Positions 1 through 64,000 of a stretch of 64,000 nt of DNA are shown piece by piece. Source of the stretch: Octopus vulgaris. Taxonomy: Eukaryota. The translations under genes were made by a program, and so were the position numbers. A model generated the notes under the pieces. That model made no database searches and was not told where the DNA came from. It saw only the letters and a program-made list of their open reading frames with translations. The stretch is taken from contig OX597815.1 of NCBI GenBank assembly GCA_951406725.2, positions 152,148,001 to 152,212,000 of the forward strand, written 5' to 3'. Within the stretch, counting starts at the first letter, position 1, and every line of letters starts with the position of its first letter.

Positions 1-7
1 GCCCATC

Positions 8-55
<48 letters not shown>

Positions 56-575
56 AACATTAAAAGCACATCCGAGCATGATTGTTGCCAGCGCCACAGA
101 TTGGCTCCTGTTCTGGTGACACATGAAAAGCATCATTCGAGCATGATTGTTGCCAGTGTCGCCTTACTAGCACATGTGCTGGTGGCATGTAAAAGCACCC
201 AGTACACTCTCAGAGTGGTTGGGATTAGGAAGGGCATCCAGCTGTAGAAACTTTGCCAGATCAGATTGATCCTGGTGCAGCCTCTGGCTCACCAGTCCTC
301 AGTCAAATCGTCCAACCCATGCCAGCATAGAAAGTGGACTTTAAACGATGATGATGATGATATGTATGTGTGTATATGTTTGTGTGTTAATGTTTGTCCT
401 CACAACATTGCTTGACAAATGATGCTGGTGTATTTAAGTCCCTGTAACTTAGCGGTTCAGCAAAAGAGACTGATATAATAAGTACTAGACTTACAAAGAA
501 TAAGTCCTGTTGTCAATTTGCTTGACTAAAGGCGGTGCTCCAGCATGGTCGCAGTCAGATGACTGAAACAAGGAA

Positions 576-625
<50 letters not shown>

Positions 626-628
<3 letters not shown>

Positions 629-1770
629 ACTTAGCAAAAAGGATCTGCACAATAGTGTCTGATAGAACAACCTGGGACCTTCGTCTTCAAGACCTCAAAA
701 CAACACTTATTGAAAGATAATATCCACCCTCTCTTATCGACGAGGGAATTAAACGTGCCAAACAATTAGACACCAAAACACTAAGAACAAAAAAACATAG
801 CACCACACCTCAAACCAAAACATTACTTTTTATATCAACACACAACCCCAGAAACAGTGAGGCATTCAACACTGTTGTGCAAACTCTCCCTTTACTAACT
901 AGAGATCCAAAAATGAACGACATCCTGAAAACACACAAACTCATCAAATGCAAAAAAACAAGACAAATCGCTAAAGAGACTACTAACAAATGCGAAGCTT
1001 TACAAAACAACCACGAAACCAACGGTTGAAAAATGTGGACGCCCAAACTGTGGAACCTGCCCCCACCAGCTTGAAGGCTCGGACTTCCTTTTCAAACAAG
1101 GACAGAGGTTCACAATTAAAACTAGTTTCACCTGTGCCTCTGAGAACCAAATTTATGTAATAACCTGCTCGGGTTCCAGTCATCAGTACATTGGACAAAC
1201 ATTTAATTTTGAGGAAGAGAATTACTCTGCATAAGGAGCAAATCCATTTCCCGCAATACAGACAAATCCCTCTTAGTGAACACAAAGAAAAATGTGCAGG
1301 TAACATCAAACCAAATTTTACAGTCTTCCCTTTCTACCAGTGCAAAGACACAATCTCTCAACTAGAACGCTTAAATAAAGAAACTTTTGTCATTGAAAAA
1401 TACAAAACGCGTCTGAATAAGCATGCATAACCAATTTTTATATTTTTACATATTACATCACTGTACATAAATCACCTACTAAACAAGGCCCCCTTTTTTT
1501 TAAACCTGTCTTCTTTCTGTACACATATTTTCCCCACCCAAAACCTAAACAGTTATCTCCCTTACACACAGCAATAACAATAATAACAACCAATTACCTC
1601 CCTTTACTTGTCAACTTGTAAAATTCCTTTTCCTATGTTTCTGACGAAGAGCTCTGCTCAAAACGTTAAATCCTCTTTCTTTCCTTCCTTTCCTGAGTGT
1701 TTAATAACACTATACTTGTTCCACGTCCTCGCGCTGTTGTGTTTTCTTTTTGTGTTTTCATGTTTGGATT
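626..1770 (+). mobile_element. Penelope-like retroelement 3' fragment (C-terminal RT region + GIY-YIG endonuclease) with terminal repeat
   Basis: Frameshifted translation ...KCGRPNCGTC...FTCASENQIYVITCSGSSHQYIGQT...LRKRITLH; hammerhead-like core CTGACGA...AAACGTTA at 1641-1668. Confidence 0.85.
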
Positions 1771-1859
1771 AACTATATATATATATGCTCAGGCGTGGCA
1801 TATAGTCACAGGGTGGCATATAGGTGCAGGTGTGGCATATAGGTGCAGGTGTGGCATAT

Positions 1860-2240
1860 AGGCATAGGCATGGCTGTGTGGTAAGAAGCTTGCTTCCCAA
1901 CCACATAGTTCTGGGTTCAGTCCCACTGTATGATACCTTGGACAAGTGTCTTCTACTATAGTCTTGGGCCGAATAAAGCTTTGTGAGTGGATTTGGTAGA
2001 TGGAAATGGAAGAAGCCCATTGTATGTATCTGTATATATATATGTGTGTTTGTATTTGTTCCCACTGTCACAGGTTGACAACCGGTGCTGGTGTGTTTAT
2101 GTTCCTATAACATTGCAGTTTGGCAAAATAGACTGATAGAATAGGTACCAAGCTTAAAAAGAAAATAAAAAAAAGTACATTCAACTATAAATTCTTCAAG
2201 ACAGTGCCCCAGCATGGCTACAGTCTAATAACTGAAACAA
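1860..2240 (+). mobile_element. tRNA-derived SINE (abundant cephalopod-type family)
   Basis: Head TGGCTGTGTGGTAAG...GGTTCAGTCCC; same family at 2420-2800(-), 7830-7995(-), 24280-24900(+), 27775-28160(-), 40890-41240(+). Confidence 0.85.
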
Positions 2241-2419
2241 TGGACTACTCAAGCAGGGGGTTGTTGGTTGAGACGTATCCAGGCATAGGTGGTTTATCAA
2301 ATATTTCCAGGAAGATTTGTCCTGGTACCATTTGAAAGTTGTGAAGTCTTTTTCTACTTTACATTCAGAATAACATTGAAAAGAGCCGTACATATGTTAC
2401 ATAGTATTTTCTGTTATTC

Positions 2420-2800
2420 TCTTTGTCAGTCATTTGTCTGCAGCCATGCTGGAGCACTACCTTTCGTGAAACAAATCAACCCCAGGACTTATTCTTTGTA
2501 AGCCTAGTACTTATTCTATAAGTTTCTTTTGGTGAACCGCCAAGTTACAGGGACATAAACACACCAGCATCGATAGTCAAGCAATCTTGGGGTGACAAAA
2601 ACAGACACACAAATACACACACACGCACACACACATATATATGACAGGCTTCTTTTAGTTTCCATCAACCAAATCCACTCACAAGGCTTTGGTCGGCCTG
2701 AAGCTATAGAAGACACTTGCCCAAGGTGCCTCAAAGTGGGATTAAACCTGGAACCATGTGGCTGGTAAGCAAGGTACTTACCATACAGCCACTCCTGCAC
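2420..2800 (-). mobile_element. tRNA-derived SINE, inverted relative to 1860-2240
   Basis: Reverse-complement match to the same family. Confidence 0.85.
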
Positions 2801-2837
2801 CTATATAAATATAATATATATACATATATATATATAC

Positions 2838-2912
<75 letters not shown>

Positions 2913-2973
2913 TGTGTGTGTGTGTGTTTGTGTTTGTATTCTATTAATGCTATTACCTTGTGCTGATAATTAT

Positions 2974-3005
<32 letters not shown>

Positions 3006-3025
3006 AAAAATGATTAGCAACGCAC

Positions 3026-3186
3026 CGCTTCTTTCACCAATTATTTCCGTGTTATGTTGATCAAGCCCCAAATTATGCAATGTCTGTGATGTATTCAGAA
3101 TATCACGAATATTCTGCTCAACTTGATCTTTGGTTTTGTTTTGTACTGCACAATTTATTGTAAATATTTCTTTATTTGATTGCATT
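3026..3186 (-). CDS. SEA-like domain exon 3 [53 protein letters not shown]
   Basis: 161 bp, TTTCAG/GTGCGT, phase 2-1. Confidence 0.82.
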
Positions 3187-6100
3187 CTGAAACAGGATTA
3201 AAAAATAAACATAATTAGTTTTACCAACGCTTGCAGGAATTTTAGTACATGCGACCCTACCAAGATGGTTAAAATAAGCTGGTCTTGTTTTAGTAACAGA
3301 AATCTAAGTTTTATTGTTATATAACACTAATGGTGAGCTGACAGCATCACTAGCATCTTGGGCGAAATACTTTGCAGTATTTTGCCCGGCTTTATGTTTT
3401 TAGTTCAAATTCTGCTGAGGTCAATTTTCCCTTTCATCCTTTTGAGACTTATAAAAAAAGGACCAGTTGAACACTAGGGTCTATGCTATCGATTTAACTA
3501 CTCCTGGTTATCAAGTATAAAAACTGTATCCCACTGCTAAGACATGTTGAGCCAGTGTTGCTGAGTAGGCTCATCAAACCACTATGATCTCAAGCTTAAA
3601 TTTACAGCCTTCACATCAGAATAAGCTTGGTGGAGAGAATACAATGAGGACTACAGTGGATTGAACATTGCCTATTGAATCCAATCCAATGACACTGACA
3701 ACTGAAAGTCCTTTCTAGTAAAGGCACAAGAAGTGAAATTTTTGGGGTGAGGGAGCCAGTTGATTAGAATGGCTCCAGTACGCAACTGGTACTTAATTTA
3801 TTGACTCCGAAAGGATGAAAAGCAAAGTCAACCTCAACTCAGAATGTAGTGGCAGACGGAATACCGCTAAGCACTTTGCCCAGCATGCTTACGATTCTGT
3901 CAGCTCACAGCCCTGACAACTGAAAGTCCTGACAGGCCTTTATCTGCTGATAATGAAAGCCACTTTAACAAGACTGATATGTGTCAACCAGGACTTCTCA
4001 ATTTAACTTTGGTATAGCCACTATCTCAGACAAAAAAAGAAGTATCCTAAATTGCAGGAAGGGATCACTCGGCTAATTAGCAGAAAGTCACTTGCAGACA
4101 TATTCTAGCCTCTGTGTACTTTCCTTTTTCTGCCTTTCTACTGCTGCTTGAATAAAGTTTTCTCATTGGAGATGGCTGGACTCATGCCACCATCATTCAA
4201 CCATTTTTCTCCCATTTGTCCCCCCCACACACACACACATTCATCACCTTTGTTGTTTACAATCCTCCAGGTCATGAGCTAATCAATACACCCAACCCTT
4301 CCTTCCTAGAACGACCCTGTAATTTCCTCCCTCCTCATGTCTTTGCTGCACTCATTGACTTGAAAATAGCATCAAACTCACCAGCTCAGGAAGGCATACA
4401 AATCTCAATGGCTCTACTCACCTTCTCTCAGATTTAGTAAGTTAAAAAAACCTACAAAAACTACACCCCTTATTTTTCGAGCACTATCCAGAGTATTCAA
4501 GCAGTTCCAAGCAGTGCTGTTTTCTCTAAGTGCTCCACCCTTATTGCAGCCTCTATTTGTTCCATGTACTTCTCAAGATTTTTACTCACTGTTCCCAGGG
4601 CTCCAACAATTATTGGTACCACTACCACCTTTTTCAGCGACCACAACTGCTTAACATCCCAAGCTAAACTGTTATATCTATCGACTTTTATTTCTTCCTT
4701 ATTGCATACCTTGTTGTCAGCTGGACATACTATATCTATGATCCAGCATTGTTTGCTTTCTTTCTTAATTAAAACTATGTATGGTTTCTTATTCACATTA
4801 TTATTATTATCATTCAGTAGTCTTATTTTTATCCCGTGCTTTCATTGCACAACCGAGCGCAGCTCTGTGTGCCTTGGGTATGTGCTATGGTTTGTTGTGA
4901 TGCTCTTATGGTTACTGTATTGAAAGTGTTTTATGTAGGATGTATGCAGTGCCTAGTAGTGCTATTTTTTGTATGTTATATATATTTGTTAGTCCTGGTG
5001 TTTTTATTATATATTTGTCTGAATATTTTTAGCATACCTAATGTACCTATTATGACAGGAATTGTTACTGTTTTAAGACTCCTCATTCAAGTTACCACTA
5101 TTTCCAGGTCTTTGTATTTTAAAAGTTTTTCCGTTTCTTTTTGAGAAACATTATCATCTGTTGGTATTGATACATCAATTAGAAAGCATTTTTTTCTTCG
5201 TGATCTCTGACAACTATATCTGGCCTGTTGGCCTTAATTTCTCTATCTGTGTGTATTGGCATATCCCACAGTATGGTTGCTTTCTCATTTTCTCTGACCT
5301 TTTCCTACGTATGCCTATACCATCTTTTTTCTGCTGTTATTCCATAGTGTTGATAAAGCTTCCTGTGTATATAGGTACCAACTCTGTCGTGTCTGGGAAT
5401 ATATTCCTTCTTAGCCAGGACTGGGCAGCCAGAGACAATATGGTTTATTGTTTCTTATCCATCACCACATATTCTGCAGTTACTTGTTATGTTTCTTTCA
5501 TAATACGTTTTTGGTAATTTCTGGTGGTGAGGCTTTGGTTTTGTATTGCAATTAAACAACTGAGCTTCTCAGCCATTGTTGGGATTTTGCTTTGCCTATT
5601 TCTTTTGTGTTTAGTTTAATCCAGTATTTGCCATAAAGGGGCTTTTCTTATCATCGTTTTATCATGATCCATTGCTGTTCCAGTTTTAGTTTAGATTTCA
5701 TTTGTTTTACAGCTCTTGTTGTTTCTTCTTTTTCTTCATTGTTGTTGGGTACTATGACTTCTTTTTTGCATTTATCAGCTTCCCTACAGACTAAAAACAG
5801 TTTTTTGCTTTGTTCATGCTTTCTGGCTATTTGCATTAGTTTTCCTTGCTTCTGAAGTAGGTATTTTTGTAGACCTATGGTGGTTATTTTGTAATAGTTT
5901 TCTAGCTGCATAAGACCTCTGCCACCTTTTATACATTGTATATATAACCTTTCTATGTCAGATTTACGGTGGTGCATCCTAAGTCCTGTCATTATTTTTC
6001 TTATTTTCCTGTCTATTTTGATTAGTTCATTTAGTGTCCAGTTTAGGATATTGTAGCTGTAACTTATAATTGGGATGGCTAGAGTGTTGATACCTATTAT

Positions 6101-6945
6101 CTTGTTTTTCGTCTATAGTATTCTTTTTTTATATCTTCTCTTTCTTTTGTGTATGTTGTGTGTATTCATTGATTCCTAAGTATTATTTCATTTACTTTAT
6201 CTAGTATGATGTTGCTACTCTTCACTAGTTTTCCTCATTTCAAGGTTGCTTTGGCACATTTTTTTCTAAGCCAAATTTCATGTATATTTCTTTGATAAAT
6301 CCATGTACTGTCTGTAGTAATGCTTCCAGCTGTTTAGCATGTCAGACAAAGGTGTCAGTGCCAAGCAGAAAAGGAGTGGAGAGAGTGTGTCTCTCTGGAA
6401 TATCCCTCTTCTAATGGGTACGGCCTTGATTTTTATGAGTCCCTCTTTTATCTGGAGCTGTAGCAATGTCTGCCATTTATTCATGGAATGTGTTATATAT
6501 TTTATGATTATTGCTGCTACCTTGTTCATGGCTAGTGTTTCTAGGATCCATGTGTTGGGAATACTATGAAAAGCCTTTTGATAATCGATCCAGGCCATAC
6601 TTAGACCCTTCTTCTTTCTGTGACTGTCTTCAGTTATGGTTTTATTGATCATTAGCTGATCTTTACAGCCATATGAGCCCTTGCAGCATCCCTTCTGCTC
6701 TTCTGGAAACAGTTTGTTTTCTTCCAAATGCTTGCTCATCATCAGCGATTTTATTGCAGTAAAGGCTTTGTAAATTGTAGGGAGACAAGTTATTGGTCTG
6801 TAATTTTGTGGGTTTGCCGTTTCAGTGGATTTAGGAATTAGGGTAGTTTTCCATTCTGTGAGCCATTCAGGCATTGTCTCTGGCTCTGCTAGTATGTCAT
6901 TAAATTTCTCAACCAGCTTTCTATGTGTTCCTGTCAGATATTTTA

Positions 6946-6994
<49 letters not shown>

Positions 6995-9900
6995 CCATAG
7001 TAGTCGTTGTCATCATCGTCATAGTTGTAGTAGTAATAGTAGTTGTAGTATTAGTGGTGGTAGTGGTGGTGGTGGTGGTGGTAGTAGTAGTAGTAGAAGA
7101 CTGCAAGCTGGATGATTCGTTTGCATGCTAGACACAATGTTTTGCAACATTTTATCCATCTTTGCATTCTGAGTTTATATTCCTCCGAGGTTGATTTTAT
7201 CTTTCATTCTTTCAGAATCAAAAAAATAAGTGCCAGTTAAATACAGGGGTTTAATGTAATCGACTTATCTCCCAACCCAAATTTGCTGGCCTTGTGCCAA
7301 AATTTGAAACCGACATTATTATAATTATTATCAAGAGGGAAGTACTGTCCTCCAGTGAGTGTAATGAGAGGTGGGTGAAAGTAGCGAAAATGGCATGAGT
7401 GGATGGTACCTCTCTAAGAGTAGCTCTGTGAGTCAGAGAAGGGAAACCCTAACCCTTGGTGTCCAGTGGGGTTCCTTGATTATCCCTAGAGGATTATCCT
7501 TGTTCAGGACTGCTTATGTTCTGTAGAATAGTTAATGATATTAATAACAATAAAGAGAACGGAGATTTTTCACATCCATAATTTCACTTAACATCTATTT
7601 ACAGCATATTTTCTGGACCTGCACATGTTTCAACTGCAGCAACTGCACACTGTTGGATATGCAAGCTAACATCATGGTCGGTGCAGTTTCATCAGGGTCT
7701 TTCATGAGTGTGAAAAATCTCCATTCTCCTTATCATTATTAATATGATATATATATATATATATATGTATATATAAAATACATTGAGTATAGGACAGCAC
7801 CAATAAGTGAAAAACACGTAAACACATAATGAGAAAGGCTTCTTTCAGTTTCAATTCACCAAATACATTCCCAAGGCTTTGGCTGGCAAGAGCTAATAGA
7901 AGAAAGCACTCGCTCAAAGTGCCACACAAAAGGACTGAACCTGGAACCATACGGTTGAGAAGAAAACTTTTTACACACAGCCATTCCTGCACCTACTAGG
8001 AAATTTTACAGTATCTTTGAACAGCTGCATTTTCTGCATTTCTGTCTGTTTGTCTGTCTATCTGTCTGTCTGTCTATCTGTCTGTCTGTCTATCTGTCTG
8101 TTTATCTCTCTATCTCTCTATCTATCTATCACCTACAGAAAAGATTGAGAAGTACCTCGCTTCTGTGTGGAAATTCCGAAATTATGTGAATTGGGGGTGT
8201 AAATTTGCTACCATGCAAGTTTGCTTCCATATGGAAGAACTAGCAAAAAAGTTGTCAACGCTTACTCTGCACACAGACCATGTAACAATGGTACCTAGCT
8301 ACCTTGGTTGCAGAGTAACGAAAATAACAATAAACAATGTGCCTCCAGAAGTAGATACCCAGTGGCTGGAATCGGCCATATGCTTCGATATAGAAGAAGC
8401 AGATATTTTAGAAATCGCCGACATTCCAGAGGAAAGCTGGACTGGTAAAAAGCTCAAAATATTGCTTCAAATCTCCCAAGAAGCAATAAACAATTTACAA
8501 ACCAGTGTTCAACTGGCAAAAGATAAAAATTGGATGCAGTGGTGGAGGGCAGGAGGCCAAGATGCTATTTGTGCAACAGTGAGGCACATCTCAGATATGA
8601 CTGCCCAACTGCTGCCAGAAATAGGCAACAGCAACAGCAACCACTCCCAAAACCTGGAAGAAAACCCCTGCTACCCACACCACCTTCAACCCAAAAGACA
8701 GGAAAAACAGCAGACGATGCAAAAACTGTTTCCTCCTCACCAACCACATCACCAAGAAGAGAAACAACACCATCACAATTACTTTCGACATCGCAACCAA
8801 CTAAAGAAACACCACCACCACCAACATCAAAATACAGACCAAGACCAACACCAGCACCAAGAACAACAACCAAGAAAACAAATAACAATGGCGAAAAGAC
8901 AAATTCTGCCCCTAATACCCCAACAACACAAACACTACACAAAACAATAACACCTTCTACAAACACACATATAGACGCAAACGCTTTGCCTTTACCCCCT
9001 TCTGATTCGTTAGACTTTTCGTCTAACGACGAACGTTCGTCAGAATGGCAAATAGCCACCGGGGGTAAAAGAAAAAGATAAAAAAAACAAGAAAATGCAA
9101 CCAAAGCAGGGAGATATCTGAACCCTGAAAGCTTCTTACACAACCAAACCAGCACCAACACCACAAAAACACACACAATGCTATCAGCGATAGATGCCAA
9201 ATCTCAAAACTAATGGAGTACATCACAGCCCACACAAACATCTGTGAAGATGACTTCAAAACTAACAACCATCCACGCACTACACCGCTCAACCACATCA
9301 AAATACTACACATCACACAAACACAATACCACACACTCAAAGCCCTCTTTCCAAATGTGGTGGTGGGGGTGGGGGTTTCCAAAAGTATCTATGGAAAAAA
9401 TTCTATAAAAACCTCCTCCAAGACACATCAAAGGACAAGGAAGCCAAAACTTTCGACAAAAGCAAGTAACTCTCTGTACCTTCCTTTTTGTGTTTTAAAG
9501 CACATACCTCAATAGGATCATGGTCAAGATTGGTTGTGTGAATGCGCGTGGCTTGGGTCTCCTTGGAAACAAGGGTATCTCTTAAACGACATAAAGTCAC
9601 ACGATTTGGGAATCATCGCCATAAGTGAGACCAGACTCCACGAACCACGGGCCTTAAAGTCCATGTTTGGCGGACAGTTTAACATTTATTTTTATCCCTG
9701 TCTGCCGAGGATGGGTGGTAGTGGCACCGCGGTACTTTTTCACAAGAGCCTGGATCTCGAAGTCAAGACAATATTTGTAGACCCGGAGGGTAGACTGGTC
9801 ATCCTGGATGTCGACGGCAGCAATGGGTGCGCTTTTCGACTCGTATCAGTCTACTCACCGCCTTTAACAGGTCGGCCGGATTTCTTTCGACGTCTAGAAG

Positions 9901-12900
9901 TATTCCTGGGAATGTCTCGTCCTTTACTTTTAGTGGGAGATTGGAATGCTACCTCGGACGCGCATCTAGACTCTGTGGGGAGAGACAAAAACAGAAGGGG
10001 ATGCAAATGCCTCAGAGACCGGCTCAGACGTTTCCAACTATCTGACAGATACCGACTCGACCACCCAAATGCACCAACGTGGACATGGAGCAACCGCAGT
10101 GGGTCGTCGAGATCGTATCTAGATAGGATACTGTGTAGGACAGTAGACAGGGATAATTTAGGATGTCCACAATTCCACACAGTCAGCTACACGGATCACA
10201 AATTCGTGACGTGTATGCTAGACTTAGATAAGGCACATAGACAGGGTCCAGGTTATTGGAAACTAAACGCATCTTTCCCGGCCAGACAGGTTTTCAGAGA
10301 CAGAATCAATACGTTAGTAAAGAGGGCTTTAACGGGAGCCATTGTCAACAACAAATGGTGGTTTGCTCTCAAGAGAGCAGTAAAAGTGGAAGTAATTAGA
10401 TATAGCAAGGCACTAGCCGTAGAAAGAAATAGAGTAGAGGGTGAGTTAGTTAAGAAGTTAGAAGAGACAATAAGAAGCGGCATCACATCCAACGTTTTAG
10501 CGGCGAGGTTGGCCCTCAACCAACACTTCAACACCAAACACGAAGGGTGTGCTGTCAGAGCTAGGATGCGTGCTCTAAGCATGGAAGGTGATGGAGCCAC
10601 GAGAGAGGCCCGGGTGGCGGAGGCGCAGCAGGGCAACAAAGCCATCATTCGGTCTCTGGTAGACGAACAAGGGCGTGAATTGCTCGAGCCCAGCAAGATG
10701 TGCGAGGCATTTCAGCGGCACTTTGCCCGACTGTTCGGGACGCGTGGCGAGCGTGAACGCAGGGTGGACATCAGTGCCTACATGCACAGCCTACCACGAC
10801 TCTTGGCAAGAGAGGCAGAGTGATGCGAAGGTGCCATCACGGCGGTGGATGTGCGGGACGCAATGGCAGAATGCTCGAGAGACAAATCACCGGGTTTGGA
10901 TGGTCTGCCCTACGAGTTTTACAATTGTATGCCAGACTTGTTTGGAGACGTCTTGGCGGTGGTATACTGCAACTGGCAGCAAAATGGGAGCATACCCGGT
11001 TCTGTGAGTCGAGGAGCCGTAACGCTGCTGAAGAAAGATCCAAACAAGGGGGACATTATAGATGACTTTTGGCCCATCACTCTGCTGAATGCAGACTTGA
11101 AAATTTTGACCAAGGTGTTAGCCAAGAGGTTGGCGCTTGTCATCGTGAAACTGGTCGACAAGGCGCAAACGTGCGCCGTGCTGCGCCAGAGCATCCATGA
11201 CAACCTCCATCTGATGAACTACATCATAGACAGAGTAGTTAAGAACCTGGCATGGACGGGGCCCTGATCAATTTGGATCGATCGAAAGCTTTCGATAGGG
11301 TAGATCATCGATACTTGGAGGCAGTCCTGAGAGCGGCTGGTTTCGGTCCCATCTTCCGCGGCTGGATAGCTGCTTTGTACAGAGTTATCCGTTCGGTAAT
11401 TCGTGTAAATGGACATCTATCGAGACCTTTCGACATTGCACGTTCGGTCCATCTGAGATGCCCCCTCTCGTCGCTTCTATACGTATTGACTCTCGAGACT
11501 CTACTGCGGAAGCTGGCGACATTGAGGGGCATCCCACGAGAATTGGGATGCGGGACGAGAGTGTCTGCATATGAGGACGACGTCACCGTCATAGTGTCAA
11601 GCCACGAGCACATCAAGCTGGTCGGCGAGACACTGAAAGACTACGAAGCGGTGACAGGAGCGAAAATCAACTGGGAAAAGTCAGTGGGCTTGCGGCTCGG
11701 CACCTGGAGAAGCAAGCCCATGCTGTCCACCAGCCCCTCCGTCGTTGGACGCTGGATGGACTGCCCAGTCGAGTTGCTCGGGTTCTGGTTCGGTCCGGAC
11801 CTCCAAATGGAGAAGAACTAGAACGAGATAACGAGTAGGGTGGTCACTCTCGCCCGGCAATGGTCCGAGAAAAAACTGTCCCTAAAAGGTCGGGCGCAGG
11901 TGGCAAACACGTACATCGCGTCCATCATCTACTACCGTCTGACCGTCATACCTTGTTCCGACCCTACCATCACCAAACTAGAATGCATTCTCTTCCGCTT
12001 CATGTGGAAAGGATGCGTCCCGATGGTCAGGCGATCCATTTGCTGTCAACAACCATTAAAAGGAGGGCTGGGCATGCCATCGTTGATGATGTGCAGACAC
12101 GCACAGAGACTGCGACATCTCCAGCTCTATGTAGATGACGGTGGACAGGTGTCGTCGCCGTTTGTGAAGCACGCCTTCCCGCAGCTCGTCTCCATGACTG
12201 AACTGCAGTCGTGGATCAAAAAGAGGCTGAGGAAGGGCGAATGGCACCACGAGTGTCGCGTTGCTCTCAAGCAACTATGCTTCAACACAACCCAAGCATT
12301 CTACAGGGGATAAGTGGAGGGGAGGTACGACGACGATCTTGGGGCGAACCTGGGCGTCGAGGGGGAATACCTGACCCGCTTGTTTGAGACGACTTTCGGG
12401 CCGTGACCTATGGACAACTTCTAGAGATCCCTGGCCTGGCAGTGCTACCGAGAAGCGCTACCCGTTCAGGATAAGCTCTATAGGCATGGCTCGAGAAACA
12501 CGGGGCCGACCTGCCCGAGATGCGGTCAGAGCGATGAAACCGTTCAGCACGCAATCGTGCAGAGTCCAACATGTGGGCTTATGTCGAACGACTGCTGTCA
12601 TGTGCGGGACGTGTCGGTTTATCAGCTGAGTCTATCATTAATATTGTCACGCCTCCTTTCTTCAAACAGGAAGGAAGAGCTATTTTTATCATACTTGTGG
12701 CTATGGCGAAAGAATGTATCTAGTGGACGCGCCTGAAAGGATTAGAGACAAACACTTTCCTCTCTGGTCAATCTCTCATCAACTTCTTCAAGTATCACTT
12801 GAAAAGGAAAGTGAGGGTAGAGAGGCAAGGTTTGTCTAGTAAATGTTTTAAAAAAGATGGGTAAATGTAGCAAGGATGGCACGTATGAATGACGAAGCCA

Positions 12901-13244
12901 CCTTGAATATGATCCTATGAACGGTAAAAATTAATATAGAGAGTTGCTTATTTGTAAAAAAAATATAACATGTAACTTCTTTTCCGTAGGCTTTTCTTTC
13001 CATGGGTAAACCTCACCTGTCTTCCCCTTTACACTTTATATTGACATTTCTGTGATAATGATCCCTATTGATCGATATTTTCTTTTTCCTTTTATTTTTC
13101 CACCTTTTTTTTTTGCTTTCCTCTTTCCATTTACGATCACTTTTGATCAAAAACCAACCCCCCCTTTTTTATCCCCAAAAAGAAAAGCTCTACCTTGTAA
13201 TTTGTCCCGTCTGTGTGCAGCCCTGTGTGGCTAATAAAGAAACA

Positions 13245-13306
<62 letters not shown>

Positions 13307-14547
13307 CCTACCTACCTATCTATCTATCTATCTATCTATCTATCACCAGCTCTATGTAGACGACGGTGAACAAGTGTGGTCGCTGTTTGTGAGGCACGCT
13401 TTCCCGCAACTCGTCTCCATGACCGAACTGTAGTCATGGATCAAAAAGAGGCCAGGGAAGGGTGAATGGCACCGCGAGTGTCGCGTTGCTCTCAAGCAAC
13501 TATGCTGTCCTGGGTCGACCTTGAGTGACTTCAACACACCCAAAGCATTCTATAGGGGATTAGTTGAGGGGAGGTACGACGATGAGCTCGGGGCAAACCT
13601 GAATATCGACGAGCTCAGGGCAAACCTGGACGTCGACGAGGAATACCTGACCCGCCTGTTCAGGATGACTCTCGGACCTGGACCTATGGACAACTTCCAG
13701 AGATCCCTGGCCTGGCAGTGCTACCGAGAAGTGCTACCCATTCGGGATAAGCTCTACAGACACGGCTTCAGAAACACGGGGCCAACCTGTGCGAGTTGTG
13801 GTCAGAGCGATGAAACCGTTCTGCATGCACTCGTGCAGTGTCTAACAATTTCTGACCTGTGGGCTTATGTCGAACGACTGCTGTTACGTGTGGGATGAGT
13901 CGGTCTTTTAGCCGAGTCTATCGTCAATATTGTCACACTGCCTTCCCTCAAACAGGAAGAAAGAGCTATTTTCATAATTCTTGTGGCTGTGGCGAAAGAA
14001 TGTATCTGGTGAACACGTCTGAAAGGATTGGAGACAAACACTTTCCTCTTTGGTCAATCTCTCATTAACTTCTTCAAGTATCACTTGAAAAGCAAAGTGA
14101 GAGTAGAGAGGCAAATTTTGTCTAGTGAATGTTTCAAAAAAAGATGGGTGAATGAAGCAAGGATGGCACGTATGAATGACGAAGCCATCTTGAGCATAAT
14201 CCTATGAACCCAGAAAAATTTAAAACATAGGGTTACCGAAGTTACAGTGGTCTTTTCTGTAGGGTTTTCTTTCCACGGATAAACCTCACCTGTCTTCCCC
14301 CTTTACACTTTACATCATGATATTTCTGTGGTACACGATCCCTATTGATCGTTTTCTTTTTCTTTCTTCTTTCCCTTTTACGATCACTTTTGATTGAAAA
14401 CCTCCCCCCCCCCCAAGAAAAGCTCTACTTTGTAATCTGTCCCGTCTGTGTGCACCCCTGTGTGACTAATAAGGAAACATATTTATTTATCTGTCTATCT
14501 ATCTATTTATCTATCTATTTATGTATGTATGTATGTATGTATGTATC

Positions 14548-14578
<31 letters not shown>

Positions 14579-17500
14579 CTATTTATTTATCTATCTATCT
14601 ATCTATCTATTTATCAATCTATTTATTTATTTATCTATCTATCTATCTGTCTATCTATTTATCTATTTATCTGTCTGTCTGTCTGTCTGTCTATCAATCT
14701 ATTTATTTATCTCTCTATCTATCTATCTATCTATCTCTCTATCTACCTATCTATCTCTCTATCTCTACCTATCTATCTCTCTATCTACCTATCTATTTAT
14801 CTATCTATAGATAAACAAGCACGAATACACATATTCACATGCATATATATGTGTTTACACAAATTATAGCCATCACTCACAAGAGGGCTACAATTTAGAA
14901 GCATGTATCAAGTAGATGCCCTTTGTTTCAGATGTCTCTGTCATTGTGAACAGACATTGGCACTCTATCGCATTTCCCCCCATTATCCAAAGGAACATCT
15001 AGATGTGACAGCCGGCGGGAGAGTTGGCTGTCGCCGTACAAAGCTGGTAATTACCTTAATCTGAGTCAACTGGAATAATGTAAAATGATATGTCCTGTTG
15101 AAGGGCACAACAAGCTGCCCCATCTGGGGATAGATCCTACAATCTATGATTGTCCAACTAATACTAGAACAGCTAGACTGCATGCTCTCACTCTCAGTCA
15201 CTCATTCACTCACGCACTCACTCACCCACTCACGCACTCACTCACTCACTCATTCACCCGCTTATTCATTCATCCACCCACTCACTTACCCACTCAATTA
15301 CTCACTCATTTATTCACTCACTGACTTATTCACCTACTCATTCACTCAGTCACCCATTCTTTCATTCACTCACTCACACATTCACTCACTCACTCATTCA
15401 TTCACTCACTTACTCACTCATTTATTCATTTGCGCACTCACTCACACATTCATTCATTCACCCACTCATTCATTTACTCACTCACTCATTCACTCTCACA
15501 CTCATTCATTCACTCACTCACTCATTTACTCACTCATTCACCTGTTCACTCACTCACTCATTCACTTGCTCACTTATTCACACACTCACTCACCCACTCA
15601 TTAATTCACTCACTGATTCACCCACTCACTCAGTCACCACTCATTCATTCACTCACTCAGCCACACATTCATTAACGCACTCATTCACCCATACACTCAC
15701 TCACTCACCCACTCATTCATTCATTCACTCACTCACCCACCCACTCAGTCACTCACACGCTCATTCATTCACCTACTCACTCATTCACTCACTCATTCAT
15801 TCACTCACTCATTCACCCACTCATTCATTCACTCACTCACTCAGTCAGCAACTCATTCCTTCACTCATTCACTGATTCACCCACTAACTCAGTCACACAC
15901 TCATTCACTCACTCACCCACTCATTCATTCACTCATTCCCTCAATCACTCACTCACCCACTCATTCAATCCTTCACCCATTCACTCACCCACTCATTCAT
16001 TCACCCACTCACTCACTCACTCACCCACTCATTCATTCATCCACTCACTCACCCACTCACTTACTCACACACCCACTCATTCACTCACTCACTCATTCAC
16101 TCACACACACACACACTCACACTCATTCACTCACTCACTCAATCACTCACACACACACACACTAACTCACTCACTCACCCATTTTGTAAGTAAAACAAAA
16201 ACGTACACATTTTTTATAGATATGTCATATGTCAAGAATATGGATTGTGGCATGTTTTATAACATCTTCAGGTGTGTTTCAGTGACTTTTAAATAAATAT
16301 TAGCAAAATTTATTTTTACTTTTACAAAAGATGTGTATAAATGGAAACGCTTGTGCTTACCCACAATATTCAACTTTGAATACACCTGTCATGCTTAAAA
16401 ACTCATGTTCCAGCTGCAATAGATGGATAAATATAACTGTTATTAAATACATGTAACTCCAGCCAATTGTGACAAGAGTCGTATATTAGTTTGTTCACTA
16501 ACACACACACATAAAAACATACACACTCACACAAAGAGAGACTCACACACTCGTGTATATACACACATATATATATTTATGTATATACATACATCATGCA
16601 TATATGCATACATATTTTACATATATGTTTTTAGCAATTTTTTGAAAGATTAATTTGACAGTTACTCATCGACCGCCGAATGAAACTGCGCTTGCGCGGT
16701 GAATTTGAAGAATTATAATGTATAACGAAGAGACACATGTTAAGCGTCTCTTAATTATGTTAGTGTTATGGCGTGGTCACTGATGAAAAATTTGCCTAGC
16801 AAATTATTTGTCAGTTTTGGCAAGGTTTTTACAGCTGGATGCCCTTCCCAACACCAACCACATTACAGTGTGGACCGGGTACTTTTAAGTGGCACCTACA
16901 CTGACAGGGTCACCAAGTACTTGCCAGGCAAAAACTTTTAAGAGGGGAGGAGGCATTGGAGGAGGTGGTGAGGAAAGAAAATACACAGTTGCCCATAACT
17001 GTTTCAACCGAGGAAGGTTTATGTAATAGATGTATTTCCCATTTCATACTACCCAAACCTGAAACGTAAGTATTAAATGATTTCAAAATATCATTATTCG
17101 GTTTGATTTCATTGTTATGTGTGTGTGTGTGTGTGCGCGCGCGCACACATGTATTAGTTGTAATAGATATGCATTAATTGTAATAAACCTAAGAAAGTGT
17201 ACACATTGTACATTTAGGTGTAATAAGAGCCTGTCTGGGTTTGACAGAGAAAAATTAGGAGCTCTCTTTTAACATAAAACCTTCGATTAAAAACAAAATG
17301 GATTCAGAACAGTGTTTTTTATTAGTCAACACAAATCTCGGATCCAGTGAGTATTTGAGTTTCACCTTGAAAGTAAATGGCGATGGTTGTCATTCACTTT
17401 GTGCAGTCCACTGTATGCTTAAGTCTAAATGTATTCATATGTTTGAACAAATTGTATATATATATATATATACGCTCTCTGTATGTCACTATATACATAC

Positions 17501-18092
17501 AAATGTGTGAATGTATGTACAGCTAAGTAAAGTAAATACACATACATACCTATTCATTTCTACTCTAGGCACAAGGCCCAAAATTTTGTGGTAGGGGGAC
17601 AGTCAATTAGATCGATCCCAGTACACAACTGGTACTTAATTTATCGACCCCAAAGGGATGAAAGGCTAAGTCTTTTCTTTGCAGTATTACACCGTTGCAT
17701 GTATTTTCTTTGTGGTAGCACACCTGTTTGTGTCTTCATCCCTGATATTTCTCTCTCTGGCCAGGTAAACTCATACTTCCTCTTCAGCAAGACACTTGTA
17801 TCTGTCTCACTATAGCCTTTTCCTCATCACCTCCTCCCCTCTTAAAAGTTTTTGCCTACAGGTACTTGGTTACTCTGTCAGTGTAGGTTCCACTTAAAAA
17901 CACCTAGTCCACACTGTAATGTGGTTGGTGTTAGGAAGGGCATCCAGCTGTAAAAATCCTGCCAAAACAGTCACAGAAGCACAGAAGTCCGGTGCAGGCT
18001 TCAGCCTAGCCAGCTCTTGTGGTACCATCCTACCCATGCTAGCATAGAACACAGACGTTAAATGATGCTGATGATGATGATATGTATGTATG

Positions 18093-18126
<34 letters not shown>

Positions 18127-18240
18127 GGAGTAAACACATAAATGTGAAACAAGGTGGAAAAAAAGAGTACTGTCCGACGAACGGGAACGTGAAACTCAGA
18201 GTACCAGGTTTTGTTGAATTTTCTGCTGCTTTAAAGTAAA

Positions 18241-18281
<41 letters not shown>

Positions 18282-20030
18282 CTAATCTTCAGCGGAATTT
18301 GAACTCAGAACGTGAAGGCAGACGAAATACAACTAAGCATTTTGTCCGGTGTGCTAACGATTCTGCTAGCTCACCACCTTACATACCTATTAATTCACAA
18401 CTATGCTAAAGCACACACAGAGGTACACATGTAAAATTTCGTATAAAACGTCAATTTGTGTTTGAGTATGGCCATTTGCAAAGTTGTAAATTTCTTGTAT
18501 GTTACTGTGGAAGCCTACAAAGAAAGAACAACCGCAGGGTTGTTGCGCAGTTCTTGAATTAGGCAAGTTTTGTTAAGTTGATCCTTTCTACATACGTTTT
18601 GATTAAGCGGTGAACAGTACTGCCCCCTGGAAAAGGCTGCTCAGTCAATTGAGGTGCTGATGATTTTTTTGGATTGACATAATTGTGGAAACAAGCAACC
18701 AATATGCTAAGCTACCTACATGCAAGTTTGAAATTCTATACTTCCAGCTGGTAAAGATGTTTTCTTTTCTGCTATTCTTCACTGCCACAGAATGTTGTCT
18801 ATCCATATTGTTTTTCCAAGAAGTTCCTTAGCATAAAATTGACATGCAAAGACTGCTACCACTTTTCAGATAAAACTACTTTCCTCCAGACGGCCTAAGA
18901 TTCACACACACACACAAGCATCCAATATGGCGCCTAGAAAAAGACTGAGTGTTTTCTTTGGATAATTTCTAAGATATACTAGATGGTGTATCAAGGACAT
19001 ATTCTTTGGAAGATAGAGTGGATAGTCATGAAAAAACATTTTTACCAGTTCCTTAAACATATTATTAAGATAGTTTAATAATTGCAGTTGTTCTGGCTTT
19101 GTTTTATAGAGCATTTTGATTTTAAATTTTGGTACAAGGCCAGTAATTTGGGAGGGAGATGAAGGCAAAGTGATTACATCAACCCCAGTTCTAAACTGGT
19201 ATTTGTGAACTGTTTTATAGAACATATTACGAGTTATTATTGAGAGTTTAAAAAATAATCACTAAGAAAATGAACAACTTTCAAGTGAATTTCAACTGCT
19301 TTGAAAACCCTAAGTCTTGGAAGAAATAACAGATATTTTGTATGAGATCAATTAACCCATTTTAACCCAGGTTAACCCTGTCGGAATTTTGAAGATAGTT
19401 ATATAAATAGGGATAGCAAACATACAGAAGTGTCTAGTTAACCTCTATTGCAGTAAATAAACCAAATACAATGGTTAAATAAATACAACAAGCACTATTT
19501 TGTGTCCAGTTAACCTTTATTGCAGTTAATAAACCAAATACAACTGTTCTCAAATGAGAACGGTGGGCTAATATGGGTTAAAATAGTATAATAGCAAGTC
19601 CATCAACTATATATATCCCTCCAAAAAGGTGTGGAAATTTGGTCTTTAGAGCATTTAAAATACATATGCCAACTTACATTATTTACATTTGACAGATATT
19701 TGTCCTCATCTTGTTTGATGTTAACACAACGTTTCGGCTGATATACCCTCCAGCCTTCATCAGCTGTCTTGGGGAAATTTTAAACCTGGGTTCTCATTCT
19801 GAAGGTATTTTTCAATGTTGTTGTTGTTGTTGTTGTTGTTGTTATTATTATTATAATTCAGGCCACTGCCTAGATTCGAACTTGGAATCTTGGGGTTAGT
19901 AGCCCGTGCTCTCAACCACTATGGCATATGCTCCTATTGAAGAGATAGCGGTAATCCCATGGCATATGGCATAGCAGTTAAGAGCGCAGGTTACTAACCC
20001 CAAGATTCCGAGTTCGATTCCAGGCAGTGA

Positions 20031-20098
<68 letters not shown>

Positions 20099-23000
20099 GG
20101 CCCACACTGAATAACAACATGGATTTACTAAACCGGGCTCTCCATTCAAAAACAAATCTAATCCAATAACATCGATGGAATTAGATAAAGGAACCTGAGG
20201 AAAACTTGAAGGAAGCGGCCTTTTAACGATGACACTAAGAAAAAAACGAAATTTTACTGCCATACAAAGTACAGTTTCTCCTACGTACGGTGTCTCAATG
20301 AAACCTGTGTGAAACACACGTGCGATATCAATATCGGAAAGTTTACATAGAATAAAATAGAAACGGACCAAAATAAAAAAATAGTGAGTACATAAATTGA
20401 ATAATTACACATACACTCAAATGTCTACACAATCATATATACATTTTGATACCCATAGGACTACACATACATCCCAAAGTTGAACACACTAAGTGAAATT
20501 TACAGGGTACACACTCACGCACATGAAAACACGTGTCACAAACCAAGCAAAAACAAAATCAAAACTTTCTTTGTTTTTCTTCTTATTTTATTCTCATATT
20601 TTCGAACTACCACAGAGAGAGTGAACCTTTCATAAGGGTAAAAAACACCACAAAAAAAAAACTATGTCCGGAGTAAATCTATCAACAACAAAAAAATTAC
20701 AGACGAATACAGATCTGCTAGCCTTAAGAAACTACGCTACGAACAATGTTTACATGCAGAGGCGGCGTCGTCGCAAAACCTTAACCCTAAACTGACAGAT
20801 CCGACAGCTAATGTAAGAGCTGAAGCTCGTCATGCCTCAATGTCAACAAAACAAATTACAAACAGCAATGGTCATCGATCGGATTACAAAAGACCACAAA
20901 CCTGAATATTGAACCAAATTCTGATTGAAAGATCAGCTACTGGTGCAACTCTTTCCAACGCACAGGAGCTGGATGCACCCCACAACCGGAATATTCCAAC
21001 AGATGGCCATCCATGCCCGTCATCAAATAACCAAAAGAAAAAGAATGAAAAATGGTCTAGGGAAGATAATAAGGAAGTTCTTACGGCCTTCTACCATGCC
21101 ATATATTTCCCCACAGATAAATCTAATACTGTACAAACCTACTTAAACTGGAGACAGAAACACCCTGAAGTAAGACCCTACATAGACAATAACAAACTTG
21201 CCAACATCAGAAGAAACATTATAAAAAAAAAATGACTGACTGAAGTAGAGATTGATCAAATAAAGCAAGTAGTAACGGATAAAAAGAACGAAGCTGCAGC
21301 TAAAGAATATAATACAGAGGATACAATTATAGATCAGCCCAGGGCTGATGAAAATGCAGTAAGGATTGAAAGAGTTAGTATAATTGATAGGCAAAGTGAA
21401 ATAAACACTAAGACAGATGAACATCAAATAGAAGAAGAAAGTCACACAAATTTTGACCCAACAGAACTACATAAACTGAGGAATCAAATCATGATTGAAT
21501 GGCTGAAAATTAAAGAAACCAGTATGGATGAACGCAATACACTCCCAAAAATCCGCAACTCTAACCAAAACATGAAAATAATTGGTAAAAATCTGTCTTG
21601 CACTTAAGGATATAATTTCAGCTAATGATGTTAATATCACTGATCTCAACCACCTGTACTATGCATCCGCGAAAATCTCAATGATTCTACGCAGTGAAAA
21701 GATTAGAAAACAGCAACATTCCCACAAAAAGCCTTCTTGGCAAGAGCATATCCAACATCAAATTAAACTACTTAGGTCTGACATAGAATGTTTGAAAAAC
21801 CTTAAGGTTGACAAAACTGCCAAACCTAAAAAAACCCAAAATTAAAGAAAAAAATATAATATGAAAACTATACTTGATATTGATGCCACCATAGAAACCA
21901 TCAAGCAAAAGGTATCAGCTAAAGCTGCCCGCATAGTGAGGTATGAAAAGCGTGTTAGATTATTCAAGGACAACAACATATTCAAAAATAACCCCAAAAA
22001 TTTTTACAGGAAGATAGGGAAAACACCAGTTACTGTAAATTCTTTACCATCAAAAGAAGAAGTGCAGGGTTTTTGAAATAAAATTTGGGCAGAAGAAAAA
22101 ACACACAACGAAAAGGCCCCTTGGATTGATAGAATAGCTACGGACTTGTACTCCTTAGAGGAGCAAAAGTGGGAGGGTGTCAAGGTAGAAGATGTAAGAT
22201 CTGCTCTGAGGAGGTCAAGCAAATGGAAGCCTCCAGGAAAGGATAAAATTCCTAACTTCTGGTTGAATGCCTTCCCAGAGAGCCATGAACTGCTAACAGA
22301 ACTTTACAATGATGCTTTGCAACACCATAGTAGGATGCCTGCTTGGCTAGTTAATGGTTTAACATTCCTGCTCCCAAAAAGTGAAGAAACAAATGAACCA
22401 AAAAACTATAAACCCATAACCTGCTTGACAACTATGTATAAAATGCTAACACCTATCCTGACGGAATATATCTATAGTTTTTTTAATAGACAGCAGCATA
22501 TTCCCTAATGATGTAAACGTAGATCCTATGGTTGTAAAGATAAGCTACTCATCAATAAGATGATCTTAGAAGATTGTCACAAATGACACAAAAATTTATC
22601 AATAGCCTGGATAGACTATAAAAAGGCTTTTGATAGCCTACCACATAGCTGGATTAAGAAATGCCTGGAAATATATAAAATAGCGCCTACTCTGCGAAAC
22701 TTCTTGTCAGTAAGTATGAGATCATGGAGAACCACACTAACTTTGAACAGTGACGATGAATCTCTAAATGCTGGTGATGTAAAAATTTCATGTGGCATTT
22801 TCCAGGGTGACTCACTATCACCACTCCTCTTTTGTTTAGCCTTAATACCGCTCTCAAAATTGCCCGATAACACACAGTACGGATATAAATGTTGGATAAA
22901 AATATAAATCATCTCATTTATATGGATGATTTAAAGCTCTTTGTAAAAAATGACCAACAACTCAAGGGCTTACTAACGATTGTTAAACAATTCAGTGATG

Positions 23001-23460
23001 ACATCAGAATGCAATTTGGCCTCGATAAATGTACAAAAGCTACCTTTATCAAAGGAAAAATGACAGAAACATCTAACGTTTACCTCGACCAGCAGAATGT
23101 CATCAAAGAGTTAGACCCAGCGGAGAGCTACAAGTACCTAGGGTAATTGAAGGGGACGGAATAAGGCATTCAGTGATGAAGGAAAGGATCAGGAGAGAAT
23201 GTTATTGCAGAGTAAGAGCAATACTCAAGACAGAGCTGAATGCGAGAAACAGGATCGAAGCGATTAATGCTTTAGCCATACCAGTGATGACTTACAGTTT
23301 CAATATCGTTAACTGGTCAATTACTGAAATATGTAATCTTGACAGAAAAATACGAAAACTGTTGACAATGCATAAAATGCACCACCCTAAGGCAGATATA
23401 GAACGACTTTACCTGCCAAGAAAAGTGGGAGGCCATGGACTTTTACAACTGGCAAACATA

Positions 23461-23518
<58 letters not shown>

Positions 23519-26217
23519 TGCTCATGTGAACTGCTCATATCCTACGCAAAATACTTTCTATGTAATCTCAAGTTTTAAAACAAACAATTTTCTTATGGTT
23601 TCTTAAACATTCTCTAGAACAACAGTATGTACAAAACCAAATATATGGCACCCTAGGCATAACACCAACATGAACTTCCAACTTGTTGTCTCTTGAGGTC
23701 TCTGGGTGAGACTTGGAGCCAGCTTGTACAAATGTAAAGCAAAATTCAAACATAAAATAATAACAACAATAACAACAACATCGAAAAATAATTAGGAATG
23801 AGATCCCAGGTTCGAGATTTCCCCAAGGCATCTCATGATGGTTGGAAGGTATATCAGTCGAAACGTTATTAACAACAAACAAGATGAAGACAAATATCCA
23901 TCAAATGTAAATAATGTACATAATTCCTCATCTCTTAAGCATAGAACTGTACATATGCGAACATGGTCTCTCGTCCATTCTGAGTACTTTTATTCCATAC
24001 TGACATAAAAATGCACATTAGGTCACTGTTCCGAATATAAAGTTTTAAAATAATTTCCATTGTGAAATGATTCAATGTTTGTATATTTCATAGAAAAGTA
24101 ATATTTTGAAAAGCCAATCAAATGAAACTTCAAATTTACAGATATCTTTTACCAAACAAACAAACAAAATAACACACACTACTTAAGGTATTGAGTCCTT
24201 TGTTGAGTTGTGTTTTGCACTTTTCTTGTAACATTTTTTTTTATAATACATACACATGAACTATTATAAATATAGGTGTAGGTATAGCTGTATTGTTAAA
24301 ATGTGCGTTTCAAAACACCATGGTTACGAGTACAGTCTTACTGCCCAGCACCATGGGCAAGAGTCTTTAACAATAGGCCTGAGTGCATTGTCAATAAATT
24401 TAATGGACAAAAACTTTGCAAACATACGTACGCATATATATGTGCGTGTGCGTGTGTACGGAAATGTCAAACGATGAAAATGAGTGCTCAAAACCACATT
24501 GGTGGATATAATTTCTTTATTTGTGAATTATGGCTACCATTGGTTTCATGTTTAAAAAAGGGTGGAAAATATCCTAGTGTCTTAATTTTTCAAACTGGTC
24601 ATATGGAGAAAGGTGTTCACCTCCATTTTGGAAAACAGTGTTGTATGTGTATGTATATATATGTGTAAATGTATGCATGTATATGTTAGTGTGAATATCT
24701 GTTTGTGTTTGTCTCTTTTTGTATCATGTGTTTATGGTGTTTGCTTACGTTCTTGTAACTTAGCAGTTCAGTAGGTAAGAGAGCCAATAAAACAAGCACC
24801 AGCCTTTGAAAATAATAGAGGTAATTTTATCGACTGAATTCCATTAAAGCAATGCCCAACTATGGCTGTAGTCTAATGATTGAAACCAGTAAAAGAGTAA
24901 AAGTTTATACAGAAGGAGAAGATAAAAGTAAGAAGTGAAACAGTTACTCACAGATCTGGATATGTTTTCATTTAACGGTCGGTTCTGGCTCCCAGAAGTC
25001 ATTGTGTAAATCAGATGGAATTCCAAAATATTGTGCCACCCTATGGAAGAATATAAAAAACAGAAGAGAATCAATGAGATATAAATGAGATCCATTGAAG
25101 ATATAAATATAAAGTAATTGCTGCAAAATACATTTAAGATTTATAAGTTACTATTGAGTCTTACTTCTGAATAAGCAATGCAACATTCTCACTTTTAAGT
25201 TTATTGCCGTGCAATTTCTATAGAATTCCAAGCCAGCACTGCAAGTTACGACGTTTAGTATACAAATACATTTTTGTAAACAATGCGATCGAAGATAAAG
25301 AAAATAAGTATTGGGTGTACATACATATTTCCAGGGTTATTGCTCTTTCATCAGCACCACTTCCCACCCTTTAACTATCCACAAATGCATTGCTAAAATA
25401 CCCAATAAACCTGGAGGTGTAAGACTATTGGATAGACCAATTTACTTATCTGACACATCCCTGGTGACTCGTATGTACACATTAATCATTAGCAAGGACA
25501 CAATGTTTTGTTCTGCAGCTATAATATACTACCAGATCTAAACATAAATATATCTATAATAACAGTATCATCATCATTTTAACATCCACTTTCCATGCTA
25601 GCATGGGTTGGTCGGTTTTACTGAGGACTGGCAAACCAGATGGCTGCACCAGGCTCCAATCTGATCTGGCAGAGTTTCTACAGCTGGATACCCTTCCTAA
25701 CACCAACCACTCCGAGAGTGCAGTGGGTGCTTTAACGTGCCACAGGCACGAGGACCAGTCAGGCGGTACTGGCAACAGCCAAGCTCAAATGGTGTATTTT
25801 ATGTGCCACCTGCACAGGATCCAGTCCAGCAGCACAGGCAACGGCCTCACTCGAATGGTTTTTCACGTGCCACCGGCACAAGTGTCAGTAAGGCAACGCT
25901 GGTAAGGATCACGCTTCAATGGTGCACAGAAGCCAGTCAGCTGCTCTGGCAGCAATTACGCTCGGTTGGTGCTCTTAGCGCTCCGCTAGCACGGATAACA
26001 GTTTGGTGAGTAATGCAGAGAGAAAGGAAGCTGTCAACAGATCCAGTACACATAAAACTGACAAGTGCTTGAGCACCATACAATTCAATTTTTCTGTCAA
26101 CCATAGGAGAGAGAGAAAGAGTACAGAACTGTTAAAATCGGTTGGACGGTGTGGGAGGAGTTAGAGTAACCCCAAACACACACAGAGACAGACACCATTA
26201 CGTACACACACACATAC

Positions 26218-26248
<31 letters not shown>

Positions 26249-27321
26249 TATACTAGCATTAAAGACCCATCGTTGCCAGGTCATAGTGCTAGTGCATGTA
26301 TATATGTGTATATATATATGTATACATATTACATGTACATCTATATATATACATCTACACATAAAATGCAAAATCAAAGTTATATCTTGTATCGCTAGTT
26401 ATAACAATACTCAAAATATATAACAAACTGGAATTTTTAGCCCGTCTCTTGCAATTTCGATCAATTGTATCTTGTCCTCCCTTTTGTATAGAAGTGTGGC
26501 TACCATCCAGCTTACCTCTACTTCTGGGGGGGGGGGGGGGCATTAAAAATTTTTTGGTGAGACATCCTACGTCCCAGATATAAAGGTAAAAATAAAATAT
26601 TTCCACTTTGCAAGTTCGAGTCGAGTACTCCCTTGCATGCTCCGTTGACTCGAACCTTGCTTTTATTGTGGTGAATTTACCGCCTCTGATGAGATATTTT
26701 TCATAGTCGCACCAAGACACTTTCCGTAGGTGCTTTCCTCCATGTGTTCAAATCTTTTTTCTTTACATTGTATACTTTATAGACAGTAATCTTTTCTTTA
26801 ATTTAATTTTTTATTATCGATCTGGACTATTCCATTTCTGCACGCTAATTTTATTTTTAATTTATTCCCATTCATGTGAAACCACTTATTCAAGTTCAAA
26901 TCATTGATGCAATTTTATACCAATTGCTATTTTTACCTTTGTTATGTAACGATTATATTATACTTTAGTTTGATTTTAATTATTACTTACTACATATAAT
27001 TCAATTGTTATTATTATTTTTATTGTTAAAGTGAAAGCATCTGACATAAAATAGAGAAATATTTTTGTTTCACTTTTAACACGTAATACTGAAATAGTGG
27101 AGAAGATATGATATTGCTATGGGCTCGCTCTAGGCAAGAAGTTGAACATTTTTTTGCCCATGAAACTACATGGACCCTAAGTAAGGCATGTGTAAAATTT
27201 GAATGAAATTGGTTGTGTAGTTCTCAAGTTTTAGGGAAACACACAGACAGACAGACAGACACACATTCTCAGTTTTATATATATAAAGATATATATATAT
27301 ATATATGTATGTATATATATT

Positions 27322-27356
<35 letters not shown>

Positions 27357-30300
27357 GTATGTACATACACGCACACACACATACGTATAGTTACATATGT
27401 ATATATATTCATACAGTCAATCATTTTACATGTCTATTATCTCACTAAAACTTTAAAAGCAAATTTCTGTTTTATTCCTACTTTAATACATGGGTACACA
27501 CACTCACACACTACATGATATATATATATGAAGAAATATTGGTCATAGAACAAACATTAAATTCGTGTCGACGACTTTATATAACACCATACCTCAAGCA
27601 TTTAAACAGATATAAATATCACCATGGTTCTTAAACACATAAAAGATATTTTAAAAAATACATATGCATAAAAACACAGAAGGTAAAAATATATGTGCAA
27701 ATAAAATACGAATAGAACGGCCTGTCATAAGAGGTAAATATAAATGACTAAAAAATCATAAAAAAGTGTGCCATACTCTTTTACTTGTTTCAGTCATTTG
27801 ACTTCGACCATGCTGGAGCACCGCCTTTAGTCAAGCAAATCGACCCCAGGACTTATTCTTTGTAAACCTAGTACTTATTCTAGCGGTCTCTTTTGCCAAA
27901 CCGCTAAGTTACAGGGATGTAAACACACCAGCATCGGTTGTCAAGCGATGTTGGGGTCACAAGCACAGACACACAAACATATACACACATATATATACGA
28001 TGGGCTTCTTTCAGTTTCCATCTATCAAATCCACACACAAGGCTATGGTCGGCCTGAGGCTATAGTAGAAGACAATTACCCAAGGTGCCACACAGTAGGA
28101 TTGAACCTGGAACCATGTGGTTGGTAAGCAAACTACTTACGACACAGCCAGTCCTGTGCTTCACTACCCCCACCCCCCAAAAAAACTAAAAAACTAAGAT
28201 AAAATAAAATATCAAACAACTAAAAAAGTTTTGCCAAATGATTAAAAATATTTTTTAAAGTTTTTTTCCTTCCCTCATTTATTTTTGTCTCACATTTGAA
28301 CACTTCTTTTTTGCAGTCCTATAAACCCTTTTGTTTCTAAAAGAAGAGACAAATACTATTTCTTGTTGTATATATATATGTATATATATATGTATATATA
28401 TATACCAGGGTAAGCACACAAATACGAAACAAGGTGGAAAAAATAGTACTCGAATACCAGAGGGAGAGTAATATGCTTTATTAAAAAGCAGCAAAAATAT
28501 CAAAAAAACTGTTACTCAGAGTTTTACATTCCCGTTTGTCAAACAGTTTTTTTTTTGGGGTGGGGGAAGCAAAAATAAGGCCAGAATTTTTCAAAAGCTC
28601 GATAATGCTCATGTGGCATCGATTTTTGCAAGCTCAATCGGGCATTTGAAGGAAAATTCTCATAACGATATTATTTTTCCTGCAGCTTTTGTATTTTTTG
28701 TCCAATTTTGATGAAAATCAATGAGTGAGCGAGGCACATGGCAGTGAGTTGATGTCAGTATATAGCATTTACAAAAAGTTGATAATTACGCCTGAGCAGT
28801 GGCTTTATAAAATCAATAGGCTTTTTACATGCAAATACCCACAGGGATTTTATTTTTTACTGTAACTTTTATATTCTTCGTCTGATTTTAATGAAATTTG
28901 AGATGAGATTTAGGTCAATTTTGTGGTAGGGGAGACGGCAAAGGTTTTAATTTAATTCCAGAGGAATTCGAAGGGCACAAGAGTGTTTCAGCTTTTCAAA
29001 AAAAAAAAAAAGAATAAACACAAAAAAACACAACGCAAGGACGTGGTACAAGTAATGTATTAGCAGTCGCCCAGGGAAGGAAAGCAAGATGGTTTAACAT
29101 TTCGAAGACATGCTCTTCTTTGGAAACAGGTAAGTCCAATAGAAGGGAAGACAGAAGAAAACGATACACACACGCACACATACATACATATATATATATA
29201 TATACACACACACACGACTGCATGTATGTGTGTATATATGTCGTGCCAAGACGTCTTGCAATCATATATCAATAGTTTGTGAGATTAAATCTGATTCCTT
29301 GGCAAAGGTGATATTTTTATAGGTTCCCATGGAATTATTGACCCTTGCTTCCCACATACTACTATCGTGCTTGCTAAAGTATTGTTATGTCATGTTTTAT
29401 ATATAATTATCGTAAAATATTTTCTCATATGTCAATTATATAACGACTTAACCATTAATAAATCAGGCACAATTACATCAGAGAATAAACGACACTTACC
29501 ATAGAAACCTCTCTTGTTACACAACTTTCCAGTGCAACAATTAACACAAGAAGTTCCACTACTCCATGTCTTACAAGTAAGGGCATTGTTTCCCATAGCT
29601 TCAACACATTTTCTGTATGTGCTGCAGGATCTTTCTAACTTCCATGTCACACCAGTCATTGACATTGTATTCTGACATACAGCCTGTAATAATAAATATA
29701 AAAGTTATATACTGCTACTCCTGCTGCTTCAGTTGTTGTTGCTGCTGCTGCTGCTGCTACTACTACTAACAATGATTATAAAAATATTGTTTGTTTTATC
29801 ATCCACAAAGGCACTAAAGGGCATAAAAACATGAAACTTCCAGAAGTTACAAAGAAAGAAAGTATAACGTTTGTATATACAAAGAGAAGGACGTTATATG
29901 ATACAGGGAACGAAGTATTAGGAATTTTAAAGGTACACACATGCACACACACACACATACAAGCATATACATACACATATATATATACACACACACACAG
30001 ACATATATATATAATATATCACCATCATCATAGTTTAACGTCTGCTTTCCATGCTGGCATGGGCTGCACGGTTTCACTGAGGGCTGGCAAGCCAGGAGGC
30101 TGCACCAGGCTCCAATCTGATCTGGCAATGTTTCTACAGCTGGATGCCCTTCCTAACGCCAACCACTCCGAGAGTGTAGTGGATGCTTTTTACGTGCCAC
30201 TGGCTCCAGGGGCCAGTCAGGGGATACTGGCATCAGCTGTATATATACACACACGCACACACACATATGCATGGCATAGTGGTTACAGTGTTGCACTCAT

Positions 30301-33300
30301 GATTGCGAGATTGTGGTTTCAATTCCCAGACCAGGCATTGCATTGTATTCTTGAGCAAAGCACTTCATTTTACACTGCTCTGCAATCATTTTGTCATCTG
30401 ACATGTAGCACATGGTGTACATGTACAGGTAATGTCGATATGATGGAGGGAATGAGCTTATGTGAACACAGACGTTTGATCACTATAAACAATCATCAGT
30501 GTTGTTGTTTGGTAAGAATTTGCAAGACTCTCATACATCGTCTAACGACAAAAGAGTCCATAACAAGCAAATTTATATATACAGAACAAACAAATTAGCT
30601 GGTTATAAAATATCTATAAGAGATAAAATCATTAGCAATACTGAGAAGTAATGTTTATCGCCACTTAAACATGGCTCTTCCATAGAGACTTACATTAAAT
30701 TGAAAGATAACAGGACACTTTTTGCAAAGAACATATTAGTTATTTTTAACGCCGAGAGGACGCCTCTTCCAGCTGGTTATTCGATACAATCTACACCCAA
30801 TATATACCATGTATATTCCAAACAGGGGAGAGAACCCCCACATTTTTCAAGTCACGAGACCACTTGACTATACGGTTTCAACATCTTTGTGGTCATACAC
30901 ACTGGTGGATACTCGCGCACTAGAAATAGCAGGAGTTCACTCCAGCTAGCAATACATTGAAAACAAAGTCACACATGGTCACTGATCTTGCAACAAGCAA
31001 ACTAGTTCATTTCCTTATTGCAAGATCAGTGACTATGTGTCGTTTGTTTTTCTATGACTCTTCTGAGGGATATCTTCTTTCTATAAGATGAATTTAGATG
31101 ATTTAGGACTCAAATAATCGTGATGAAAGTATTTTGAAGGAAGATATCATAACATCAACTCATAAGACAATATTTACACAGTTTTCAGATATTTATATTT
31201 TAGTGACATATTACAACACAAAAGTAAAAAATAACATCTTAATTTACCTCGGCACCTGGACAAATTGTCACATCAGAATCAGTGCACTTGTTTGTTGAAC
31301 ACGTTTGACATTGCAAATTCTCTTGAAAAAGTTTGTAGTCTAAAGAATTAAAAAAAATATCAACAGTTAGGAATCAGACTCATTATGTATCGAAATAATA
31401 TGAAATATTTAGTTTGTGATGAAGAGTAAATGTGAATGTGGTCGTGCGGAGATCAATACATAATAAATATAAGTTAAATTGAATGTGGAGTGATAAGGTA
31501 TTAACTTTGAGTTTTAATTTAAATACGGTGATATTTTTCAACATTAAACTAACAAATGAACGTAATTAAATGTTTAAATTAGTATTGTTTACAAAATACA
31601 AAATCATCATCATCATCATCATCGTTTAACGTCCGCTTTCCATGCTAGCATGGGTTGGACGGTTCAATTGGGGTCTGGCAAGCCCGAAGGCTACACCAGG
31701 CCAGTCAGATTTGGCAGTGTTTCTACAGCTGGATGCCCTTCCTAACGCCAACCACTCCGAGAGTGTAGTGGGTGATTTTATGTGCCACCGACACAGGTGC
31801 CAGACGAGGCTGGCAGACGGCCACACTCGGATGGTGTTTTTTATGTGCCACCAACACAGGTGCCAGACGAGGCTGGCAGACGGCCACGCTCGGATGGTGT
31901 TTTTTTTATGTGCCACCGACACAGGTGCCAGACGAGGCTGGCAGACGGCCACGCTCGGATATGGTGTTTTCGGTGTTTTTCTTATGTGCCACCGACACAA
32001 GTGCCAGACGAGGCTGGCGAACGGCTACGATCGGATGGTGTTTGTTACGTGCCCACAGCACGGAGGCCAGTCGATGCGGTACTGGCTATGGTCCCGTTCG
32101 GATGGTTTTCTTATGTGCCACCGGCACTGGTACCACAGGAATACAAATTCCATTGATGTTCATCTATTTTGATTTGGTTTGGCTTGATTCGATTTGACTT
32201 GCCTCAACAGGTCTTCACAAGTGTCACAAGCAGGAAGGTATGCACAGGTGGACTGACTACGTCCCAGGTAGGGGCCACGGGTTATGGCTTCACTAGTCTT
32301 GCCGGGTCTTCTCACGCACAGCATACTTCCATAGGTCTCGGTCTCTAGTCATTTCCATGGTGAAACCTAACATTCGAAGATCGTGCTTCACCACCTCGTC
32401 CCAGGTTTTCCTGGGTCTACCTCTTCCACGGGTTCCCTCAACTGCTAGGGATTGGCACTTTCTCACACACCTATCTTCATCCATTCTCGCCACATGACCA
32501 TACCAGCGCAATCGTCTCTCTTGCACGCAACAACTGATGCTTCTTAGGTACAACATTTCTCTCAGGGAACTAACGCTCTGTCGAGTAAGTACACTGACAT
32601 TACACATCCATCGGAGCATACTGGCTTCATTCCTCATGAGCTTACGCATGTCCTCAGTAGTCACGGCCCATGTTTCACTGCCATGTAGCATGGCAGTTCG
32701 AACACATGCATCATACAGTCTGCCCTTTACTCTGAGCGAGAGGCCTTTAGTCACCAGCAGAGGTAAGAGCTCCCTAAACTTTGCCCAGGCTATTCTTATT
32801 CTAGCAGTTACACTCTCAGCGCACCCACCCCCACTGCTGACTTGGTCACCTAGATAACGGAAGCTATCAACTACTTCTAATTTTTCCCCCTGGAAAGTGA
32901 CGGAAGTTGTTTTCTGCAGATTTTCGGAGGTCAATGCTCCCGAGCATCTGCCACATATAAAAACTATATTCCCAGTTAGCCTACCTTTGACATTGCTGCA
33001 CCTCTTATGTGTCCATAGCTTACACTGGGTGCATCTTATAGAGTTTCTACCTACACCTTTTCTACAGATCGAGCAGGGCCATCTTCCTGAGGACATTTGT
33101 GGATTGCCTACCTTTCTACTTATTAGTACTTTGGTTTTAGCTAGGTTGACTCTAAGGCCCCTCGCTTCTAAACCCTCCTTCCACACCTGGAACTTCTCCT
33201 CCAGTTCTGATAGTGACTCAGCAATTAGAGCGAGGTCGTCAGCATAGAGGAGCTCCCAGGGGCAACCTGTCTTGAATTCCTCTGTTATTGCCTGGAGGAC

Positions 33301-36300
33301 TATGATAAATAGGAGGGGGCTGAGTACTGAACCCTGGTGGACCCCAACCTCTACTTTGAATTCTTCTGTGTACATGTTGCCAACCCTAACCTTGCTTACG
33401 GCATCTCTGTACATGGCTTGCACAGCCCTCACCAGCCATTCATCTATCCCTAGTTTCCTCATTGACCACCAGATGAGGGATCGGGGGACCCTATCAAAGG
33501 CTTTCTCCATATCAATGAAAGCCAGGTACAGGGGCTTATCTTTGGCTAGGTATTTCTCCTGCAGCTGCCTTACCAGGAATATAGCATCAGTGGTACTTTT
33601 CCCTGGCACAAACCCAAACTGCATCTCATCTAAACTAACTCTCTCTCTAATTAGTTGGGCTATGACCCTCTCCGTAACCTTCATTACCTGATCCAACAGC
33701 TTGATACCTCTGTAATTATTTGTATCTAGGGCATCACCTTTACCTTTGTAGCAGTTGACTAGTATGCTGCTACACCAGTCATTGGGTATGACTCCTTCGT
33801 GTATCACCTGGTTGACTATACGGGTGACTAGGTTATAGCCGACACTGCCAGATATTTTGAGCATCTCTGCAGTAATTTCTGATGGGCCTGGGGCTTTCCC
33901 TGTCTTCATGCTTCTAATTGCCTTAGCTACCACGGAACTATCAACTCGGATAGCTGGTCCCTCTGTTGGGTCAACATTCGGCAGACTCTCTTTATCCCAT
34001 TCATTTTCTTTATTCAGCAACCTTTCATAGTGGCATCTCCAAACCTCTCTCTTTGCATCCTCATTTAGCGCAAGTGAACCATCATCCATGCGAACACACT
34101 TCTCTCCTACCACATCACGATTCTCTCTCACACACTGTCTTGCAACACGAAATACCTCAAGTCTTTCATCCTCACGGCGCAGAACATTGGCAAATTTTTT
34201 CTTATCTGCTTCCCCTCTGGCTAAATAAACCTGTCTCCTAGCCTCCCTTCTGGCTGTCTGATACAATTCCCTGCTACCACCGTTCTTCCAGTCCTTCCAA
34301 GCCTGTCTCTTTTGTCTAATAGCCCTGTCAACCACAGTGTTCCACCATCATGTTACTCCGGGTTGAGATGGTACTTTGCTCCATCCACAGATCTGGTCAG
34401 TGGTTGTCAGCAGATTGTCCCGTAGAAATCTCCAGTTGTCTTCCACATTAAGTGAAGCTATATCCTCTTCTATTTCGTCAAAGGCTTCGAGTAGTGTTTA
34501 AATTTTTTAAAAACTATTCATGGTGTGGAGAGAAATATTTCTTTGAATTAACCTCATTGTATTACTGGTTCATGTTTATTGGGGGTGATTGAACGGTCAA
34601 ACTGATATCATCTGAGAGCACAGGAGGCCCAAAACCAAACCCTGTAACTTATATCATCTGATGGGATACGACTGATGCCAAAACAGTATGTTTTCAGTAA
34701 CAACAATGATAACAATTACAATTCAGTTTTTGCTTTAACACAACGCCACAAATATTTGGGATGCTTGTCATTATATTCACCATCATCATTTAACGTCCAC
34801 TTTCGATGCTAGCATGGGTTGGACGGTTTGATTAAGGACTGTCGAGCCAGGAGGCTGCACCAGGCTCCAATCTGATCTGGTAAAGTTTCTACAACTTGAT
34901 GCCGTTCCAAACGCCAACCACTCAGAGTGTAGTATTTGCTTTTTACAAGCCACTGGCACAGGAGCAAGTCAGGTAGTACTGATATTGGTGACACTCAATG
35001 GTGCTTTTTACATGCCACGGGCACGGGATCCAGTTAGGTGGAACTGGCAAAAACCATGCTCAAATGGTGCTTTTTATGTGCCACCGACACAGGAATCGGT
35101 CAAGCAGCATTGGCAACAACCACACTCGAGTGGTCCTTTTTATGTGCCACTGGCATTAGTATTTATTCTGTATGGGTAGTTTAGATCAGTCTACTGAAGA
35201 ACGACTTGCTCAGAGTCGCTTGCTATGATGTAGTGCTAAAAAGAATCTAAAAGGAGGACAACTGCACAGAAAGCAAGAGTCCCACCGGCTTCTGATTCTG
35301 ATGTTACAGACCCCCTTTGTAACCATTGATTTCATTCCTAAAATGGGCTTAAAGTCACCTCAGGACTCACAAAGAGACATTAAAGATGACCCTGATAATA
35401 ATAATAATATATTTCATCGACCCTAAAAATATGAAAGGTGAAGTGCACATCGGCAGGACTTCAATACAGAACTTAAAGGTATGTTGCTAAATATTGCAAA
35501 TGCTTTTGGTCACTCATCTATTGGTCATATCATTATCCTCCAAAATGAGGCTAGTAATAATAAAGTAACAACGAAAGCAAAGAAAATTTTTAACTACTTT
35601 CACATTGTGAATATTGCAATATATCTGTTAAGCTGTTTTGGTCATTTAGGCAAGAGCCATAAACATTCATATATCTGCTATATTCTTGCTTCATATAATC
35701 AACAAAAGCTGGCAGATGGCATCCACAGGCCATGTTGTCATTGTGTCTCAGGTCACTGTAATTATAGAGAGAAGATCAACAAAATTTGCATAAGATCAAT
35801 TGAGAAATCTTTGATTTAATTTGACTCAAGAATCATGTAATTTAGAAATTATATAACGTCTGTGTGTGTGTGTGTGCGTGCGTGCATGGGTGCATGTGAG
35901 TGTATGGCATTATTCAGTTTTATTTCAAGATTTCTTGCCAATAGAGAAAGAGCCAGTTTCTAACCTAGAACCAAGGCTCCTTCATTGGAATTTCAACATC
36001 AACAACATGGTATGTATGTATGTATGTATGTATGTATGTGCAGATTTTTATATTTTAGGTATGAATTCTCAGGCATATAGTTGCATATTTAGACATGCTC
36101 ATATATTTAAATGATAAACTTCTGGAAAGTTTTACTGATTTTTACAGTTCCAGCATTGGATTGGATCTGTAGTCTTCGAATTAGATTTCTCCTTTCTAGT
36201 TTGGAGAAGCCTGATATCTCAAGATTGATAATTAGGCAGTGTATTACCTATCTCAGGGCCCCAATAATTACAGATACGAACCTGAAGTTGTAATCTGGAT

Positions 36301-39300
36301 AGAGTAACTGCAGATTTGTTTGTTTGTTTGTTTGTTTGTGTGTGTGTGTGTGCGTGTGTGTGTATGTATGTATGTATGTATGTATGAATGCATGCATGTA
36401 TGTACAGAGTGTTCGGGCTAAATTTGTTTGCATAAAAGGTAAAAAAACCACAATATCCCATTGAAACTAAAATTATTTAAAAAAATAAAATGTTCCAACT
36501 AGATTATGGCTGGTAGATAACAGTTTACCCAGAATAGCCACACTCAGCTTCCACTGCGGGCTCAAGACAGCTCCAGAACCTGGCGATGCGTCCCTCACTC
36601 TGCCCCTCTAAAAATCCTTGAAGGCCTCCTTGATCTTGGCCACCTCTTACTTGAATGCAGCCTTGACAATGACAAAGCACAATACTTGGAAATAGTTGCT
36701 TTAACCCAATAAGATTTAAACAAATGTATCACTATTTATTGTCAAGTTTTAAACCAACTATTGTGAATTTGAAAATATCTTTTTATAAAGTGTTTGATTT
36801 TCTTATAAACAAAGAACTTTGATATGCTTACATGTTAGTTAGGCTGGAGAGGAATAAGAAAGCACCATCTTCATACCCTTGTATTTGGTTATTGCTCATA
36901 TTTCTGAAAGAAAGAAATAGATAAATATTATGTATGTTAAAATCAGTAAAAGGCAATAAAGCTGTTTTCTCCAGTTTGTAAGTGTTGAAAGTTTTTTTAA
37001 GTCCCCACTGACTCAGTAAATTCTCACGAACATGGGGCAGTTCTTTATTTTTCTGTATGATTCTCCTGTGTATTTTGGAAAGGGTTGAATACATCAATCT
37101 GACTTGGATGTGCTAATGAAAACAAAACTCTTTTGTGAAGTCCCAATAACACAATAAAGAGCAAAATATAATACAAGTAAAAACCACAACAATGTTGAAG
37201 GTGCCAGCTGAGCAAAGAAGGATGTTTAAAAAGCTTGGTTTTGGAAACAAGCCTCCCTTTTTGCGCAGGTGATACGCTGAGACACAAAAAGCTGCATCAA
37301 AAACAGTAAATAAAAACGTTTAAGCCTAAGTTGTGGAAGGTTTAGGAGTTAATCTGGATGCTGACTTAAGATTAGCCAATAAAATATTCTGGTAGACACC
37401 CACTCGACTTTGTAAAAAGAAGCACTCTGCTATTAAGAACTCAGCTGTAGTTCTTCTCCTTGCAGAGAAGAGCACCCTTGGGAGCTGGAGAGAATACTTT
37501 CATTATTTCCAAAGTCCAGTCGCAATAAAATCTTCTGATAGACATGAGATGCATTTATGGAAGAAGCTAAACTTCCAGATGTCAGAGAGGAGATTAAAGT
37601 ATTCGAAAGTGGTGAGGCTGCTGGAGAGTATGAAATTCGATGAGTAATATTAAAAAACCTTAAATAGAGATGGTATTCTCTCAGGCTGACTCATGTATGC
37701 CAGATGGTTTGGACCTCTAGAAAGATACCAATCCAATGGCAATCTGGGGTGATATTCAAAATTTTTAAAAAGGGAATGTATAGAGGAATCTCCTTGTTGA
37801 GCCTCCTTGGTAAAGCCTAGGCTAGGTGTCAGAAAAAAGAAGTGTAAGTAAATTGCTGAGCCCAAGCTAACTGAAGGAATGAGTAGCATCTCTCCTGAAT
37901 GCAGCACAACCAACCAGATATTCACTCTACAGTATATCTTCAAGAAATCGAGGGAATATTGCAAAGATGCATACGATTTCTTTGTAGACCTTGAAAAGGC
38001 ATATAACCATGATGGTGATACATGCTGTGGAGAATTTATGATTATTGAGCATTTTCTGGTTGCTGTGAAGTTCCTATCTGTATGCCCTGGTGTCGACTTA
38101 TAGTAAATAAATCTTCGTACAGAATAAAGGATTAATTCAATTAATGGAACAGCCTGCTCATGAAATTAATGTGTAAGTGGTTGAGCATTCCACACTTGCA
38201 TGACACAGAGTGTGACAAAGACAGCTTTTTGAATTACAACTCGTTTTTGTCAGCCAAGTGGGCTGGAGCAACAAGAAATAACGTGTCTTGATCCAGGACA
38301 CAATGCATCAGCAGGAATCGAACTCAAATCTTACAATTGAATACCCTAAGCCACTTGCCTTCATATATATATATATTCAAGTTTGTTGAATTATGATAAA
38401 AAAATTTACATTAAATTGAAAGATAACAGGACACTTTTTGCAAAGAACATATTTATTATCCTTTTACAAGAATAGTGTTGACAATGACTTCAAAGGTTCG
38501 GTCTATTTAGCCTTTATCGGACTGTCAATCCAATAAAAGCAAATCTAGCCGAAACTTTGATGTTACTGTCGATACATGCAGTGGCTTTTAGAACTAGCAA
38601 GTCGCTTGCATTTTTTGTTGCAGATGTGGCATTCATATCCATGTGTTGCAAGTAAGTGTTCTCTTGGCACAACACCTTGATTATGAACTTTTATGTGCCT
38701 TATGAGTTCAGATCAGCTGGAAAATTTCTTACTACATATCAGATTCGCTATCAGAAATTGTTATATGTCATAAACATCTGTTATGCATATGATACATAAA
38801 AAGTCAAGGAAGGCAGTGTAAATACATGATATCTCAGATGCTTAAATATCACATGTGCATTCACATAACGGCACAGACCTGTGTGTGTGTGAGAGACAGA
38901 GAGAGACAAAGAGGGAAAAAGAAAGAGAGAGAGAGCATATGTAGATAAAATAAGAGAGACTGGGAGAGATAAACTGAGAAAAAGTGATAGACGGGGACAA
39001 TAAATTTTTAGAAGTGTTATCGAAACTCTTTCAGCAAGTCAAATCCAACTTACAATGTCCTTAAATTGCTAAGGGTGTTGAAAGTTCCTGCTCCAATATA
39101 CGTGATGTCATTATGAAGGAGAGATCTGTAACATAAAAATGGAACCACTAAGAAGCTATACAGAACAGATTTGTTAAAAATATAACATATTAGGGTTAAA
39201 TTTAATATAAAATAAGAAATTGTTATTTACAGAAAATGAAAAATTAGTATGAATGAAATCAAACAAAATAGAGATATTTTGGTTAAATTTAATATGTGCT

Positions 39301-41243
39301 TTTCAGATTTGCGTAATATATATAATAGGAAATGCATTGATTACATAAACCCTCCTCAGTTAAAACATCCAAAAAGTTTTTGAAATGCTTTAACTGAGAA
39401 GAGTTTACCAAATTATTTCAAAATATCATTCTTTGATTTGACTTCATTATTACAACTTATCTTGCACACATACAAACATCTATATATCTGTGTGTGTGTG
39501 TATGTGTGTGTAAGTACTCAACACGAGTGTGAACACAAACACCCACACATATATACACATACACACTTATGTATGAGTATACACTACGATGTCATCATGA
39601 GTGGAGTATAAACTTTGTTAAAACTAGCAGCTAAATCCTTTACAAATCACACAGCAGTGTCTTGATATATGCATAATCAATGTATTCTAAATATACTATA
39701 GACAAGCCACAGCAAAATGTTTATAGATAGACTAGCACACACACATGCGTGCACGTAGTGATACAATTCATGTATTCACAGATCTACAGACATGCTAACA
39801 TACACATAAACACATTCACACACACAAATTAATTAGATGCCCAGCATTATCCTCACCAAGAAAAACACCACCATAAAGAGTTGTGGTTCACACATGTTCT
39901 GCCTAAGCATAGTTCCCTGAAAATATTTGATAGACACACTTCAAGAGTTTACTTTAGTGGGGCATCCAACATACAGTAAATATTAATTGATAAGCTCATA
40001 TCTGAGGTAGAGGCAAGATGCTCATGCTAGGGCAACATGTCCCTTTCATGGCCACTGAAACACAGAGACAGCTATATATGAAGCATAGGTGACATCAAAG
40101 CACAAGCAGGCAGTCGAATGTGCAGAAGTATGTGGGCATGAAAGGTGGTCCTTTCAGTACTAGATTGGACAACCATAAGTTTTTCTCTAATGTGCAGGAG
40201 AGACATAATGCCACAGCTCTGACCAGATATGTATGGACGTTGATGAAAAGCACCATAAATCATAACATCAATTGGAGAGTCCTAGAGAAGTGCAAGCCTT
40301 ATTTCAACTAAGCAAGGCAACAAAGGAATTACGTTAAAAAAACTCTCTTCACCCAGACATTTGCAAAAGCAAATGTCTGATATCATGTCCACATGATAGA
40401 AAATATGTGATTGCTCAACAACGGGCTCTGTTGTGATTATAAATGCTGTGACCTCCAGCATCGGTCCTTCAATCATCACCACCCAAGAACCCAGTAAAGT
40501 TTTAAGCTCACCAAACCATCCACAAATATACACACATAAGGTAAGATGATTTAGTGCCCGCCTAGTTCCCCATCCTAAAACCCCCAACATCACTCCAAGC
40601 TTGCTGACAACCAGCACTCAAGGTTTGGGGAGAGCAAGGGACATAACACTTGGTGGATTCTTTCATTGACTGCCTCTCATGAATTTGTTTTATCTTTTTC
40701 ACAGCACCCATAAATCACATGTAACACTTTCTCACCTCCAGTAAAATAGAGCAATCACCAATGTTTTCACGCTGGTCAACTCTGATGATTGCAGTTATTA
40801 GATGATTGTTTGAATGTCTAATATCTTGTGCAAAACCGATTTGTGAGATTGGCCATAATGTATCTACAATATTGTATACTTTGATTCATATAGGAGTGGT
40901 TGCAAGGTAAGAAGCCTACTTGCCAACCACATGACCCTTGGTTCAGTCCCACTGCATGACACTTTGGACAAGTGTCTTCTACTGCAGTCTCAGGCCAACC
41001 AAGTGGATTTGGTAGATGGAAACTGAAAGAAGCCTGTTGTATATGTTAGTGTCCCATCACTATTTGACAATTAGTGTTGTTGTGTTTATGTAACTAAGTG
41101 GTTCGACAAAAAAAAATTGATAGAATAATACCAGACTTAAAAATTAAAAGTTCTAGAGTCAATTCATTCTACTAAAATCCTTCAAGGCGATGCCCCAGCA
41201 TGGCCGCAGTTTAATGGGTGAAACAAGTAACATAATAAAAGAA

Positions 41244-41287
<44 letters not shown>

Positions 41288-43524
41288 ACGAGTTAAGAAA
41301 TAAGATTCAGTTGAATTAGGTACTTAAGTTGAGGCACCAAATCAGTCTGGTATTATCCGCACAGCTCGAAATAAGGTGAATAAAAAGCAAATGAGTAACA
41401 ATACCTTGACATCCTTGTTACTTATTTGCTTATATTTATATATATAAATAGAGTTTAACGCAGGTATAATTCAAATTCTTTTACTTCCGACACATGTTTC
41501 GAAGATTTCACAGATATTCCAAAAGAATAAATGGTGTAAAGCAATGTAATCTTCTCTTCAGAGAAGGGAAGAAATTAAACTCGTCAATAAGACATTTTAA
41601 CAGAAAATGATGGATATGTATAGTGATTTACTAAACGCTATTAATATTGTTTGAAAAAACGTTATATGATATAACGTCAGAAGAAGCCTATAGAAAGAGG
41701 AGGGATATATTTTAGTGAATGTTAAATATAAAAAGAAAATTAATGATTAAATTATATATAATGATAGAGATTACTTATATGAACTAAAGGTGTGTTTTTG
41801 CCAATGTTTACATCGGTATGCCCGCTCAATAACCGTATTTACTAGGGGATTTTTAGAAAAAATAATGAAAAATAGTTCAGAATTACAAAGAAGACAGAAT
41901 TCTTTGCCTTTTTCATAAGGTATCGAGATTGAGAGAATCAACCATTCTAAATTAAATTGTTCATTGTGGTCTTTTAGATCCCAAATTAATTTACTGAATC
42001 TAGTACTGTTACGTTTATTCCTATCCCTAAATGTTGAGTAATGAATAGAAATTCTTTTAGATAACTCTAACGATGTGCTTCCAATGTAAAATCGTAGTTT
42101 ATTACGAGTACTGATTATACACTGGTATATAGAATTTTTAATTCTAGAGTTACTTGACATAAACTTAATTCTGTTGACTTCAAATACAATAACCTTGTTA
42201 TTAATATTTCTAGAGGGATGGATGGTATTAGCAAAATTTATGTTAGTATTAGTAAATGTATTAATATTTAACAGTTTGTCATTATGTGAAGAGATGATTT
42301 GTAAGAGATTTATTGTGTTGGAAAAACCAATCCTAAGCGCATGTGAATTGGTAATATTTTTTATATTTAACATTAACTAAAAAAATATCCCTCCTCTTTC
42401 TATAGGCTTCTTCTGACGTTATATCATATAACGTTTTTTCAAACAATATTAATAGCATTCAGTAAGTCACTATACATATCCATCATTTTCTGTTAAAGTG
42501 TCTTATTGATGAGATTAATTTCTTCACTTCCCTGAAGAGAAGATTACATTTCTTTACACCATTCATTCCTTTGGAATAATATCAGTGAAATCTTCGAAAC
42601 ATGTGTCGGAAGTAAAAGAATTTGAATTATACCTGTGTTAAACTCCATTTATTTATATATTATACAAAAAATTTCCACGAAAAACTGAAGTTTCTACCTT
42701 TAAAAACAAAGAGGTACAAACTTTTACTTGTGTGACTTAGGACAAGGTAACCCTACAAGAAGGAATGATAAAACTACCTTCTGCAAATCCAAGCATTACA
42801 AATACTAACGAAGTAATTCCTCATCATAGAATTACATACTTTCACTAGCAACAATAGTAACTGAACAGCCACAAAAAGGATAGCTAATATAAAGATACTA
42901 ATATTAAATAATATTAAAATGGTAATATTAAAAAGCAATACTATAGTAATACTACTAAATCATAAGCAATGTGTAACAATATGACATGACTATCAGTGGG
43001 GGAAGATATAATTCTACTAAACTCTCAATGACTTGAGGTGTTTAATTTCCTGACATGTATCATGCTGATATTCTCATATACATACCCACAGTTACAGATA
43101 TATTTCAGCACAAATACACATATATGCACACACTTATACGTACAAAAACTCACAAACTTGCTCTCCTTTCTGTCTATCTCTCTCTCTCTTGAGAGAGGAC
43201 AGACAGAAAGATTGTGAGATAGAGAGAGAGGATCAAAGAGAAAACAGAAAAAGAGGAAGACAGTTGATATTTGGAAATGCATTGTTAACGAAATAATATG
43301 TTAGATTCAACTTACAAGTTCCTTAAATTTGCAAGGTTCTGGAATGTTGCTTTTTCAATTCTAGTAATTTTATTATGTTCCAGGTATCTGTAACATGAAA
43401 GTAAAAGTAAAAATACAGAGCATATATATGATAGAATATTAAGACATTATGACTAAAGAATTACGGTTATCATGAACTAATTAAGTGATAATTATATAGG
43501 AAATAGGGAGCAAGATCCAGTGAG

Positions 43525-43556
<32 letters not shown>

Positions 43557-43786
43557 CGGGAAGGTTTACGAAATTAAAGAAAAGACGAAGGCAGGTGGAG
43601 TACAAACAAACAAATGGATTAGTATGGCGCTCAGAAATAGAAATAGAACAAGTCTTTTATGTTTCGAGCCTACGCTCTTCGAGAGAAAGATACATAGAAA
43701 AAAACAAGGAGAGAAAAAAAATGCATGTAGGAGCTAACGAACACATATATATATTATATATATAATATATATATATATATATAATT

Positions 43787-43849
<63 letters not shown>

Positions 43850-46800
43850 CATATTATGTGTGTGTGTGTTATATACTCACACATATATATACATAGAGAG
43901 AGATTAAGAGAAAGAAAAGATGAAGTGGAAGACGTATATTACTTAGAAATGTATCGTTCAATGTAATAAGCATAAACAAGCCTGATCCAACTTACAAGGT
44001 CCTTAAATTGGCAAGTCTTTGGAAGGTTCCACTTTTTATATTCGTGATTCTATTATTAAGAAGTGATCTGTAACACAAAATAGTTCATAAAGAATTGTAT
44101 GGAGCTGATTTGCGATAAAATATTAAAAATTACTGCATGCACGTACGCACATACACACTCATATCTACATGCATACACACATACATATATACACCTACAT
44201 ATATATCGCCATACATATACACATACAGGGAAGAAAATTGTACTTGAATGTGAAAGATAGAATAATATACTATTTTTTTTAAGCCAAAACAATTTCCCAA
44301 GCAGTTTATTCAAAATTTGAACTGGCGTTTCACCTGGTCTCTGAAACGTTGTCTCCTTTGCCCTGCCTGATATCCCTATAGAATTTGGTCCTCCATCTTC
44401 TGGATTTTGTCTTGTGTGAGATGTTATCCACTCATCTGAAATGTCTGAGCAACAGTAAAGTTTCAATGTTAGGGACGTTGGCCTGCTGGAGGACCTCATT
44501 GCTTATGTCTTCCTTCGATGAGTGTACAGTTCCACCATATACACTTCCTTAGACACTTGAAGAAACAACTATGGCAGATAAGAAATGCCAAAGAAGGAAA
44601 GAATCACCATCACGATCCAACTCCATCTGACCAAGCCTTACATGCTTGCTCCAAGTACGCCAGAACCAGTCGTTCAAGGATCTGTCTACATAGCCACTTA
44701 AGGGTTTGCCATACCTCATGATGTTCGACCATAAAAAAACTTCAATCATCTAAGTAGCAATAATTGCTCCACCAACAATATACATAGTGGTGGAGCAAAC
44801 ACTGCTATTACCAGCAGTCAGATATCTAACGTTAGCAAGGCCAAAGAAGGCTGAAATCACGTGACCTGGTAGTACTGGCAACAAAGGTGGCATTGATTGT
44901 CTGATGATAGAAACAAGAAGTGCTTATATGCATCACAAGACTGTATGAGAGAGTCTCTCGTGGTAAATATCCAACACAACATCCAGTTTTAAGTGGTGAT
45001 AAATTTTGCCATACATACATACATACATATGTCAATATATAAGTAGCTAGGGACAGGCAAGGTCTTCAGTCTATGCTTTTTGTATTTGTATGTATGGATG
45101 AAAATGTGTATGTGTTTGTGTGTATAATGTTATAAATAATACACATCCATGTAATATATTCATTGATTGTATAAGGTACTGAGGAGTGAGTATAAACCTG
45201 TTGTTTCGAACTCTTAAAAATAGGAACTAAATACCTTACACATCACACAACACTTATTAAAATATTTACAAATGTAGTCCTAAATATGTATTTACAAGTG
45301 TGGCTCATGTCTGACAACCGTTTCGTCAGAATTCTACTCAATAGTGATTAAGAGCTAATCCACTGTAAAAGATTTTCAGACAGAATTGGCATACATTATA
45401 CATTCACAAATACACACAGATCCACAGACATGCAAACATACACACGTGCACATAAAACGGGTGATCAAAACAGGTGTCAGGATGTATTGAAAATGAAAGA
45501 GTATCAGCAAAAATAATCCAACTCACAAGGTTTCTAAACTTGGAACGCTTTTGAAGGATCCTTCTTCTATATCCGTGATTCTATTATTATATAGCGACCT
45601 GTACAATGTAAAGTGATAAAATATTGAACAAACAATTAAACTTATTATAAAACATAAAAACTATGTGACATTTATAGAAATTGTTATGAAATGTAATATG
45701 ATTAAAAGTATCAGTGGGTGAATTCAATGCATAAACAAGATTCAGTAAATTCTTTCTTTGCTATATTCTATAACAAAATAAAAAACAGAGCGACCATACT
45801 TGTTTAGATTCAGTAACTCAATGTGGTGTATCTAAGTTTCTTTTTACCTCAATAAATCAAGTGTGTTGTGAAAATACACCATGTGAAAAGAAGTTCTCAG
45901 AATCAATTAGCATTTGAATTTGTGGGAAAGTATTAATAATGATGATGTATTTCATTGTTTTGACTCTTGCTGTTCTCCCTGTGCTTGATGATTTCTTGTC
46001 AATATATTTATTGTTTACAGTAAAGGCGCCTGGCTCAGTGGTTAGAGCATCGAGCTTACTATTGTGAGGTTGTGAGTTAGAATCCTGGATCAAGATGTGT
46101 GTTGTGTTCTTGAGCAATATACTTTATTTCTTGTTGCTCCAGTTCACTCAGCTGTAGAAATGAGTTTCGACGTCACAGGTGCCAAGCTGTATCAGACTTT
46201 GCCTTTCCCTTGGATAACACTGGTGGCGTTAAGAGGGGAGACCGGTATGCATGGGCAACTGCCGGGCTTCCATAAACAACCTTGCTCGGACTTGTGCCTG
46301 GGCAGGTAACTTTCTATGAGCAATCCCATGGACAGTTATGATCGAAAGGGGGTCTCAGCAACAGTAAACCAGCCATGTCTGTATAGAGTATATTATCAAC
46401 AAGCAGAACCCATACATATTTCACGGAATTAATGGCAAACTTATTGGGTTATTTCTGAAAACTTAATTCAAAATCCTGAAAGCGTAGCCAGTGTTGTGTC
46501 TGTATGGTAAGATAGTTGCTCATCTGGTACTCATTGAAAAGTGAAAGAAATTGGAATACAATGATTACTTAATGTACTTTATAAATACAATCTTTATACT
46601 TTATGCACAGTTTTGTAGAATTCATACACAGCACTCATAAAATAAATATTCACTCTTAATTTTCCATTTTTCCCATAAGTAAAAAAGTATATCCCATACA
46701 TAGTGAAAAAATTAGTTCAATTAAAAAAATACACTTTTCTCTATCCACCACCTCCATTTCCACCAGCAGAACCACCACCACCATCTATTTTCCCTCTTTC

Positions 46801-47369
46801 CCTCCTCTCTCTCCTTCCTCCAGTCTCTCCCTCCTCCTCTCTCTCTCCTCCTCTCTCACTCTTCCTCTCTCTCCCTCCTCCTCGCTCTCTGTTTCCCTCC
46901 TCTCTCTCTCCCTCTTTCCCCCTCCCCTCTCTCCTGCTTTTCTTTATCCTCACCATCTGAACCTCACCACTCTGTTAAAATTATATTTTTAACTTTCCTC
47001 CTCTAACTTTAGCTTTTCCATCTCTTTTTTCTTTCTCCTCTCTTTCCCTTCAACTAATCACACGAAGGCCTTACAATTACAATCCCTCTACCTCATAATA
47101 TGGATTCTTTTCTCTCCCTCTTTTTCTCCCTCCCACCTTTACTTTTCCCTCTTTTGCGCTCTCCTTTTTCTCTAATCACGTGAAAGTGTTACCCAGGGGC
47201 TAAGTAACGCTATAAAAAGCAAAATTATCATAAGATTAAGAATGAATGATAAGAGATCAGGTATTACATAATTACATTCATTATCATGCAGTATTTTGTT
47301 TTTATGATATATACATAATAAATGCATGTGCATATGCATGCATTCATAGATAGATAGATAGATAGATGT

Positions 47370-47442
<73 letters not shown>

Positions 47443-50400
47443 CAGACAGGCAGATATATAGATTAGATAGCTAGCTAGATAGATAGATAGGTAGATAGAT
47501 AGCTAGATAGATACAAATATACATACATACGTAAGTATGTACATAAGACATGGGGCCATCAGCATAAAACATGCAGGGTAGAGGATCGTTTAGAAATGCC
47601 TTTTTCAACGTTTTCTTCTACACTGATGCCGACTCTTTCAGCCCAGATCATTAACTGGTTTATTTCTTCTGTTATGTATAAGACAAACAGTTAATGTTTA
47701 CCAACTTAGCTTTATTCAGATTGTGTAAGGAAATTTATCTTACACCACGTGGAATCTTGTGGATGGTATTCATAACAACACCACCTGATACCAACACATG
47801 GTTAAATTATTTAAGATGATGTAATTCGCCTCAGTTTGTTTGGTTATTACTTCTAAATCAAAATCTGCTTCGGTATTATAAAAAACCTGCAATTACTCTT
47901 CTATTGGTTATATGAAGCAGCTAAAAATATTGGTTTGAAACTCATCTGAACTTAAACTATTTCACAGCAAAACTGTTTTGGCAACAAGCATTTTTCCCTG
48001 CAAAAAATGACTATCGCAGTTAGTAATTACAATTCTAAATCTCATAATGTTAATCGATATTTTCAAAATATTGAGAATCGGTGAGCATTTACTGTATGAA
48101 AGATCGAAAAAAGAAATGCAAACAACTTCCACCATCTTTAAAGTTCTCATATACTGGCACATGCAACTGATTTGATAGAGATACCTGTAGAATATATTCA
48201 CCTTAAGAGTAGCTTGAAACCACAATTTGTAAAAACACTTTTTTTAGTTTCCTAAGTTGTCGTTGAGTGACAGTTGTGCTTAAAGAAAAAGGGAAGACTA
48301 CTACACTCATGTTAATAGTCATCAGTGGTGTTTCTAGAAAGCAGATGGAATCATGTGACATTAACTATTGGACAATAAAAACCTTGCTATACACAGTTAC
48401 GATTTTAATGACTGACTGAATTTCCTCTTCAGACCAGGGAAATATCTCAAATGTACTTGAAATAGCTGTAAGTCAATGTAATTATGTATCTCATGTTCTT
48501 TTGTCCCCCATTTATTAATCATTATTGCACTCTGTACATATATTAAAATGTAGAAATAAAAATGTAGTTCATATGAAATTAGGGTTGTCAATGAAATTCA
48601 ACTTACAAGGTTTCTAAATTGAGAAGATTTTGGAAGGTTCCTTCTTCAATAATCGTGATTTCATTATTATCCAGATGTCTGAAACAAAATGGTTTTCATA
48701 AGAAATTGACTGAGCAAATTTGAGACAAAATATTAATTATTATTGTTTGAAAGTTAGGTTTAGCATTAAATAAAATTAACATATTTATAAAAAATAAAAA
48801 ATGTGATTAAAATCGATACTAGGAGGAATATATCAGGCACAACAGATGGTGTCTTTCTCAACCATGCCCACACAGAGTAGTGCAATCGAGGTGGGGTAGG
48901 GTAGGAGGCCAGAAACTAGGGCTAGTGAAGCAGAAATTCCCCCACAGCCATTACTTGTGCTTTATTTATTTAGTCTTACATTTTATCATTTTTATTACCA
49001 TGTAATGCAGTCTTTTCTTTCTTTTTTCTTTTTACCACTTGCCGTCTTTCTACTTCCATCTCTAAATACTTACAAATTACTTCACAATAATTTCGATACA
49101 AATTATGAGAAAAATAATTCACCAAAAATTAATTCACGAAAGTGTCATTAATTCTATTATTGTCCAATATAACAATTTTAAAAATGATAATAACAGAATC
49201 AATGACACAGGCGATAGCAGGCTAAAAAGAGATTATTTTACAGCGGTGGCTGTTATGATTTCGACGTGAAACAAATTCAGTTGCAGCACAGACTTCGAAG
49301 CGATAGGTTAGAGGTCTCTAATAACAGTAACACGTGCTGAAGAAGCTAAGGTCTTTAGCAATGCAGAAATCGATCCACGTGAGTCCTAATACTTAAATGT
49401 ATGTTTGTAGATTATCCTAACCTGATTTTGCCTTCGTTTGATTTCTGTAGTTTTTCATCGGTGTATTTTTCGGCGATTTAATAATAAGAGTTTTGACTGT
49501 TATTTCAAGCAGGTTGACATACCTAGTATGTCCTTTGATTAATTTTATATATATCTATATATATATATATATATATATAGTGCATACTTCATACAGTAGT
49601 AAGGACTTTTAACTCTTATTTCTCGTAATAGAAGTGGTATTTGGCACCCTCAGTCACATTTAGTGATGATCAAATTTTATTTTTATGGTCGTATATTGCA
49701 TCTAGCTGATTAGATTAATTTTTACTATACGCATTAGCAGTTCACTAAATCAGCCATAAATTTATATGGCAAATATGTATACTGACAGATCAATTTAGCC
49801 AAACCATCTGAGTAATGAGTCTACAACTGACAGATGAAGCAAGTCTAGTCTGGTGTCGGATTCAACTTACAATTTCCTTAAATTGACAAGATTTTGGAAG
49901 GCACCATTTTCAATTGTCTTGATTTTGTTTTGTTCCAGGTATCTGTAATATGAAAGTGAGTTCATAAGTAAAATTACAGAGCAGATTTGTGATATGCACA
50001 TACATAACAAAACTAATCATGCCGCCTGTGCAATGTGGTAGCTGCTCTACTAAGCACATCACTTCAAACATCAACTCGAGTCATATGCAAGTGATCCTTT
50101 TCATCTTGATCACTTGAAACAAGTAGGGTGGCACAGCGCTGAAGTAATGCTCCAGAGTGGCAAACCCACTGGCAACGCTGCTGCTCTCCTCTCAGAAACA
50201 ACAGGCAGACAACACTTGCTGACTTAAGCATACACTTTGAAGTTGAGACGCTTTTGGAAAACAACTTGGCTATGGTTCTGTTCTTGCACAGCAGCAGCTT
50301 GGCATCACCACTCAATCAAGTGAACATGCAAACTGTTGCTCTGATTTTACCGTTCCTCTCATACGGGCAGGTTGGTGGAAACCTCAATGGTGGTGCAAGA

Positions 50401-53400
50401 AGTGTGAGTGTGCTGCCTTTATGCACCAAACCCTCAATGAGCTGGAGCGCTGTGTATGTGCAATGCATCAGTAGGATAAACTAATATGTCTCAATGCATG
50501 CATACATATACAAATATTATATATTACGCACACACATACAAAAACATGTGTGTGAAAGAGAGAGAGAGAGGGAGAGAAAGAGGTTGAGAAGAAATGATAT
50601 CTAGAAATGTATGGTTAATGTAATAGTGTTAAAAAGTTTAGTCAAACTTACAAGATCATTAAATTAGGGAAGTTTTGAAAGGCTCTTTCTCCAATGTGCT
50701 TGATGTCATTTCTAAGAAGAGATCTGTAACATGAAGGAGGCTTCATAAGAATTTGTATTTAGCTGATTTATGATAACATTTTAAAATTAAGGTTCAACAA
50801 TTAAGTGTAATACAAATCTGAATTTAACAGAAATAAGGAAATATGAGGAAATTATCAGGTATACCAATAGTTGAATCCTTGTGCCTCCACAGCAAAACAT
50901 TGATTGTATCTGCCACAAATGAACACCTAAATTGTACCATAGTTTTGAAAACTTACCTTTCATTATAAAATTGAATAATTGTATTAGCCACATTTTCTGT
51001 AAGCTAGATTCATTAAAACATATTATTTTATAAAGCCAATGAATATCAGAGAAATGGATAAACTTAGATATGTTTCGACCAAAGATTGGTCCAGGCCATG
51101 TCTAACTTAATAGCACCACCTGATAGGATTATTCGAATCCTGTTTAAGGCAAGTTTTATTCAAGTAGTGAGTTCTTGCTGGGTGAGTTGTATCAAGTTTT
51201 GTTCAAGTTCTTGTTGGGTGAGTTGTATCCAATTATGGGTAGCTTATCTGGTATTCTTTGAAGGAATCTATCCAGACTCTGTTTAAAGTTGATAGGATCC
51301 TTTTCCTCTTTGATCTCCCTCGGGACAATGTTAAATAGGGCAGGGCCTGTTGAGGAAAAGAAATTATGTTGCAGTGTACATGTATGTTGTGATCTTGAAT
51401 TGGGCAGGAGTCGTATGGCCCGTGGTCTCAGTCTTGGATGAACCTTGAAGCTAATGTTAAGGCCGTTTGGGCAAAGTTGGCGGTATATTCTCCACATCGT
51501 ACAAATGATGTACCGCTCACGGCGATACTGGAGGGAGTAAAGTTTCAAGGCTTTAAGGCGATCCCAATAATCGAGAGCGGCCATGCCTTCAATTTGTTTA
51601 GTGAGTGCCCTCTGGGGAGACTCAATTCTGGAGATGTTTTGTCTTGTATGGGGAGACCACAGTGGGCAGCAGTATTCAAGGTGTGGCTGTACAAGGGAGG
51701 AAAATGTGGTATGATGACACCTTGTTCTCTGGACCGGAAAGTTCTTAAGATCCAGGAACTCATCCTACGAGCTATATCGACCTTCTTGTTGATGTGTGCA
51801 CTCCAACTGAGATCGTCATCAACAATTACACCCAGGTCTCTGATATTGTTAGAGGCTGTGAGCGGTTCCCCTGAAGGAAGAGAGTATGGTTGTTTTAGTG
51901 AGGAATTTCTTCCAAAATGCATCAGCTCAAATTTTCCCTCATTCAGTTGCATTTTGTTTCTGTCTGCCCATTGACTCACGGCATATAGATCAGACTGGAG
52001 TCTGCTTCTTCATTGACGATTTGCTGGAACTATTTTCACAGCAAATATTTTCACTTTGCAGTAATGTACGACACTGGAAAGGTCGTTTATGTAAATTATG
52101 AAGAGTAGCGGACCCAAAACAGTCCCCTGGGGAACACCGCTGGTGTCTTTTGCTGGGCTTGAGTGGACTCCATCAACTACAACATGTTGTGTTCTATTCG
52201 CCAGGAAATACTTAATCCAGTGTAGAACTTTTCCACGGATTCCAACATTTGCCAATTTTGAGAGTAGGATATTATGGTCTACCCTGTCGAACGCTTTACT
52301 GAAGTCAAGATATATGATGTCAGAGTTCAAACCTGTTCCCAAGGCTTTGAGTACATCTTCAATGTGGTGTAAGAGCTGTGTTAGACAGTCCCTGCCACAG
52401 CGAAAGCCATGCTGATTTGCATTTAGGAGTTTATGGGTCTCCAGGAAGTCAGCTATCCTTGATCTTAACACTCTTTCAAACACTTTAATGATGTGGGAGG
52501 TGAGTGAGATTGGGCGATAGTTGACTGCGAGGGATCTGTTTCCCTGTTTGAAAACCGGGATGACCGACTGGGATAGAAACTGTTTCGGTATATAACCTGC
52601 GTCTAACGAATTTCTCCAGAGGTTGGTCAGAGGGACTGCAAGTTGGTGTCTACATTCCTTCAGGAGACTAGCAGGGAATCTATCAGGGCCTACAGCAGAG
52701 TAATATTTGACCTCATTTATTGCTGCTACGATGTCAGTGGCAGTGAAGGTTATGTCTGAGATTTTATGTTGGGAGTCAACTTCGTTCGTTTCTCTTATGT
52801 CAATATCAGTGGGAACACTGAAGACAGAGCAAGGCTGACTGCACTAATGTCAAGCTTCGACCTCTTTCATCTCTTCTATAGTAGAGATTATCGCCATCAC
52901 TGTTTCTGTAAACGTTTCCAGTTGATATAAAGGTCATGCAGGTTTTAATGAGTTTGGAGTGGATTTTTTCTACAGACCAGTCAAGCATCCTGAATGTTGG
53001 CATCAGCCCTGATATCGAAAATTCATTGTAGGATATTGTTTTCCAAGAGGAGAGTTCTGACCACCATATTTCCTAGGTCACCTTTCTATATGTTTTCATA
53101 AATGCCTGGGTGTTTCTAACATTCCTTGTGTGAAACAGGAAAGGTAGAGAAACCGCTGATGAAGAGGTTTTGAGTTTGAGGAACTGATTTTCCTTGTTCA
53201 ACAACCAACTTTGAACATTTCTTTTGACCAAATTCTATTGTTATGTCAACTGAAAACATTATTAATTCCAGCTGTATTTTAGAATTTGTAAAAATTTTAA
53301 TATAGATTTTCTGATCATCCACAAAGAAATTACAGGTTACATAGATACCCCTTGAAATTGCTGACACTATCATGAAACCATTGGATTTTTGCAAAAAATG

Positions 53401-54227
53401 TGATAATCGATTTAATGTGAAAATAAAGAGAATTAAAGAAAAACTAGCATCCTGAAATATTGCCTTTCAAATATATATAACTGGAAAATTTCTTTTTAAA
53501 TATACATGATAATGACAAAAATATTTATAATACTGATTTGAAATTTGGACACAAGACCAGCAGTTTTTGTGGGAAGGGGCTAAGTCGATTAAGCAAACCC
53601 CAGTATTCAACTGGTACTTATTTTATTGACCCCGAAAGGATGAAAGGCAAAGTAAACCTCGGCGAAATTTGAACTTAGAACATAAAGATGAACGAAATGC
53701 TGCTAAGCATTTTGTTCAACACGTTAATGATTCTGCCAATTTTCTGTGCTAAAAAACTAATTATGATACTGGTTTCAAGCTTTGGCACAAGTCCAGCAAT
53801 TTGTGGAGAGGGCGCAAGTTGATTTCATCGACCCCAGTGTTCAATAGCTACTTATTTTATCGACCCCCAAAAGGATGAAAGGCAAAGTTGACCCCTGCAG
53901 AATTTGATATCAGAACATAGACAGACAAAATGCTGCTAAGCATTTTTGCTGGGCATGCTAATGATTGTGCCAACTCAAAAGTATTCATAATATTAAAATA
54001 TAATAATAACATATCAATATGTATGTGCATGTTAACTGCTTGAAACAAAAAAACATTCATGTAATATATAAGAAAATCCTTTACATCACTGTTTTATATT
54101 AGGTATAAAAATGTAGCTCCAAATACACTGTCAGGAGTGAATGTCATGGCTGGCAAACATTTGGTTACAGCTTTACTCAACTAATGATCAAGATCTAAAT
54201 CACAGTACATTCATGTTAATGCTCTTC

Positions 54228-54267
<40 letters not shown>

Positions 54268-54342
54268 ATTCATGGATATACAAGCATATACATAACCAGC
54301 CATCACACACAAGCAAAAGTATATATAATGAGCATGATAATG

Positions 54343-54390
<48 letters not shown>

Positions 54391-57300
54391 TAGGGAGAGA
54401 AAAATTAATGTTTACGTCATTGATATTTGTCAATGAAATACTATTAAAAAGACTGGGACAACTTACAAGGTTTTTAGACTGGGAACATCTTGGAAGGACC
54501 CTTCTTCAATTTTGATGATTTTATTATCATACAACCATCTGTAACATGATAAGTGGTAAAATATTAGGACTAAACAATTAGGTTTATCACAAAATAAATT
54601 GTGTGACATTTAAAGAAAGAAATGTGATATGATTAGATGGGCAAATGCAAGTGTGAACTCTTGAATATATCAATTGACTCTATCAGTGATTAGTATCAAA
54701 TTCTACCATAGTACTTAACATTCCTTTAATTTCTTCTATGTTGATTTTATATTTCAGTGTTTTGAATAATTTATCTGTATATTTTTTGTCTCTGAAAGTG
54801 AGTGGTCTAGCTGTTCGTATTTGCACTCGCGATCACAAGGTTGTTGTTTCGTTTCCCGTACTGGGGTGTGCATTATCTTCTGGAGCAACAAAATACTTCA
54901 TTTCACGCTGTTCTACAGTCATTTCCCCCTTCTCTTCAGTACTAAATGTGTGAAAGTGGTGTACGTGGTAAGCAAGATATAGTACAGTATTTATGATAAT
55001 GTATTTATATATACTTATATATATAGAGTATGTGTTGTGAGTTGAGTAAGGATGTAAGAGATATTAAAATTTTGGTGTTTTTAGTGGTACATTTATTATT
55101 CTAAATGTTGGTATTTCAATATCTATGCAAAATCATGACTAGGACAACTTACAAGGTTTAGACTGGGAAATTTAAAGGACCCTTCTTCAATTGATGATTT
55201 TATTATTACAACCATCTGTAAATGATAAGTGGTAAAAGTATTTTAAAATTCTATCACAAAATAAATTGTTGGACATCTGAAAGAAAGAAAATGTGATATG
55301 ATTAACAAACAAGTGTGATACTCTTGAATATCAATTTACTTATGGAGACAAATTTACTTAACTTAACAGCCATAGATTCTTGTGTTGAATATGATAAATC
55401 ATATAATGAAGTTGGTCTACGTTTCTGAAACAATGTAGATTGATCTTCAACAATACTCCTTTTTGACATATTTCATGTATTAATGTGTGTATTGGTGTAT
55501 TTTGTAACATATATGTTATATAGTATATTTGTTATATGTTATCTTTTCTATATATAGTATTTATAAAGACGCTGTACAAAGTTAAATAGAAAACATGAAA
55601 GTACTTATGAATATTACCATTTGCCTAAATTATCAATTGAAATGATAGCATTCAAACTATCAAATTTGCACTTGTACTTACAAGGCTGAACTTACAAAAT
55701 GTAACTGGAAAGTTATGAAAGGCTCCTTCTTCAATGATCGTGATTTCATTATTATCCTGAAAAACAAATCCTATGTCAAAATCATAAAAATTTGTGTTGT
55801 GGACCCAAGCCCCCAGTAAACAGCCATTAGATTTGTAATACTTTCAACTCCTTGATAACTCTTATATCATTTGTATATGTGACAATATTTACTTATCACC
55901 TGAGGAAACACAACTAGATGTCATAATGCATGGAAACCGTTGCATAAACAAGAACCTGCATGCCTGGATGACTACGTTTCATAGAAACAATAGTAGTGAT
56001 TGAAAATCAATGTCCAACAATACTCCTTGTGGTTGACATATATATGCATGTATATAATTATATATTGCGTGTATTTAAACACATACGCATATACATATAT
56101 GCATATATATATATATATCCACACCTATTCAATGAAAAAACGATTGTTAATGATAATTTTAATGTTAAGGATATACAGTTATCTTTAATGCGCTATAACT
56201 GTATCATATGACAGAGGTATTGTCGACAAGAAACTATAATGAATCCCTATGATATATCTAAATTAAATGATTAGCAGCAATTAAAATACTTCACAAGGAA
56301 TAATTACTAAAAAAATCTAATACTAAAAGAACATTAACTTGGTATAACACTCCTAACACTAAGAACGTAAAATGAAACATACCAAAGTTTTCTTCTTGGT
56401 ATACTAAAGAAACTCTTTCCACTGAAACATAAATATCACAGCATCATTGCATTGATGTATTTATGGTGAAATTCTCATTTTTAACTAGACCTCACCTATC
56501 TGATAACACTGGCTTCTCCTATATATCAAACACTTAGAAATACACGAAAGGCAACCCTAATTTGTGGTGAAACACAACCACTCATACTTATCAACATACT
56601 AACAGACACCTAAGCATCTATAAAATTCCTATTTCTCAATCTATGTTTAGCAACCAAGGGAATGAAAGTAGAAATAATGGCTTAAAACCTAAATGTAAAT
56701 GTAGGTATGAAATTAGTTCCAACTTAGGACAAGGTAATCCTAACAACTCAAGAAATAGGGGGAAGGAATGATAAAACTAACTTCTGCAAACTCAAACATT
56801 ACAAATACTAACGAAGTAATTCCTCATCATGGAATTACGTACTTTCACTAGCAACAATAATAACTGAACAGCCACAAAAAGGATAGCTAATATAAATAAT
56901 ATTAAATAATATTAAAATGATAAGAAGCAATACTATAGTAATACTACTAAATCATAACAAAATGACATGACTATCAGTGGGGGAAGATATAATTTTGCTA
57001 AACTCTCAATGACTTGCAGTGTTTAATTCCCTGACATGTATCATGCTGATACTCTCACATACATACCCACAGTTACAGATACATTTCAACACAAATACAC
57101 ATATATGCACTCACTTATATGTACAAAACTCACAAACTCGCTCTCCTTCATTCTCTGTCTATCTCTCTCTCACACACACACGTATGTGTGTGTGTAGGTG
57201 TGTGTGCAGAGAGAGGAAATTGAAGTGGGAAAGATAAGAAAAGAGAGAAGGAAGGAGAGAGTGAGAGAGAACAGATAGAAAGATTATGAGATAGAGAGAG

Positions 57301-57605
57301 TGGGTCAAAGAGAAAAACAGAAAAAGAGGAAGACAGTTGATATTTGGAAATGCATTGTTAACGAAATAATATCATGTTAGATTCAACTTACAAGTTTCTT
57401 AAATTTGCAAGATTCTGGAATGTTGCTTTTTCAATTTTATTAATTTTGTTATGTTCCAGATATCTGTAACATGAAAGTAAAAGTAAAAATACAAAGCATA
57501 TTTTTGATAAAATATTAAGACATTATGACTAAAGAATTACGCTTATCACGAACTAAGTAATTAAGTGATAATTATATGGGAAATAGGGAGCAAGATCCAG
57601 AGAGT

Positions 57606-57667
<62 letters not shown>

Positions 57668-60600
57668 ATATATTATACAAATCCTTAAATCCATAAAAAT
57701 GTTTCAGCCCAAAAGCTGCAGCCATGCTGGGGCACAACCATTGTATGTGCTACACTAGTTTGTGAAACCACCTCTGATATGTGGCACTTGATCAACAAGG
57801 GAGTTCGACGTCACTGCCCGCATCTGTGTTTCCTGCCAAGAGGTAGGTTCATCTGGTCCTGTATTTTGATAGTGATGTCGGGATCTTTGGCACCATGCAG
57901 TGGCACCCCGTTCTGCTGTTGGGGTAACTTTGAATGCCAAAATTTAGGACAAGACCCTGCAGGATTTTCCAGATGTATATCACTGCATATCTCTCCCACC
58001 TTCGCTCCAAGGAGAAGAGTTTTAATACTTTCAGCCTTTCCCAGTAGCTGATATATTGCATTGAGACGATCTTCTTAGTGTAGCTTTGTTGGATTGCTTT
58101 GAGTTCTGCTGTCAACTTTATATTGTGTGGTGGCCATAATTGGGAGCAGTAGTCCAAGCGGCTGGAGGACGAATGTCTTCCAAAGGACCATCGGTGTCTC
58201 CTTCTCTCTTGTTCTGAAAGTTCGGAGAATCCATCCAGCTAGCCATCTGCATTTTATTACCAAATTAGTAATATGCACTTCGAAAGATGCATCACTGCTC
58301 ATGTCAATGTCCAGGTCATGCACTGATTTTGACTCAGGAATTACAATTCTTCCTGGGCCAGTGTATCCGGTCTGCATGTCGTTCACCTTTGTGTGCCGTT
58401 AGCGCAGGGCTTGGAACTTCCCTGCATTAAACTGCATGTTGTTGTCCTCTGCCCACCTTTATATTGTATCCAACTCCCATTGCAGATGTGCAATATTTCC
58501 AGGGTTTTGTATCGTGTGAGAGACTTTTGTGTCATCTGTATAGCTAGCAAGGATGGCCATCTTAGCAACTGAGGACATGTCTGAGAGGGCCATTTGAACA
58601 GCAGTGGCCCCAAGACAGTGCCCTGTGGAACACTGCTTGTTACTTGTGTTTCCTTGGAGGGGGCTCCATTGGCCACCACTGCCTGCCTCCTATCTTTTAG
58701 GAAGTTGTGCAGCTACTCTTCAAGTTTTCCGCCTATGCCGAGATCACGCAGTTTGTGACAGATCATACCATGGTCGACTTTATCAAAGTCTTTTGCAAAG
58801 TCGAGATATATTACATCCACACTTGAGCCATTTAGTAGCTGTTTTAACACCTAGTCATAGTGTTGCAGGAGCTGTGTTAGACAGCTTCTACCTGGTCGAA
58901 ATCCATGCCTGGTGTCAGTCAGCAAGTCATTTTCTTTAATATATACAGTTGCGGCCAACATGTTCAGAACGGCATTGTTTTTGTCAGAAAAGTAGGTATA
59001 AGTTTTTATCAAAGTTGTTTTATATTCAATAATTTTCACAGACAATAAATACAATATTATTTGTTATAGTCTGAGATTTTGGTGTAATTTGAGAGGATAA
59101 TAAAAAAGTTATGGATGATTTAGTGATTTACTGCAAAACCTATGGCGGCCAAAATGATCAGAACGGTTGCTTTTACTCCATATTTTAGTATATTTAACTG
59201 GCGAACTCTAATGTTTTGAATTTGTTTACGTGACAGTTTGTTTACTAAACATTAGTAAGAATATCTGCAGTGTACTTTGTTAATATAATGCCACTTACTC
59301 CGTTACCAATTCGTCAGCAGATTATTAAGCTTCGAAAGAAGGATAATTTAAGTATTAGGTCTATTGCAAAGATTGTTAACAAGTCAAAAAGTGTTCACGG
59401 TATTCTTAAGGTCTATGATGATTGTGGTTCGTGTGAAGCAAGAAAGTCTATAGATAGGCCAAGAGAGAAGATTGTGCTATGGTAAAGTTGGTTAAAAAGG
59501 ACAGATTTAAAACTGCTGCTGCTATTTTTTGGAAATGAGCATTGTACTGAAGAAAACTTTATCTCGAAAAACTGTGTCTCGTCCTTTAGTTGAACATGAC
59601 CTACAAGAAAGAGCACCTGCAGTGAAGCCACTGATCAGCTCCAAGAATAAAAAGTGTCGTCTTACCTTTGCAACCGAACATGTGTTGTGGTCTCAAGAAA
59701 AATGGCAAACGGTACATTTCAGTGAGGAATCGAAGTCTATGTTATTTGGCTCAGATGGGAAAAGGTACGTTTGTCGAAAAGCAGGTGAAAAATTTTCACC
59801 TAAATACCTTAAGACTAGTGTTAAATTCGGTGGAGATAGTGTCATGGTTTGGGGGATGATATCTGGAGATGTTGTGGGCCCTTTGCTGCGATTACATGGA
59901 AAGGTAAATGCAGGAGTTTATAAACAACTTGTAAAAGATCATGTCTTCCTGTGCTGAGAAATTCAACTAAGCGACCACCCATATTCATGCAGGACAATGC
60001 CCCATGTCACAAGGCTAAGGTGGTCATGAACTTCCTCAAGGCTGAAAAGGTTATTGTTATGGATTGGCCTGCTCAAAGCCCAGACCTCAATCCTATTGAA
60101 AATGTGTGGAATATTCTAGGAGAACGTTTGAAAGCCAGAAATCCTAAAACAACCGAGCAATTACGGAATGCCCTTCAGGAAGAATGGAATAAGATCACCC
60201 AGCAAGAAATTGAAAATTTAATTTCCCCATGCAGTCGAAAATGTCAAACTTTGATTGAAGCTAAAGGGCTTCACACTAAATATGAAATAATTCCAGCATT
60301 CTCTGTCACTTTTTGATTATTTTGTTATTTTTTCAACCGTTCTGATCATTTTGGCCACCGTGGGTTTTGCAGTAAATCACTATATCATCCATAACTTTTG
60401 TATTATCCACTTAACTTACACCAAAATCTCAGACAATACCAATTAATATCGTATTTATTGTCTGTGAAAATTATAGAATATAAAACAACTTTAATAAAAA
60501 CTTATACCTACTTTTCTGACAAAAAGAATGCCGTTCTGAACATGTTGGCCGCAACTGTATATATATGTGTGTGTGTGTTATATACTCATACATATATATA

Positions 60601-63600
60601 CATAGAGAGAGATTAAGAGAAAGAAAAGATAAAAAGGAAAACATATATTCTTTAGAAATATATCGTTCAATGTAATAGCATAAACAAGCCTGATCCAACT
60701 TACAAGGTCCTTAAATTGGCAAGTTTTTGGAAGGTTCCATTTTTAATATTCGTGATTCTATTATTAAGAAGTGATCTGTAACACAAAACAGAATTCAAAA
60801 TCAATTGTATGGAGCTGATTTGCGATAAGATATTAAAAATTACTGCATGCACGTACACACATACACACTCATATCTACATGCATACACACATACATATAT
60901 ACACCCACATATATATAGACATACATAAACACAAACAGGGAAGAAAAATTGTACTTGAATGTGAAAGATAGAATAATATACTATTTTATTGAAGCCAAAA
61001 CAATTTCCCAAGCAGTTTATTCAAAAAATTTGAGCTGGCGTTTCACCTGGTCTCTGAAACGTTGTCTCCTTTGCCCTGTCTGATATCTCTGTAGAATTTG
61101 GTCCTCCATCTTCTGGATTTTGTCTTGTGTGAGATGTTATCCACTCATCTGAAATATCTGAGCAACAGTAAAGTTTCAATGTTAGAGACGTTAGCCTGCT
61201 GGAGGACCTCATTGTTTATGTCTTCCTTTGATGAGTGTACAGTTCCACCATATACGCTTCCGTAGACACTTGAAGAAGCAACTATGGCAGATAAGAAATG
61301 CCAAAGAAGGAAAGAATCACCATCACGATCCAACTCCATCTGACCAAGCCTTACATGCTTGCTCCAAGTACGCCAGAACCAGTCGTTCAAGGATCTGTCT
61401 ACATAGCCACTTAAGGGTTTGCCATACCTCATGATGTTCGGCCATAAAAAGCTTTAATCATCTAAGTAGCAATAATTGCTCCACCAACAATATACATAGT
61501 GGTGGAGCAAACACTGCTATTACCAGCAGTCAGATATCTAACGTCAGTAAGGCCAAAGAAGGCTGAAATCACGTGACCTGGTAGTACTGGCAACAAAGGT
61601 GGCATTGATTGTCTGATAATAGAAACAAGAAGTGCTTATACGCATCACAAGACTGTATGAGAGAGTCTCTCGTGTTAAATATCCAACACAACATCCACTT
61701 GTAAGTGGTGATAAATTTTGCCATACATACATACATACATATGTCAATATATAAGTAGCTAGGCAAGGTCTTCAGTCGATGCTTTTTGTATTTGTATGTA
61801 TGGATGAAAATGTGTATGTGTTTGTGTGTATAGTGTTATAAATAATACACATCCATGTAATATATTCATTGATTGTATAAGGTATTGAGGAGTGAGTATA
61901 AACCTGTTGTTTCGAACTCTTAAAAATAGGAACTAAATACCTTACACATCACACAACACTTATTAAAATATTTACAAATGTAGTCCTAAATATGTATTTA
62001 CAAGTGTGTCTCATGCCTGACAAGCGTTTCGTCAGAATTCTACTCTACAGTGATTAAGAGCTAATCCACTGTAAAAGATTTTTAGATAGAACTGGCACAC
62101 ACAATACATTCACAAATACACACAGATCTACAGACATGCAAACATACACACGTGCACACATGTCTACATAAAATGGGTGATCAAAACAGGGGAGAAAGAG
62201 ATGTCAGAATGTATTGAAAATGAAAGAGTATCAGCAAAAATAATCCAACTCACAAGGTTTCTAACTTCGAAATGCTTTTGAAGGATCCTTCTTCTATATC
62301 CGTGATTCTATTATTATATAGCCACCTGTACAATGTATAGTGATAAAATATTGAACAAACAATTAAACTTATTATAAAACATAAAAACTATGTGACATTT
62401 ATAGAAATTGTTATGAAATGTAATATGATTAAAAGTATCAATGGGTGAATTCAATGCATAAACACGATTCAGTAAATTCTTTCTTTGCTATATTCTATAA
62501 AAAGAAAAAACAGAGCGACCATACTTGTTTAGATTCAGTAACTCAACGTGGTGTATCTAAGTTTCTTTTTACCTCAATAAATCATGTGTGTTGAGAAAAT
62601 ACACCATGTGAAAAGAAGTTCTCAGAATCAATTAGCATTTGAATTTGTGGGAAAGTATTAATAATGATGATGTTCTTCATTGTTTTGACTCTTGCTGTTC
62701 TCCCTGTGCTTGATGATTTCTTGTCAATGTATTTATAGTTTACAGTAAAGGCGCCTGGCTCAGTGGCTAGAGCGTCGAGCTTACGATTGTGAGGTTGTGA
62801 GTTCAAATCCCGGACCGAGCTGCGTGTTGTGTTCTTGAGCAAGATACGTTATTTCACGTTGCTCCAGTTCACTCAGCTGTAGAAATGAGTTTCGACGTCA
62901 CAGGTGCCAAGCTGTATCAGACTTTGCCTTTCCCATGGATAACACTGGTGGCATGGAGATGGTAGGCCGGTATGCATGGGCGACTACTGGTCTTCCATAA
63001 ACAACCTTGCTCAGACTTGTGCCTGGGCAGGTAACTTTCTATGTGCAATCCCATGGACAGTTATGACCGAACGGGGTCTCAGCAACAGTAAACCAGCCAT
63101 GTCAGTATAGAGTATAATATCAACTAGCAGAACCCTCTCTCTCCCTCCTCCTCTCTCACCCTTACAAAGTTTGTAGACTGGGAACTTTTTGGAAGGACGA
63201 AATGCTGCTAAGCATTTTGTTCAGCACGCTAATGATTCTGCCAATTTTCTGTGCTAAAAAACTAATTATGATACTGGTTTCAAGCTTTGGCACAAGTCCA
63301 GCAATTTGTGGAGAGGGCGCAAGTTGATTTCATCGACCCCAGTGTTCAATAGCTACTTATTTTATCGACCCCAAAAGGATGAAAGGCAAAGTTGACCCCT
63401 GCAGAATTTGATATCAGAACATAAAGACAGACAAAATGCTGCTAAGCATTTTTGCTGGGCATGCTAATGATTGTGCCAACTTAAAACTATTCATAATATT
63501 AAAATATAATAATAACATATCAATATGTATGTGCGTGTTAACTGCTTGAAACAAAAAAAACATTCATGTAATATATAAGAAAATCCTTTAAATCACTGTT

Positions 63601-63734
63601 TTATATTAGGTATAAAAATGTAGCCCCAAATACACTGTCAGGAGTGAATGTCATGGCTGGCAAACATTTGGTTACAGCTTTACTCAACTAATGATCAAAA
63701 TCTAAATCACAGTACATTCATGTTAATGCTCTTC

Positions 63735-63778
<44 letters not shown>

Positions 63779-63851
63779 ATTCATGGATATGCAAGCATAT
63801 ACATAACCAGCCATCACACACAAGCAAAAGTATATATAATGAGCATGATAA

Positions 63852-63890
<39 letters not shown>

Positions 63891-64000
63891 GGAAAGAGAG
63901 AAAAATTAATGTTTACGCCATTGATATTTGTCAATGAAATACTATTAAAAAGACTGGGACAACTTACAAGGTTTTTAGACTGGGAACATTTTGGAAGGAC
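3026..64000 (-). CDS. Multi-exon cell-surface receptor-like gene: LRR array - LRRCT - Ly6/uPAR (LU) - SEA-like; 5' and 3' ends lie outside the window
   Basis: 18 complete exons plus 1 edge-truncated exon found by hand. All have GT-AG boundaries, consecutive intron phases match (2 through the LRRs, then 1,0,1,0,2,1), and the joined frame has no stop codon. Confidence 0.9.
3330..3910. mobile_element. Two copies of a second SINE family (3330-3500 +, 3715-3910 -)
   Basis: Shared GGTGAGCTG...GTTCAAATTC...CCTTTCATCCTTT...ACCAGTT motif; also near 7100-7310, 17560-17670, 18285-18380, 53535-53975. Confidence 0.75.
4460..6945 (-). mobile_element. R4/Dong-clade non-LTR retrotransposon fragments (RT + CCHC + restriction-like endonuclease), decayed
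   Basis: RT motifs [29 protein letters not shown]; [18 protein letters not shown]; RPDIV / [12 protein letters not shown]; bounded by (TAA)n. Confidence 0.9.
7536..7747 (-). mobile_element. Small element with ~45-bp terminal inverted repeats enclosing a hammerhead motif
   Basis: Inverted repeats at about 7536-7578 / 7704-7747; on the minus strand gacc-CTGATGA-aactgca...tgcagtt-GAAA-catgtg-CA-ggtc at 7616-7699. Confidence 0.7.
8131..13241 (+). mobile_element. Tx1/L1-clade LINE, near full length and decayed (ORF1 zinc knuckle; ORF2 APE endonuclease + RT)
   Basis: ORF1 [14 protein letters not shown]; EN motifs ISET, GDWN, YLDRIL, YTDH, YWKLN; RT motifs [26 protein letters not shown]; flanked by (TCTA)n. 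Confidence 0.93.
13345..14475 (+). mobile_element. Second, 5'-truncated copy of the same Tx1-like family
   Basis: Repeats about 12120-13240; inserted in (TCTA)n. Confidence 0.9.
15185..16180. repeat. About 1 kb of degenerate (ACTC/ATTC)n tetranucleotide satellite
   Basis: Directly visible. Confidence 0.95.
16361..16413 (-). CDS. SEA-like domain exon 2 [17 protein letters not shown](G)
   Basis: 53 bp, TTGCAG/GTAAGC, phase 0-2; links both neighbours in frame. Confidence 0.8.
19674..20036. mobile_element. Head-to-head pair of tRNA-headed elements; the left copy carries a (TAA/CAA)n spacer and a hammerhead tail
   Basis: 19857-19931 is an imperfect reverse complement of 19962-20036 (A box TGGCATAG, B box GTTCGATTCC). 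The left tail 19674-19830 is an inverted match to 23775-23918. Confidence 0.8.
19723..19768 (-). ncRNA. Type I hammerhead ribozyme motif
   Basis: gacag-CTGATGA-a-ggctg(gagggtatat)cagcc-GAAA-cg-TT-gtgtt; one stem I mismatch. Confidence 0.7.
20098..23760 (+). mobile_element. R4/Dong-clade LINE, long decayed copy with internal deletion, inserted in (TAA)n
   Basis: N-terminal [17 protein letters not shown]; RT motifs [50 protein letters not shown]; C-terminal [11 protein letters not shown]. Confidence 0.9.
24952..25040 (-). CDS. SEA-like domain exon 1 (G)[29 protein letters not shown]
   Basis: 89 bp, TAG/GTGAGT, phase 1-0. Confidence 0.82.
25568..25990 (-). mobile_element. RTE 3'-UTR-derived short element
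   Basis: Matches 31620-32130 with a (CAT)n tail; other copies at about 55-360, 16820-16970, 17790-18080, 30020-30230, 34780-35160. Confidence 0.8.
26253..27289 (-). mobile_element. Non-autonomous Helitron-like element
   Basis: 5' TC followed by (CTGT)n; 3' hairpin GACC-TGGCAACGATG-GGTC then CTAG; inserted between A and T. Confidence 0.7.
29500..29683 (-). CDS. LU/three-finger domain exon 2 [61 protein letters not shown]
   Basis: 184 bp, CAG/GTAAGT, phase 0-1; ends in the CCxxxLCN signature of Ly6/uPAR domains. Confidence 0.9.
31248..31339 (-). CDS. LU/three-finger domain exon 1 [30 protein letters not shown]
   Basis: 92 bp, T-rich tract + TAG acceptor, GTAAAT donor, phase 1-0; LxCxxC start motif. 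Confidence 0.85.
31604..34495 (-). mobile_element. RTE-clade LINE, 5'-truncated, young
   Basis: Uninterrupted 680-aa RT frame; 3' UTR with ~55-60-bp tandem repeats (31776-32130); (ATG)n tail. Confidence 0.95.
32293..34335 (-). CDS. RTE reverse transcriptase with an internal Cys/His-rich (PHD-like) insert
   Basis: [47 protein letters not shown]; insert [20 protein letters not shown]. Confidence 0.93.
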   Translation of the reverse strand: MVDRAIRQKRQAWKDWKNGGSRELYQTARREARRQVYLARGEADKKKFANVLRREDERLEVFRVARQCVRENRDVVGEKCVRMDDGSLALNEDAKREVWRCHYERLLNKENEWDKESLPNVDPTEGPAIRVDSSVVAKAIRSMKTGKAPGPSEITAEMLKISGSVGYNLVTRIVNQVIHEGVIPNDWCSSILVNCYKGKGDALDTNNYRGIKLLDQVMKVTERVIAQLIRERVSLDEMQFGFVPGKSTTDAIFLVRQLQEKYLAKDKPLYLAFIDMEKAFDRVPRSLIWWSMRKLGIDEWLVRAVQAMYRDAVSKVRVGNMYTEEFKVEVGVHQGSVLSPLLFIIVLQAITEEFKTGCPWELLYADDLALIAESLSELEEKFQVWKEGLEARGLRVNLAKTKVLISRKVGNPQMSSGRWPCSICRKGVGRNSIRCTQCKLWTHKRCSNVKGRLTGNIVFICGRCSGALTSENLQKTTSVTFQGEKLEVVDSFRYLGDQVSSGGGCAESVTARIRIAWAKFRELLPLLVTKGLSLRVKGRLYDACVRTAMLHGSETWAVTTEDMRKLMRNEASMLRWMCNVSVLTRQSVSSLREMLYLRSISCCVQERRLRWYGHVARMDEDRCVRKCQSLAVEGTRGRGRPRKTWDEVVKHDLRMLGFTMEMTRDRDLWKYAVREKTRQD
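35598..35755 (-). CDS. LRR C-terminal cap exon [52 protein letters not shown]
   Basis: 158 bp, phase 2-1; CxC...C...C pattern of LRRCT. The donor (GTAGTT) is weak but gives the phase the next exon needs. Confidence 0.85.
36402..36650 (-). mobile_element. Tc1/mariner 3' relic
   Basis: End sequence TACAGAGTGTTCGG; translation [19 protein letters not shown] resembles a transposase C-terminus. Confidence 0.55.
36832..36903 (-). CDS. Last LRR exon [24 protein letters not shown]
   Basis: 72 bp, polypyrimidine tract + CAG acceptor, GTAAGC donor, phase 2-2. Confidence 0.92.
37300..38100 (+). mobile_element. Old RTE-like LINE fragment
   Basis: [19 protein letters not shown]...[10 protein letters not shown]. 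Confidence 0.7.
39054..39125 (-). CDS. LRR exon [24 protein letters not shown]
   Basis: 72 bp, CAG/GTAAGT, phase 2-2. Confidence 0.92.
40060..40860 (+). mobile_element. Penelope-like GIY-YIG relic with a downstream degenerate hammerhead
   Basis: YIYEA...KYVGM...FSTRLDNH...[10 protein letters not shown]...INWRVL; CTGATGA core at 40782-40788. Confidence 0.7.
41483..41567 (-). ncRNA. Type I hammerhead ribozyme (inverted copy)
   Basis: cttct-CTGAAGA-gaagatt...aatcttc-GAAA-catgtg-TC-ggaag. Confidence 0.75.
41771..42373 (-). CDS. GIY-YIG endonuclease (Penelope-type), 5'-truncated
   Basis: NSIYQC...FYIGST...KRISIH...LIWDLK...CLLCNSE...CKH. Confidence 0.8.
   Translation of the reverse strand: MLNIKNITNSHALRIGFSNTINLLQIISSHNDKLLNINTFTNTNINFANTIHPSRNINNKVIVFEVNRIKFMSSNSRIKNSIYQCIISTRNKLRFYIGSTSLELSKRISIHYSTFRDRNKRNSTRFSKLIWDLKDHNEQFNLEWLILSISIPYEKGKEFCLLCNSELFFIIFSKNPLVNTVIERAYRCKHWQKHTFSSYK
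42526..42613 (+). ncRNA. Type I hammerhead ribozyme with intact core
   Basis: acttcc-CTGAAGA-gaagatt...aatcttc-GAAA-catgtg-TC-ggaagt; perfect 6-bp stem I. Confidence 0.8.
43316..43387 (-). CDS. LRR exon [24 protein letters not shown]
   Basis: 72 bp, CAG/GTAAGT, phase 2-2. Confidence 0.92.
43553..43745 (-). mobile_element. Penelope-type solo terminal repeat with degenerate hammerhead, in (TA)n
   Basis: tcttt-CTCTCGA-agagcgtaggctc-GAAA-ca-TA-aaaga at 43653-43690; absent from the paralogous intron. Confidence 0.6.
43996..44067 (-). CDS. LRR exon [24 protein letters not shown]
   Basis: 72 bp, CAG/GTAAGT, phase 2-2. Confidence 0.92.
44310..44750. mobile_element. RTE LINE relics in opposite orientations (duplicated at 61020-61460)
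   Basis: Minus strand [15 protein letters not shown]; plus strand [21 protein letters not shown]. Confidence 0.6.
45527..45598 (-). CDS. LRR exon [24 protein letters not shown]
   Basis: 72 bp, CAG/GTGAGT, phase 2-2. Confidence 0.9.
46024..46360 (+). mobile_element. tRNA-derived SINE (duplicated at 62750-63080)
   Basis: A box TGGCTCAGTGG, B box GAGTTCAAATCC in the 62.8-kb copy, followed by a core region. Confidence 0.8.
48607..48678 (-). CDS. LRR exon [24 protein letters not shown]
   Basis: 72 bp, CAG/GTAAGT, phase 2-2. Confidence 0.92.
49871..49942 (-). CDS. LRR exon [24 protein letters not shown]
   Basis: 72 bp, CAG/GTAAGT, phase 2-2. Confidence 0.92.
50652..50723 (-). CDS. LRR exon [24 protein letters not shown]
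   Basis: 72 bp, CAG/GTAAGT, phase 2-2. Confidence 0.92.
51060..52800 (-). mobile_element. CR1-clade LINE 3' fragment (RT), decayed
   Basis: [49 protein letters not shown]. Confidence 0.9.
52800..53480 (-). mobile_element. Old R4/Dong-like RT fragment
   Basis: FFVDDQKIY...[14 protein letters not shown]; [12 protein letters not shown]. Confidence 0.65.
54467..54538 (-). CDS. LRR exon [24 protein letters not shown]
   Basis: 72 bp, CAG/GTAAGT, phase 2-2. Confidence 0.92.
55153..55215 (-). pseudogene. Degenerate copy of LRR exon 54467-54538
   Basis: 63 bp with several small deletions and an early TAA; the flanks also match about 54450-54680. Confidence 0.75.
55696..55756 (-). pseudogene. Degenerate LRR exon ([17 protein letters not shown]...)
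   Basis: 61 bp between CAG and GTAAGT; similar to exon 48607-48678 but with deletions at both ends. Confidence 0.7.
57392..57463 (-). CDS. LRR exon [24 protein letters not shown]
   Basis: 72 bp, CAG/GTAAGT, phase 2-2; paralog of 43316-43387. Confidence 0.92.
57690..58935 (-). mobile_element. CR1-clade LINE 3' fragment
   Basis: [51 protein letters not shown]. Confidence 0.88.
58946..60557 (+). mobile_element. Tc1-family DNA transposon, full length with ~220-bp IR-DR type TIRs and TA target duplication
   Basis: TA-CAGTTGCGGCCAACATGTTCAGAACGG ... CCGTTCTGAACATGTTGGCCGCAACTG-TA; inner direct repeat GCGGCCAAAATGATCAGAACGG. Confidence 0.95.
59288..60316 (+). pseudogene. Tc1 (DD34E-type) transposase, frameshifted
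   Basis: [18 protein letters not shown]; FSEESK (first catalytic D replaced by E), [29 protein letters not shown]. Confidence 0.9.
60704..60775 (-). CDS. LRR exon [24 protein letters not shown]
   Basis: 72 bp, CAG/GTAAGT, phase 2-2; paralog of 43996-44067. Confidence 0.92.
62254..62325 (-). CDS. LRR exon [24 protein letters not shown]
   Basis: 72 bp, CAG acceptor, GTGAGT donor, phase 2-2; paralog of 45527-45598. Confidence 0.9.
63166..63198 (-). pseudogene. Half LRR exon ([11 protein letters not shown]) fused to a SINE at a duplication junction
   Basis: Donor GTAAG is kept, but the 5' half and acceptor are replaced by sequence matching 53693 onward. Confidence 0.75.
63197..64000 (+). repeat. 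Near-identical duplicate of 53693-54499 (SINE pair, intron and LRR exon)
   Basis: Direct sequence match continuing to the window end. Confidence 0.95.
63968..64000 (-). CDS. LRR exon, partial at window edge (...[11 protein letters not shown])
   Basis: Donor GTAAGT; near-identical to the 3' half of exon 54467-54538. Confidence 0.85.

Follow-up and report, generated by a model that had tools for sequence, protein, structure and literature searches.

LRR, three-finger and SEA-like exons of Octopus vulgaris are predicted to encode part of an adhesion GPCR ectodomain

A 64,000-nucleotide stretch of the Octopus vulgaris genome (hereafter, the window) raises the question of which protein carries a minus-strand exon series that places a cysteine-rich domain and a further domain of about 100 aa behind a set of LRRs. 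The original prediction read this series as LRRs, LRRCT, LU and SEA-like domain, belonging either to a lineage-specific adhesion GPCR or to a single-pass receptor. Between positions 36903 and 3026, which are the exact first and last bases of the series, seven GT-AG exons form a single open frame of 269 aa, and all seven have AG/GT ends and compatible phases. The predicted product was identical to residues 521-789 of O. sinensis XP_029651540.2 at 257 of 269 positions without a gap, and tblastn recovered every one of the seven exons (E 8e-8 or better). Because of these two matches, the exon series and its shared frame are, judged from sequence comparison, far beyond chance. No further downstream exon was found by tblastn in positions 1-3025, and the exons for HormR, GAIN/GPS and 7TM are expected beyond the left edge of the window.

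Eleven LRR exons lie upstream of the series, all on the minus strand (62254..62325, 60704..60775, 57392..57463, 54467..54538, 50652..50723, 49871..49942, 48607..48678, 45527..45598, 43996..44067, 43316..43387 and 39054..39125). Together with the seven exons they make up 533 codons without a stop, and splice sites are canonical in all 18 modelled exons. Every LRR exon is 72 nt long and in phase 2-2, including the last one (36832..36903), which is identical to unit 20 of O. sinensis at 23 of 23 residues, and the introns between them are in phase 2. The LRR C-terminal cap (LRRCT) follows in one exon (35598..35755; phase 2 in, phase 1 out). The same strand also holds remnants of the array, namely a truncated half pseudo-exon (63166..63198), a decayed 61-nt exon that would shift the frame if used and is the counterpart of O. 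sinensis unit 9 (55696..55756), and a decayed 63-nt copy of the LRR exon that follows it, with an in-frame stop (55153..55215). At the window edge, the 3′ end of another LRR exon (63968..64000) shares 97% identity with the 3′ portion of exon 54538-54467 and is followed by GTAAGT.

The cysteine-rich domain is encoded by two minus-strand exons, one with the first four Cys (31248..31339; phase 1 in) and one with eight Cys including CCxxxxCN (29500..29683; phase 1 out). The segment comprises 79 aa with 12 Cys at spacings of 2,4,7,6,16,5,10,8,2,0,4 and shows the LU signature, with a CxxC start, a CCxxxxCN end and conserved Cys spacing. When the second exon was compared with PDB sequences, all three matches were LU folds (ACVR1 twice, LYPD1), and its eight Cys all aligned to LYPD1 without gaps. 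Structure models were made from the orthologous proteins P0001 (597-869) and P0003 rather than from the window's own peptide, and the LU model of the ortholog reached a pLDDT of 74.5. LYPD1 was its best match in Foldseek (probability 1.00, TM 0.64, with a modest E of 0.02) and in VIA (Z 7.2, modest at < 8; rmsd 2.7 over 78 aligned residues), and rows 1-32 of the VIA output were all proteins that we take to be three-finger folds. Pfam by itself recognised neither LU nor SEA in the orthologs; for P0001 this held at E ≤ 1, with no match to UPAR_LY6 or Toxin_TOLIP, and a weak Toxin_TOLIP match (E 7) appeared in the Dreissena protein P0051. The predicted domain is thus almost certainly an LU domain with a three-finger fold closest to Lynx2/LYPD1, and the initial LU assignment agrees with the Cys spacing, the PDB sequences and both structural searches. 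Twelve Cys, initially regarded as above the usual number, are nothing out of the ordinary, since human LYPD1 shows an identical Cys pattern in the half compared. Most octopus paralogs retain all 12. Both Dreissena proteins have 10 Cys in LU, and in P0051 the last Cys pair has been lost together, as expected for a disulfide. A venom three-finger toxin was also considered and ruled out, as the domain forms an internal part of a receptor and the expression share of the ortholog in the posterior salivary gland is 0.

The last three exons encode strand 1 and the start of helix 1 (24952..25040; phase 1 in), the end of helix 1 and strand 2 (16361..16413), and strand 3, helix 2 and strand 4 (3026..3186; phase 1 out). 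Alternative acceptors spotted by eye near 18520 and 17060 have no counterpart in P0001. The segment of about 100 aa differs from P0001 at three residues only, and its model showed a ferredoxin-like strand-helix-strand-strand-helix-strand order (pLDDT 73-89). In Foldseek, the sole match at E ≤ 0.001 was the zebrafish Gpr126 ectodomain (E 5e-4). In VIA, SEA entries ranked 3 and 5 (TMPRSS6 Z 7.9, MUC16 Z 7.7), near or tied with unrelated folds, and two unrelated ferredoxin-fold proteins outranked them (Z 9.0 and 8.2). Pfam found SEA at the homologous place in one of seven proteins scanned, Argonauta P0039, with an E of 0.013 that is below the curated cut-off. These results suggest that the ferredoxin-like domain is likely SEA. 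A SEA/ferredoxin-like domain lacking GSVVV had been anticipated, and both the predicted fold and the Gpr126 match are consistent with it; P0001-P0003 contain no GS[VI]x[VI]/GSVVV autoproteolysis motif. Among 48 family SEA segments, GS[VIT]x[VI] occurred in three, all from one other gene, and a furin site in none; self-cleavage or furin cleavage within SEA was ruled out by this motif scan. The three-domain model as a whole was mediocre (mean pLDDT 63, pTM 0.56). The three introns that precede LU, separate LU from SEA and follow SEA are all in phase 1, so the phase-1 borders described earlier are present on both sides of each module. Modular exon loss would fit three paralog models (gene predictions) that lack precisely the SEA module.

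The identity of the protein was read from orthologs. In the tree, the window gene, P0001, P0002 and P0003 formed one clade with 99/99 support; deep nodes were unresolved and the bootstrap had not fully settled, and only the ortholog clade was used. The O. sinensis ortholog LOC115224769 is an adhesion GPCR with LRRs, GPS and 7TM. Pfam identified LRR_8, GPS (E 4e-13) and 7tm_2 (E 2e-12) in P0001, GPS in P0002 (E 4e-13) and P0003 (E 1e-13), and 7tm_2 in P0003/P0076 (E 1e-23). A family profile matched ADGRG2 (E 2e-109) and ADGRG6 (E 8e-102) best among PDB sequences. The window exons therefore very probably represent the middle of an octopus adhesion GPCR ectodomain, as one half of the original prediction proposed. 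The other half, a single-pass protein, does not hold for the orthologs. The lack of a 7TM exon in the window, and some paralog models that finish without 7TM, might point to LRR-LU-SEA as a protein of its own (single-pass, GPI-anchored or secreted), but this is highly improbable, as a phase-1 donor closes the last exon without a stop, exactly where P0001 enters HormR, and all three orthologs run on into GAIN/GPS.

The layout is not restricted to octopuses. A phmmer scan gave 41 matches, of which 18 were looked up: 17 were traced to Octopus (14), Argonauta, Dreissena and a gastropod (one each), the last being a small stand-alone LU protein, and the other was a Logan protein. The chain is shared with Argonauta, the Logan protein and two genes of the bivalve Dreissena. 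These occurrences contradict the lineage-specific origin suggested initially; an octopus-specific origin is ruled out by the Argonauta and Dreissena chains, and the layout is older than cephalopods. A word-based search with the Dreissena region returned only two Dreissena proteins among 1507 candidates, and the ESM Atlas gave no usable match for P0030 225-435 or P0051 170-480. No oyster, gastropod or echinoderm receptors were found, which at the limited sensitivity of these searches does not indicate absence.

The GPS, 7TM, hinge residues and Death domain discussed below were read in orthologs of other species, outside the window. The O. sinensis model P0001 lacks TM1-2 and retains a 39-aa Death-like remnant, and the O. 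vulgaris model terminates within 7TM; the receptor in these species may be decaying or mis-modelled. Such truncations, together with the decayed LRR exons in the window and several paralog models without 7TM, could indicate a decaying or decoy paralog whose ectodomain is still made, perhaps shed or tethered, and whose transmembrane half is silent. We consider this doubtful, however, since none of the 18 modelled exons contains a stop and all have canonical splice sites, nothing is missing from the O. bimaculoides ortholog, which shows tissue-specific expression, and genes whose introns are this long and full of repeats are often mis-modelled. That ortholog, A0A0L8FLR8 (Ocbimv22014869m), falls in the same 90% cluster as P0003, is listed in octopus adhesion GPCR group 3 and has expression shares of 0.71 in skin and 0.17 in sucker (Tau 0.96), according to Ritschard et al. 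(2019; PMC6408891, supplement 2). Given the 99/99 clade containing P0003 and the shared cluster, the window gene is, on this sequence evidence, orthologous to a group 3 member.

P0003/P0076 also contain a Pfam Death domain (E 3e-6 and 1e-6). Combined with expression in skin and sucker, this could suggest a skin immune or self-recognition receptor with Toll/MyD88-like Death-domain output, diversified by gain, loss or putative skipping of symmetric 72-nt LRR exons. LRR turnover is consistent with this idea: orthologs carry 17-20 LRRs, with exon gain and decay accounting for the variation (20 in one, 17 in another and yet another set in the window), and a pair of neighbouring paralog models in O. 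vulgaris shows a length difference of exactly 72 aa, or three LRRs. However, symmetric 72-nt exons are a common feature of LRR genes, a whole Death domain occurs in one species only, and Ritschard et al. (PMC6408891) detected positive selection at no site in any of the expanded groups. This interpretation is therefore improbable.

The two orthologs with 7TM, P0001 and P0003, have lost both activation glycines: position 6.50 is R and position 7.50 is S. Elsewhere in the family, Gly is retained at 6.50 in 12 of 13 members and at 7.50 in all 13. G6.50 and G7.50 have been described as essential for activation (bioRxiv 2026.03.05.709805, also the source of the numbering). Their loss concerns the mode of signalling and leaves the assignment to the adhesion GPCR family untouched. 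P0003 additionally has Asp at Stachel position 7, and the 7tm_2 score is 84 bits versus 102-144 in the four other scanned relatives with a 7TM match. Atypical signalling of the receptor is thus slightly favoured. The orthologs retain W6.53, N7.46xxQ7.49 and the Stachel F3xxL6, which argues for some remaining activity. These residues, together with HL|T at the GPS and ADGRG2 and G6 as nearest solved relatives, would also suit an ordinary ADGRG2/G6-like receptor, in which the N-terminal fragment comes off under ligand or force, 7TM and a G protein (by analogy Gs) are switched on by the Stachel, and the receptor tolerates the glycine changes; this mechanism is documented for Adgrg6 in the accessible part of PMC11475505. 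Most paralogs retain both glycines and most likely operate in this way. For the present gene this mode is a less probable alternative, given the two substituted hinges, the Asp and the low 7tm_2 score.

We prefer, at a probability of roughly 0.7, an adhesion GPCR of the skin surface that likely serves both adhesion and ligand binding, with predicted self-cleavage at the GPS and likely weak or no usual tethered-agonist G-protein output. The predicted chain would run from an LRR solenoid and LRR cap through a Lynx2-type LU and a likely SEA into the HormR-GAIN-7TM of the orthologs. If ADGRG6 is taken as a guide, LRRs and LU might bind an extracellular protein that belongs to an adjoining cell or to the matrix. 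The uncleaved SEA-HormR-GAIN stalk could carry this binding head and transmit force. Lacking the helix-kink glycines, signalling might be low or Stachel-independent, and in O. bimaculoides output may pass through the C-terminal Death domain. If hinge loss and the Death domain do mean a changed output, octopus skin would offer a natural adhesion GPCR rewired away from G proteins; if not, the result is a useful annotation of an orphan receptor. A bolder and quite speculative proposal is an old bilaterian LRR-LU-SEA adhesion GPCR subfamily, present in molluscs and probably as starfish LyAr2 and absent from vertebrate-based naming, whose octopus skin and sucker derivative lost the G-protein switch, multiplied LRR exons and gained a Death domain, becoming a Toll-like recognition receptor on an adhesion GPCR chassis that might serve immune sensing or self-recognition in the skin.

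Several components of this receptor have been described before. Its ortholog is a member of the octopus-expanded group 3 (Ritschard et al. 2019; PMC6408891); in the accessible portions of that study, neither Ly-6/uPAR nor ‘SEA domain’ is entered in the InterPro table, and LU, SEA, LRR exon turnover and lost hinge glycines are not discussed. The present annotation fills a gap of 200 residues in this published expansion. LU-bearing GPCRs have been reported in starfish, molluscs and arthropods (PMC11595613, PMC13719153). The initial view that LRR, LU and SEA form no recognised family holds in part, since the full LRR-LU-SEA-HormR-GAIN chain was not found in the literature searched, but a published group 3 ortholog and LU-bearing GPCRs exist. 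Starfish LyAr2, compared by its published description (PMC9410279, PMC11595613, PMC13719153), is alike in having one ectodomain LU in a receptor annotated as ‘aGPCR G2/G6-like’. Its LU resembles Lynx2 most closely and occupies residues 224-305 of 1113 aa, a position matching those in Dreissena P0051 (222-303 of 1077) and P0030 (233-312 of 1155). The 2026 survey among these papers differs in that SEA is not among the named domains and octopus is not mentioned in its text; its figure legend lists LRR and GPS, and an LRR-LU-GPS-7TM layout may already be drawn there.

LYPD1/Lynx2, the best structural match to the octopus LU, agrees with it in Cys pattern throughout the C-terminal half, but it is a small GPI-anchored protein, whereas the octopus LU is internal to a receptor. 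At about 20% identity, nicotinic-receptor modulation is not transferable to the octopus domain. ADGRA2/A3 (GPR124/125) have an LRR-LRRCT head followed by HormR-GAIN-7TM, with an Ig domain instead of LU-SEA; one paralog is automatically named ‘A3-like’, but the family 7TM is closer to ADGRG. ADGRG6/GPR126, with ADGRG2 and G4, shares the SEA-HormR-GAIN-7TM stalk and gives the best structural and GAIN-7TM sequence matches. It differs in its CUB-PTX head, which is LRR-LU in the octopus receptor (Pfam matched neither CUB nor pentraxin in the orthologs and relatives scanned), and in the furin site that the SEA of the present family lacks. Adgrg6 in the strict sense has been reported to occur in jawed vertebrates only; thus, ‘G6-like’ denotes similarity, not orthology. 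The octopus receptor represents a little-described form within a receptor family already known rather than a new system, and through it the SEA-HormR-GAIN stalk of vertebrate ADGRG6 has a counterpart in invertebrates that bears a different head.

Spliced in silico, the 18 exons found in the window all carry AG/GT ends and join into a stop-free minus-strand frame of 533 codons. Twelve are intact 72-nt LRR exons (62325 to 36832), and six further exons follow the LRR array (35755-35598, 31339-31248, 29683-29500, 25040-24952, 16413-16361 and 3186-3026). The product of the 36903-3026 exons comprises 269 aa and is identical, ungapped, at 257 of 269 positions to the O. sinensis protein XP_029651540.2 (P0001) and at 223 of 241 to the O. 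vulgaris model P0002. The Cys-rich segment contains 12 Cys in 79 aa; phase 1 introns lie on both sides of this segment and of the SEA-like domain, and phase 2 introns separate the LRR exons. The open frame, intron phases and ortholog identity bear out the original prediction of an LRR-LRRCT-LU-SEA-like ectodomain with phase 1 borders, in description and coordinates alike.

Besides its 20 LRRs, P0001 (1566 aa) carries a GPS (E 4e-13) as well as a 7tm_2 domain; therefore, of the two receptor types initially considered, adhesion GPCR and single-pass receptor, the window gene is the former. Judging from P0001, its HormR, GAIN and 7TM exons are predicted to lie left of the window, and a tblastn search of window positions 1-3025 found none of them. 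The best solved relatives of the family profile were ADGRG2, ADGRG6, ADGRL3 and ADGRG4. In an LU-SEA tree of 23 rows (35 sequences covering the region, minus 12 isoform or cluster duplicates), the window gene, P0001, P0002 and the O. bimaculoides ortholog P0003 formed one group with support of 99/99. UniProt A0A0L8FLR8, which sits in the 90% cluster of P0003, is Ocbimv22014869m, a member of group 3, an octopus-expanded aGPCR clade (Ritschard et al. 2019; PMC6408891). In that paper, LRRs are given for 5 of the 22 group 3 members and a Death domain is reported in Ocbimv22014869m alone. Its expression table assigns this gene a skin share of 0.71, a sucker share of 0.17 and a share of 0 for axial nerve cord as well as for posterior salivary gland (Tau 0.96).

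The LU assignment draws on several comparisons, none individually strong, whose agreement is strong. The three PDB sequences matched by LU exon 2 of the window, all weakly (E 0.025-5.7), were LU-fold proteins (ACVR1 twice and LYPD1), and all eight Cys of this exon aligned in register with LYPD1. A model built from the domain of the O. bimaculoides ortholog (pLDDT 74.5) placed LYPD1/Lynx2 top in both Foldseek (E 0.02, probability 1.00, TM 0.64) and VIA (Z 7.2, rmsd 2.7, 78 residues), and every entry in the first 32 VIA rows is a three-finger protein. The LU of the Dreissena proteins has 10 Cys, the final Cys pair of one of them (P0051) having been dropped together.

The SEA-like domain has the ferredoxin-like element order in a model of P0001 residues 597-869 (mean pLDDT 63; 73-89 over most of the domain). 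Its only Foldseek match at E<=0.001 was the zebrafish Gpr126 ectodomain, where SEA-HormR-GAIN stands at the equivalent place (PMC11475505). In VIA, TMPRSS6 ranked third (Z 7.9) and the MUC16 SEA fifth (Z 7.7), with unrelated ferredoxin folds above them (Z 9.0 and 8.2). A Pfam SEA match was obtained in the Argonauta relative (P0039) only, below the cut-off (E 0.013); the first SEA loop is shorter in most octopus paralogs than in Argonauta, Dreissena and the Logan protein P0030, which may explain the failure of Pfam on the octopus segments. These similarities make SEA identity likely, short of proof. A GSVVV-type motif was absent from the orthologs' SEA segments and a furin site from all 48 family SEA segments; the domain is therefore predicted to remain uncleaved. 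Many octopus paralogs have two SEA Cys, in strands 2 and 3, and Dreissena and P0030 have one; the pair is possibly a disulfide gained in octopus.

Gene predictions suggested that these modules are separable. Three O. sinensis models (P0019, P0066 and P0022) lack exactly the phase-1-bounded SEA module, with an LU-HormR gap of 7 residues versus the usual 100-120 or so; two models (P0011 and P0012) lack HormR, and four (P0005, P0014, P0015 and P0068) have a second partial SEA. Turnover of the LRR array is rapid. LRR units number 20 in O. sinensis and 17 in O. bimaculoides (a stricter LRR pattern missed one unit), as against 3-6 in Dreissena, in P0030 and in the Argonauta model, which is partial. 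Unit-to-unit identity within P0001 is highest at lags 4 and 8. The window lacks exons matching P0001 units 17-18. It contains, on the minus strand, two decayed LRR pseudo-exons (55756-55696 and 55215-55153) with both splice sites kept and a frame-shifting length or in-frame stop, and half of another (63198-63166). LRR exons with their introns have recently been duplicated within the gene (43851-46411 versus 60559-63135, 42735-43555 versus 56722-57637 and 53692-54499 versus 63197-64000; 86-95% identity), and the duplicated blocks include some that match at 94-95%. Symmetric LRR exons are common. The adjacent O. vulgaris paralog models P0005 and P0015 differ by an exact 72-aa block of three LRRs, which hints either that LRR exons are skipped or that these are tandem copies.

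The introns also harbour mobile elements. In a plus-strand LINE (8021-12733), an ORF1-like frame is accompanied by an Exo_endo_phos endonuclease (E 1e-14) and by a reverse transcriptase that is interrupted (RVT_1, E 9e-15). The LRRCT-LU intron holds an open minus-strand reverse-transcriptase frame of 684 aa (32296-34347; RVT_1, E 5e-32) into which a PHD/C1-like finger (E 4e-4) has been inserted. Five remnants (6281-7009, 52013-52843 and 41774-42376 on the minus strand; 22077-23463 and 59511-60313 on the plus strand) derive from further elements: some are reverse transcriptases, one piece is of GIY-YIG (Penelope-like) type and one is a Tc1/mariner-like transposase (DDE_3). Pfam matched nothing in the 22077-22505 piece, which was assigned by eye. 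A degenerate CTCA tetranucleotide repeat of about 1 kb (15193-16178) follows shortly downstream of the SEA exon of 53 nt.

If ADGRG6 is taken as the model, the LRR-LU head would bind a putative extracellular protein and the SEA-HormR-GAIN stalk would link it to the membrane, with GPS cleavage predicted from an HL|T motif. The hinge, GPS, 7TM and Death features were read from orthologs and all lie outside the window. In both 7TM-bearing orthologs (P0001 and P0003), position 6.50 is Arg and position 7.50 is Ser, although Gly is kept by 12 of 13 relatives at the former and by all 13 at the latter; both orthologs also lack the TM5 Asn. A preprint describes these glycines as essential to the activating kinks and links their absence with Stachel-independent receptors (bioRxiv 2026.03.05.709805). 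A Death domain is present in O. bimaculoides (P0003/P0076), and a 39-aa remnant persists in O. sinensis (score 81, reached by none of 1000 shuffles). The C-terminal tails carry Ser/Thr/Gln repeats in P0003/P0076 and 12-aa tandem repeats in P0001. Atypical signalling in the ortholog clade is put at slightly better than even odds (roughly 0.55). W6.53, NxxQ and F3xxL6 are kept in the orthologs, which counts against over-reading an atypical output, and canonical signalling despite the hinge substitutions is a less probable, tentative alternative. The 7TM is incomplete in the models from O. sinensis and from O. vulgaris, which calls for the same caution; that the receptor is decaying or serves as a decoy appears improbable.

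Several components are already known from earlier work: the expanded octopus gene family in which LRRs and a Death domain occur (PMC6408891), GPCRs of starfish, molluscs and arthropods that carry an LU (PMC9410279, PMC11595613, PMC13719153) and SEA in ADGRG6 (PMC11475505). A figure legend of a 2026 survey names LRR and GPS, and its figure may already draw LRR-LU-GPS-7TM (PMC13719153). Within the literature searched, which excluded most subscription papers, we found neither the combined LRR-LU-SEA-HormR-GAIN chain nor any mention of an LU or a SEA domain in the octopus group 3 receptors or of this clade's hinge-glycine loss.

Many paralogs from three Octopus species have the LRR-LU-SEA-HormR-GAIN-7TM chain, as do a partial model from Argonauta hians and two genes of Dreissena polymorpha; it is therefore common at least to cephalopods and bivalves. 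It likewise occurs in P0030 (1155 aa), whose 4.2-kb contig we infer to be a spliced transcript; comparison of P0030 with P0051 gave 31% over 1088 aligned columns. Two starfish proteins annotated as aGPCR G2/G6-like, each with a single LU (residues 224-305 of 1113 in LyAr2, 186-244 of 1022 in XP_033635539.1), fit as candidate members of the same LRR-LU-SEA subfamily. The LU of LyAr2 is described as closest to Lynx2.

Follow-up and report, generated by a model that had tools for sequence, protein, structure and literature searches.

A tandem array of single-LRR exons in Octopus vulgaris belongs to an adhesion GPCR gene whose repeat number differs between species

LRR exons and the adhesion GPCR gene that carries them

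The window analyzed here is a stretch of 64,000 nucleotides of Octopus vulgaris DNA (contig OX597815.1, positions 152,148,001 to 152,212,000), whose minus strand carries a series of exons that each encode one leucine-rich repeat (LRR). An earlier note, made from the letters alone, had described 12 intact 72-bp LRR exons plus one at the window's edge. A motif scan, followed by an HMM made from the exons, confirmed this: the 12 intact minus-strand exons lie between 36832 and 62325, each arranged as AG-72 nt-GT and open over 23 codons in the LRR frame. The phase (2-2), the A or G starts, the TT ends of all exons except the last (36903, which ends in AT) and the xLxxN strand motifs had likewise been read correctly. 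The first reading had missed five LRR exons upstream of the edge exon (starting at 65381, 67537, 67928, 71076, and 72217, relative to the window), three broken copies, and the remaining gene. With the neighboring genome stretches included, the whole gene carries 18 intact LRR exons, all 18 with a GTAAG or GTGAG donor site, separated by introns of 319 to 4190 nt. A 35-nt exon-end pattern gave 107 matches in the genome and 0 with a reversed control; the array is therefore not a product of chance. Transposons are present in the LRR introns. Four repeat types, W, S, Y, and H, recur in that order and correspond to groups of moderate support in an exon tree. The LRR exons and broken copies within the window are as follows.

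63968..64000, minus strand: 3' part (33 nt) of an intact W-type LRR exon, R-YD, which spans 64039-63968 in full
63166..63237, minus strand: broken W-type LRR exon copy, LRR-like in its 3' half only
62254..62325, minus strand: LRR exon W-YN
60704..60775, minus strand: LRR exon S-LN
57392..57463, minus strand: LRR exon Y-EH
55689..55763, minus strand: broken copy of H type, in a patch rich in deletions that reflect decay or an assembly error
55145..55215, minus strand: broken copy of W type, in the patch that also contains the 55689..55763 copy
54467..54538, minus strand: LRR exon W-YD
50652..50723, minus strand: LRR exon S-LR
49871..49942, minus strand: LRR exon Y-EQ
48607..48678, minus strand: LRR exon H-DN
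45527..45598, minus strand: LRR exon S-YN, W type by descent
43996..44067, minus strand: LRR exon S-LN
43316..43387, minus strand: LRR exon Y-EH
39054..39125, minus strand: LRR exon S-LH
36832..36903, minus strand: last LRR exon, divergent, N-SN, ends in AT

These exons belong to one open-frame adhesion GPCR (aGPCR) gene. We located its remaining exons by mapping the O. sinensis protein P0001 and the O. bimaculoides protein P0014 onto the genome. With exon boundaries placed by hand at AG/GT sites, the frame is uninterrupted over 1383 aa between the ATG and a point beyond the 7TM exons, and runs through a signal peptide, LRRNT, the LRRs, LRRCT, a Ly6/uPAR-like domain, an SEA-like domain, a hormone-receptor-like domain, the GPS, and the 7TM region, with an ectodomain of more than 1000 aa. 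Downstream of the LRRs, the window gene is 96% identical to O. sinensis P0001 (777/813). A query with the cysteine-rich exon yielded, from 8 candidates, two proteins: P0001 of O. sinensis and P0002 of O. vulgaris. Six of the downstream exons lie in the window.

35598..35755, minus strand: LRRCT cap exon
31248..31339, minus strand: first exon of the cysteine-rich, putatively Ly6/uPAR-like domain (the domain name is a weak lead)
29500..29683, minus strand: second exon of the same cysteine-rich domain, with at least 65 matches in the genome
24952..25040, minus strand: SEA-like ferredoxin-fold domain, exon 1
16361..16413, minus strand: SEA-like domain, exon 2
3026..3186, minus strand: SEA-like domain, exon 3; the gene runs on below the window to its GPS and 7TM exons

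Pfam scans placed LRR, GPS (E 4e-13), and 7tm_2 above their cut-offs on O. sinensis P0001, and GPS and 7tm_2 (E 1e-23) on O. bimaculoides P0014. In the O. vulgaris genome the GPS exon is present and open, the GPS adjoins TM1, the cleavage site (His-Leu/Thr-Ser-Phe) looks canonical, and the TM exons matching 7tm_2 are present and in frame. P0014 ends in a Death domain, and the Death exon of the window gene and of P0001 stops early. Neither a ROC nor a COR domain appeared in the Pfam scans of P0001 and P0014, which gave GPS, 7tm_2, and Death. The hormone-receptor (HRM) match is weak (E 0.026) and was obtained on a paralog. The Ly6/uPAR name for the domain with 12 Cys and a CC...LCN motif is a weak lead, suggested by the cysteine pattern together with weak matches (Activin_recp E 0.068, UPAR_LY6_2 E 0.19, and the Atlas TGF-beta receptor II entry at 0.78); fold searches with this region returned matches that came from the neighboring domain.

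Structure models were those of two paralogs. A paralog model confirms the LRR solenoid, and the family LRR model matches LRRTM2 (Z 22.5, rmsd 2.3, 182 aligned), Slit2 (20.5), and FLRT2 (20.3), as well as TLR5 (21.3) and VLR (19.8). A paralog model also contains a ferredoxin-like, SEA-compatible domain; its matches to GPR126, TMPRSS6, and MUC16 entries have Z of 6.5 to 7.9 (SEA region of 6v55: Z 7.9, rmsd 3.6, 89 aligned), values that unrelated ferredoxin folds equal or exceed.

Phase-2 exons with a single LRR each are a known layout; the earlier note had already pointed to one-LRR-per-exon organization in LGR/glycoprotein-hormone receptor genes, and further held that any join between exons gives a leucine codon in frame. 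Among the 190 forward joins (every pairing of exon 1, the 18 LRR exons, and the exon for LRRCT), the frame indeed never shifts, and the junction codon is Leu in 171, Phe in 18, and Ile in 1. Such in-frame interchangeability is true of these exons and, as PMC6642158 and PMC11378527 indicate, generic for LRR genes.

Repeat turnover and selection on the concave face

The proposed change in exon copy number is supported. The gene has 17 repeats in O. bimaculoides and 20 in O. sinensis, both counted on gene models, and 18 in O. vulgaris. The O. sinensis model shows a regular four-period, and relative to it O. vulgaris has one additional W copy, one broken H copy, and no repeats 17-18. We found no remnant of those two repeats in the intron 43316-39125, and a weak search of the O. 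vulgaris genome found no close copy of them elsewhere. The broken copies at 55763 and 55215 lie amid many small deletions that could be an assembly error; if the H copy is broken only for that reason, the count would be 19. An inverted paralog about 375 kb away retains exon 1 and the LRRCT exon with 0 LRR exons; about 43 kb has been lost, and the join of exon 1 to the LRRCT exon is still phase 2 and in frame. Intact LRR exons number 6, 7, 8, 12, and 26 at further loci for which both caps are in view.

Duplication, which the earlier note had taken to be ongoing, is also apparent within the array, where exon-holding blocks are repeated at 92-95% identity.

43851..46411: W- and S-exon block that matches 60559-63135 at 94% identity
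60559..63135: second copy of the W and S block
42735..43555: Y-exon block that matches 56722-57637 at 86-92% identity
53692..54499: block carrying exon W-YD, which matches 63197-64000 at 95% identity

In LRR structures, the assignment of codons to the concave face or to the framework is established. Using the LRR consensus, we divided the codons into 6 concave, 7 framework, and 10 other positions, and estimated omega per class with our own fixed-sites model, keeping the exon trees fixed and using a single scale factor; identical duplicates and broken copies (11 in paralog loci, 3 in the window gene) were set aside. The concave-versus-framework comparison of dN/dS, proposed in the earlier note as a check, gave a strong excess in paralogs and a weak one in the window gene. 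For the latter, omega was 1.66 at concave (p=0.023, which fails correction for 7 arrays), 0.98 at other, and 0.14 at framework positions. Its concave variation mostly follows a W/S/Y/H periodic pattern that is conserved between species. Among paralog arrays, 8 of 10 had concave omega between 2 and 10: the individual estimates were 1.57 (p=0.007) for C28a, 1.31 (p=0.12) for C28b, 1.97 for C26a, 2.59 for C10a, 5.21 for C29, 9.83 for C30a, and 2.97-4.97 for the four C31 loci (p from 0.012 to 2e-6). Framework omega across the high-concave arrays (C29, C30a, C10a, C26a, C31) was 0.01-0.38.

Tree-based omega is weakened by gene conversion and short exons; tests on pairs and introns pointed in the same direction. 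For the window gene, the 5 exon pairs most alike had a concave pN of 0.042 versus a pooled pS of 0.138. Its recent duplicates differed at 5/90 concave positions versus 48/1039 in flanking introns (p=0.61), with no concave excess. The same comparison, in which local alignment lowers intron divergence slightly, gave an excess for C29 (17/108 versus 53/1372, p=4e-6) and C30 (20/54 versus 85/650, p=2e-5), and for C26 and C28 concave divergence was not above that of flanking introns. Between O. bimaculoides and O. sinensis (one partnerless repeat omitted), the first strand residue was changed in 0/16 repeat pairs, and the six concave sites were changed in 37/96 cases versus 47/159 at other sites (p=0.17). 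Within the window gene, concave omega was 3.4-3.8 between repeat types versus 1.3 within a type, a contrast that is partly circular because the types are named after a concave residue. Paralogs, not the window gene, have hypervariable concave faces.

These values bear on whether the array could be a mere spacer whose length drifts neutrally by repeat-driven recombination in a transposon-rich region. The omega of about 1 seen in the window gene at positions outside both framework and concave classes would fit such a spacer, as would the broken copies, the LRR-less paralog, the truncated Death domain, and the intronic transposons. The framework omega of 0.14, however, together with a first strand residue that is the same in 16/16 interspecies pairs and a paralog concave omega far above 1, makes a spacer very improbable.

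Family placement and expression

In a tree of the LRRCT-to-GPS region (14 rows), the window gene groups with O. sinensis P0001 (85/84), next with the paralog P0002 (100/99), and then with O. bimaculoides P0014 (100/100). P0014 clusters with P0015, which is A0A0L8FLR8 (Ocbimv22014869m). That protein stands in group 3 in Tables S2 and S3 of PMC6408891 (Ritschard et al. 2019), and P0014 is in the 100/100 clade with the window gene. In that paper, A0A0L8FLR8 is the Death-domain member of octopus aGPCR group 3 and carries LRR, GPS, and Death domains. Its expression shares there are 0.71 in skin, 0.17 in sucker, 0 in axial nerve cord, and <0.04 in brain lobes, figures that come from one species (O. 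bimaculoides) and one bulk data set, for a protein whose Death domain is intact.

The same paper counts 21-22 sequences in the octopus aGPCR expansion, 5 of them with LRR, and reports branch-level selection without any single positively selected site. Our results differ in three respects. Against its roughly 21 sequences, we count at least 65 matches to the cysteine-rich exon, out of 69 candidates, in the O. vulgaris genome. Where its available text gives no selected sites, we find strong concave selection in many paralogs. Exon arrays and repeat turnover, which that text does not describe for group 3, are both seen here. Literature searches, in which subscription journals were thinly covered, found no exon-level or concave-selection study of octopus aGPCRs beyond PMC6408891. 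Homologs with the same architecture occur in snail, oyster, scallop, mussel, brachiopod, and nemertean. These gastropod, bivalve, brachiopod, and nemertean homologs, with few repeats in those counted, suggest that the architecture is old and the expansion a cephalopod one.

A neural adhesion role is favored for group 3 in PMC6408891, and an adhesion or self-recognition code with an endogenous ligand, wiring peripheral nerve or skin cells and complementing protocadherins, would build on that proposal. The conserved periodic face of the window gene fits a fixed self ligand, and the LRR model matches LRRTM2, Slit2, and FLRT2 about as well as TLR5 and VLR. Yet the O. bimaculoides counterpart has a share of zero for axial nerve cord and hardly any for brain lobes, and paralog concave selection with birth-and-death would better fit a changing external ligand; we regard a wiring code as quite unlikely.

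The reading we favor, and hold to be probable, is that the window gene is an 18-repeat LRR aGPCR whose repeat number varies by block duplication and deletion and which likely serves as a skin and sucker sensor of an outside ligand. Its concave face would bind an external, probably microbial or otherwise non-self, ligand at the skin or sucker surface, and the receptor would signal through a cleaved, Stachel-type GPS tethered agonist and its 7TM domain, as aGPCR biology suggests. Repeat number would change in the germline as blocks of symmetric exons are gained or lost in frame, presumably by unequal crossing-over, with selection on strand residues adding variation. The window gene seems to be an older, specificity-fixed member, with a four-repeat W/S/Y/H face that came under selection early and has since been retained; paralogs on C29, C30, C31, and C10 are, on this reading, still diversifying. 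The structure and open frame of the gene, its place in the family, the differences in repeat number, the duplicated blocks, and positive selection on paralog concave faces are all observed. The notion of a diversifying receptor fits the paralogs better than the window gene; what is new is the fast repeat turnover and the large family with hypervariable concave faces, the family itself and the exon layout being known.

Splicing, known repeat systems, and a wider recognition family

The earlier note also proposed that combinatorial exon skipping yields many LRR variants per gene, the window gene included. Every forward join keeps the frame, and both NLRP3 (PMC6642158) and the ROCO genes of brown algae (PMC11378527) offer precedents. 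In O. sinensis RefSeq, one paralog has 13 isoforms that differ from each other by complete 24-aa units; they start with 7 different first repeats, and none contains every unit. A second paralog has at least 6 isoforms with whole-24-aa-unit differences, and a zebra mussel homolog has an annotated isoform lacking exactly one LRR. All of these isoforms are annotations; the paralog sets argue that splicing in the family may not be constitutive. Two other candidate sets of LRR-skipping isoforms, P0018/P0021/P0023 and P0100/P0308/P0309, were rejected, as their differences fall outside the LRRs.

Paralog isoforms could nonetheless be artefacts of mis-mapped short reads, because exon 3' ends and first coding exons are nearly identical between loci of the matching C31 subfamily in the O. 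vulgaris genome: in 102/780 exon pairs, 38 or more of the last 40 nt are the same, first coding exons agree at 171-175/183 positions between loci, and the first LRR of one C31 locus equals an internal exon of another over 50/50 nt. Only 3/153 exon pairs of the window gene show such 3'-end ambiguity, so long or short reads could test its splicing cleanly. The O. sinensis and O. bimaculoides counterparts are each represented by one current RefSeq record with the whole array and no isoform label. Among the matches listed (120/401), there was no shorter transcript-derived protein of the window gene above 44% identity. RNA contigs from 4/22 runs, on 47600-63100, included no exon-exon joint among the 15 joints listed, with 229 further joints; as repeats swamped the tables, these contigs are uninformative on splicing and expression. 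Run X5 had low cover in the 54838-55871 bins, which counts as no evidence. In the exon flanks, 14 11-mers were common to at least 4 flanks, and a complement within the gene existed for one simple repeat only; this 11-mer comparison, which imperfect pairings would escape, found no complementary docking-like element. The conserved four-repeat period, moreover, suggests that order matters. Taken together, combinatorial skipping appears unlikely, and the window gene is probably spliced mostly full-length.

A loose analogy to Dscam and VLR diversification had also been drawn. Agnathan VLR genes are incomplete in the germline and draw on cassettes without splice sites, and Dscam has mutually exclusive clusters with docking and selector elements. 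In the window gene we found neither Dscam-type selector elements, for which exact 11-mers were compared, nor VLR-type cassettes. Like Dscam1 and lamprey VLRs, the octopus genes combine variable units with a constant framework, and the strands of C31, C30, and C29 are hypervariable in a VLR-like way. Unlike in Dscam1, no mutually exclusive cluster was found, and gene models of the counterparts and paralogs string many LRR exons together. Unlike lamprey VLRs, the gene is already complete and open in the germline, with every unit a spliceable exon. Membership of the window gene among TLR, Dscam, or VLR genes was rejected.

A stronger form of the VLR comparison, in which each cell would assemble its LRR exons by somatic DNA rearrangement or gene conversion, could draw on the finding that for 27/40 C31 exons the match to some exon at a different locus equals or exceeds that to any at the same locus, evidence of exchange on some timescale. 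Germline duplication accounts for this sharing, however, and given the complete, open germline gene, every unit of which has its own canonical splice sites, we consider somatic assembly hardly credible.

LGRs are class A receptors (7tm_1) with a stable repeat number. The window gene shares frame-preserving LRR exons with LGR/glycoprotein-hormone receptors, NLRP3, and Slit, in which, as described in PMC6642158 and PMC11378527, the exon boundary falls within the beta strand. We rejected an assignment as an LGR: 7tm_1 was seen on LGR4 matches, and the octopus gene has 7tm_2 and a GPS in its place. ADGRA receptors have LRR-bearing domain content. ADGRG6/GPR126 and ADGRA2/3 resemble the window gene in their stack of SEA-like and hormone-receptor domains, both putative in the octopus gene, with GPS and 7tm_2, whereas the octopus family has LRRs and a putative Ly6/uPAR-like module, ranges from 0 to about 26 repeats, and is large. 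LRR-bearing aGPCRs also exist in humans (PMC6408891).

The brown algal ROCO family offers an evolutionary parallel. As described in PMC3341825 and PMC11378527, its genes have 72-nt phase-2 LRR exons with broken exons in introns, and show gene birth and death, concave positive selection, and annotated splice variants. All of these features recur in the octopus family: the 72-nt phase-2 exons, the broken intronic copies, birth and death of genes, splice variants in annotation, and concave selection, which is strong in our paralogs and weak in the window gene. The algal proteins, however, are ROC-COR GTPases, whereas ours is a membrane GPCR with extracellular LRRs; the resemblance is evolutionary and not one of membership.

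Cephalopods recognize varied microbes or surfaces without adaptive immunity. By itself the window gene is a modest result: its exon layout is known, its copy-number turnover is real, and its periodic face is conserved. The family is the more interesting object, likely a variable set of skin-surface sensors. It is far larger than in the 2019 account, spans 0 to about 26 repeats, and has many members under strong selection on the predicted ligand face, which is a signature of receptors tracking changing external ligands. More tentatively, and with some doubt on our part, dozens of octopus LRR aGPCRs might form a VLR- or ROCO-like recognition system, with exons exchanged between loci, selected at their strands, and spliced combinatorially. 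If true, variable recognition would be wired to G-protein and, in some members, Death-domain signaling in skin and suckers; the window gene would then be an older member, and the C29, C30, and C31 clusters the active part.

Mobile elements and a deletion-rich patch

Several introns of the LRR array of the window gene have been invaded by mobile elements, at the following window positions.

51061-52831: reverse-transcriptase element, within an LRR intron
58939-60564: Tc1-like transposon, in the intron separating two LRR exons
41437-42659: element with inverted arms of ~300 nt flanking a weak GIY-YIG match

Because one contig from run X5 bridges 51061-52831, skipping the reverse-transcriptase element, this insertion is likely a presence/absence polymorphism. 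The Tc1-like transposon has inverted ends of 231 nt and a split transposase, and the 41437-42659 element sits in the intron where repeats 17-18 of the Octopus sinensis model are absent. The downstream introns of the gene also hold LINE-type frames (window 32293-34347 and 9516-12313); the first is an open reverse-transcriptase frame of 684 aa, whereas the second belongs to a disrupted element that matches an endonuclease.

Compared with its duplicate at 63900-65750, the window sequence at 55000-55900 carries many small deletions, and this patch may represent unpolished assembly.

Cytoplasmic-tail array and Death-domain exons

Downstream of the window, the same gene has a second exon array, which lies within its cytoplasmic-tail part (G000:C2:152043000-152083000; L023-L025 and L033-L035). 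Here, a 36-bp exon is present 13 times, carried by a tandem unit of ~2.75 kb whose copies are ~97% identical, and a 57-bp exon occurs twice. The gene model of O. sinensis has 11 copies of the 12-aa tail unit.

Intact Death-domain exons lie near the window gene on the plus strand, at G000:C2:152479773-152486222 and C2:151947862. Across the genome this exon has 41 matches, many on contigs carrying receptor-family clusters.

Paralogs with and without LRR exons

The locus of P0002, an inverted paralog of the window gene (G000:C2:152535214-152560000; L019-L021), is devoid of any LRR exon yet retains both cap exons (LRRNT and LRRCT) with the reading frame preserved; it is a natural control without LRRs.

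Other paralog arrays are found on contigs C31 (L073-L092), C30 (L065-L072), C29 (L042-L052), and C10 (L053-L060). In these arrays the strand residues are hypervariable and the framework is near-constant. All four are the best targets in which to test for a repertoire.
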